This document shows, piece after piece, positions 1-64,000 of a stretch of 64,000 bases of DNA. The DNA lies in assembly GCA_964016885.1 (NCBI GenBank), contig OZ024741.1, positions 112,220,001 to 112,284,000 on the forward strand, written 5' to 3'. The translations under genes and the position numbers were made by a program. Under the pieces are notes generated by a model. It made no database searches and had not been told where the DNA came from. It was given only the letters and a program-made list of their open reading frames with translations. The stretch's first letter is position 1, and each line of letters begins with the position of its first letter. This DNA comes from Eledone cirrhosa (taxonomy: Eukaryota).

Positions 1-489
1 TGCGGTTGCTTTCAGGATATTGTTGCATTGGTGAAGGTTCCTCGCCTCAAGGTATGGGATGACTTTGTTTACCTTAGCTGTTGTTTCTTTTAACTTTTTC
101 CTGTCTACAAATCTTAGGTTCATAGGTTTTCCACTATCATTGTTCATTTCATCTACCACTAAGTTCAGGATATCAACCAAATCTTGCCCTAGCCCGTCAG
201 CATTCATTTCCTTAATGGCCGTATCTTTGTTCCAGATGTTATTTATTTCAGCATTCAGATCATTGTCTGCTTCGGATGCTTCCTCAGGTCTCTCAACCTC
301 TTCACCTTCATTTCCCACTGGCTCCTTTGCCTGATATACTCCACTCTCCATTTCCAACTTAATCTCTCTGCTCAGTTCCTCCAGTTCCAACTCGCTTATC
401 CATCCATTAGTTCTTATTACCCGAGCCTGTCCGGCCAATTTTTGTTCATTTAATTCAAATAGACCAATCTCGTTCCAGATGTTATGCAT
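1..489 (-). mobile_element. R4/Dong-clade non-LTR retrotransposon ORF, N-terminal part; runs off the window start
   Basis: Hand translation from ATG at 489 is open to base 1: MHNIWNEIGLFELNEQKLAGQARVIRTNGWISELELEEL...KKLKETTAKVNKVIPYL. This resembles the 'EQRLADQARxIxxNGWLSELELEEI' N-terminal motif of R4/Dong/Rex6 ORFs. It is absent from the ORF track because no stop lies in the window. Confidence 0.75.
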
Positions 490-669
490 CCCCGAACAGC
501 TGAGCGAAGTGTCGCTGAAAAGCTTCACACACCAATATTGTCACAAATAAATAAGGCTCTTTGTTTCATGACATGCGCCTTTTGCTAAATCCATATCTAT
601 AAAGAACTGAGCAACCTTCTATATGCATCACGATATGCACTCATATAAATGTATACACATTAGCATATA

Positions 670-2302
<1,633 letters not shown>

Positions 2303-2871
2303 AACATATATATATATCCCTAACAGACAAGCCCAGACTATTTTTATCTGCCCAGTTCCACTTACAAGACTTGAATTGAATTGAGGCTATGGTAACAGGC
2401 ACGCTAGTCCGAGATGCCATACAGTTAGATCGAAGCTGATGCCACAAAACTGCAAAGCGAACACAGCTTTTCTATGCTTTTTGTTGTTATTTCTTGTTGT
2501 TTTGTGCGTGTATACACAAACAATCATAGGCACGTAAGTACACCAACATTTCACACTAAGATTTCAGCAGTGTGTTTAAGTTAAAGACGATGAAAAATGT
2601 AATTTGTTTTTATGTTTCCAACAAAAGATCAATATATTTCATTTGCTCGTTTAATTTCCTCAATTTATTCAAAAGACTTCCACCATTACAGATAATTTCA
2701 GCTGGTGCTAAACAGGCATGCACGCAGAATTACAGAAAACTGTTCGATAACTTTATTGATATCTGTGTAACAAGGAAATGGAATGCATCATTCGTTTGTT
2801 AAATTTCATCACTTACATATGCACTTTCAACACACCTCTACGTACACATCACACACACATTATGTGTGTAT

Positions 2872-2924
<53 letters not shown>

Positions 2925-3016
2925 GTATTGCTTAAAGCTTTCTCTGTTAATGTATTAAGTATATATATATACAAACGTATATACATACTTACACACACAC
3001 TCACACACAGACACAT

Positions 3017-3048
<32 letters not shown>

Positions 3049-3196
3049 ATATATATATATATAAAATATAAAATATAAAATATATATAAAATATATATCA
3101 ATTAAAGTCCGTTTCTTTTATGCTTGTATGAGTGTGTACATATACACATATATGTGTGTATGTGTACATATATATATATATAAATATATATGCTTC

Positions 3197-3265
<69 letters not shown>

Positions 3266-3853
3266 AAATTGTACATATGTACACTATTTTCATGCACTTA
3301 TAAATGTTTGCATATATATATATGTATGCCTGTATTCACGCACGTTACAGGAAAGTGTACAAATTGTATACGCATGCATACCTATATATTTATACATACA
3401 TTGCGCATGTTCAGAAACTCAAACAATATATATTATATTGTCTACATGACAATATGTCTAAACATTAACTAGAATAGTTTTCTGGGAGACACTAGGTCTG
3501 TCATTTTGAACAAAGAACACATCATTCTTTGTTAAAAACGTAGAGAATAAAGGAAGATTGCAATACAAGGTAAAATAATAAAGTATTCATTTTATATGTG
3601 TTGATGAATTTTATGGTAAGTATGTTTTGAATTAGATATATCCCCACTTGTATCATTGAAACGTGATAAGGTTTGTTTTCCATTAGGGGATATCCATATG
3701 CATTGCTCACAACTACAAAGTAACATGAATGATTATATGCTAAATGGATACTAACAGTCACAATCGTATAACAAGAAATCTTTCTCTGTATGTGGGCGCT
3801 CGATTTGCTACAAATTGCAGCCAAATTTGACTAAAATCTCAACTTACTATCAT

Positions 3854-4063
3854 TGGCAGTATCGGTAGAGAGTCGGACGCCACGCTTTTCCGCATAGAGT
3901 TACGGCCCTTTATGATCTGACTTCAAATCCTGCCGAGGTTAACTTTGCCTTTCATCCTTACGGGGTCGATAAAATAAAGTACCAGTCATGTACAGGGATC
4001 GATTTTATCGACTTTCCCCTCCCCCAAAATTGATGGCTTTGTGCCTAAAGTAGAAACAATAAT
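3854..4063 (+). mobile_element. tRNA-derived SINE, ATT-tailed family
   Basis: A box TGGCAGTATCGG, B-box-like CTTCAAATCC, central GCCTTTCATCCTTACGGGGTCGATAAAATAAAGTACCAG, 3' GTGCCTAAAGTAGAAACAAT. Many homologues in the window. Confidence 0.85.
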
Positions 4064-4306
4064 ATATATACGTATGTATCTACATGTGTGTGTGTGTGTG
4101 TAAGCATATATATGTGAATATAGTTTTAAAAATACTCTAGTGACACAATGGTACGCGTTGAAAATATATAACACTAACATAAATATAACCGTGAAAATGA
4201 AACTTTGGAAAGCTACCCAAAACTGAAACCAGTCAGTACAAAATGAAATTAGATAACCATGATTATTTATGCAAACATTCATATTGAAAATATATATATA
4301 TATATA

Positions 4307-4813
4307 CTGTGTACCCTGGCATTCGCGGCCCCGGTTATTCACAGAATTTTTCTTAGAACCTAACTAATAATTGTTTCTACTTTAGGCACAAGGCCAGCAA
4401 TTACCCAGTGCATTACTGGTACTTTATTTTATCGACCCCGTAAGGATGAAAGGCAAAGTCAACCTCGGCGGGATTTGAACTCAGATCGTAAAGGGACGTA
4501 ACTATGCTGGAAAGCATGGCGTCCGCCCCTCTACCGATACTGCCTTCGTGGAAACCACCACATATTCGCAGAATCGTAAATATCTTCCACGATTTTTTAA
4601 TGCCTTTTTCCGTAGCAATGGATATTTTTTAACGCTATATTATTAATAACAATATAACAATATATGTATATAAGAAAATATATTTGCCGGCCTATATATT
4701 ACGTTGTTTTGACGTATATAGACATTTTTATGGGCCACGTACAATATTCGCGGTTTTTCACTCTTCGCGAGTGCTCTAGGAACGTAACCCCCACGAATAC
4801 CGGGGGACAACTG
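4307..4813. mobile_element. pogo/Tigger (MER2-like) MITE interrupted by a SINE
   Basis: The right end reverse-complements to CAGTTGTCCCCCGGTATTCGTGGGG, similar to MER2/Tigger TIRs. The degenerate left end CTGTGTACCCTGGCATTCGCGG follows a TA. Confidence 0.55.
4365..4544 (-). mobile_element. tRNA-derived SINE, ATT-tailed family
   Basis: Reverse complement closely matches the copies at 3854 and 39558. Confidence 0.85.
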
Positions 4814-4973
4814 CAATTTATTTTATATGAACTAATTTTGTTTTCGTTGTGTATTGTAAATTTGCATGTATGTATAAAAAAAAAACCAAACATTAGATCG
4901 ATCTTCAAATGTTTATTATTATTTTTCTATATAACAGAACTGTAAAAATGTATAACTTTTTAAGTTCCTTACC

Positions 4974-5018
<45 letters not shown>

Positions 5019-5199
5019 AATACCTTATATATACATACATATATTGATATATATATGTGTGCGTGTATATATATGTGTGTATATATATATATATGTGTGT
5101 GTGTGTGTATATTTGTCGATCGACTTTCGTCAAATCGGACCGAGGAAACAATGTTTCCGTTGGTCTTTCCAGTTGCTAGTACTATTTATCTATCGGTCA

Positions 5200-5323
5200 C
5201 AACTCCGGGTAGAAGGAGCAACGTGAAATAAGTGTCTTGCTCAAGGACACAACGGATCATCCGGTCCAGGAATCGAACTGACCACCTCACGATTGCGAAT
5301 CCAGTTCCCTAACCAATCAGCCA
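5200..5323 (-). mobile_element. tRNA-derived SINE fragment, CORE-like family
   Basis: Minus strand: A box GTGGCTGATTGGTTAGG, B box GTTCGATTCC, then TGTGTCCTTGAGCAAGACACTT. Related copies near 25470, 34045 and 58690. Confidence 0.65.
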
Positions 5324-6679
5324 CACTATACATATATATAGTATTGGGGTCGATTGTTCTGTATTTTTTTTCTTACTTCTTTCTTCTTTTCTATCTGCTT
5401 CTCTGGAAACCCCCGGCAGTGTTCAGATCTGGAAAGGCAATAGACCTACATTAGATTTTAAAATGTGAATACGGCTCCAATCAGGAGTTACGGGTTTATA
5501 CATTCATACATATGTCAGAAGGATACATATCAATTGATGAGGTGGATATTCAGATGATCGAACAACTGAAGGCTGTTCACTGCGGCAATGTCTTCGGCAT
5601 TGCCATTTTATCCGCATGGCGTATCTGAAATATACTACCTTGCCTAAGACGTAGAGTCTGTCACTCCCTCCCTTTCCCTTACTTTCGCTATTTAAGTTTT
5701 TTCTCTTTTATTTTTATTACAAACATAATTCAATTGAAAGTTGTTGAATGCAATACCATCGTGAATCCAGGTATGACGTATTCACTCTTTGTTAGCATAG
5801 TGAAATATCAACAAGCTATGTTTATTATCTAGTAGGCTTTTCACAAATCAGCTTAGCACAATCATTGTTCGAATATTCATATTTATGGCACTGACCAGTT
5901 GGAGGCAGTGGAACTGGGGGTGTCAGGGACCCTTGGCTCCCCTAATAATTATATTTTTTACCCAAACTCCCAAAACATATCTATTTGTATGTGTGCTATA
6001 GTTTATATACATGTTATGTTTATCGCATATCAAAGCTTTTTATATCTTGGTTGATATTTGATAATAACAGCTAAACTAATCACTACAACTAAATTGGCCA
6101 AATTTGATTTGCCACCCCCAATTCAGAAATACTTCCACTACCCCTGTGAGGAGTTATTGGGCGATTCGACCACAGTATATTACTAGTATTATTAGCACTT
6201 TTTAGGATTTTGAATTCCAGCATTGAGAAGAATGAGAATAAACTCTATACTATTATGCATTTAATCTGGTGCTGTCCAATCTAATTGCCCCAATGACAAT
6301 GTAAATATATATATGTGTGTGTGAGGTGTGTGTGTGCATGTGTGAGAGTGTATGTGCGTGTGTGAGTGTGTGAGTATAGAGTCTTCGGTGCTGAGACCGA
6401 AGAGACCACTAATAATGGAAGCACCCAATACATGGGGAGATGCAGAGTGGGTATAGAGATATGTAAAATCCTGTAAAGGCTTGCTGAATACACAAGCCGA
6501 AACCACTTAGAACATTGGATAATGTATTCCTAGATACACAATGATTGAAATAAAAGATGGCTTGGCCAAAGCTAAAATCTGTTTGATCATAGCTAAACTC
6601 AATCAGGGCTGACTAAGGGATAAACAACAGCAACAACTGTCTCTACATCATTATAACGATTGCAGTTGAATAAGGGGAG

Positions 6680-6860
6680 ACATGGCTGTATGGTTAAGGA
6701 GTTTGCTTCTCAACCATATAGTTTCAGGTTCAGTCCCACAGTGCAGAGATCAGTAAAATAAGTACTAGACTTGACAAAAATTAATGGAATTGATATGATC
6801 ACCTAAATCCGTTGGAGGTGGTGCCCCAGCATAGCCACAGTCGATGTAAAAGAATAAGAG
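6680..6860 (+). mobile_element. Degenerate tRNA-derived SINE
   Basis: TGGCTGTATGGTTAAG ... GGTTCAGTCCC A/B boxes; head similar to the copy at 36590. Confidence 0.55.
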
Positions 6861-7094
6861 ACTATGTTCAAAATTAGTCTTAAATAGGAAAATGAAGCAT
6901 TGTGAATGGAATTTCTCTGAGCATAAACTAGGCTAATGCTAGAAGTAATTTAGGTTATAAACTCCCAGATGGATGTAAAGCAAATGTAAATGAAATCAGG
7001 TGGGATTTGAACACAGAATGGTGAATTTTCATGTAGTATTATTCCAAACTGCTTCCAGACATGTTTCTTGCTGTTTGTATACTTTGTTGATATA

Positions 7095-7106
7095 AAAGAA
7101 TAATAA

Positions 7107-7162
<56 letters not shown>

Positions 7163-7830
7163 AAGAAGAAGGGAAAAAAGAAGGAAAAGAAGAAGAAAAG
7201 GGAGGGGGGAGGAGGAGTAGAATAAGAAGAAAGGAAGAAGAAGAGCAAAAACAGTAACAAATGTTGAGCTTTTGAGGTACCTGTCTGTCTGTTTTTGGCT
7301 TAATGAAGAAGGAGGAATGAGATAAGTAACTAAATGGAATAAACATAATAACAGCAATACTGTCCGGTCAGTCTGATTCTGAGGTTAGTAATTACTTGAT
7401 GATGAATAAGTTTATTCGGTGAAGGAAAATATAATTCAATAAGCAATAATTCTCTTTTCTCTATCAAACATTCTGTCTCACTCTGCCCCAGTCCCAAGGC
7501 ATTGCTTTCTGTCTTTTGTCTGGTTTTTGTTGTATGTCTATATGTCTTGTAATGCAGTGAAGCTGTTGAAAGATGTTGCTGGTTTAGTATTAGAGGAAGA
7601 TGGAAGAGAGAGAGAGAGAGAGAGGGTGATATGAATAAGTGAAAGAAAGAGAGCAAGCAGGAGAAAGGGAGAGAAAGAAAGAGGGTGTATGTGGATAAGA
7701 AAGTAAGTGGACAAGAGAAAGTGAGAGCAAGAGAGTAAGCAAGAGAAGAGAGGGAGAGAAAGAAAGAGCGTGTGTGTGAGAAAGTAAGTAGACAAGAGAG
7801 TGTGAGCATGTGAGTGAGAGAAAGAGAGAG

Positions 7831-7861
<31 letters not shown>

Positions 7862-8320
7862 GAGTGATCAAAAGGGATTGAGCCAATTGAGAGTGAGTGA
7901 GCAACAGTTATTTAGGAAGAGAGAGTGAAATAGAGAGAAAGAGAAAGAGTGAGTAAGAAAGTGACAGAGGGAGATAGAGAGAGAAAGAAAAAGAAAGTGA
8001 CAGACAGAGAGAGAGAGAGAGAGTGTTTTGCCTTGGTTGATAAGATATCCGCTTCCAATGTCTGGCTCTGTTTCTTCTTAATTGAAACACTGCAGAAGTC
8101 TATGGATTTTAATATCAGGAGTGGAAGAAGAAAGAGACAGAGAGTGAAAGAGAGTCAGAGAAACTGAGAAAGATTTAGAGGGAGATTGATAAAGGGAGAG
8201 TAGCTAGAGAGAGAGGGAGAAAGTGAGAGGATATTGATGATAGGTAACTAAATAAAGGGAGATTACACAAATATATAAGGTGAGAAGAAGAAGGAGAAGA
8301 AGAAGAAGAAGAAAGGGGAA
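7095..8320. repeat. Simple-repeat tract: (AAT)n, (GA)n, (GAA)n
   Basis: Directly visible; the ORFs here are low-complexity artefacts. Confidence 0.85.
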
Positions 8321-8831
8321 GAAGGGTGAAGGTTATTTGTAAAGCATACATATCCTGCTTCATTTCACCACTGAAAATAGCTTTAATAACTGAAGCCAAG
8401 TCCAGCAGGGCATTTTGTAACAGATACAGACAAGACTAGAGGAAATTAAGAAAACTGTGACTAGGAGGGTGCGGGGAGGGATCGGAAAGGGTTAGGGAAG
8501 AGGAGCAAAGAATATGAACCCTGCCTCAAACCAACTGACTCATTTGCTGCTTAGGTAGCCTACAATTCTCACTAACAAACAATTGATCAACACACCACCT
8601 GAGATAGATAAGAGAATGAGAGAGAGAAGAAAGAAAAAGTTTGCTTTGTTTCTTCAATCAATATATGTGTGTGTATCTATCTACATACATATTATATATA
8701 TGGATATATAGTTGTGTAATATATATGGATATATATATATGTCCCCCACCCCCCACTCTCAAGCATGAACCTAATACCAACATTGTTCGTAACTGCACTC
8801 CTTGTTATTGTCTTTGTTTTTTACTTTTCCA

Positions 8832-10325
<1,494 letters not shown>

Positions 10326-10327
10326 AC

Positions 10328-10682
10328 GTCACGCAGTAATACAGGGTACCCGACCTCCCATGGGTACATGCTGAAGCATATAAACAATATGCCCCCACTC
10401 CCCCCACCGCAAGGTGGTCGTGGAGGTGCCACGGCAAAAAAGCACCCAGCCCACACTGTAAAGTGGACGTGTAGGCGCCACGAAAAAGCACCCAGCACTC
10501 ACTGTAAATGAGGTTGGTGTTAGGAAGGGCATCCAGCTGTAGAAATCAAGCCAGATCAGTTCCTGTATGAGCAAGGCATGGTCAGCCGACCAGACACTGC
10601 CCACAACAGGACAACCCGTCTAACCCATGCTAGCGTGGAAGAACGGACGTAAAACGGTGATGATGATGATGATGATGATGAT
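10328..10682 (+). mobile_element. 5'-truncated RTE-family 3' end
   Basis: Shares AAAAAGCACCCAG-CCACACTGTAAA units, TTAGGAAGGGCATCCAGC and CCCATGCTAGCGTGGAAG...(GAT)n with the RTE 3' UTR at 16250-16510. Confidence 0.85.
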
Positions 10683-10714
10683 ATATATATATATATATAT
10701 ATTTATACAATGCA

Positions 10715-11010
10715 ATTCAGTTGGCATTTGAGAGATGTATGGTTCGATTCTTTGCAGGGGCTTTTGTAAATTTTCTTCATCTCGAAGGTGTATTTTAACT
10801 GATTTTCTCAACCATTATTTATAGTGATCGACTATTATTATAGTCATTAACATTTGGGTGACTACATTACAGATTTCACTTTTTCTGTTAAGTTAACAGG
10901 ATGTTCACACATTTAAAAGCTTAAAAATCTTCTAAATGATGGAGAATGGTGACCCGAGAGGCCTTAGTATAATGGCTAAAATACACATATCTGGCATCTG
11001 AGAGATTTGC
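10715..11010 (+). repeat. Tandem (~270-bp period) tRNA-like repeat
   Basis: GGCATYTGAGAGAT recurs at 10723 and 10993. B box GGTTCGATTC and A box TAGTATAATGG. Homologous to 51520-51838. Confidence 0.55.
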
Positions 11011-12231
11011 ATTTTAATCGCTTAATCATGTTGACTAAACAGAACACATATTATTAGAAGGCCTAAAAATATGAAAACATGCCTGTTGTTTTGATGATTA
11101 TCAATTGGCTTTAAAGACCAGATCTACTCCAATCTTCATTGTCTCCATTGTCCAAAGCTGGCACAGAAATATTGACTGTAAAGAAGCGACTTCTACACTA
11201 CATGTATCTACTTAATCATTTGTGGCATTTAAAAATGTTTCCCTTTTCTCTAATTTTGCAAAGAATTACCTAGAAATACTAAGCCAAGTTGTATGTCTCT
11301 TCATGTAAATGTTTATTACTTATTATCTACACATACATATGCTAATGAGTAATATTTTTGTTGTTGTATTTATGCATTCCTTTTAATAAAGCTAGACACA
11401 TCATCAATCATAGCCACAACAACAGTAAGGAAACAATAGAAATTCTTTTGAGGAATGTTTAAACAAAATTGCTTATGGGCAAAATTTCATTGAAAACTTT
11501 TTTATCTTGCATCTATTCTGAAATCCATTAAATTATCTTCAAACCGATACCTACATATGTGTGTGTGTGTATTATGAAATAATTTTAGTAGATATTAATA
11601 GTAATGTTGCTCATTGAAAATTTTGTTAAACAAACATTGTTTACTAAGTTGCAAGCACCAAAGAATGGCAGTAAGTTCATTGTGGTGGGGTTCCAATCCT
11701 GAATTGAAAGTTTTTATTTATATCAAAGTTTCATGATAATTTTTTAATAGAATTTATTAAAAATTCATTACACGTGTTAATAGTTTCTAATTTGGGTAGA
11801 GGGGTAAGTATATCTACCCCAGTACTTGACAGGTATTTCATTTTATAGACCCTAGAAGTATGAAATCAAAGTTGACCTTGGGAGAATTTCAACGCAGAAC
11901 ATAAAGAGCCAGAACAAATATCACAAAGCATTTTGTTTGATGATCCCGATTCTCAAAACAGTGAAAAGCCACTTACACCAGTGAAACTTAAAAGTAAACA
12001 GTCATATATAAACAAATAATACGCAAGTTCTTAAGCTTTTTGATACCAACATATCTAAAACTGGCTCTGTTTCTATGATGATGAATCACTCACTTTAAAG
12101 GATTCCTATTTAATTTAAACACTACCAACATAACTTGATATCAAAACCTTTTGTTAAGTTATGTTACAAATATTATTGTAATAATAAAATAATTGATAAC
12201 TTTAGTATATCACTTCAAATTCTTCATTAAC

Positions 12232-12749
12232 ATGACCAGTGTTTTAATCTTTTATTTATGCTAGTCTAGAATTCTAATCTCCCTTTTTCTCTCGGATTTT
12301 CAATTAATATTTACATGTTTTTAATAATATGCCTCCTTCTGTTTGGACCCTTCCTAAAAACTAACCTTCTCCTAGTATTATTATTAATTAATTATTCTAG
12401 AACTTCCTTCACCTCGCTCCCTATCTTTGTATACAGTTTTCTCCTTCTACCCCCCCCCCCCCCTTCTGCCCGCAAGTATAAAATAAACCTTGCAGGGTTC
12501 TAAGGCCAGAATTTATCTATCTAATCTTTCTTTACTGACGATTTGTCGATTTGAGAAATGTAAGCAAAACACTTGTCTTTCCATTTTTTTCCGTAGTCCA
12601 TTTGATGACCAGTGTTTTAAACTTTTATTTATGCCTATGAATTTTAGAATTCTAATCTCCCTTTGCTCTCGGATTTTCAATTAATATTTACATGTTTTTA
12701 ATATATGCCTCATTCTGTTTGAACCCTTCCTAAAAACTAACCTTCTCCT
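12232..12749 (+). repeat. ~145-bp direct repeat pair upstream of RTE copy 1
   Basis: 12232-12374 and 12605-12749 are highly similar (ATGACCAGTGTTTTAA...AAAACTAACCTTCTCCTA). Confidence 0.85.
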
Positions 12750-12769
12750 AAAGTTACCCATTTCCCGCC

Positions 12770-15700
12770 TTCCCACCCCCGCACACCACCATTGCTATAT
12801 GGTCCAATCATAACTCAGCAGTTTATAGTAAGTTCTCTTACAAATCTGTATAGCAAAGCTACCACCTCGATTATTACTCCTTAAGCTTAGACCTGGTTGA
12901 TTTTCGGTTTGCTACGTGGACTGCAGAATTTGGAAAGTCTGAACACTCAATGACAGTGTCACAGATAAAGATAAATTCACCTCCCGCTGCAGGACGAGAA
13001 TGCAAGGATCCCTCTTTATTTTAGACATGGATGACCAACACAATTCCGTCTCCCACACCCCTCCCTGCCCTCCAACCCATCCATTCCACCATCCCAACTT
13101 CAGAGTTGGTACCATGAACGTAGGCACATTGAAAGGTCGCTCAAATGAGGTTGTAGAGATGCTTGAACATAAAGAAGTTGATGTTTGTTGTGTTCAAGAG
13201 ACTATTGGAGAGGTGGGTCTGCTAGATTCGTTGTGGGTAAAAAAACGATGCTATAAACTTTTCTGGGTGGGAAATGACAACGAACTGGCTGGAGTAGGAA
13301 TTGTGTTAGCTGAAAAATGGGTAGATAAGGTAATTGACGTAAATAGAGTGAATGACAGAATAAGTAAAATAAGATTAGTTCTAAATAGAACTACTGTGAC
13401 AATAATATCCGCTTATGCACCCCAATCTGGTCTACCTGACAATATAAAGGACAGGTTCTATGAGTCGCTAATGCACACTACCTCCCAAATAACCGACAGC
13501 GAGTACTTAATTATTGCTGGCGACCTAAACGGTCACGTTGGACAACATAGTGGTGGTTATGATGGAATCGATTGAGGCTATGGGTTTGGTAATAGAAATG
13601 AGGAAGGCTTCAGAATCCTGGAATTCTGTGACGCTAATAACCTAACTATCTGTAACACAAACTTCAAAAAACGAGAAAATCACTTGATCACCTATAGATC
13701 AGGGGAACACGCCAGCCAGATAGATTATATCCTTACTAGAAGACGTGACAAAGTGTCTGTTGTAAACACTAAATCTCTCCCCCGTGAAGAATGCACCACC
13801 CAACATACCCTAGTAGTTAGTGACATCATAGTCATGAATAGACGTACTCGACGACAGAGGAGGTCTACCTTGAGGAGAAGAATATGGAAATTGAAGGACC
13901 CCATAGCCAGTGACAAATTTAAAAGCTTATTACTTGATACCTTTGACAATAAGGAAGAGCAATTAGAGACGTACAATATAGAGGAACCGTGGGAATTCTT
14001 GAAAGTGAACCTGCTGAAAGCGACGGATGAAATCTGTGGCTGGAGGAGAGTAACTTGGTGGTGGAACAGTAAGGTGGAGGAGACAATCAAGGCCAAAAAG
14101 CAGGCTTGGAAAGTATGGCAGGATGGGGGAAGTAGAGAACACTATCAAGTGGCCAGGAGAGAAGCTAGGAGACAAGTGTACCTTGAAAAAGGGGAAGCAG
14201 AGGATAGAAAATTCAAGCATGTTCTACAACGTGAGGACCAAAAATGTGAGGTGTTCAGGATTGCTAGACAATGTATCAAGGAAAACCGTGATATTGTCGG
14301 AGAGAAGTGTGTCCGTAATGATAATGGTGTACTTGCTCTCACTGATACTGGTAAGAAGGTAGCTTGGAAGTGTCACTACGAGAAAATATTAAATGAGGAG
14401 AATAAATGGGAAAAAGATAGTTTGCCCCAAATCGATCCAATAGAAGGACCAGTGGTGCAAGTTAAAGGTAGTATAATAAGTAAGGCAATCAAAGATATGA
14501 AAACCGGCAAGGGCCTTCGGAGATAGTTGCTGAGATGTTGAAATCATCTGGAATGGTGGGACATACTATTGTTACCCGTATAGTAAACCAGGTAATACAG
14601 AATGGAGTCATACCAAAAGACTGGCGCAGCAGCATCATCATTAACTGTTACAAGGGTAAAGGGGATGCTCTAGATAGGGGAAACTATAGAGGCATTAAGT
14701 TAGTCGACCAGGTCATGAAGGTCACAGAAAGAGTTATAGCGCAACTAATCAGAGAGCGAATTGGTCTAGATGAAATGCAGTTTGGGTTTGTGTCAGGTAA
14801 AAGTACTACAGACGCTCTTTTCCTTATACGACAACTACAGAAGTACCTAGCTAAAAGTAAACCCCTCTACTTAGCTTTTGTAGACCTGGAGAAAGCCTTT
14901 GACAGAGTCCCCCGCTCCATTATCTGGTGGGCTCTTAGAAAACTAGGTGTAGATGAATGGCTTGTGAGAGCTATACAAGCCATGTATAAAGAAACAGTCA
15001 GTAAGGTTAGAATTAACAACGAATATAGTGAAGAATTTAGTGTAAAAGTTGGTGTTCATCAATGCTCTGTCCTTAGCCTCCTACTATTTATTATTGCCCT
15101 TCAGGCTATAACAGAGGAGTTTAAGACCGGCTTCCCATGGGAACTCCTATAAGCAGATGATCTAACTCTCATAGCTGAATCTATGGCTGAACTAGAGAAG
15201 AAATTCCAAGCATGGAAGCATGGCCTAGAATCAAAAGGACTTAAAGTTAACTTGTCTAAGACTAAAGTTCTAGTTTGTAGAAAGGAAAATAGGCCCCTCT
15301 GGGAAATGGCCATGTTCAGTGTGTAGGAAAAGAGTCGGTAGAAATTCCATTTTATGTCCCAAATGCAAACTATGGGTACATAAAAGATGTAGTGGGATCA
15401 CAGGTAAACTATCTAAGAACGTAGATTTTATATGTGGCCGATGCTCAGGTGCAATAAGTAGCAAGTGCCCACAGGATACTAGCTTCTATTGCCCAGATGG
15501 TTCTATAGAAATAGTGGACACTTTCCGTTACCTGGGTGACAAAATCAGCAGTGGTGGAGGGTGCTCTGAAAGTACAGTAGCCAGAGTCAGAACGAGATGG
15601 AAAAAGTTCAGAGAGCTTATACCGCTGTTGGCCACAAAAGGTTTCTCTCCAAAAATGAAAGGCAGATTGTATGATGCCTGTATACGAACAGTAATGTTAC

Positions 15701-16510
15701 ATGGCAGTGAGACATGGGCATTGTGTGCAGAGGACCTGCGCAGACTGGAAAGGAACGAAGCATGCATGCTTCGTTGGATGTGTAATTGTAATATACGTGA
15801 ACGGCAAAGCATAAATGAACTAAGTGAGAAATTAGGAATAAGAGGGATCAGATGCTGTTTACTTGAGAAAAGACTACGTTGGTATGGTCACGTGATGTTC
15901 ATGAAAGACGACAGCTGTATAAAAAAGTGCAGAGCGATCAAAATTGATGGAAGTTACGGAGTAGGTAGACACAGAAAAACCTGGGACGATCTGATAAATT
16001 CCGACCTTACACACTTGCACCTCTCTAAGACAATGTCACTGGATCTTTGGCGCTACGCAGTAATACAGAAGACCCGTCTTGCCTATGTACAAAGCGAAAC
16101 CTACAGTCAGTAGGCACCTCTTAACCAAATATACACCCAAATCCACTACCTCTACTCCATCCTCCCACTCCCACCAACACCACCCTCTCTCTGTAAAGTT
16201 GGTACCACAACATCCTGTCCAAATAAATGAGAATAAATGAGATCGAGATCGGGTAGGTGTCACGACAAAAAAACACACAGTCCACGCTGTAATGTGGTTG
16301 TGTAGGTAACACGGTAAAAAGTTCCCAGTCCACACTGTAAATGTGGTTGGTGTTAGGAAGGGCATCCAGCCGTAGATAACCAGCCAGATTGTCCTATATG
16401 AGCGAGACACGGTCACCTGACCAACCTTGTCTCAAATTGGGACAACTCCTCCCGTTTAACCCATGCTAGCGTGGAAGATGGACGTTAAACGATGATGATG
16501 ATGATGATGA
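12770..16510 (+). mobile_element. RTE-clade LINE, near full length, disrupted (copy 1)
   Basis: APE (GTMNVGTL, CVQET, SAYAPQ, GDLNGHVG, QIDYIL), RT (NYRGIKL, QFGF, FVDLEKAFD, YADD mutated to *ADD at 15150), PHD finger, RLRWYGHV, and a 3' UTR ending (GAT)n. Several frameshifts and stops. Confidence 0.95.
13093..16113 (+). pseudogene. APE-RT(-PHD) polyprotein pseudogene of RTE copy 1
   Basis: ORF pieces 13000-13575, 13684-14526, 14535-15152 and 15319-16113 are collinear with copy 2. Confidence 0.9.
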
Positions 16511-16592
16511 TATATATATATAAAGAAAAAAAGCTGAAATCGAAAATGCAACTGGAGTCTTATTTTTTTTAAAATATATATATTTATTTGGT

Positions 16593-16632
16593 TCCTTTAC
16601 CGGTTTCGCAGTTCTTCTGCTTTTCAAAAGTA
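16593..16632 (-). ncRNA. Degenerate minimal hammerhead ribozyme motif (Penelope pLTR type)
   Basis: Minus strand: TTGAAAA-GCAG AAGAA CTGC-GAAA-CCGGT-A. Stem II and the palindromic stem III are intact; the CUGANGA box has two substitutions. Confidence 0.4.
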
Positions 16633-16653
16633 GAGTTGAGATGGAGGGTCTGT

Positions 16654-16721
<68 letters not shown>

Positions 16722-16723
<2 letters not shown>

Positions 16724-16972
16724 AAACAAGCACCCAGTCCACACTGTAAAGTGGTCATGTAGGACTCATGACAAAAAGCACCCAGCACACATTGTAAATG
16801 TGGTTGGTGTAAGGTAGGGCATCCAGCTGTAGAAATCTAAAATCTAGTTCTGTATGAGCAGGATATGGTCACCTGACCCAGCCTGCCTCAAATAGGACAA
16901 CTCGCCTAACCCATGCTAGGGTGGAAGGTGGACGATAAACAACGACGACGACGATGATGATGATGATGATAA
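16722..16972 (+). mobile_element. 5'-truncated RTE-family 3' end
   Basis: Two CACCCAG..CACACTGTAAA units, GGGCATCCAGCTGTAG, and a (GAC/GAT)n tail. Confidence 0.8.
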
Positions 16973-17073
16973 TGGCTGACTGAATACACACGTGTTTTTT
17001 CTCAAAATTCTTTTTTTCTGTTTCTTCCTCTTTTCACTCTATTTTTCTATTTCATCTTTTATTTCTCATTCTA

Positions 17074-17110
17074 TCTTCTAATGAAGGGCTAGTCTCCGAA
17101 ACATTAAAAC
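17074..17110 (+). ncRNA. Degenerate minimal hammerhead ribozyme motif
   Basis: TCTT-CTAATGA-AGGGCTAGTCTCC-GAAAC-ATTA, with G5>A in the core. Similar to the motif at 63529. Confidence 0.4.
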
Positions 17111-17211
17111 TCTTTTCCTACTATATCAAGCATTAAACTAATATATTTTTTCATTGTGCTTATTTTCGTTTGCTTTTTGTATACACACACGCAGGCGCAC
17201 ACACACACACA

Positions 17212-17243
<32 letters not shown>

Positions 17244-17248
<5 letters not shown>

Positions 17249-17390
17249 TCATTTATTAAGGCTAAAAAGTTAGTCTTGTTACTCTGGGTTTTGCTTGTTT
17301 ATCTCAGGTTCATCAGATAACAGTTCTTCTGATAAATAGGTGAAACCCCAGAGTAACAAGATTCACTTCTTAGCCTTAAAAAATGAATAC
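17244..17390. repeat. Inverted repeat with ~60-bp arms containing hammerhead-like remnants
   Basis: GTATTCATTTATTAAGGCTAAAAAG...TTTATC pairs with GATAAATAGG...CCTTAAAAAATGAATAC. Confidence 0.75.
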
Positions 17391-17443
17391 TAAAACACTA
17401 CTTCGGTATTGAGTGCTCTTTTCTCTCGACTGTCAACCACATA

Positions 17444-18435
<992 letters not shown>

Positions 18436-19194
18436 GTGGTGTGTCAGACATATATATATACTCTTTTGCGTGTTCAAACCAACATGATTTTGCCAATAAA
18501 TATTCTCTGGAAAATGCTGTTCTTTTCATTGTACTGATCAAGATTGGTATTGTCTATTTGATTTTCTTCTAAGTGTAACTGTAGTTCTTTGTGAAATAAC
18601 AAATTTCAATTGGGAATAATCATATTCCAGTCAGAGCATACATTATCACATTATTAATATCTTTTTATTTTTTGTTTTTAGTTTCTATTGTTGTTTTGGT
18701 TTACAAACCTACAGAATATATGTGTTATGCATGAAGAAGTCTCTATATGTAGATGTATAGTGATTGTATATATGTTGATCTTTATCTTTTCAATGTGTGT
18801 ATGCATGTTTTAATGTATGTGTGTATGTCAGTTTAGCATTAAACTCGTGTATTTATTCATTATACTGTGTAATAACTTGCTTTGTTATTTCAGTTTACAT
18901 TTTGCATATATATATATATTTACATATATATATATATTTAAAAAAAGGAAAAGAATGACTTCACTTGTAGTGTTAACACTACAAGTGAAGTCATTCTTTT
19001 CCTTTTTTTAAATATACCTAACTGTACCAAGGATCTCACACATTTTCCAATATATATATATAAATATATATAATATATATATATAGAGAGAGAGACACAC
19101 ACACACACACACACACATACAGATATTGATTAGACATGGTTTTAACAAAAAGAAAAGCAAAACTAGAAACTGACATAATTTCAATTCTTGCCCC

Positions 19195-19504
19195 ACCCAT
19201 GCCCCTATACCATTCTCCCACTTCTGTCCCCACCACTCTTACACTGTAAAGTGGTCGTGTAGGTGTCACGACAAAAAGCACCCAGTCCACAATGTAAAGT
19301 GGTCATATATAAGTCATGACAAAAAGCAACCAGTACACACTGTAAATGTGATTGGCGTTAGGAAAGGCATCCAGCTGTAGAAATCTAGTCAGAAACAGTC
19401 CTATATGAACAAGACATAGCCACCTGACCCAACTTGCTTCTAATGGGACAATACTCGTCTAACCCATGCTAGCTTGGAAAATAAATACTAAATGATGATG
19501 ATGA

Positions 19505-19508
<4 letters not shown>
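19195..19508 (+). mobile_element. 5'-truncated RTE-family 3' end
   Basis: Three ~47-bp units, GGAAAGGCATCCAGCTGTAG, CCCATGCTAGC, (GAT)n. Confidence 0.8.
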
Positions 19509-19545
<37 letters not shown>

Positions 19546-20980
19546 CTAGCAGAATGGCCCGGCGTTGCTCGGGCCTTCTAAACATAGATTGGCATGTTTA
19601 TCCCTCCTTTATGAACCAGTACAGAGAAGTACGCATTACCTCGGCCTGGAGATGGTGTCTACATTTTGTGCTTAGGCAAATAATTTCCCATTAAGATTTT
19701 TCAAAACCATGTAATTGCGTACCCTCTCTTTTTTGTTGTTGTTTTTCCTGCTGTTGGTGTGAAAGCAGCCGTTGGTCATACTACTAACACAGTCTCGTCC
19801 TTCTTCAGCCAATCGTGTATATCGCCTTCTTCCTCGTTTACCTAAACAATGATTGTAGCACCTCCTTGTACACAATGTTCATTGTTCTTCCATGTCGGGC
19901 ATATGCAAAGAGATTTGTCTTGCTTCCCACTCTTGAGCAGCCAATGTATAGTTGCCGGTGTGAAAAACATGACTTTTCCAAAAGAAGACCAGCCACAGCT
20001 AGGGTCTGACCCTGGTATTTGTTGATAGACATTGCAAAGCTGACACGGTTCGGCGAATGGTTCGTTGGTTGTCTGTTTCAAGTGCTCTTCTGGTGGCAGT
20101 ACGTTCAGCATCTTGCGACCGTCGAATAGCAGATTCCACTGACGATTCGTTTGCCCGCCTTGTTCTTTTTCTTGCCGCTTTCACAGTATTTCGGCCAATC
20201 GAGTATCTCTTCCTTCGAGGCATGACCTAAAAGCAGGACGAAGTACACTAAGACTAACTGGTAGAGTAAGGAGTAAACTCGTCAGTGATGCATGGGATTT
20301 CCAAACCGTTGACTATGTAATGTGCCAAAAGTAGTGGGACTTTTTGGGTGGCATATCGGCAGTAACAATGACGATAAGCCGTCTGTGCTTTCGTGAAATA
20401 AATACGTTTGTTTATATTTTGTTATTGTGTATGCAAAAATATCTGTACACGAATATATAATTATAGATATATATATATTAAAATAACAGATTAAAGTTTA
20501 AGCAAAGAATCGCTGCTTTGACCCTTAAAGGGATCTTCTGAAACTAAAAAAATCAATCTGTGAACGCAGAAGTAAATATTTCAAAAAACGTTGCAACCGA
20601 AGGAAAACAGGGAGACAATACTTTGGTTCGTGAAGACGTTCCCTGGCAATGAACGGAAAATAGCAAAGATAATACGTCAGCAATGAGAACAATTTTTGTC
20701 ATAATGTCGTAATGCAGACAGATATTATAAGGGCGCGACGTTATAGCTATGTATCTATCTAAAAAGACAGACTAAGAAAGAGAGAGAGATCGATAACCGG
20801 CGCCTAACACCCCATTTAACAACAGAAAATTGAAAAATAAAAGCTGCAGTTAATATCTATAGACCGCAAGGAGTATATAAATGCAAGTTTGAAGTCAATC
20901 GGAGTAGAAATGTGGATTTGTATAGACTTTGCAAAAATTAGGACACACCCACGCACAGACAATTTCAGTTTTATATATAT
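19546..20980 (-). mobile_element. Non-autonomous Helitron with RepHel N- and C-terminal remnants
   Basis: 3' CTAG at 19546-19549, preceded on the minus strand by the hairpin GGCCCGAGCAACGCCGGGCC. Pif1 helicase C-terminus FAMSINKYQGQTL...FSHRQLYIGCSRV...NIVYKEVL (19838-20038). Basic N-terminus MPRRKRYSIGR (20223). The 5' end is approximate, lying in (TA)n. Confidence 0.9.
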
Positions 20981-21244
20981 GTATATATATATATATATAT
21001 CATCATCATCATCATAATCATCATCGTTTAGCGTCTATTTTCCATAAATATTAATAAGTAGCAGGAACGAAGTATCAATATAACATCATTGTTTATTCAT
21101 ATGTGACATATATATATATATCCATTTAGAGAGAGATTGGGAGTTACCAGTGTAGACTAGCAAGACCATGGTTCAACTAAGTATTTGATACTTGGGAAAG
21201 TAGAATGTAGGTATTGTAGACACAGAAAAAGAAGTTGCTAACGG

Positions 21245-21325
21245 CTGCTTCCAGGGATTGAATCATATCTCTTAGATTACCGGCCGAGTTCTCTAGCCAT
21301 CGATCTAAGGGACCCCTGACAACAT
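21245..21325 (-). repeat. tRNA-like Pol III unit related to the 10.7/51.5 kb repeat
   Basis: Minus strand: GGGGTCCCTTAGATCGATGG...GATTCAATCCC; compare GGGACCCCTTAGTGTAAAGG at 51702. Confidence 0.45.
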
Positions 21326-22039
21326 CTTACCAACAGAATTAAGGAGCTGAATTAACCAGTTTTTTGAAAATGTAAACAATCATTGTATGTGAATAAAGTT
21401 TAGAGATGTAGTATGTTCAGGTAGAGAAAATAACTGTAAGTACAGTTAGATGTAATAAAATAGAGTAAATGCCCATAACATACTTATCTTTCTTTAACTA
21501 TTGGTCCCTTATATTTCTGCAGAGTGGAGAAGGCTCTTTAGTTGGGAAAATAACTGAAGACTTCTTTATTGATGCTGCCAAGAAAATGCACATGTACACT
21601 CTGTAAAGTGGTTGGAGATTGGAAGAAACATCCGCTATAGAAACCATTACAAAATGGGTTGACAGGCTTCTTCACTGTGTCAATGTTACAACAGCCTGTC
21701 TTTTGTTGGTGATTTACATGATAAATGTACCCAGTACATGAGTAAAGTAGTTGGTGATAGTAATGGTATTCAGACGTAGGAAGCTGCCAAACAAAGGGCT
21801 AGGGGGACACTTCAGTTGTGACAAAAACATAACAACCTCTCTCGTGCTGGTGTCATGATAAAATGCATTAAGTGGGGCATGGGGCCATATGTGAGTTGCA
21901 GACCCCTAGCCTGCTGGAGAGCTCAGTAGGCCTGTTTGAGTATTGGCTTGGTTTGTGAAGATCCCTCCAACCCTTACTCGAACGGAAAACAGATATTAAA
22001 TGATGACTATGATGATGTAGTTCTCATTTGTTATTGAGA

Positions 22040-22101
<62 letters not shown>

Positions 22102-22176
22102 ATAAGGATATGTATACCTGTTTGTGTAGGTACAGTTATGTCTTGTGTATATATATATATAAGAGTATATATGTCT

Positions 22177-22222
<46 letters not shown>

Positions 22223-22609
22223 TGTATATATTATTAGGTGGATGTGAATATACATACACACATATATATATGAACACATGTGCACACACCTACAAAACCA
22301 CACACACATACATACTTACATGCATACACACATATAATCATACATATAACTTTACAATAAGTCAATAAAACACCTACAGCCTGCTACTTACACAGTTGTA
22401 AATACCACTGTAATTGTCAATATATCTTTAGTGTTCTTTTACTAAGATTTCCAATTCTGTTAGTTCCTCTAGGGACTGTAAACTTTCACAACTATGTACA
22501 GAATCTTAAAGAATAGAATCTCCTGTCTCTTGTCTTTAGAACCACAGAGAATGTTTCAATCGGAAGCTTCTGTCACTATTCCGCAGAAGGTACCTCTGTG
22601 GGTGTATGT

Positions 22610-23790
<1,181 letters not shown>

Positions 23791-24429
23791 ATTTGTGTGT
23801 TAATATGTCCATATGCACACACATATGCACTTGAATCTTGCAATGTCATTAGTATCTTCTATGCAGTTCAACAAGTTATCTATCATCCAGGTTATCTTTG
23901 CTGTGAATGGCAATTCTTCATTGCTTGCCGTATGATAACATGTTTTATAAGAAACTTCATCGACTTAATCAAATATTGGTTTGAGTGCTTTGTATCACAC
24001 ACAAATATATACACACATATGCACACACACACAGTCACATGCTCACCCATCTGCACACACACACATATATATATATATTACTTTAGTTTATCATAGAGTA
24101 ATATATAATTTGAGAAGGGTGGTGGGATGGAATGCGAAGTTAGCAACCTTACATTAATAAAAATTGCTACAGAAATGAAGAAAATCACTCAATTTTCCAT
24201 AGGGTGCAAAAAGAACTAAAAACATAGAGGGTGTACACCTTTCTTTGAGAATTTTCACCAAATCCTCTTCAGGCATTTACTATACAGATGCCTGAAGGTG
24301 TATCGAATGCAGTTATGTAAGATGTCAGACCATGAAACCCAAGGTTTTACAATAATTATAATATATTCCTTTGTCTCATTCTTCTTTCAGTATTGAACTC
24401 TTTGCTTTTGGTGTGATGTCTTATAAATG

Positions 24430-24670
24430 CTATCCTCCACTATAAATGTTCTTAATTATTTGTATACAAGTCTGATGTATTCCCTGATCAGTAAATGCTT
24501 CAAGCACAGCTTGTATTTCAGAGCTGTTGAAGGCTTTCTCATAATCAACGAAGCCTAAATACATGTTACTATTAAATCAACTGACATTTATCTCGAATAG
24601 CTGGTAAATGTGGAATATGTCCATATAGAGGAATAAAAACACAAATCCTAGCTGGCTGGTGTGCTTTTAG
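24430..24670 (-). pseudogene. Old LINE (RTE/BovB-like) RT fragment
   Basis: Minus translation MYLGFVDYEKAFNSSEIQAVLEAFTDQGIHQTCIQIIKNIY (FxDxxKAFD motif). Confidence 0.7.
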
Positions 24671-25469
24671 TAAATTAAATGACATCGGTAACATTAAGAT
24701 GTCTCATAGCCTATAGTGCAGAATGTTTGACCCACAAAGACTTATGGAGCAAAGACATAGTTGATGAACCCTGTTTGAACCTTGTTTCAGGTGAATTTAC
24801 TTTTGCACTCATAAAATGGGGGATTAGCTTTTATCACCTAATATTTGATTACAGTGAAAGGAAACATGGTACACATACTGATCATCATTAACTATTTGTA
24901 ATTTTTGGCATATTCTCAACTTGCAATTTTATTTTACTCTACTCCTACCCCTTACTGCATGTCCACAAATTTTACCTCTAAACCTACTTGATATATTTTC
25001 TTCACACTTATTTCTCTTTATTAAATTGTTGCTGATAAAAATTGCTTCTTTCTGGAAGTCCTGCTATGACATTAACCAAAAACAATTTACACTAAGCATC
25101 ATAATTCCATATATTTATTTATTCATACCTCACATTGTATTCATACTTTGATAGTTATTGTTTGGCCATCAGTAAATGAACTCTGTTTACTTTTTCATGA
25201 GTAGTCTTCTGCTAATTACACTCAGCATCTTGACAAGGGAGGATAACTGAAACTCAATGAATTGTTTAAGTAACAATAAAACTGATAGGTTCAATTGCTA
25301 TCCCAAGCTACCCAAAAAGGTCCGATATGGGCCTAAATTTACAGTAAGAGACAAAATAAGAACATGCTTAGGGCATCAAAAGAAGAAGGGCTCCCTTTTA
25401 TTCAAATTATATGTATTTGTCACCCTCCATCCACCAACCAAGTTTTCTGCAGATTTTGTATATAAGGGG

Positions 25470-25800
25470 AGGGGGGCATGCATAGTGGTTAGAGCACTGG
25501 ATTCGTGAGTGTAAGTAAGGTTGTGATTTCAATTCCAAGACTGAGCAGTGCATTGTGTTCTGAAGCAAGATATTTTATTACAGGCTGCATCAGTCCACTT
25601 AGCTGGCAAAATTGAGATTTATCTGTAATTCAAGATGCCAGTTTTGTCACACATTGTGTAATTCTGAATCTCCCTGGGAGCTAATATTAAGGGTGCACAT
25701 GTCTATGGAATACTCAGCCACTTGTACATAAATTTAATGAACAGACAGTTCTATTGATTTAATCAAATGCAGCACTCATTTGTGGAAACAATGGATGTCC
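25470..25800 (+). mobile_element. Degenerate tRNA/CORE-like SINE
   Basis: TAGTGGTTAGAGC A box, TTCAATTCC B box, TTGTGTTCTGAAGCAAGA core-like segment. Confidence 0.55.
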
Positions 25801-26565
25801 AACAATATATGGGTGGTATCATAATCTTGTCTAAGCTTAGGTCTCTAAAAGATTTAATTTGGCTCTGATGAAACTAAATACATAAAAATATTACTTTGTA
25901 TATATATTTATACATAACCACTGTCCAACTTTCTTACATCTGATCTTTAGTTGTGGCTCCATAAACAGCAGAGTTTGATTTTCTTTTTTCAGATTAATGA
26001 ATGCAAAATGTAAAAAAAAGTACAACAAAAATACATTTTTTGATATTTCTCTTTATGTTGGTATTTTGAATTCCCTAGATTTGAAGATTTAGCTAGAAAG
26101 ACTTGCTTCTTTTACCTGTGGAGGCAGGCCATCTAAGCATATAGTAGCTAGAGTAAGAAAGGTGTGAAAAAGTTCAGGAAGCTATTACTTCAGTTGGCAA
26201 TAAAGAGCTTTTCTCTTTGAGTGGAACATAGATTGTATGAAGCTAGTGTACAAAAAAGGGCATTCAACCATAGAAAGCAAGCTAGAAGTAGAGCCTACAG
26301 CAAGACATGGTCACCTGACTGTGACAGCCCATCTAACTTATTCAAGCATTGAATATAAATGGTGATAATGAATGAAGCATGGACATTAAATTTAGAGGAG
26401 ATATGCAAAGGTTGGAAAGAAATGATGCAAGCATGCTCTATTGAATGTGTAATGTCAAGAAGTATGCATGATGAAGCATGCATGAGGTAAGACAGAAAAT
26501 GGACATTAAAGGAATCAATTATAATGTTCAAGGGAGAAAACTATGTTGGTATATATACCAGATCA

Positions 26566-27289
26566 CAGGAAACTTTCCTTAGTTCTATGGTACCAGTCTG
26601 TATAATTCTACATGCTTAAATTTATCTAAAAATATTTCCTTGTAATTCTATGCAAGAATATTTAAGTTACACCTTCAACACTAGCTTGATAATGAGAAAG
26701 TTAGTTATATTACTAAATCCTTCCAAATCTTTCATTATTTTTAAAATGATTTAAAAATTATAGGTAGTGTTGATGATATATATGAAGAATGACAGCTGGG
26801 TGAAAAAGAGTCAAGCAATACAAGTGGAAGGAGCCTGAGGAAGAGGAAAACCAAACCAAGAAAAATATGTAAAGATGTGGTAAAAGGTTAATCTCATAAT
26901 GCAGAACATCAGCTAGGAAATGACAAGGATTAGATATAAATGGTAACATTCTTTGATAAAGCAGGCACATTCAACCATACCAATATAGAAAACGAAATCA
27001 AAAGGCTGCTGATGATATTTATATATCCTTTAATTTTATGCCAATAAAATAGGTAGTGCTGATGATGTTTATGTATCATTGGTACTGCCTATAATTTTAA
27101 AATAATTTAAAAAATAATGAAATATTTGGAAGGATTTAGTAATATAACTAACTTTCTCATTATCAAGCTAGTGTTGGAAATGTAACTTAACAAATATGCT
27201 TGCACAGAATTATCAGGAAAGATTTTTAGATAAATATAGGCGCATAGAATTATACAGACTTGTAACATAGAACTAAGGGAAGTTTCCTG
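26566..27289. mobile_element. Foldback/MITE with ~215-bp inverted arms
   Basis: 26566-26780 matches the reverse complement of ~27070-27289. Related fragments occur near 12030, 35460, 36930, 56750 and 59960. Confidence 0.8.
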
Positions 27290-27931
27290 TTGTCTGTTAT
27301 GAAAAGGATGAAACATGAACGTTACAAAACATTGTAGTTTATTCAAGGGTTGACTCTTGTTTTTGACAATAGTAAATAACGTCGATATTTTGAAATAAAG
27401 GAAATAAATAATCCATTCGTATTTACTGAATGATTCCTAATTTTTCCCTGTAGTCCTTTTCTGTCAAATATAATCATTTCATTCACGTAAGTTACATTCT
27501 TGAAAGCATGTGATATAAAGATGTGAATAGGAAATGGCTCCAGGCCATTAGAGGGGAAATCTATAAGCAATTTTGGTATTTCGCCTTCTTTAGCAGCAGA
27601 TCCACTTATTCCTCAACACCTGTAGGGTATCTATAATTCTCAAGGGTAAAACATACACAACTACAAATGTAGTTTGGTTCAATAAGAACTTACATAATTT
27701 TTCCATAATTATTATCAATGCTATTATTATTATTATTATTGGTCTAATCGGACGTCTTTTACTAGCTCCCAGTAAGTCGCTTTATTTGCCTGTTAAAATT
27801 ATTTGTTGTTAAATATTTCTTGTTGTGTAAGGGGACTTTACCCTGTGAAGGGGAAAATATAATATTTGGGCCTTTTGGCCCAAATATTTGAACATTATAC
27901 GTTTTAAAAAAAAAATTATTAAAAAAAAAAC

Positions 27932-29740
27932 ATGGCTGAGCCACGCTCCCCAGCAATATGTCTGCTGTCGTGTGACAACGGCGTAAAAGTTTAGAGGAGG
28001 GTTAGTGAAATTCATACAACAGACACCACCACAAACAACACTGAGAACACTAATTTTGAAAACATTACCACACCAACTACAACAATAACAGCGTCAACCA
28101 AAATACAGACAACAGAAAAAAATGACAACAAATGCAAGAATGATATTAACATCACTAACAAGAAAATAAACGAGAACACCAACAGCAACAATACAAATTG
28201 CATCGAAAACAACAACAACAACGGTGGCACCAAAAACACAACCAACTACAACAGTGATAACAGCAACAACACCAACAACACCGTTTGTAGCAGTAGCAAC
28301 AGCACCAACAAGACCAGTAGCAGCAGTAGTGGCAGCAATAATGGTGCCACTGAAAAAGGAGCCCCTTCTTTCGCAGGTGTGGCCCGAAATATAGAGACAG
28401 TGCTAGTCACGGAGGAGGAGATGGCAATCGCAAGAGCCATGGTGTCGAGAAACGACAATAGAGTTTCCCTGAAACCTCCACCCGATTTCTTCAAAGACCA
28501 GCAGCTGCGCACGGTGACTTACCGCACCGTAAGCAAGATGCCACATCTGGTGGAGAGAGCCACGGAGGCTCAAATCCCAAAGGCCTTGGGGTGCGTCTGG
28601 GCATGCAAAACCAACATCACCCGAGGCAAAAAGTACGCCACAGTAGACGTACCTTTCACCCCCCCCCCACCCCAAGAGACGAAGTCTCACTCTTTGGAAA
28701 TCCTAAAGAGTGAGGAGATAGTCTTGGTGCCCTCCTACTGCGGGCAGAGAATTGTGAGGGTCAAAGTGACCCAGGTCCCGCCGGACGTGCCCATACCTTG
28801 GCTGGCCGCGTCTGTATTGGCTGGAATCGAGGAAAAGACCACCATACTGCAAATACAGAGAATGGGAAGAGAGAACTGATCAGGAATAGGCATGCAAATG
28901 CTAATACAGACTGACCAGAGTGCATCGAGGCCATTCCAGACATCACAGACCTCGAAGAAGGGCTCCAACTCCCTATAAGCGTGGAAGGAAGGCGCCCAAA
29001 GTGCTATCTCTGTGGGCAGAAGGGGCACATCAGGGCCTTCTGCCCGAAAAAGATAGCCAAGAAGGGGGGCCCCACCCCCTCCTTCCGACGCCTGTATCGC
29101 TGCTACCAAGAGCAGGGCAGGCAACAGAAGCAGAAGATCCTTCTATGGTGAGTAGGAGGGCAACGTCCGTGGCACCTATACCAAGGCCACGGACAACTAA
29201 AGCAGCGGTAGCAGTGGCGGCAAAACCAACAGTCGCAGTAGCTACACCGGCGGTAAAATCTCTGGAGCGGGCTCCACTACCACCACCAACAGCAGTGGAG
29301 CTCATACCCCTCCCGGGCGCCCCAGGGTCCGACATGGAGTGTGAGGCGGGAGGGAAGTGGCAAATGGTCTGCCACAAAAAAGAAAAAACACCTAACTTCA
29401 CCCTCCAAAAGCGAAGGCAGACAAAGAGGGGTAAAGACTGCAAGGAGACTTGTAGCAACACCACCACCATCACCACAAGCATCACCACCAACAACAACCA
29501 CACCACCAACAGCATCACCAAAAACACCAGCATCGCAAACACAACAAAACACGCACACCCAACAGCAACAACAAGAAAACAACAACAACATTTCCCCTCT
29601 TCCCAAAAGGTACACAGGCATAAACATAGTGGCAAATAAAGAACTTACCACATATAAAGCGACACACAGACATCACAGAAAGAAACTACTACACCCCACC
29701 AACACCAAGAACTCTGCCGACAAACATAAGCATCATTGAA
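27932..29740 (+). pseudogene. Tx1 ORF1 (gag-like), frameshifted
   Basis: Asn/Thr/Ser low-complexity N-terminus, PSFAGVA, and zinc knuckle GRRPKCYLCGQKGHIRAFC (29002-29043). Boundaries are approximate. Confidence 0.7.
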
Positions 29741-29940
29741 ATCAAAATATAACATTACAAACTTTTAAAACAAAAATTCCCCAACACCGTTGGAGACTTC
29801 AGAGGGTCGGTTGCCAAGAGGATATAAACCGACATCCTCTTGGAAACACCCATGACCAGCCAAAAGGACAGTTCTACTGTCCCTTCACCACACAATCAAG
29901 GTAAGTGATCCTTTCTCACTTACCCCGTTTCTCATCCAAC

Positions 29941-32900
29941 ATGGCCGTACTTAGAATAGGCAGTATAAATGTACGTGCCCTGGGGTCATCTTGGAAGCAG
30001 GGTCTCCTGCTCAACGACCTCATGTCACTAAACATAGATGTGGTGGCCATCAGTGAGACCAGAATCTCCGAAGCGCGAGCCTTTGCACCGATCTTCGGCG
30101 GCTACGATGTATACGCATCTCCCAGCCGTCCAGGATCGGGGGGAGGGGTTGCCATGCTTTTTCGGAGAGGCTTGGATCTCGCCATACGGGCCATCTTCCT
30201 GGACCGAGAAGGTAAGTCGGTGGTGCTGGACGTGACCGGCAGCGAAGGCAATACTTTCAAGCTAGTAGCCGTCTACGCCCCAACAGGGCCAGGACGGCCA
30301 GATTTCTTCAGACGTCTAGAGAACTTTCTTGGAACGTCCCACTCTTTAGTGCTAGAGGCCGACTGGAACAGTATCTTAGATGCACGCTGGGATTATGTGG
30401 GGCTAGTAGACGGGGCAGGAGGGTGTAAAAGCCTCAACAACCTGCTCAGACGTTTTGAACTGTATGACAGGTATAGACTGGATTATCCGAATGTGGACAT
30501 GGGCAAACCGCATCGGGTCATCCAGATCGTATTTAGATAGGGTATTCTGTAGGGAAACAGATAAGGCTAGTGTAGGTTGTCCCCAATTTAAAGTAGTCAA
30601 CTACACGGACCACAAATTTGTTATCTGTGAAATTGACTTAGATAGACTACATAGGCAAGGGCCTGGCTACTGGAAGCTGAACGCGTCGTTCCCGGCGCAC
30701 AAAGCTTACAGAGACCGGATTAGCGAATTAGTTAAGCGTGCGTTGATGGGTGCGATCGTCAACAACAAGTGGTGGCTTACCCTGAAAAGGGCTATTAGAG
30801 TAGAATCGATAAGGTTTAGCAAAGGAGTAGTGATAGAAGAAAATAGAGTAGAGGGAGAGTTAGTTAGAAAGCTAAAAGAGGCGTTTAGGACAGGCATCGC
30901 AACCGGCGTGCTTGCGGCGAGATTGGAGCCTTGACCAATTCTTCAACGCAAAGCATGAATGCTGCGTTGTCAGAGCTAGAGCGCGTGCTCTAAGACACGA
31001 GGGGACGAAAGCCATTCAATGGGCGCGGGTGGTAGAGGCGCAACGTGGCAACAAGTCCACAATTCGGTCTTTGCCTGATCAAAAGGGGTGCATGTTGCTC
31101 GAACCCGAGCAGATGTGTGCGGCTTTTCAACAGCACTTTGCTCAATGGTTCGGGAGCGGCGGCGGGCCGGATGGGAGCATGGTCTTCGGTGCATACCTCG
31201 ACGCACTGCCGCGGCTCTCGACGACCGCATAACAGTGCTGCGAAAAGCCGATAACTGAAGGTGAAATACGGGAAGCGATGTCTGACTGCACCGGGGGTAA
31301 ATCGCCAGGTTTGGATGGTCTGCCCTACGAGCTTTATGCGTATATGCCTGACTTGTTCGGCAACCTCTTGGCAGATGTCTACTGCAACGGGCAGCAGAAC
31401 GGGAGCATTCCCAGTTTGTGAAATGGGGACCGGTGGTGCTGCTGAGAAAAAAACCCGAACAAGGAGGACGTTATAGACAACTTCAGGCCCATAACTCTGC
31501 TAAACTCAGACTTTAAGATTTTGGCCAAGATGTTACAAAGAGATTGGCACTTGTCGTCGGTGATCTGGTGTGAGAGGCGAGAGACATGTGCCATTCCGGA
31601 CATCCACAACAACCTCCATCTCATGCGATACATCATAGAGAGGGTGGTTAAGGAACCTGGCACGGGTGGGGCCCTGATCAACTTGGATCATCTAAAGCCT
31701 TTGATAGTGTCGACCATCGGTACCTGGCTGCGGTCGTCGAGGCGGCCGGCTTCGGGCCCGTTTTTAGGGGCTGGATCGTTGCGATGCACAGCGAAAACTG
31801 CTCGATTGTGAGAAGTGATTGGTCAGCTGTTGCAGCCTTTCAGCATCATGCGCTCGGTCCGCAATGGTTGCCCCCTCTCATCCCTCTTGTACGTACTGGC
31901 CCTAGAGCAGTTGCTGCACAAATTGGAGATGATGAGGGAGGTCCCACGCGAACTGGGATGCGGGAGATCCATGTCACCTTACGCCGACGACGTCACTGTG
32001 GTGATGTCGAGCACCAAACACGTACAGATGCTCGGCACCACTCTCAAGGAATACGAAGCGGTGACAGGAGAAAAGATAAACCAGGAAAACTCGGCACCTG
32101 GAGAGGCAAGTCCACGCCGTCCGACAGCGTCATGGGGCGCTGGACGGAAGGATCGGTTAAATTGCTTGGGGTCTGGTTCGGTCCGGACCTCCAGATTGAG
32201 AAAAACTGGAGCGAGGTGACGAACAGGGTGGCCTCTCTTACCCAGAAATGGGCAGAGAGAAGGCTGTCTCTGAAAGGTCGGGCAGAGGTGGCAAATGCGT
32301 ACATAGCACCTTACCGTCATACCTTGCCCCCGCCCAACTCTGACCAACATGGAGCGCCTTCTCTTCCGCTTTTTGTGTAAGGGACGTGTTCCCATGGTCA
32401 AACGATCCATTTGTTGTCAACACCCGTTGCGTGGAGGACTAGTCATGCTGTGGCTGATGTTGCGCAAACATGAGCTGAGGCTGCAACATCTCTGGTGCTT
32501 CCTTGACGGTGAACAGGTGTGGTCGCCGTTTGCCAGACACGCTTTTCCCCAGCTCGTCTCCTTGACGGAGCTGCAGTTCTGTATCAGGAAAAGACCGAGG
32601 GATAGCGCTTGGAAGCTGGAATGTCTCCAGGCGCTCACCGCCCTCTACCGTTGGGCACTAGTATCAGCGGAACATCCACCTCGGCGTCCTATAGAGGGCT
32701 AGTATAGGGAAAGAGCGACGACGTTCTCGGTGAGACCCTGGGCGTCGAAGACGATCAGCTGTTCGCTCTCTTCAAGAGAACTTTCAGACCGGGGCCTATG
32801 GACAACTTCCAGAAATCCCTGGCCTGGCAGTGCTACCGGGGAGCGTTGCCAGTTCGGGATAAGCTCTACAGGCACGGAGGTGCTGTCAGCCAAACCTGTC

Positions 32901-33319
32901 CGAGATGCGCGTAGGGCGAGGAAACCGTCCTGCATGCACTCGTTCAGTGCCCGAGGATTGCTGACTTGTGGAGCTATGTCGAACAGCTGATGTCACGTGT
33001 AGGACGGATCCAGTTATCGACTGAGTCCATTGTGCAGATAGCCCCGCCATCCTCCTTTAAAGAGGAGGAAGGGCAGGCAGTTTTCATCTGCCTGGTGGCC
33101 ATGGCGAAAGAGATTGTGTGGTGGATAAGATTGAAAGGGTTGAAGACGGACACTTTCCTCTTCGGCCAATCCCTGATTAACTTTTTCAAGTTTCACTTGA
33201 AGAGGAAAATCAGGGTGGAGAGGCAAGTGCTATCTTCTAGTAAGTTTGTTGAAAGGTTTGTGAAAGTGGCGAGTCTTGTCCGAGTGAACAGGCCCGCTCT
33301 GAGTATAATACGCCTGTAG
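29941..33319 (+). pseudogene. Tx1 ORF2 (APE endonuclease + RT + CCHC), multiple frameshifts
   Basis: IGSINVRAL, ISETR, VYAP, DWNS, YLDR, TDHK, GPGYWKLN (Tx1/L1-typical), KSPGLDG, NFRPITLLNSDFKILAK, SVRNGCPLS, YADD, CPRC..EETVLHALVQC. Confidence 0.9.
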
Positions 33320-33817
33320 ACTGAGGAGTGCGAAAAGTGAGAGAGGGCGCTTGCCTTGGTGGTCAGGGTGGCCGTGGTCTTTTGTGTAGTTTTCACCACG
33401 AGTGACCCTCGGAGATTTCCCCCTTCTTGGGGAATTTTTGTTGTTTGAATTTTTTTTGATTTCTAGCCCGATTTTGTTATAACCTGTTTACACGACCAAA
33501 ACCCACTTTGTATCGTCCTGTACTGTTCTGTGCCGTCTCTAATGTTTTTCTTCGTGTCAGCCCTTGTGGCCAATAAAGAAACCATTATTATTATTATTAT
33601 TATCATTATTATTATTAGTAGTAGTAGTAGTAGTGATAGTAACAGCCTTCTTATTTTTATTGGTTGTCACTGCATTACCGAGCACAGCAACTTTGTGCAC
33701 TTTGTTTTTTCTATTATTTCTATTGAGAGTACTCTTTGTAATATGTGTGCAGTGCCTAGTAGTGCTATTTTCTGTAAGTTGATAATTTGTAAGTTCTGGG
33801 GTTTTGGTTATGTATCT

Positions 33818-34040
33818 ATCATCATCATCATCATCATCATTTTACGTCTGCTTTTCCCTGCTTGCAAGGGTGGGATGGGAACTGATTCTGGCTTGATTTC
33901 TACAGCAGGATACTCTTCCTAACACCAACCTCATTTACAGTGCTGGGTGCTTTTTTTTTCCATGGCGCCTACACGTCCCCTTTACAGTGTGGGCTGGGTG
34001 CTTTTTTGCCGTGGCACCTCTACGACCACTTTGCAGTGGA
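33818..34040 (-). mobile_element. 5'-truncated RTE-family 3' end
   Basis: (CAT)n on + followed by the reverse complement of the 10400-10680 type sequence. Confidence 0.75.
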
Positions 34041-34044
34041 ATGA

Positions 34045-34165
34045 TAGGGACCCCAGGCCTATCATCTCATTTGTACAGCTGAGTAAACTGGAGCAATTTG
34101 AAATAAAGTGTCTTGCTCAAGAAAACAACACATCACCCAGTCTGAGAATTGAACTCACAACCCTA
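34045..34165 (-). mobile_element. CORE-like SINE fragment
   Basis: GAAATAAAGTGTCTTGCTCAAG...GAATTGAACTC matches 5200-5323. Confidence 0.55.
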
Positions 34166-35461
34166 TCTATGTGATATTTCATCATTGTCAGAGAATCTAT
34201 TATTATAGGGTTTGTTTCTGTTTTCATCATCCACATTCACATTATTTCTATCTCCAGATCTCTATTTCTTTGATAGATATATTATTGTCTATGTGGATTA
34301 AAACATCAATTTTTCTGGTCTTTGACTATAATAATATCTGGTAGGTTGGCTTTGATTTCCCTATCTGTGCATCTTGGCATATGCCAGAGTATGGTTGCTT
34401 TGTCATTCTCTGATACCTTCTCTGATGTATGTGTGTACCAAATTTTTTCTGTTGATATTTTGTAGTGTTGGCATAATTTTCAGTGTATGTAACTCCCGAC
34501 TGTTTCGTGTCTGTGGATATATTCTCTTTTTGGCTAAGACTGGACAATCAGAGCAGAGACAATGTAGTTTATTGTTTCTACCCCACCTCCATATATTCTG
34601 TAGTTACACTCTGCATTCTGCTTCATTATGTACTTTTGAGGACTTCTGGTGGGTTGTCTGCAATTAACAATCCTTCTGCCTCGGTCTTTAATCCAATGCA
34701 TTTTAACCAGTTTTTTTTTGCTTGTCCACTCCCTCCCTATTTACCTTTTTTAGCTATTGATCATGCAGGGGTTTTTCTTGTATGCTGGAAATTTGTTTTC
34801 CCATGTAAATATTATTATTTTCTCAATGCCTTTTGCTGTTTATTCTGTGTTTTCTTTTTTCTCATAATTATCTGTCAATTTAGCTTCTGTTTTGAATTTG
34901 TCAGCTGCCTTGAAAACAGATTACTAGAGGATTGATACCTATTACCTTATTCTTTCCATTTAGTTATGTCTTAAGTAATAATCTAATCCCTTGTTAGTAT
35001 TCCTTTCTAATATTTTCTTTCATCTCACTCTGTTGAAACGTGTCTAGTTCATTGATTCCTAAGTATGTTTTTAATCTAATTCTCTTATCTCTGTTTCTTT
35101 ATCCTCCGTATTAATAATGTTATTATTATTAATGTAGTCATATATGAATTATGATGGATTCTTTGTTGGTTTTGACAATGAACATTCATTTCTTTGATCA
35201 ACTGATTGTTCAACTTATGAATTTCACAGACATGTGTACCTTTAACATAATTCCCATAATTAGCATGAGACAATATGTGACATGGTTGGATCTTTGAATT
35301 ACAGGTTCATTTCATCTGATTGGCTTCCACACAGTTTCCATTAACCCAATTTCATTCATGGAATTTTGGTCAACTCAAGTCTATGGTAAATGACACTTGC
35401 CCAAGATGCTATGCAGTGGGCTTGAACCCAAGGCATCATGATTGTGAAGTGAGCTTATTAA

Positions 35462-35687
35462 CCCTTTTGTTACCTACCCACCCCAAACCACCTCTGGTTT
35501 TATGAAACAAAACTACCCTTTTTAAAGTGTTCCTATTTAAATCAAAATCTTCCAACATACTTTTATATAATAACCTTTTAAGTTATATTACAAATACCAT
35601 CTTAATGAAATCATTTTAGTATCATATCAGGTTATTCATAGATTTATTCAAATACACTGTATTTCATTAGATACAGTAATGAAAGGG
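35462..35687. mobile_element. piggyBac-type MITE
   Basis: TTAA-CCCTTTTGTTAC ... GTAATGAAAGGG-TTAA: TTAA TSD and CCC/GGG termini. Confidence 0.75.
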
Positions 35688-36589
35688 TTAATAACATTTT
35701 AGATCCAAACCAAAACCATCTTTGTTATATAATGTATGCTGAGACAAGACAGCCAGTGTGGCTCTTTCCTCTCCAGACTGTTGAATACAACTTGAAACTG
35801 CAGAGAGAATGAATAACTGAAGTGTAATGGTGCATTTGGAGATAGAATGAATGTAGCAACTTAATAATTTTGATACCAACCTGTCCAAAACTGCCTCAGT
35901 AGAAATACAGTAATAAAAGGGTTTATTAATTTCAGGTTTAGTGTGTTTATCATACACCTGTAAAACAAGCATTCAAAAATATATTCTATAATTATTTATA
36001 TGCAAATAATTTCTTTCTAAAGCATCATTTGTTTTATTTAATGTCATATCAAAATGAAGGTAGTGGTGATGGGTGTCCATAAAATATAGGTGTGGGTTTC
36101 AATCGTATAGAGATTTCATGACAAAATAAATTTTAGAAACATTGATTTAAAATACTAATTATTTAATGTGACTGACACAAAGGTTAAATCCTTTCATATT
36201 CTTCATTGATTTATTCTGATACACTGTATTTCATGAGAAATACAGTAAGAGAAGTGTTAATCACTCAGCCATGCCTGCATCTATCTGTGAATTATTATAC
36301 AACAATGGAATATTAAGCAAGGTAGTGAGTGGGTTCTAATCTTGTAGGAAGTGACTGATTTTCATTTATCAGGAATTAATTAGTAAAAAAATAAGTTAGT
36401 CGTTGTCATTAACTCTATGTAAGCTCTGATGAAACAAATATACAATCAAAGACGTTTCAGCCATAACCGTCCCATTTTTTTTTCAGGAATAAAATACTTC
36501 GGATTTGTTTTTTTTATATCTTAGTAATAGAAAGAATAGAAACGCTATACAAAAATATGCAATACTGTGGTGAAAAGAAATGTGTGTAT

Positions 36590-36728
36590 AGGTGCAGGTG
36601 TGGTTCTGTGGTTAAGGATTTTGCTTCGTAATTACATGGTTTCAAATTCAGTCACCCTGTGTGGCACCTTGGGCAAGTGTCCTTTGCTATAGCCTCAGGT
36701 TGACCAATGCTTTGTGAGTGAAATTTGG
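36590..36728 (+). mobile_element. tRNA/CORE-like SINE truncated by the gap
   Basis: TGGTTCTGTGGTTAAG A box and GGCACCTTGGGCAAGTGTC core. Inverse copy at ~35325-35455. Confidence 0.6.
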
Positions 36729-36928
36729 NNNNNNNNNNNNNNNNNNNNNNNNNNNNNNNNNNNNNNNNNNNNNNNNNNNNNNNNNNNNNNNNNNNNNNNN
36801 NNNNNNNNNNNNNNNNNNNNNNNNNNNNNNNNNNNNNNNNNNNNNNNNNNNNNNNNNNNNNNNNNNNNNNNNNNNNNNNNNNNNNNNNNNNNNNNNNNNN
36901 NNNNNNNNNNNNNNNNNNNNNNNNNNNN
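36729..36928. other. Assembly gap (200 N)
   Basis: Run of N. Confidence 1.
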
Positions 36929-37852
36929 GAAACATTGTATTTTAATTATTTAATGAAGATTTTGCGAAAGATTTACTAAAATTATAATTTCATTAAACAG
37001 TATTCATAACATAACAAAATGTTCATCTATAAGATTATGCTAGAAGGTTTTAATTTAAAATGGGTGGTTTTGTTTTATAGAAACGGATATGGTTTTGTGC
37101 AGGCTGGTATCAAAAGGGTTGAAATGTCAAAGTTAGTGAATTCAATTGAAATATTTTCATACAAATATGTACAACATAAATGAAACTAATTTGATCATTG
37201 TTTTATATCTGCATTTGCTTTTATTTGCATGGCAAGATATCCTTTAGAATATAAGAACAATAAAGGGGATATATAAACTTTTCCTGCTGTAAACTATTTG
37301 ACATTGAAAGCTCAAACACTACATAATAATCATTGAGAAATATTTCTATATTTGAATGAAAATTTTAAAATATCTTGTTTTGGTGGGGATAATATGTAAT
37401 GTAAGCTATATATTTTAATGAATATATTGGCATTGTTGTGTGGTTAAGATGTTTGCTTTACAGTTATGTGGCATTAGATACAATCCCACATCATGGCACT
37501 TATTTCCTTTCTTGTATATAACTCCCTTATTTTCCCCGTCTGATACATTGATTATATTTTGTAAAAAGGAAATATTTGGAAAAGTTCACTTACTGTTAAA
37601 AGTAGAAGGCAACGAAGTAACTTTGAGAAATTAATTAACCGTAAAGAGTTATTTATATAATGAAGTGTCACCAATATTGATGAACAGATATAGGCAAGAG
37701 TCTTCTATGATAGCTTGAAGCTGACCAATGTTCTATGAGTGAGTTTGGCAGCTGAAAATTTTAAGAAGCATATCTATCTATCTATTTATCTATCTATATC
37801 CCTCTCTATATATACCTTTAAAATTTATATATATATATATATACATATATAT

Positions 37853-39418
37853 ATCATCATCGCTGATTAACGTCCATTTTTCCATGCTAGCATGGTTTAA
37901 ATGAGTTGTCCTGTTGTGAGATAGTCCAGGTCAGATGTCCATGTCTTGCTCATACAGAACTGATTTTGGCTTAGTTTTTACAGCTGTATAGCCTTCCTAA
38001 TGCCAACCATATGTACAGTGAGTACTGGGTGATTTTTGTCATGACACCTACATGACCACTTTACAGTGTGGGCTGGGTGCTTTTTGTTGACACCTACATG
38101 ACCACATTACAGTATGGTCTGGGTGCTTTCTGTTGTGACAACTACATGACCACTTTACAGAGTGGGCTGGGTGCTATTTATCATGTTGCCATCATGGCCA
38201 CTTTACAGTGTGGGCTGGGGGCTTTGGTGGGAAAGGTGTGTGAGGGGCAGAATGTTAGGACGTGGTAGGTGTATGGAAGGAGGAGATAAAAGTGAAGGTG
38301 GTGCATACCAGATGTATGTATGCTTCAGCCTGTGTTCATGGGAGGTGTATAGGAAGGGGTGGAGGTGAAGGTTATACATACTATATGTATGCTTCAACCT
38401 GTGCTCATGGGAAGCCGGGTCTTCTGTATTAATGTCAGATTTTATCACCTCATCCCAAGTCTTACGGGGTTTTCCTACTCCATAAATTTCATTAACTCTG
38501 AGTGCTCTGTCTCTTTTTATATAGCTGTCATACTTCATACACATGTCCATACCAACACAATCTCCTTTCCTGCACACTGCATCTAATTCTTCTTATGCAT
38601 AGTTTCTCTCTCAGTTCTTTTATGCTTTGCTGTTCATGTATATGTCTATTACACATTGATCAAAGTATGCAAGCTTCATTTCTTTCCAATTTTCGCAAAT
38701 CCTCTGCACACAGCGCCCAGGCTTCACTACCTTGCAACACTGCTGTTCGTATGCACACATCATAGAATCTGCCTTTCATTTTGAAGGAAAAGCCTTTTGT
38801 AGCTAGTAGAGGTAGTAGCACCCTGAACTTCTATCCCATTCTCACTCTGGCTACTGTACTTTCAGAACACCCACAACTGCAGCAGTTCTTTTCCCATGCA
38901 TGAAACCAAACTGCATCTCATCTAATTTGACTTTTTCTCTAATTAGTAGTACTACTATACCTCTTTCCATCACTTTCATAACTTGGGGGGGGGGGGGGGC
39001 TGGAGGTAGTTTTTGTTCCTCTCATTCATTCTCTATATTCATCAGTCTCTCATAGTAACATTTCCAGGCCTCTTCCTTTTGAGCATCAGTGGTGCTAAAT
39101 ACACTGGTGTCGTTTCTAACAGCATCATGATTCAAACTGACACACTGCCTTACAATGTGAAACATTTCATGCCTCTGATCTTCATGTCTAAGGATGTTAG
39201 CAAACTTTCTTTCTTCGAGCTGTATATACTTGTCACCTAGTTTCTCTCTTAGACACCTGGTACTAGTCTCTGCTACCCCTGTTTTTCCAGTCTTTCCAAG
39301 CCTGTCTCTTGGCTTTGATGCCTCTATTAATTGAGCTGTTGAACAACCAGGCCACCCTCAGATTAGTTGGTGCTCTACTTCAGCCACTAATCTCATCAGT
39401 AATTTGCAAAAGCTTGTT
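37853..39418 (-). mobile_element. Older RTE LINE, 3' part (internally deleted), split by RTE copy 2
   Basis: Minus strand: NKLLQITDEISG, LDEMQFG, GCSESTVARVR, GVGKPRKTWDEVIKSD, a 3' UTR with ~5 tandem units, and a GAT tail at 37853. Confidence 0.8.
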
Positions 39419-39557
39419 AAATACGAGGACCTCATTCAATCCTTACCTTATAGCTATCTACCCCCCCCCCCCACGCACCACCATTGTTATTACGTGGACC
39501 AATCATAAGCCAGAGCCCCCACGCACCACCATTATTATTACGTGGACATTATTATTA

Positions 39558-39750
39558 AGGGCGGTGAATTGGCAGTATCGGTAGAGGGTTGGACGCCATG
39601 CTTTCTAGCATAGTTACGTCCCTTTACGGTTTGAGTTCAAATCCCGCTGAGGTTAACTTTGCCTTTCATCCTTACGGGGTCGATAAAATAAAGTACCAGT
39701 AATGTACTGGGTAATTGCTGGCCTTGTGCCTAAAGTAGAAACAATTATTA
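39558..39750 (+). mobile_element. ATT-tailed tRNA SINE inserted in the RTE 5' region
   Basis: Full-length copy; ATTATTATTACGTGGAC is duplicated at 39531-39547 and 39744-39760. Confidence 0.9.
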
Positions 39751-39881
39751 TTACGTGGACCAATCATAAGCCAGAGGCTTTTACTATCGCTTGCCTGGTT
39801 GCCTTTCGATATATGATGGATGGATGGACTACGGAATCCTGGAGAGTGGAAGAGAGAGAAAAATCTGGACGCTCAGCGACA

Positions 39882-42800
39882 ATGCCAAAGATAAAGACAA
39901 ATTCACCCCATGGACGAGAATGCGAGCACTCCTCTTTGTTTCGGCCGCGGATGGCTAACATAATCCCATCTCCCCCCGCCCCCCACCGCTCCCACCCTCC
40001 AAAAGCAATCCAAAGCTTCAGAGTTGGTACCATAAATGTAGGCACCTTAAAGGGTCGCGCTAACGAGGTTGTAGAAATGCTTGAACGTAAGGAGGTCGAT
40101 GTTTGTTGTATTCAAGAGACCAGGTGGAGGGGTGGGTCTGCTAGATTCATAGAGGGTAAAAAACGATGCTATAAGCTTTTCTGGGTGGGAAATGACGATG
40201 GGCTGAGTGGAGTAAAAATCATGGTAGCAGAAAAGTGGGCAGATAAGATAATAGACGTAAATAGAGTGAACGACAGAATAATTAAAATAAGACTTGTCCT
40301 CAATAGAACTACGGTGACAGTAATATCTGCGTACGCACCCCAATCCGGACTGCCCGGCACTATAAAAGACAGATTCTATGAGACACTGATGCTCACTACC
40401 TCCCAGTGACTATATAATTATTGCAGGCGACCTAAATGGTCACGTTGGACAACATTGTGATGGCTACGACGAAATCCATGGAGGCTATGGGTTTGATACT
40501 AGAAATAAGGAAGGCTCCAGAATCCTGGAATTCTGTGACGCAAATAACCTAACCATCTGTAACACTAACTTCAAAAAACGTGACAATCACCTGATCACCT
40601 ATAGATCCGGGGAACACACAAGCCAGGTAGATTATATCCTTACCAGAAGACGCGACAGAGTGTCTGTTGTAAACACTAAATCCCTCCCCCATGAAGAATG
40701 CACCCCCCAACATAGACTGATAATTAGCGACCTCATAGTCAGGACGAGACGTACCCGAAAGCAGAAGAGGACTATCCTCAGGAGAAAAATATGGAATCTA
40801 AAGGACCCCACAGCCAGAAATAAATTCCAAAGCATATTACTTGATGCTTTCGACAGTAAGGAAGAGCATTTAGAGTCAGACAATATAGAGGGACAGTGGG
40901 AATTCCTGAAGGCAAACCTGCTGATGGCGGCAGACGAAGTCTGTGGCTGGAGCAGGCCTGTAGGCAGGAGGAGAGTAACATGGTGGTGGAACAGTAAGGT
41001 GGAGGGGTCAATTAAGGCCAAAAAGCAGGCTTGGAAAGTATGGCGGGATGGGGGAAGTAGAGAAGACTATCAAGTGGCCAGGAGGGAAGCTAAGAGACAT
41101 GTGTACTTCGCAAGAAGGGAAGCAGAGGAAAGAAAGTTCAAGCATGTTCTACAACGCGAGGACCAAAAACATGAGGTGTTCAGGATTGCTAGGCAATGTG
41201 TCAAGGAAAACCGTGATATTGTCGGGGAGAAGTGTGTACTTAATGATGACGGCGTACTTGCCATCACCGACGCTGATAAGAAGGTAGCTTGGAAGTGTCA
41301 CTATGAAAGGCTACTAAATGAGGAGAATAAATGGGAGAAAGACAGTCTCCCCCACATCGACCCAATAGAGGGACCAGCAGTGTTAGTCGAGGGTAGTATA
41401 ATAAGTAAGGCAATCAAGGATATGAAGACGGGTAAGGCAGCTGGGCCTTCGGAAATAGTTGCTGAGATGCTGAAGGCATCTGGCACAGTGGGACACACCA
41501 TGGTCACCCGGATAGTTAACCAAGTCGTACAGAATGGGGTTGTTCCGAAGGACTGGCGTAGCAGCATCATCGTTAACTGTTATAAGGGTAAAGGAGATGC
41601 CCTAGATAGGAGTAACTATAGAGGCATTAAATTAATCGACCAGGTCATGAAGGTCACGGAAAAAGTAATAGCGCAACTAATCAGAGAGAGAATTGACCTA
41701 GATGAAATGCAGTTCGGGTTTGTGTCAGGCAAAAGTACCACAGACACTCTTTTCATTGTACGACAACTATAGGAGAAGTACCTAGCTAAAAGTAACCCCC
41801 TCTACTTAGCTTTTGTCGACTTGGAGAAAGCCTTCGACAGAGTCCCCCGTTCCATTATCTGGTGGGCTCTTAGAAAACTAGGTGTCGACGAATGGCTTGT
41901 GAGAGCTATACAAGCCATGTATAAAGAAACAGTCAGCAAGGTTAGAATTAACAACGAATATAGTGAAGAGTTTAGCGTAAAAGTTGGCCTCCATCAGGGC
42001 TCTGTTCTCAGCCTCCTACTATTTATTATTGCCCTTCAGGCTATAACAGAGGAGTTCAAGACCGGCTGCCCATGGGAACTCCTATACGCAGACGACCTAA
42101 CACTCATAGCTGAATCAATGGCCGAGCTAGAGAAGAAATTCCAAACATGGAAGCACGGCCTAGAATCAAAAGGCCTTAAAATTAATCTGGCTAAGACCAA
42201 AGTTCTAGTTTGTAGGAAAGAAAATAAGGCGGCGGTCCCTTCCGGAAAGTGGCCATGCTCAGTGTGTAGGAAAGGCGTAGGTAGAAACTCCATTTTGTGT
42301 CAGAAATGCAAAGTATGGGTGCATAAAAGATGTAGTGGGATCACAGGTAAGTTAACTAAGAACATAGATTTCACATGTGGCCGGTGCTCTGGTGCAATAA
42401 GTAGCAGCAAGTGCCCACTAAATACTAGCTCTTTCAACTACGCAGAGGGCTCTATAGAAATAGTGGACAGCTTCCGTTACCTGGGTGACAAAATCAGCAG
42501 TGGGGGAGGGTGCTCTGAAAGTACAGTAGCTAGAGTCAGAACTGGATGGAAAAAGTTCAGAGAGCTTATACCACTATTAGCCGCTAAAGGGTTCTCCCTA
42601 AAAATGAAAGGCAGGTTGTATGATGCCTGCATACGAACAGCAATGTTGCATGGCAGTGAGACCTGGGCATTGTGTGCAGAGGATATACGCAGACTAGAGA
42701 GGAACGAAGCTTGCATGCTCCGCTGGATGTGTAATAGTAATATACGTGAACGGCAAAGCATAAACGAACTAAGGAAAAAATTAGAAATAAGAGGGATCAG

Positions 42801-43041
42801 ATGTTGTTTACTCGAGAGAAGGCTACGTTGGTATGGACACGTGATGCGCATGAAAGTCGATAGCTGTATAACAAAGTGCAGGGCAATAAAGATAGACGGT
42901 AGCCATGGAATAGGCAGACCTAGAAAAACCTGGGATGAGCTGATAAACTCCGACCTCACACACTTACACCTCTCCAAGACAATGTCATTGGACCGAGACC
43001 TTTGGCGGTACTCAGTAATAGAGAAGACCCGCCTTACCTAA
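39882..43041 (+). pseudogene. APE-RT(-PHD) polyprotein of RTE copy 2, two visible lesions
   Basis: ORF pieces ending at 40409, then 40660-41772 and 41821-43041. The start codon is uncertain. Confidence 0.9.
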
Positions 43042-43437
43042 ATACATAGTAAAACCTACTACAGTCAGTAGGCATCTCTAACAAAATACACCCCCGTCCC
43101 ACCCACCCCACCCCATCCACACCGCCCCCTTCTATGTAAAGTTGTTTTGGTGCCACAACATCCAGGCCGAAACAAATGAGATCGTGTAGGTGTCACGACA
43201 AAAAAAACACACAGTCCACGCTGTAATGTGGCCGTGTAGGCAACACGGTAAAAACCTCCCAGTCCCACACTGTAAATGTGGTTGGTGTTAGGAAGGGCAT
43301 CCAACTGTAGAAAACCTGCCAGACAGTCCTATGCGAGCAAGACAATCACTCTTGCCTCAAGTGGGAAAACCCCCCGTCCAAACCCATGCAAGCGTGGAAC
43401 ACGGACGTTAAACGTTGATGATGATGATGATGATGAT

Positions 43438-44260
43438 GTCACATCAGAATTTCCTGTTGTCTTCTACATCGTAGGTATCTAGCTCGTCACTTCTCTCATC
43501 AAATGCATCCCATATGGCCATTCTAAATTTATATATAACTGAGAGTCCTTTAGCTTCCAGACCCCCCCCCCCCCCCTCACCATCTCCATATTTTTCTGTG
43601 TTTTGTTCTGTCTTGTGCTTATTTTTATGTCACTAATAACTAATTTGTTTTGAGAAATGCATTCTTCCTCAGGGAATGCTTTAGTATTTATTACAGTCCG
43701 TTTGTCATGTTGTCTAACAAGTAAATAATCAATTTGGCTTTTGCATTCACCTGAATGATATGTGATCATATGGCTGGCTGATTTCTTGAAATTTGTGACG
43801 CAAATAGTTGGTTCATTAGCATTCCAGGAGTCTCAATCCCTCTTCATTTCTTGAGCCATAACCATAGCCACCACGAACTCCACTGAATCCATCATGGTAA
43901 TGCCCACATTGACCATTGAAGTCACTTGCCAAGATGATGAGGTCACCTTTATTGGTGCCTGAAGTCATCTGTAAAAGTTCTTCATAGAACCTGTCTTTTT
44001 GTTCTTTACTCTGTCTGGTCTGTGGGGCATAGGTAGATGTAATTGACACCATTCTATTTCCTACTGCTAATCTAAGCTTGATAATTATGTTGCTTACTCT
44101 TACTTCTATCACTTTATCTATCCATTTCTCAGCTAGTAAGATGCATACACCTCCTATCCCATCGTCATTTCCTATCCAGTAAAGCTTGTATCTATGATGT
44201 TTGCCTGTCAGTAGTCTTGCTGAGGCACCCTCCATCTCACACAATTTACCTCATCATTGA
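43438..44260 (-). mobile_element. Older RTE LINE, APE part; continues at 39418
   Basis: YKLYWIGNDDGIGGV, STYAPQ, DFNG, GYGYGSRNEEG, SQIDYLL, DAFDERSDELDTYDVED. Confidence 0.85.
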
Positions 44261-44914
44261 GTGTAGCAGTCCTGAGATGCTATTTCCTTGGGTTGAAGAT
44301 TTATGTATGTGTATATATATGTGTATGTTAGTATGTATATGGTTGTGGGCGTGTGTGGGTGTGTGTGAGAGAGAGACTATGTGTATATGTATATGGGTGT
44401 GTATATGTACATATGTGTGTGTACATATGTGTATGCGTATATATGTATGTGTGCACGTGTGTGTATTTGTATGTGTATATATGTGTGTGTGTATGTGTGG
44501 GTATATATGTGTGTGTGAGCGGACTTGTGAAATACCAAACCCAGAATGAGTCCATTGAAGTGTGTCAGACGGAGAGTAGCTGATGGCCAGTATAGCAGAA
44601 AATATTGACCAGAATTTATGATGACGTAGAAAAACAACAGCCAATAGCAAGACAAGAGAGGAAGATGTTTTTTGAAGCTAACACCCCAGTGAGAAAATTT
44701 GTTCCGAAAGTATTGCATGTGTCCGAAGAACCTGCAGATCTAGAATCAGACAGATCCATACAATGATCATGTCTCGAGCTATCTGCCGGCAAAACAATTA
44801 TAACACACAATAAACTGAGTCCAGATGCATCACTGATTTTTCGTTTTATATTATATATATATATATATATATACACACACATATATTTTTTTCTCTTTTT
44901 TCTTTTTCTTTTTT

Positions 44915-45366
44915 TAATGTCCATCTTCCACGCTTGCATGAGTTTGGACGGGAATTTTCCCACTTGAGGCAAGATTGGTTGTCTTGCTCATATAGGACTG
45001 TCTGGCAGGCTTTCTATGGCTGGATGCCCTTCCTAACACCAACCACGTTTACAGTGTGGACTGGGAGGTTTTTACCGTGTTACCTACATGGCCACATTAC
45101 AGCGTGGACTGTATGTTTTTTTGTCGTGACACCTACACGACCTCATTTATTTCGGACTGGATGTTGTGGCACCAACATAACTTTACATCGAAAGGGGTGG
45201 TATGGATGGGGTGGGGGTAGTGGGACAGGGGTGTATTTTTGTTAAGAGGTGCCTACTGACTGTAGGTTTCGCTTTGTACTTAGGCAAGGCGGGTCTTCTG
45301 TATTACTGTGTAGCGCCTAAGATCTCGGTCCAGTGACATTGTCTTGGAGAGGTGTAAGTGTGTGAG
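44915..45366 (-). mobile_element. 5'-truncated RTE copy (ORF end + 3' UTR)
   Basis: Reverse complement matches 42955-43410 and encodes LTHLHLSKTMSLDRDLRRY. Confidence 0.9.
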
Positions 45367-45374
45367 GGACCAGC

Positions 45375-45409
<35 letters not shown>

Positions 45410-45618
45410 TATATATATACACATTGTTTCCGAGGCTGAACAGCAGAATGGATGTATTTTATCCAGGCTAATACTATGGAATTGCACAACTTATTGATTA
45501 ATCAATACAACGATAATATCTTAGTTTATTTTGCCCTTTGAAGCAATCATAAAGCAATTGATTAATTAAGTACTTAACTTTGTCTTATTTGCTTTCATTC
45601 TTCAACATTATTTATATA

Positions 45619-45689
<71 letters not shown>

Positions 45690-45737
45690 ACATTATTTAT
45701 ACATATATGGATGCTAAACAATGATGTTGATGATATA

Positions 45738-46070
45738 TATTTGACAACTGAATTGAATTAGCAGCTTTAACTATACTCTTTTTACTACAGAAAATAGTCT
45801 AATAACGGGGCATATAAGCTCCCATAATTGGAGACAATGCGTATCAGCACACATAGAAATCAAACTCACACCTCTTATTTTAATGATGAATGTACTGGAT
45901 CAAATGAACAACTATTTTCATATGTGTGCTCGCTGATTATACCAATTGGTGTAATTGACTAGCAGACTGATTGCAAAAATAAGAGATGCATGCTGATACC
46001 CCTTTTTTCTGCTTATTTTCTGTTGAAAAAAATATGGTGAAAGCTGTTAATTCAATTCAATTTTCAAATC
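45738..46070. repeat. Degenerate inverted-repeat element
   Basis: TTTGACAACTGAATTGAATTAGCAGCTTT...CAGAAAATA versus TATTTTCTG...AAAGCTGTTAATTCAATTCAATTTTCAAA. Confidence 0.5.
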
Positions 46071-46107
46071 TCAGTTGCCACCATCTTGTAAACAACATTA
46101 GATTTGC

Positions 46108-46144
<37 letters not shown>

Positions 46145-46182
46145 TAAAAAAAAGAAAATTTCGCTCTACATGGCTGAATACA

Positions 46183-46428
46183 ATAAATGTAATCTGATTT
46201 TTTCGAATATTAATAATAACATTCGATTCGTTTGCAATTATGCAAACAAGCCTCAATTTTATAGCCATGTCAGTAGAATGAACACTTCATTTTTGCTCTT
46301 CGCATGCCAACACAAGAGCAAGAATGAAGTGTTCATTCTACTGACATGGCTATAAAATTGAGGCTTGTCTGCATAATTGCAAACGAATCGAATGTTATTA
46401 ATATTCGAAAAACTCAGATTACATTTAT
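46183..46428. repeat. Near-perfect long hairpin (~117-bp arms, 13-nt loop)
   Basis: 46183-46300 versus 46314-46428. The ORFs on the two strands share translated segments, which confirms the palindrome. Confidence 0.95.
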
Positions 46429-46957
46429 ATATATATAAACATTTTACTTCCATTTTTCCATACTTCCATAGATATGTGTGTATTGGTGTTGATACTATTT
46501 TATTCTCTTTACATTTGAACTGATGGCCTAGGCAGTGATAATTGTTTACATTCATGCAAACAATTATCATTGCTCAGTGTTTAGACATGTGATGATCATA
46601 TACACAAGTGTTACATTTATCTATCATTTTATTTCTTCTCTCTTCCAAACATCCTGTAGTCTTATACTTATTCTCTCTTCCAATGAGGAATTATTTTCTG
46701 AAACATTAAGAATCTTTTACTACTATATCAAGTACTAAAGTAATATATATCCTCATTGTATTGTATTGTTCTTCCATGTTATTTTTCCTTGTTGACATTT
46801 CTTATGCATTCATATATATATATATATTCTTGTTTAAACATTAATTCTGGATTTATGCTATGTGATTCAAAGGATACCGTTGAGTCAAACTCTCTTGTAA
46901 GCAGCTTTCTTGTTTAAATATTCATTCCGGATATACATAAACAAAACCTTATCTACC

Positions 46958-46999
<42 letters not shown>

Positions 47000-48039
47000 C
47001 AAATATACATATATGCATGTATGTATGTGTGTGTGTGTATGTGTGCTTAATCACACATACCCAGATATAGACATATATATGCATTGGTGTATAAAGAATA
47101 AAAAAATATAACTCTAAAATTATTTATGAGAATAACAAAAATGACGATTTCATTTGGTGGAAATATTATTGAAATATATATAAGAGGCAGATAAACAAAT
47201 GATAAGAATTTACATCACCATAGTTTATATTAAATCAATATCTAAGAAAATAGATTAAAATATTTAAGATATAGAATAAAATAATGATAACAATGAAAAA
47301 CCTGCCTAAATTAAATGAGCTAGGACCAATTCAGTATATATCATGAATATTCATGTTTAAGGAACCTTGAACAACAACACAACTAGTGCTTTTACACTTT
47401 GGATTCCAACCCTCCTGGAACTGCCAAGTTTTTTTTTTTATAAAACAATGCATTTCATTTTAAAGTGTTTATATATATATATATATATATAAACCTTCCA
47501 CAAAAATTCCAAGTATGAACCTTTTGATAAGTTTCAGACAACAGCTTAATGCAAAAGTTAGTTATTTTTGTAAGCCATTCTGAATTGTTGATTATTTTCA
47601 AAATTAATTCAAAGTCATAGGCAGTGTCTTTCATTAGGAATATGGTAACCAAATGGGTAAGACCATTTTCCTAGCTAAAGCAGGAGTTAGACTTACAGGC
47701 CTCATGACAGCCTACTTGGCAATGGAAGCCGTTTTGCAGTCAGATGCCCTTGTGGCACCAAACGTTTTAGTTACCTCCAATGACATGCAGTGATATGGTG
47801 CACCAATTCTAAACTGGATATACACAGAGAATCTTAAAACTTACTGACACATAATAATTACTGATGAAGAAGATTATTTTTCTTATTGGTTTATCATATT
47901 CATTATCATCCTTATCATTGATATCATTATTATTGCTGTTACATGGTTTTAATGTTCTGGCCAGTATAAATATGCTTCCAATTGTGCCACAACCCATGGC
48001 TGAGGATGAGGAGCATTCTTGTCCTTTCTTTTATTAGGA

Positions 48040-48500
48040 TTCTCTCATACTGTTCATAGCTATCCCCATTTTCAGTTCAGAACACTGGATAATACTTGCT
48101 GATTAAATTAAACAAAGTTTTTGTACTGTATCTACTCCAATATTCAGATCTAGTTTCACAAGGTTTACTTTCAAATTCTTTTTTACAGTTCCCAAGGCTT
48201 CAATGAAAATTGGCAAGATTATGATCTTGTCAACTTCTTCCAGCACTTGAGAATTTCATATTGCAAGTCTGTGTAATATTCTACATTTTCTCTCTCCTTT
48301 TTTTTTCTTTTTGTTACTCTGACATCAAATGGATATGTCAATTACCAGATATACCTTTTTCTTCTTACCAACAATCCCAATATCTGACTTGTGCTGCATT
48401 TTCTTTTCAGTTTGTATGGAAAATCCCATAGAAGTTGCACTTTGTATTTTTCAAGAATTTAATTTCTGCTCCCACACAATGGTCATAGTTATTTTCTGTG
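48040..48500 (-). pseudogene. Old R4/Dong restriction-like endonuclease fragment
   Basis: Minus pieces (frameshifted) resembling LLWDF, IQTEKK, DIGIVGKKKKVYLVIDI, IILPIFIEALGTV. Confidence 0.55.
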
Positions 48501-48509
48501 TATGCAAAA

Positions 48510-49375
48510 CCTGGCAGTATCAGCAGAGCACCGGACACCATGCTTTGTGGCATACAGTTATGGCCCTTTACATTCTGAGTTCAAATCCCTCCGAGGTAGC
48601 TTTGCTTTTCATCCTTACAAGGTCGATAAAATAAAGTACCAATAAGTACTGGGGTGATTTAATCGACTTTCCCTTTCCCTTCAAATTGCTGGTCTTGTGC
48701 CTAAAGTTGAAACAATTATTATTATTATTATTTCATTACAGTCCTTTATGTTCTGGTTTCAAATCTTGCCAAAGTTAGCTTTACTTTTAATCCTCCTGGG
48801 ATCAATAAACTAAAGTACCAGTAACATATTTAATCGATTTTCACTCACCAAAATTGTTGGCCTTGTGCCAAAATCAGAAACCATTATTATTGTTATTATT
48901 TCCTTGCAAGCAGGGAAAAGCGGACGCAAAATGATGATGATGATGATGATGTGGCCTTTATTATTAAAGTAATCTTTGCCTTTCTTACTTACAGGGGCGA
49001 TTAAATATAGCACCGGTAATGCACTGGGATAATTGCTGGCCCTGTGCCAAAAGTAGAAACAATTATTTCATTGTGGCGTGTATGTTCAGGTTCCAAATTA
49101 CACTTTCATCAACTTTGTATTTCATCCTCCTGGGATGGGTAAAATAAAGTACCAGTAAAGTACTGGGGTCGATTTAATCAACTTTCCCTTTCCTGCAAAA
49201 ATTGTTGAGCTTAAATTAGAAATCGTTATTATTAAAGTCAAATTTGCCTTTCATACTTACGGGATCAATAAAATAAAGCACCAGCAATGCACTGGGGTCG
49301 ATTTAATCGACTTTCCCCTCCCACAATATTGCTGGCTTTGTGCCCATAGTAGAAATCATTATTATTATTATTGTT
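48510..49375 (+). mobile_element. Head-to-tail array of ~5 ATT-tailed SINE copies/fragments
   Basis: Repeated AAAGTACCAG ... GCCTTGTGCC..AGAAAC-ATTATT modules separated by ATT runs. Confidence 0.85.
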
Positions 49376-50439
49376 ACTATCATTATTTATTAATTAATAT
49401 AAAGAGATTAGTAAAAATCTACAAAACTTCTCTATCTCACTAATTAACTTTGTCAATTCCAATTAGTGTTGTTGTTATTATCATAGTTGTTATGTTTTAA
49501 ATCTGTTTGTCTATTTATTTACTTATTTTGTTTGTATGCGTGTGTCCATATTAGTTATTAGATATGTTTAGTTATTGATTTATTTATTTGTTATTAGTAT
49601 TATTATTATTATTAGTTAGCCATTGATTTGTTTGTTTGTATCAACAGCACTGGGGTATTATTCTTTTATCTTCTTCCTCGTTAATATATGCTTCGGTTGA
49701 TTATTCTAAGGTGAGAGTTAATAAGTAAGTGGATGGGTGGGTGGGAAAATCAATAATCTATAGTGTTCTTCACAATTAACTTACACTGCCCCCTTCATTG
49801 TATCAAACACACTCCTTTATGCTTGTTAGGTTTTCTTTACATGTTTGTTTGTTTGTTACATTAATAGCTTTAATAATACCAGCAGCAACATATGCAACAA
49901 CAGATGCAGCAACAATAGCAGCAACAACAACAGCAAGAGCTAACATGGATTCTTTTGTGAATATTACAAAAAAGAAAAAGGCAATGACAAAAAGAAAAAA
50001 AAACCCAAAACCATCACTGTCCCATTGTTGTTGTTGATTGTTGTTGATAGGATCAGATAATTCATTTTTGTTTTATTTCTGGAAATATTTGCAATAAAAA
50101 TATGTTGGTGATGATAGTGGTGGTGGGTGGGATAATAATGATAAGGAGATTAATGCTTTAAAAGCTGTTATTGTTAGTGATGATGAAAATGAAGATAATA
50201 ATGAGGAGGAGGAAGTTATGAATGAAGAGGATATAAAAAAAAAGGGATGGCGGTGATAATCATAATTATAATAATTAATGATAGTGATGATAACAGTGAT
50301 GAAAAAAAATTCATCACTTAAGATAAAAAATAAATTTAATAATAATAATATGAAAATATTAATGGTATCAATGATGAATGATAAAATGATAATAATGTTG
50401 AAAAAATATGATAATAATTATACCAATAATATCAATGAT

Positions 50440-51422
50440 GGTTTATAGCTTTGGCATAAAGCCTGAAAATTGTATGGGAGAAACATAATTGATGTAGTTG
50501 ACCTGGGTGGTATGCAACTTATTTTGCTTATTCATTTATTGTTTTTTTTAAAACCCTGGAAGCATGAAAGGCAAAATTAACCCAAGTGGTGTACAAAATG
50601 AAACCATAAATGGAGAGGGCTAAATGCCACAAGTGATTTCATCTGTTGTCCTATTATTTCCATTTCTCCCCTTCTTTTTTAATAATTGATTCTACTTTTT
50701 CGCACAAGGCCAGCAATTATCCCAGTGTATTACTGGTGCTTTATTTTATCAACCCAGTAAGGATGAAAGGTAACCTCGGCAGGATCTGAACTCAGAACGT
50801 AAAGGGCCATAACTCTATACTGCAAAGCATGGTGTCTGATGTTCTACCGATACTGCCAATAATAATTGTTTCTACTTTAGGCACAAGGCCAGCAATTACC
50901 CAGTGCATCACTGGTACTTTATTTTATCGACCCCGTAATAATAATGATGATGTTTGTGATGATGATAACAACAATAATAATAATTGCTATTTCTACATTT
51001 GTCACAAGGCCAGCAATTTGATGGAAATTGGGAAAGTCAGTTAAATCTACACAGTGCAATACTGGTGTTTTATTTTATTGACCCTGTAAGGATGAAAGGC
51101 AAAGCTAACATCAGCAGGATTTGAACTTAGAATATAACAGACTATAACTATATTTTTCAAAGCACGTTGTCTGATGCTCTGCCGATACTGCCAATCCCCT
51201 GAATAATAGCAATAATAATAACAATAATGAGGCACAAGACCAGAAATTTGGGTGGCAGCTGGGTTATTCAAAAATATTGATCACACTACTTTAATGGTAA
51301 TTTATTTTATTGATTCTGGTAGAATGAAAGGCAAAGTTGACTTTGGCAATAACAATAAAAATTGTTTCTACTTTTGGCACAAGGCCAGCAATTACTCCAG
51401 TATGTTACTGGTACTTTATTTT
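50440..51422 (-). mobile_element. Array of ~6 ATT-tailed SINE copies/fragments, opposite orientation
   Basis: Repeated TTTCTAC..GGCACAAGGCCAGCAAT and GGATGAAAGGCAAAG modules. Confidence 0.85.
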
Positions 51423-51519
51423 CATAATAATGATAAAAACCATTATTCATTTGACACTATTATTACTTATTGGACAATAATGTGGAATTTCTACCAAATG
51501 CATAGCCACCTTTTTGGCT

Positions 51520-51838
51520 CTAGAGGTACTTTACCCAATTTTCTCAACTATCATTTGTAGTGATTGACTATTCTTATAGTCATTTACGTTGGGACGACTA
51601 CATATCAGATTTCAAATTTTCCCAATGTTTCTTGAGTTGACTGAATATTCACACTTTTAACTACAGGTTTAAAATCTTCTGAAAAATGGTAATTGGTTGC
51701 AGGGACCCCTTAGTGTAAAGGTTAACATACTTGTCTGGTATCCTAGAGATGCAGGGTTCAATTCCTTGTCCAGAATCTCTCAACTCTTTTCCATCTTCAG
51801 AGATACTTTACCTGATTTGCTAAACTGTTATTTATAAT
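51520..51838 (+). repeat. Tandem (~278-bp period) tRNA-like repeat
   Basis: AGAGRTACTTTACC..TT recurs at ~51522 and ~51800. tRNA-like 51702-51772 (TAGTGTAAAGG; GGTTCAATTCC). Confidence 0.55.
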
Positions 51839-52381
51839 AATTTTATTTAGAGTAAAAAAAAAAAAGGTATAGAAAATGACTATGATAATGATGATGATAA
51901 TATAATGATATTTTAATAAGTAGGAGGAACCTGTTGAAGTAAAAGGCCAAGGTGGGAAGGGTTAGAAGCTGATCTGAAGATGCTGAACCTCAAAAAAAAG
52001 ATGGTAATGGTCCACAACTAGGGTAGGGGTGACAAGGGAAATGGTATGCTGGGTCAAATGCTGTTCAACCTATTCTAGCGTCGGGTGAGGGAATGAGTGA
52101 GGGTGTTGGGGATGTAAAATCATGATTATGATGATGATGATGATGAATCATGATTCCTAAGTTTTTTCTAATATTGATTACTAACATAATAAGAACAACA
52201 ACAATAATAGTGATGATTATAATGATGATAATAATAACAATAATAAAAATAACTACGATTAGGATGATAAGGAAAAATTAACAATATAAAATAAATATTC
52301 TGACAAGGTCAATAACAACAACAGTACAAAAATCTGAGATAAATATCTATTGGAGAAAATTGGTAAAAACAAAATAAAATG

Positions 52382-52384
<3 letters not shown>

Positions 52385-52458
<74 letters not shown>

Positions 52459-52544
52459 TAGAAAAAAAAGTGTGGGTGTATGTGTAAGAAAGAGTGAGAG
52501 ATACACACATATATATATATATGTGGACATGTAAACACACACAC

Positions 52545-52594
<50 letters not shown>

Positions 52595-52720
52595 CGTGTG
52601 TGTATGAGAGAGGTACAGGCAGATATACAGATAGGTAGAGAATAAAAGCTTAAAGACATTAAAATTACACCTTCAAACTGAACCTTGTGCTTTAAAGATA
52701 CTTTAAATTGACAGTGTAGA

Positions 52721-52777
<57 letters not shown>

Positions 52778-53740
52778 TCGTGGTGGAAGGAACAGGAGTG
52801 GGGATGATGGAGTTGAGGACTAGTATTGTCTGAATAGGAGGAGAGACAGAGAGAAGAAGGCTGACAATCAATATTGAGCTGTCTGATATTCTCTACTAAA
52901 GTTGTTGGTAAACAATAACAATAGGGACCAGCTTTTGCTGGCTTCTTTCTTGTTGACTGGATATTTGGGAGTTGGTATTGTTATTGATGATGGTACTGGT
53001 GATAATGATAGTGATGGTGGTGGTGGTGGTTATGTTGGTGATGCTAGTGGTGTTTGTTGTTGGTAATGTTGGCGGCTTGTTGTTGAGGATGTTGGAAATG
53101 GCAGTGACAGATGTGGTAGTGTTTCTTGTTGGTGGTGATGGTGATAGCAGAGGTGTTGCTGGTGGTATTTGTTGTTACTATTGTTGTTACTATTGTTGTT
53201 GCTGTTATTGATGGAACAATAATATTGGTGATAGTGGTGATACTGTTTGTTGTTATTGCTATTGATAATGGTGATAATAATGTTGGTGATGGTGAGGATT
53301 ACGTTGTTGTTGTTGTTGGTGGTGGTGAGGGCGGGGTGATATTTGATGTTATTGATGGTGATGATGTTTGTTGTTATTGTTGTTGATGGTGGTGGTGATG
53401 TTGGTGCTGGTACTGATGGAGGTGGGGCATGGTGTTTCTATAGTTGGTTTGGTTTCTTTATTTTAGCTGGAGATCACTTGTGAAATAAAAGAGAGAAATA
53501 AAATGAAAAGCACAAATAATCATCACATCAGCACAAGAATTTTAAAAGATAAAAAAAAAAAGTAGGAAATAAAATGAAAATAAAAACAACCTCCGATTTA
53601 TTGGCTTGGAAATTTATGGGCGGAAAATTTCATTATCTACTGACGACAAAGTAATTGCTTTTCCTCTTTGCTTTGTTTATTATTATTATTATTATTATTA
53701 TCATCATCATCATCATCATTATTATTATCATTATTGTATT
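52385..53740. repeat. Simple-repeat tract: (TA)n, (GA)n, (TG)n, (GGT/GTT/GAT)n, (ATT)n
   Basis: Directly visible. Confidence 0.85.
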
Positions 53741-53949
53741 TTCCCCTCCCTCCAGACAACTTCTATTTAAAATGTTTAAAGCTATCATTGTGTGTCTGTG
53801 TGTGAGTACGGAGGGATGTGGTTTATTTTGTGTTTTTATTATTGTTTAAGTATAGTAAAAGATGTGGCAAGCACCATGATATGATGATAACATCTCCCAG
53901 CTGTGCTCATATAAAAAAGTATTATTATTTGGACTAAATGCTTTACCTG

Positions 53950-55778
53950 GCATCTTTAGTTACAGAATATTCACAATCCTGAGTTCAAATAATGTAGAGG
54001 TTGGCTTTAACTTTTGTTTTAAGGTCAATAAAATAAGTACCAGTCAAGTACTGGGTGTCAATTTGATTGACTTGTTTTCACCTACCTAACAAATTTTTAG
54101 ATTTGTGTCAATGATAGAAACAATTATTATTATTACTATTATTAGGGGGAGGAGGAGGGCAGTAGATTGACAAAATCAATTGGTAGAACGTCAGACAACA
54201 TGCTTGGTGGCATAGAGTTACGGCCCTTTACGTTCTGAGTTCAAATCCTGCTGCGGTTAGCTTTGCCTTTCAGCCTTACGGGGTCAACCAGTAATGGTTG
54301 ATTTAATCGACTTTCCTCTCCTCTCAAATTGCTGGCCTTGTGCCTAAATCAGAAATCATTATTAAAATTAGGAGGGCTGAGGATTGGTAGTATTGGTAGA
54401 GCATTGAACAACATGCTTTGTGGCATATAGTTATGGTCCTTTATATTTTGAGTTCAAATCCCACCAAGGTTAGCTTTGCCATTCATCCTTACGGAGTTAA
54501 TAAAGTCAAGTACCAGTAATGCACAGGTGTTAGTTGAAACAAATTTCCCCTTACTTTCAAATTGCTGGCCTTGTGCCAAATGTAAAAACAATTATCGGTA
54601 AAGGGTCGGATGCCATGCTTTGCAGCAAAGAGTTACGGCCCTTTATGGTCTGGGTTCAAATCCCGCCGAGGTTAACTTTGCCTTTCATCCTTACGGGGTC
54701 AATAAAATATAATACCAGTAATGTACTGGGTAATTTGCTGGCCATGTACCAAAAGTAGAAACAATTATTATTAGTATTGCCTTTCATTCTTATGGGGTCG
54801 ATAAGATAAAGCACCAATAATGCACTGGGATCAATTTAATCGACTTTCCTCTCCCATGAAATTGCTGATCTTGTGCTTAAATTAGAAATCCTTATCATTA
54901 TTGTTGTTGTTTAGTCAGTAGATTGGTAGAATTACTAAAGCATCAAACAAAAGGCTTTAGAATTTGTCTGTTCTACTAATCTATCACCTTCTGTGGTACT
55001 CAATAATAATACAAATAATAATTTCTACCATTGAAACAAGAGAATCAAGAGATATCTACTTTAAGCACAAGGCCAACAATTTTGCCTATCATCATTCTGG
55101 GGTCAATTGAATAAAGTACCAATCAAGTACTAAGGTCAAGGCCTTGTGACTAAATTAGAAACCATTAAGAAAGGGCAGTAAATATCAGAATCAGTAACCC
55201 AAGAGAATGTCAGACAAAAGATCTTGTGGTATTTATTTATGTCCCTCTATATTGTAAGTTCAAATTAAACCTGGTTCTACTTTGCCACATTTTTTCTTCT
55301 GTGGTCGATAAAATAAGAATTAGTTAAGTGTTGATGTTGATTTCATTTATGGATTCTTGTATTTTTAGGTTCTCTTGTTTCAATCATAGAAATTATTATT
55401 TGTATTATTATTGAGTACCACAGAAGGTGATAGATTAGTAGAATTGTTAGAGTATCAGACAAAATTTTGTGTGGCATTTAATTACACCTCTTTATGTTCT
55501 GAATTAAAATCCTGCTGAGTTCACATTTTCACTTTAATCTTCCTGGGTTGATAATTTAAAGTACCAATCAAGTACTGCAGTTGATTTAATTGATAGTTGT
55601 GTGTCTGAATTGGGTCCATTATTGATGCTTTGACGCATAGAGTTACGGCCCTTGTCATTCTGAGTTCAAATGGTGCCGAGGTTAACTTTGCCTTTCATCC
55701 TTACGGGGTCGATAAAATAAAGTACCAGTAATGCACTGAGTAATTGCTGGCCTTGCGCCAAAAGTAGAAACAATTATT
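53950..55778 (+). mobile_element. Head-to-tail array of ~9 ATT-tailed SINE copies of mixed divergence
   Basis: Well-preserved copies at ~54155, 54375, 54593 and 55625, with degenerate copies between them. Confidence 0.85.
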
Positions 55779-57489
55779 GAGTACTATAAAGTATAGGAAA
55801 TCTGGTGAGTAGAGAACATAAACTGGTGTTAACTTTGATTTCAGCCATTTCAGCCCTTTTACATTGCAATTCTTCTCTTTCTGTAACTCAGGGCTTTATG
55901 AAAGTACAAACCACAGAAGCCTCTCACAATCGAGTATGACTTGGTAGTATGTAAGGGTTTTTAGTAACCATGATGTAAGCTGATAGAGACACTCTCTTGA
56001 TCCCCTCCTCCTCATTTGATCCCTTGGAAGGGAACGGAAAGGGCTGCACCATCATTACACTGGTACTTTATCGGTACCCAAAAGAATGAGATTTCAACTC
56101 AGAGTGCATAATACCAAAAACATTGTTCCATTTTGGGAAGATTTTGCACTTAATATTTGCTGATGTAATACTAAGCTAGTTTCACTATTCTTCACCATTA
56201 CATTTGTTATAGAGTTAATTTGAATGTGTCAGCAAATTTTCAGTGAATGTAAGCATGCAACTCTAGTTTCAATGCTATGTTGTAGATTGACATTTATAAT
56301 CAAATGCTTTGAGAAAAGTGTGATATCAGAATATTTAATTTTTTTTTCTTCTCTATAGATTTGACACTTATAGAGGAAATTACGATAACTATTATAATTA
56401 TGCATTGTAGTGAAACTGTAAGTTTTCTACTAAACCAATTCTGTGCCGCCTCTGGTTTAAAATGCTAAGACAAATAATTTCATTCTCATTTCTACTTGCT
56501 AAAGTATTTGAGGAAAATCTAAGTGACACAATCTCTTAGTAACCATTATCAGGAGAGTACATTTTTGTTTTGTTTTGCGTTTGGATTTCAATTACTAATT
56601 TTTATGCATCAAAATACAAACAGCTGAACAGATATATATATAGAAAGATAGAGCTAGCAGTGTTTCTGATTAAATGTTTAATTCAAGAGACAACTGAGTG
56701 AAAAGTTTAACTATTTCATTACCATATTTCTAATAAAAGTCACTGCTATCGTTTTCAAATACTTTTGAAAATAATGAAAATTGTAGAAAGATATAACTAA
56801 CTTTGTAACATAACTTAGAAATATGCTTATACAAAATTATGATGAAAAGTTTGTAGATAAAAACAAACACTTTAAAACAAAAGAGCTAGGGTTAAATGGA
56901 CTGGTATCAAAGGACAACCAAATGACAAGTTTTAAGATAGAGGCCCACTCTTGTTATTTGTTTATGTTTTTGGATTAACTAATCAGCCTTGTCTTAGCAT
57001 ATAATCTGATCAAAATCTTACGTACTACTCCTATTTGTATGTGCAGAATTTAGTAATAAGATAGACAGCCATGGGAAAGATACTTATTCCAAATAATTAC
57101 ACAGTGAAAATGTTTCAAAGAAAAGGTCACAAGCAGGGCAATGAAAATATTGACACCAAGAAATAATTGATATAAGTAAATATAAAGTGAATTTTAACAG
57201 GTTTTGTATGGTTTTTAATGATTAAATAGACTTCCATAATGTAATTGCATTAGTTTCAATACAAGGACTCAGATGAAGTCAGCTGCCAAACATGTACAGA
57301 TCTTGAGTTCCGAATGTAAGCAAATAACAATTAGACTATTGAAAAGACTCATTTATGAAGACTACCAAATTACATGAGATATGTATCTTGCAAGAATAAG
57401 GTGGAAGAAAAACTGAAATTTACTTCTAACACATTACCTTTTCTCTTGAGAAGATTTTTCTGTTGTGTTAAAGACATGGCAACCTCCAG

Positions 57490-58050
57490 AGTATTGGTGA
57501 TTTACATGATAAAAGGACCCAGTACACTCTGTAAAATGGTTAGGGACAGGAAGGGCATCCAGCCATAGAAAAGCTGCAAACAAAGGGTCAGGAGGATTCT
57601 TCAGATTTATTAACATCCCCTGTGTTGGTACGTACCATGATAAAATGCACCCCTAGAGCAGAGGAATGTTTTGTAAGTGGGACCCCTTTCCAGCTGAGCA
57701 CTGGTTAGAGTGTGGGAATGTAAGTTAGTGATATGCATATTCCTGGTCCACCTGAGAGGTTAGTAACTCTGTTTGAGAATTACTCAGTCTGTGACACCCC
57801 CACCCAGCTCTTGCTAGCAGAAAAAGTAGACGTTAAATGAGGATGATATATGACTAAAAAGTTATGATTGAGTTGAAAAGATATAAATATCAGTAAACTA
57901 TAATTTCATCATCATCTTAAACTCACTTTCCATGATGGTATGGGTCCGATGGGCTATCATATTCCATATTTGGCATGGTTCATACAGCTGGATATCATTC
58001 CTAATGTCAACTTCTCTACAGAGTGTACAGTGTACAATTTATCATGGCAT
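57490..58050. mobile_element. Degenerate RTE-type 3' UTR fragments (+ then -)
   Basis: AGGAAGGGCATCCAGCCATAG at ~57548; GACGTTAAATGA tail; (CAT)n-initiated reverse copy at ~57905. Confidence 0.55.
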
Positions 58051-59055
58051 CAACAGTACAGAGGATGGTATATCTTTAACAGGACCAAAAGGTACTATCT
58101 ATTCTACAATGTATATTAGAATAAATATACATTTCTTATATAACTGAATTTTCAGAATTCCTTCTGTATGGTTATACATTTAATAAGTCAATGACACTGA
58201 CAAGATATCAGATTCACAGTTCATCAACATATTATTTGTATTTCACAGCATCCATTGTATTGAGTCACGTGAGGAAAAAAACATGTGAAATTGTCTATAT
58301 TTTAAACAAATAATATGACAAAGGATGTTTTTGATTTCACAGAAATGTTTGAGAGAAAAATTTCTATATGTATCCAGTTTAGAAGAGCAACACAATATCT
58401 CTGCATGTCACAAAAAGTTACTTAAATAGCTTGAATTCAGGAAGGGTATCCAGGTGTAAAACATTGCTTCAAAAAGAACCCCATAAAATCTGTTGAGGTT
58501 TGCAAGGTAAACTCCTGCTTTAGCAGGGAAAATGGCCTATAAATGCTTGTGTTATTGTTGCTGTTGTTTGGAAGAGATGGAGAGCATTCTGGCAGTTATT
58601 TTGCAGTAAAAAAGGTTTATTCCAAGCCTGGAGGTTCACCAGCCCAGCTTATCCTGGGTTCATTGGTGTTAATAGTACAAGATACCACTCTGGACAGCAT
58701 GCCAATCCATTGTAGGGTTAACCTCCAACTATTGCTCATACTCATTTACTCATTTTTAGCTGAGTGATCTGAAATGAAGTGTTTGTTCAAGAACACACAG
58801 TGCCATCCAGTCTAAGAATTCAACCCATGACAATACAATTGTAAGTCCAGCACCCTAACTATGATGCTACATGTAGATCATCAAAATAACTCATTCATAC
58901 TTGTATCATGCAGACTCATGCAATAGTTTAATGGTGCTAACCAGTTGTTGCTCTTCTCTTTTATTCTATCTTTCATTTTCTTTCTCTATCTCATGCACAC
59001 ACACATTTATGAAAAATCTACACACACATATACAGAAAATCTACACAAACACATT

Positions 59056-59129
<74 letters not shown>

Positions 59130-60355
59130 AATGTGTTTGTATATATATATACACAAAATCTATACAAACACATTCATGTGAACATATATTGAAAATCTAT
59201 ACATACATAAAAAATCCACAGAAACACACTCATACACATGTGAAAAATCTGCGCACACATATGGAAACTTTACACATATACACTCAATAATCGTATTAAA
59301 TATCACTTAAATAGCTTCTGTGCAATTCAATTTTTAGAATTCAAGCTATTATTGCTACATATGTCTCTTTGACTACCGTTTGCAAAGATATCTATCTACA
59401 TGGCACATATTACCATGATGCCGTGACATGCAATAATACACTGTAGCTGATCAGTATACATACACACACACACACATATATATACATATATATATATACA
59501 CACATATATGTAAAGCACATCTCAACATTAAACTTTCTATTCTACTCATTATAGTGAGTCACTGATGGAACATTTGGTTCCCATTATAGTTGCAGTTAAA
59601 TTCGTCCAAATCTTTTAATGTTTCATCGTTGCATTTGTCATTTTCACCATCATCCTGATAATGATCATCATCATCATTAGTATGATGCTGCAGCAACTGC
59701 TTTTACTGGTCAATAATGCACCATTTCCTATGTATTTCATTGTCTGCATTATCATCTCAATTAGATTCAAATTTAAATAACATGAACCAAGTCTTCGTTT
59801 CTCTACTCTGCATTATATATTCTCTACTATTACATTGAATCTTTGTTTTTTTTATGTGGGTATTTTTAATGTTTTTCTTTATTAGATATGATTCTGATTT
59901 GAAGAATTTTTTCAGTATAACCAACAACAAATTGTAATATTTCATTTATAAGGTAGTTTAACCTTTTTGATACCAAACTACTTGAAAATGTCCTTAGTTC
60001 TACAATACAAAATTTGTTTTCAAGTGTTTGTATTTATGTAAAACTTCCCATCATAATTTCAGATAAGGTCATTTCATTGTTAAGTTTCAAATACCAACTT
60101 AAAGTTATTTTTACTAAATCCTTCAAATTCTTGATTATTTTCAAAATTATTTAAAAATCGTAGTCTTTCATTATAAAATAAGTTAATGTGTTGCCTTCAC
60201 TTTGGTTCATATATCTATAATGCTGTTAAGGATTGTCACACTGTGAAGCTAAGAAAGGGGAATGGAAGCTTTTGAATGAAAGGGAAAGGGTTGAGAGTAG
60301 ACTAGCAGGGTTTGTTTAGCTGGGCGTAGAGCCATGTTTCTTTATGAGGTTTTAA

Positions 60356-60575
60356 CACTTTAGCACTTAAACCTGTTGTATCCAGCCAGAATTCTCTCAC
60401 CTCTTTCAGTTCAAACTAGCTGTAACTGGCCACTCATTCTGATGTAAGGTATTGTTCTCAAAATAAATAATATCAAAATCTCATAGATTCGATACTATGT
60501 GAGATAATTATATCATGTAAGGCCTTTACTGTGAAAATATAATAGTATATATAGAGTAATGTAAATGCTAAAGGG
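60356..60575. mobile_element. piggyBac-type MITE
   Basis: TTAA-CACTTTAGCACTTA ... TAAATGCTAAAGGG-TTAA. Confidence 0.7.
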
Positions 60576-61849
60576 TTAAAGGTGACTCAGACTGTAATGG
60601 TATGAGGGGTAAAGATTATAGTATTCTTGTAGGTTTATTTAGTTTTTATCATTTTTCCAATGTTACAGGCTAGTTTAATTGGAGCAATGATGGCAGGCCA
60701 TGGGTGAGGACACAACTGTCAAACAATCTATAACCACTGGAAGTAAGGGCTACTTGTGTTAGGGAGATATGCAGGTGGTGTGTCTGAGACGAAGTCTATC
60801 TCTATGGGGTTCGACAGTTTAGATGTCAAAGGGGCATATCTTGAAACACTTGTAGGAAATTGGTGGTATTATACCTCTGAAAAACAAATATTGTTTGAAC
60901 TTATATACATACTTGTATGGACACATAACACCTGATGGCATGGTATAGGTGCTGTAGTCACACACAGCCTTTTAAAACCTGGCAGGATCCATCCCTTCTC
61001 TGGGTCTGCTCACAGATGATTTCTTCCAGAGAAGGAGAGAGAATATTATAGCGGAATTTAAAAAGTGATATAGAGAAAGAATTGACCCCAATACAGGACC
61101 AATACTTCATTTTTTTTATCAATCCTGAAAGTCTGAAAGGCAAAGTTAAATGAATACCATAAAGCATTCTATCCAACATTCTAATGACTCCAAATCGACA
61201 CCTACTTATAAACTATAAAACACATGTCTATGTCTTGGCTGATTATTCTTTTAGGCATATTTTATTGTCTTGATGTTGCATATGTTTCAGTTGTTAGAAA
61301 TAATTATTACTTAATTAAGAAAGTAATATGGAAAATAATTTATCTTGTAGCTGATCTTCTTGGCTTCTGTTCTCATGCATCTAGCTGAAAAACAAAACAG
61401 TCATTGAAGTAACATATGATCTTATGAACTATAGAAATGGGTGTCAGCTAATGCAAATAAATAAACAGCTCTTTAAATAACATATGAACTTACAAGCTAT
61501 AAACATGTGTTGATATTTCTGATAATCTTCTTTCAGACATGATTATTTGCATATTTCTCAATTTTGCATATATTCCAATTGTTAGAAATAACACACAGAC
61601 ACATGCATGTATATGAGCACACACACTCACACACACACATGTATGCATGCACACACACAGCTTATATAAAACATTCCTTTCATCAACTGTTGACTAGAGA
61701 CATCAATTATTTTGGAACCTTCTGTGGTGCTAAGCAGCATTGATGCTATCTGAGAATCTCAAAATTTTATGGTTCACTTTGTTGCATGGTTTCTTCATTA
61801 TCTATGTTATCATCACAAGGATCTTGGTGCTGTTGTAACCATTCCTAGC

Positions 61850-63600
61850 AAATACAAAAATAATTTCACCACTAGGTAAAGCAGACTACCAACATTCTAC
61901 CACCTCATAAAAACCCACAAACCTGGTACTAAACCCCAGATTAAATCCATTATTACTAGCATATAAGTGTCTCTCTACAAAATCTTCTGAATCCTCTTGC
62001 AGATCTTCAGACCTATACTTTTCACCTTTCCCAGACATGTCAGCAGCTCTGACAAGATCCTTCAAAGACTCCACCAACTACACGGCCAGCTCAAACTTAA
62101 TAGACATACTTTTACTATCAATGTTGTCTCCCTCTACATATCAGAACCCACTAATCCTGTGGTTAACCTAGTGATTGATTGCATAGTTTCTTCAAACCTT
62201 TACTGCTTCAGACTCACCACATCTGACATACATCAACTTCTATCCATCATTGTGAATAACACATACTTCCCATTCCCTCATCATACCTACAAACAAACAA
62301 CAGGTCTACCCATGGGATCCAGTCTGTCCGGTCTACTAGCCATCACATACATGAACTAGCTAGAACATTGAGCACTTAACACCTGTTGCTCCTGTGCCTT
62401 CTTCTCCAGGTACATAGAAGACATGCACATCCTCACACCCTTCTGTGAAGAGGCTGATAAAATATCTACAATGCACACAAACACGGGTGATAATGTACAA
62501 TTCAGTGTAACTGATGATAACAAAAGAAGGTGACATCCACACCAACCTCTACAGGAAAACTACCTGCAGAGATCTGTTTATTCATTACAAATCAGTTCTC
62601 CCTTCCCCTGATGCTAAAACTGGAACAAATGTAACAAGGTTACATTTGTTCTGGATGCATTATGGCTATCCACCATAAGTCAACTTAGGAGCCGAAAATG
62701 CTGGAAATATATGACCTCGTCTAGCACCAGCTTGCTGAAGTTACTGCACTTCCGTGAAAGAAGAACCATAGCGTTCTACAAAGCCCACTCTAGCCCTTCA
62801 CTTTAAGAACACTTATCAAAAAAGCAGCTCAAGGACAACAACAGCATATGTCATATATAGCATTCAATGTGTCAAATGCAGAGATTTTTATATTGGTAGC
62901 ACCGTTAGACCTCTTCGCATCTGTATTAGAGAACATTTCAACATACACACATCCTTCTTCAAGAAAAAAATAGACAAATGCAAACCATTAACAAAGACAT
63001 AACAGCCAGTATTAAAGCCAGGAAAAAGAATATTAGCAACCTTAGAATCAAAGAGGCAATACTAATAGTTAAGCTTAACCCACAAATCAGCACCAGATTA
63101 GAACTAATACTTAACATAAAAGTGCACACATTTAAATTTTGACACAAAAACACACACATAACCTAGTTCAGAATAACAAACTTAACCAGACAATTGTAAC
63201 TAGACTCTATATATGACATAAATATGTATGCACACACATCCCAAACACAACTCAATCCAGCTAACAAATCCAAACAATTACAAATCAACATGCAACATTT
63301 GCCAAAAGAAGATTTGACATATAAACGTAAACAAAAGTGCACAATATTTAACAGATACGTATGCACATGCAATGTTATACAGATGACAGTTCACAGGTGA
63401 CATCATCCTCTCACTATTTCTGCCAGGTATAATTAGACCACTGCTAACAAAGAAAGAAAGAAAGAAAGAAAGTAAGATAGCAAGCCTATAAAAACAAAAG
63501 CACACAGCTCTGAACCAGTTTCTTGTAATCTTCTGATGAAGGGATTTTAGTCTCAAAATATTAAGACAGATAAATAAAATAACAGCTAACAGACAAACAT
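61850..63600 (+). mobile_element. Decayed Penelope-like element (RT + GIY-YIG + pLTR remnant)
   Basis: INVVSLY, YKQTTGLPMGSSLSGLLAITYM, RYIED (from RYVDD). GIY-YIG pieces VIYSIQCVKCRDFYIGSTVRPLRICIREH (~62850-62935) and LRIKEAILI. Hammerhead remnant at 63529. Confidence 0.85.
63529..63566 (+). ncRNA. Degenerate minimal hammerhead ribozyme of the Penelope pLTR
   Basis: TCTT-CTGATGA-AGGGATTTTAGTCTC-AAA-ATATT-A-AGA; the GAAA box has G>A. Confidence 0.45.
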
Positions 63601-63710
63601 CTGGTTGCCTTCAATTTTTCTAAATTTATCATCCATTTCGCATTGTAGTAGAATTTGAATAACACTATAGTTCAAGCAAACTACAGTGTCTTCATACATA
63701 CACACTCACA

Positions 63711-63742
<32 letters not shown>

Positions 63743-63870
63743 GAATGTATGTATAGTATATTTGGCAATATACCGTATGTTTAATTAAAAATATTTAGAA
63801 GACCATACGCTATCAGTTTTAAAGTAGTGACTATGTCACTTACTTCTTTTCGGAGAAAGAAGGGAGAGAA

Positions 63871-63910
63871 GCTGACAGTCTGTTTCATGCTGGCTGGCGT
63901 TCATCAGAGC
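63871..63910 (-). ncRNA. Minimal type I hammerhead ribozyme with an intact catalytic core
   Basis: Minus strand: GCT-CTGATGA-ACGC CAGCCA GCAT-GAA-ACAG A CTGT-C-AGC. Intact CUGANGA/GAAA, GUC cleavage triplet, 3-bp stem I, near-palindromic stem III, and one mismatch in stem II. Confidence 0.7.
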
Positions 63911-64000
63911 CACGTACTCCCCTGCTTTCACCGAAAATTATAGAAGCTGGATTCTTATAGAAATAGTGTTCCATTAAAATGATGGGGAGATTGTATGATG

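What the first reader, a model, noticed from the sequence alone, without database searches (positions are those of the whole stretch)
33556..55778. Candidate Tx1-SINE partnership: shared 3' end and ATT targeting
The Tx1 ends GCCCTTGTGGCCAATAAAGAAACC-(ATT)n. The abundant tRNA SINE ends GGCCTTGTG-CCAAAATCAGAAACC-(ATT)n (~48860), or GGCCTTGTGCCTAAAGTAGAAACA-(ATT)n. SINEs typically borrow the 3' end of the LINE that mobilises them. This SINE also has ATT at its 5' flank (39548) and piles up in ATT runs. Together this suggests a site-specific SINE driven by a Tx1 LINE, a pairing I do not recall as common (usual partners are L2, CR1, RTE and L1). The match is only ~25 nt.
Basis: partly seen in the sequence, partly recalled or inferred. 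Interest (0 to 1): 0.75.

Follow-up and report, generated by a model that had tools for sequence, protein, structure and literature searches.

The report
Abundant SINE borrows Tx1 retrotransposon tail
A short jumping repeat with over 150,000 copies in this (likely octopod) genome ends in the same 24-base motif, predicted to fold as a small RNA hairpin, and leaves the same ATTAT-started target duplications as a group of Tx1-type long retrotransposons, so it is likely copied by their enzyme, a tail-sharing partnership I did not find described for Tx1 elements.

Summary
The Tx1-clade LINE (27741-33583) and the SINE match at 17-18 of their last 24 bases without gaps (P about 1e-6). Ten non-Tx1 LINE ends give 4-12. 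Two mismatches form one compensatory pair in a predicted CUUGU-loop hairpin, which six Tx1 families keep although their 3'UTRs diverge upstream. Genome-wide, ATTAT follows 123,857 of 150,743 exact SINE tails and 14,394 of 20,487 Tx1-type tails. SINE target duplications (48 of 109; shuffled mean 2.3; median 16 nt) start at (C/T)|ATTAT, as do five of six readable Tx1 duplications (10-19 nt).

Corrections: the ATT next to the SINE is mostly target, not tail. The young SINE mostly lands at a lone ATTAT (4 of 30 in ATT repeats, against 48 of 60 Tx1 copies). The tail cannot name which Tx1 family is the partner.

Best reading (0.87): ORF2p of ATT-targeting Tx1 families mobilises the SINE; no assay supports this yet. 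Precedents are SINEU/Tx1-Mar (target only) and three plant/algal L1-tail SINEs. This scan reported the same pair before on other DNA of this genome (8 notes).

The parts
27741..33583 (+). Full-length, decayed Tx1-clade LINE (family 'A' here): ORF1 from about 27933, ORF2 from about 29942 (APE endonuclease, RT, C-terminal zinc motif; broken by stops and frameshifts), 3'UTR about 33320-33583
   Evidence: Pfam Exo_endo_phos at 29905-30537 and RVT_1 at 31812-32216; 5' end shared with other copies; tblastn to a sister-family ORF2
27722..27740 (+). (ATT)6 run at the 5' junction of the Tx1 (target duplication and/or co-transcribed repeat)
33560..33583 (+). Tx1 3' terminal motif: GCC-CTTGT-GGC predicted hairpin, AATAAA, GAAA-NN
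33584..33617 (+). (ATT)n run after the Tx1 end
39469..39516 (+). 48-nt tandem duplicate of the SINE's target: an empty-site copy
39531..39547 (+). 5' target-site duplication (17 nt, starts ATTATT) of the SINE at 39557, followed by 9 extra ATT bases (39548-39556)
39557..39743 (+). Full-length short-tail SINE (187 nt): A-box-like 39570, B-box-like 39635, central body, GGC-CTTGT-GCC predicted hairpin tail
39744..39760 (+). 3' target-site duplication of that SINE
48508..49364 (+). Pile of five same-strand SINE copies (long- and short-tail, mostly 5'-truncated), including the copy ending at 48882
50433..51422 (-). Pile of six minus-strand SINE hits
53930..55779 (+). Pile of nine plus-strand SINE hits, the last ending at 55772
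3852..4064 (+). Further SINE copy (long tail) outside the finding
4365..4560 (-). Further SINE copy (short tail) outside the finding

Best explanation
The SINE and a group of Tx1-clade LINEs share a 24-nt 3' end and an ATTAT-started target duplication, and the SINE is likely copied in trans by the ORF2 protein of the ATT-targeting Tx1 families, which is predicted to recognise a CUUGU-loop hairpin at a fixed distance from the RNA end. Steps: (1) Pol III transcribes the SINE from its A/B boxes (inferred from motifs). (2) ORF2p binds the hairpin-spacer-GAAA tail (inferred from conservation and covariation, by analogy with ZfL2). (3) The APE endonuclease nicks the bottom strand at (C/T)|ATTAT (position shown by the duplications; enzyme inferred). 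(4) AUUAU of the RNA pairs with the nicked strand and reverse transcription starts exactly after GAAA-NN (precise end shown; pairing inferred). (5) The second strand is cut about 10-22 nt downstream, giving the duplication (shown). (6) Each insertion leaves GAAAN(C/A)|ATTAT, a new target, so SINEs and Tx1s stack head-to-tail (arrays shown; cause inferred).
For: Tail identity 17-18 of 24 end-anchored against the window Tx1, versus 4-12 of 24 for 10 non-Tx1 LINE ends. The motif is what six Tx1 families share while their upstream 3'UTRs differ. Stem pairs covary: C-G in 9 Tx1 rows against G-C in 6 SINE rows; G-C against A-U in family B; 88% of cells paired, 0 of 500 shuffles as high, slid registers 18-58%. 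The hairpin is in the minimum-energy fold of 6 of 6 tails. ATTAT follows 123,857 of 150,743 SINE tails, 61 of 79 random SINE ends against a background of 0.0027, 14,394 of 20,487 Tx1-type tails and 28 of 35 protein-selected Tx1 copies. SINE duplications: 48 of 109, shuffled mean 2.3, max 7, median 16 nt, 39 of 48 start ATTAT, preceded by C in 30 or T in 13 of 44. Tx1 duplications in unique DNA: 14, 18, 15, 19, 10 and about 16 nt (L237 junction). In L237 a SINE and a Tx1 share one nested duplication. 9 of 35 Tx1 copies are followed within 60 nt by a same-strand SINE, none by an opposite one; 14 of 32 Tx1 5' ends lie just after a SINE or Tx1 tail. 26 same-strand against 0 opposite adjacent SINE pairs. 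Divergences overlap: SINE 0.046 and 0.066; Tx1 A 0.035-0.081, B 0.025, C 0.071.
Against: Only 24 nt and a 3-4 bp stem are shared. The folds are no more stable than shuffles except in one Tx1 family, mean pairing probability is 0.29-0.38 for the SINE, and the centroid of the 39743 tail is unpaired. The covariation rests on about three independent events, and related rows inflate the shuffle test (pairs changed on both sides, 118 of 500 shuffles as high). Target use differs: a match of at least 10 of 12 to (ATT)4 follows 4 of 30 young SINEs, 15 of 30 long-tail SINEs and 23 of 79 random SINEs, but 21 of 25 and 27 of 35 Tx1 copies (run lengths p=5.5e-4). TATC/TATA-targeting Tx1 families F and G match the tail equally well (16-18 of 24), and single comparisons with families B and C were weak (P 0.16 and 0.044). 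Many truncated Tx1 copies show no readable duplication. No L2 end was in the comparison set. There is no assay.
Confidence: 0.87

Rival explanations
1. The partner is a Tx1-clade family that was not sampled, with a SINE-type stem and a looser ATTAT target; the window's family is only a relative.
For: The SINE's second stem pair is inverted relative to all six sampled Tx1 families. Young SINEs avoid long ATT runs, unlike families A-C. LINE sampling covered only 600 kb of random DNA plus targeted loci.
Against: A genome-wide pattern for a SINE-type stem with the Tx1 AATAAA-GAAA end found 29 places: by my reading 19 point mutants of known Tx1 families, 9 SINE copies and 1 unrelated. An exact hybrid pattern found none. 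All 30 short-tail and 30 long-tail loci had SINE sequence upstream. Such a family would have to be extinct or lack AATAAA.
Confidence: 0.06
2. The SINE is mobilised by the abundant Dong/R4 LINEs, which also sit in ATT/AAT repeats, and the tail match to Tx1 is incidental or historical.
For: Dong ends often lie tail-to-tail with Tx1 and SINE ends in the same repeats.
Against: Dong ends are followed by AAT on their sense strand (12 of 20 AATAATAAT, the rest AAC/AAT variants), the opposite polarity to the SINE. Four Dong ends give 5-11 of 24 and non-significant local scores.
Confidence: 0.02
3. The motif is shared by descent or convergence but is not a recognition signal: Tx1 ORF2p is relaxed, like mammalian L1, and takes any RNA that can pair with ATTAT.
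For: L1-clade LINEs rarely share tails with SINEs (3 cases among more than 800 LINEs, PMC3472496). The hairpin is weak. In Tx1 the AATAAA may be conserved as a polyadenylation signal.
Against: Loop, stem pairing and spacing are kept across six LINE families with two target classes and two SINE subfamilies, and the SINE lacks AATAAA yet keeps loop and GAAA. SINE copies end at one precise base.
Confidence: 0.05

Closest known systems
SINEU / Tx1-Mar of crocodilians (Kojima 2015, PMC4494074; abstract and passages seen)
   Same: A SINE proposed to be mobilised by a target-preferring Tx1 group, argued from shared targets and overlapping ages; tandem insertions sandwiching a duplication.
   Different: SINEU has snRNA heads and poly(A) tails, targets a Mariner element and numbers thousands of copies; the passages I read claim no shared 3' tail. 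Here the head is tRNA-like, the 3' motif is shared with covarying pairs, the target is ATTAT, and there are over 150,000 copies.
Stringent L1-clade pairs: maize LINE1-1_ZM with ZmSINE2/3, Chlamydomonas L1-1_CR with SINEX-3_CR (Ohshima 2012, PMC3472496; parts 1-2 of 3 read)
   Same: An L1-group LINE with a conserved 3' end, a hairpin with compensatory changes and a conserved loop, shared with SINEs.
   Different: Plants and algae, poly(A) ends, 50-80 nt shared, no target specificity described. Here an animal Tx1 lineage, 24 nt shared, sequence-specific target.
Stringent L2 LINEs ZfL2-1/ZfL2-2 (PMC4176376, abstract only) and eel UnaL2/UnaSINE (cited in PMC3747384 section 1.4; details recalled)
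   Same: Model for the mechanism: ORF2p binds a 3' stem-loop, with the stem read generally and the loop specifically.
   Different: L2 clade and experimentally shown; not tested for this element.
Microsatellite-targeting Tx1 families Kibi (TC)n and Koshi (TTC)n (described in PMC4494074 passages)
   Same: Tx1-clade LINEs specific for simple repeats; the best named protein hits are Xenopus Tx1 ORF2 and a Tetraodon pol-like protein.
   Different: Targets here are ATT (families A-C) or TATA/TATC repeats (D, F, G); the passages I read report no SINE partner for Kibi or Koshi.
Published octopus SINE complement (tRNA-Core, tRNA-Deu, unclassified; PMC8967140 passages, PMC13282606 part 1 of 3)
   Same: Very abundant SINEs, and active L1-Tx1 and Dong-R4 families, in octopus genomes.
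   Different: No partner LINE or target is named in what I read; I could not match this SINE to a named family (OK, OR1, OR2 sequences not available).

Membership tests
Tx1 clade LINE | ORF2 with APE endonuclease, RT and C-terminal zinc motif | tested here: met
   Exo_endo_phos and RVT_1 in the window; zf-RVT in a family A copy, L082, and in family B
Tx1 clade LINE | ORF1 with a CCHC zinc knuckle | tested here: inconclusive
   A C-x2-C-x4-H-x4-C string is visible in an ORF1 frame of L089, but Pfam called nothing there
Tx1 clade LINE | RT groups with Tx1 rather than with L1 | tested here: met
   A family B ORF2 stretch scores 251 bits on Xenopus Tx1 ORF2 and 265 on Tetraodon Q76IM5 against about 150 on human L1 ORF2p (different databases). 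Quick tree: families A-D form one clade (100) inside a 48-row group (91) with Xenopus Tx1; no human L1 row, careful tree unfinished
Tx1 clade LINE | Target-sequence preference | tested here: met
   28 of 35 protein-selected copies followed by ATTAT; 29 of 32 5' ends preceded by ATT
tRNA-derived SINE | Short, non-coding, interspersed, 5'-truncated copies with target duplications | tested here: met
   187-222 nt; 134 hits covering 3.2% of 600 kb random DNA; duplications
tRNA-derived SINE | tRNA-related head with A and B boxes | tested here: inconclusive
   A- and B-box-like motifs 53-55 nt apart in 3 of 3 copies; ARAGORN found no tRNA and Rfam no tRNA match
tRNA-derived SINE | Pol III transcription | not testable with these tools
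   No read data examined
Stringent SINE/LINE pair | Shared 3'-terminal sequence, better than with other LINE clades | tested here: met
   (6 Tx1 ends, 10 other ends; no L2 sampled)
Stringent SINE/LINE pair | Conserved 3' stem-loop with compensatory changes | tested here: met
   the stem is short and energetically weak
Stringent SINE/LINE pair | Same insertion signature | tested here: met
   Same ATTAT start and overlapping duplication lengths; repeat context differs
Stringent SINE/LINE pair | Concurrent activity | tested here: inconclusive
   Half pairwise distances overlap, but the sets are small and differently selected
Stringent SINE/LINE pair | Tail-dependent trans-mobilisation | not testable with these tools
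   Needs an assay
MetaSINE / Nin-DC / CORE superfamily | Conserved central domain | tested here: inconclusive
   By eye no likeness to the BivaMeta alignments (part 1 of 4) or the Lottia Nin rows; SepiaSINE2 is not in the supplement text; no alignment was run
Dong/R4-mobilised SINE | Tail match and AAT polarity of Dong | tested here: not met

The most novel reading that the evidence does not exclude
Animal Tx1 LINEs are stringent, hairpin-reading elements, and one of them drives the largest SINE expansion of this genome. In trans the same enzyme needs only a (C/T)|ATTAT site, while the LINE itself stays in (ATT)n. The SINE thus escapes the microsatellite niche, spreads into unique DNA, and seeds new landing pads that are then used by more SINEs and by the Tx1 LINEs themselves.
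Probability: 0.4. Interest if true: 0.72.

Novelty: new variant of a known kind. Interest (0 to 1): 0.56.

Why it matters
It would name the engine behind one of the most abundant repeats of an octopod-like genome (about 3% of sampled DNA), for which I found no partner in print. It would extend tail-dependent (stringent) RNA recognition to an animal Tx1/L1-group lineage, which bears on whether the relaxed poly(A) recognition of mammalian L1 is derived. It gives a compact test system: a 24-nt cis signal with natural compensatory variants, and sister enzymes that read the same tail but cut ATT or TATC targets. It also explains the head-to-tail piles of SINEs and LINEs.

Tried and rejected
DNA search of the genome with the SINE returned nothing because common words are skipped; random stretches and exact patterns were used instead. 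The first Tx1 copy set was biased because the query held 17 nt of ATT; flank counts were redone on protein-selected and pattern-selected copies. The first SINE duplication count (29 of 143) required an ATT-like 3' flank and was redone without that; a few of the 48 there are doubtful (one overlaps the SINE head, some come from one pile). In one search two pairs of loci are duplicates, so 11 of 30 is about 9 independent. In one search, 5 of 40 copies had no matching end motif (4 truncated or interrupted, 1 with an indel) and were left out of the counts. Automated searches for Tx1 duplications found one in 74 copies; the others were read by eye from 70 short copies and checked. Searches for a Tx1 family with a SINE-type stem found none. 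ARAGORN and Rfam gave no tRNA match. Sequencing runs: no RNA holder listed; nothing was laid. The careful tree did not finish. A literature search by a sequence motif gave only unrelated papers. Not-in-print claim rests on searches of an open-access library; Repbase reports, SINEBase tables, Ohshima and Okada 1994/2005, Akasaki 2010, Kojima and Fujiwara 2004, the figures of PMC4824008 and the supplements of PMC3472496 and PMC13282606 were not seen and could hold this pair.
Full report
Setting. The window is G000:C2:112,220,001-112,284,000 of a 3.0 Gb animal genome. The repeat content (Dong/R4, RTE, CR1-like, Penelope-like, Tx1, abundant SINEs) looks like an octopod; that label is inference.

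The LINE. A 5,843-nt element runs from 27741 to 33583 with (ATT)n on both sides. It encodes an APE endonuclease and RT, now broken. A sister-family ORF2 stretch scores 251 bits on Xenopus Tx1 ORF2 and 265 on Tetraodon Q76IM5, against about 150 on human L1 ORF2p. A quick tree puts four local families in one clade (support 100) within a group that holds Xenopus Tx1 (support 91); the careful tree did not finish and no human L1 row was included. The family is abundant, and Tx1-type sequence covers 34,054 of 600,000 randomly sampled bases.

The SINE. Copies are 187-222 nt, with A- and B-box-like motifs 53-55 nt apart, a central body and two tail variants (short; long, with an extra block of about 30 nt). 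ARAGORN and Rfam do not recognise the head, so 'tRNA-derived' rests on the boxes. There are 134 hits covering 3.2% of the random sample, 150,743 exact short-type tails and 15,086 exact long-type tails. I could not assign the central domain to a named superfamily.

The shared end. Aligned without gaps from the last base, four SINE copies match the window Tx1 at 17, 18, 18 and 18 of 24 (P 3e-6 to 3e-7). Four Dong, four RTE and two CR1-like ends give 4-12 of 24 and local scores of 8-18; the best of these, a CR1-like end, is borderline (P 0.04-0.07). The six Tx1 ends give local scores of 16-30. Six Tx1 families share this terminal motif while their upstream 3'UTRs diverge. Families A, B and C are followed by ATT; D, F and G are followed by TATA/TATC repeats, so the motif is a lineage signal and not a by-product of the target. 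The motif reads stem-CTTGT-stem, then a spacer, GAAA and two bases. Stems are GCC/GGC (A), AACC/GGTT (B), GGCC/GGCC (C), TGCC/GGCA (D, loop CTGGT) and GGC/GCC or TGGC/GCCA (SINE). On a 15-row alignment 88% of cells pair, three of four pairs change on both sides, and slid registers give 18-58%; these are only about three independent events. The hairpin is in the minimum-energy fold of 6 of 6 tails, but it is weak: only family G beats shuffles, and SINE pairing probability averages 0.29-0.38.

The target. ATTAT follows 123,857 of 150,743 SINE tails and 14,394 of 20,487 Tx1-type tails, a set that includes the TATC families; background is 0.0027. Without requiring ATT, 48 of 109 SINEs show an informative duplication (shuffled mean 2.3, max 7), median 16 nt, 39 starting ATTAT, with C (30) or T (13) before it in 44 sites. 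Long-tail SINEs give 11 of 30, about 9 independent. At 39557 the duplication is 17 nt and an upstream tandem duplicate preserves the empty site. So the ATT after the SINE is mostly target. Tx1 duplications are usually hidden in repeats; six readable ones measure 14, 18, 15, 19, 10 and about 16 nt, five of them with a 3' copy starting ATTAT and one ATTGT. In L237 a SINE and a truncated Tx1 share one nested duplication.

Arrays and age. Adjacent SINE hits lie on the same strand in 26 cases and on opposite strands in none. Nine of 35 Tx1 copies are followed within 60 nt by a same-strand SINE, and 14 of 32 Tx1 5' ends directly follow a SINE or Tx1 tail. This fits regeneration of the target at each new 3' end (inference). 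Half pairwise distances overlap (SINE short 0.046, long 0.066; Tx1 A 0.035-0.081, B 0.025, C 0.071), on small and differently selected sets.

Against. The young SINE is mostly not in ATT repeats (4 of 30; long-tail 15 of 30; random 23 of 79), whereas Tx1 copies are (21 of 25; 27 of 35). This may reflect more AUU units on LINE RNA, a cis/trans difference, or an unsampled partner. A genome-wide search for a LINE-type end with the SINE's stem gave 29 places, none a separate family by my reading. The tail matches TATC-type families as well as ATT-type ones, so only the target picks A-C. Many truncated Tx1 copies have rearranged 5' ends and no readable duplication. Dong uses the same repeats from the other strand and has no tail match. 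No L2 end was sampled.

Mechanism. Shown: shared end, covarying stems, precise ends, shared cut position, overlapping duplication lengths, same-strand arrays. Inferred: Pol III transcription, hairpin recognition by ORF2p (by analogy with ZfL2, PMC4176376, abstract), nicking by the APE domain, AUUAU priming, and trans-mobilisation. Confidence 0.87.

Known relatives. SINEU was assigned to Tx1-Mar on shared targets and ages (PMC4494074, passages). A survey found 3 SINEs with L1-clade tails among 58 pairs, all plant or algal, one lineage with a compensatory hairpin (PMC3472496, parts 1-2; PMC3747384 section 1.4). A bivalve survey names CR1, CR1-Zenon, L2 and Nimb partners and does not contain the word Tx1 (PMC11481361, passages), nor does Kojima 2018 (PMC5786205, listing and passages). 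Octopus repeat papers list abundant SINEs and L1-Tx1 without pairing them in the parts read (PMC13282606 part 1; PMC8967140 passages). PMC4824008 (passages, section 9, supplement part 1), PMC4758252 (passages, supplement search) and PMC3531059 (passages) gave no match for this SINE. I did not find this pairing in searches; Repbase and several subscription papers were not available.

Earlier scan notes. Eight unreviewed notes on other DNA of this genome report the same pair. My hairpin and target reading was recorded before I saw them. They are repeats of the idea, not independent support; the squid claim in one of them I could not test.

Verdict. A real feature and a new variant of a known kind: a tail-sharing, target-sharing SINE/LINE pair in which the LINE is an animal Tx1. 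Interest 0.56.

Noticed in passing
window 39469-39516: A 48-nt tandem duplicate of the SINE's target site, one copy empty and one filled: a built-in empty-site control.
   Followed up: yes
window about 39790-43440 and about 12.9-16.5k (+): Two RTE-like LINEs with a PHD-finger match inside the RT region, ending in (GAT)n; the first starts about 30 nt after the SINE's 3' duplication.
   Followed up: partly
window about 47950-48500 (-) and about 34200-35100 (-): Decayed Dong/R4-like fragments (read by eye); the first ends in AAT on its own strand.
   Followed up: partly
L170-L189, L225, L226, L236, L240, L242: Tx1 families D, F and G keep the same tail hairpin but are followed by TATA/TATC repeats; D follows a longer repeated unit and is very young (half pairwise distance 0.007, best-match selected).
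   Followed up: partly
L051, L052, L071, L081, L083, L088: Tx1 and SINE 3' ends lie tail-to-tail with Dong 3' ends in the same ATT/AAT repeat.
   Followed up: partly
L068, L104, L096, L237: Nested insertions with three copies of one target duplication, showing repeated use of a single site.
   Followed up: yes
L055, L059, L065, L068, L080, L140: Full-length Tx1 copies often have ATTATC just before their 5' end and extra ATT units beyond the duplication, suggesting co-transcribed upstream repeats.
   Followed up: no
window about 34030-34140 (-) and about 36590-36730 (+): Fragments of other short repeats, possibly CORE-type SINEs (recalled likeness, not tested).
   Followed up: no
L146: The 5' flank of this truncated Tx1 looks like inverted Tx1 sequence, as in twin priming (read by eye).
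   Followed up: no
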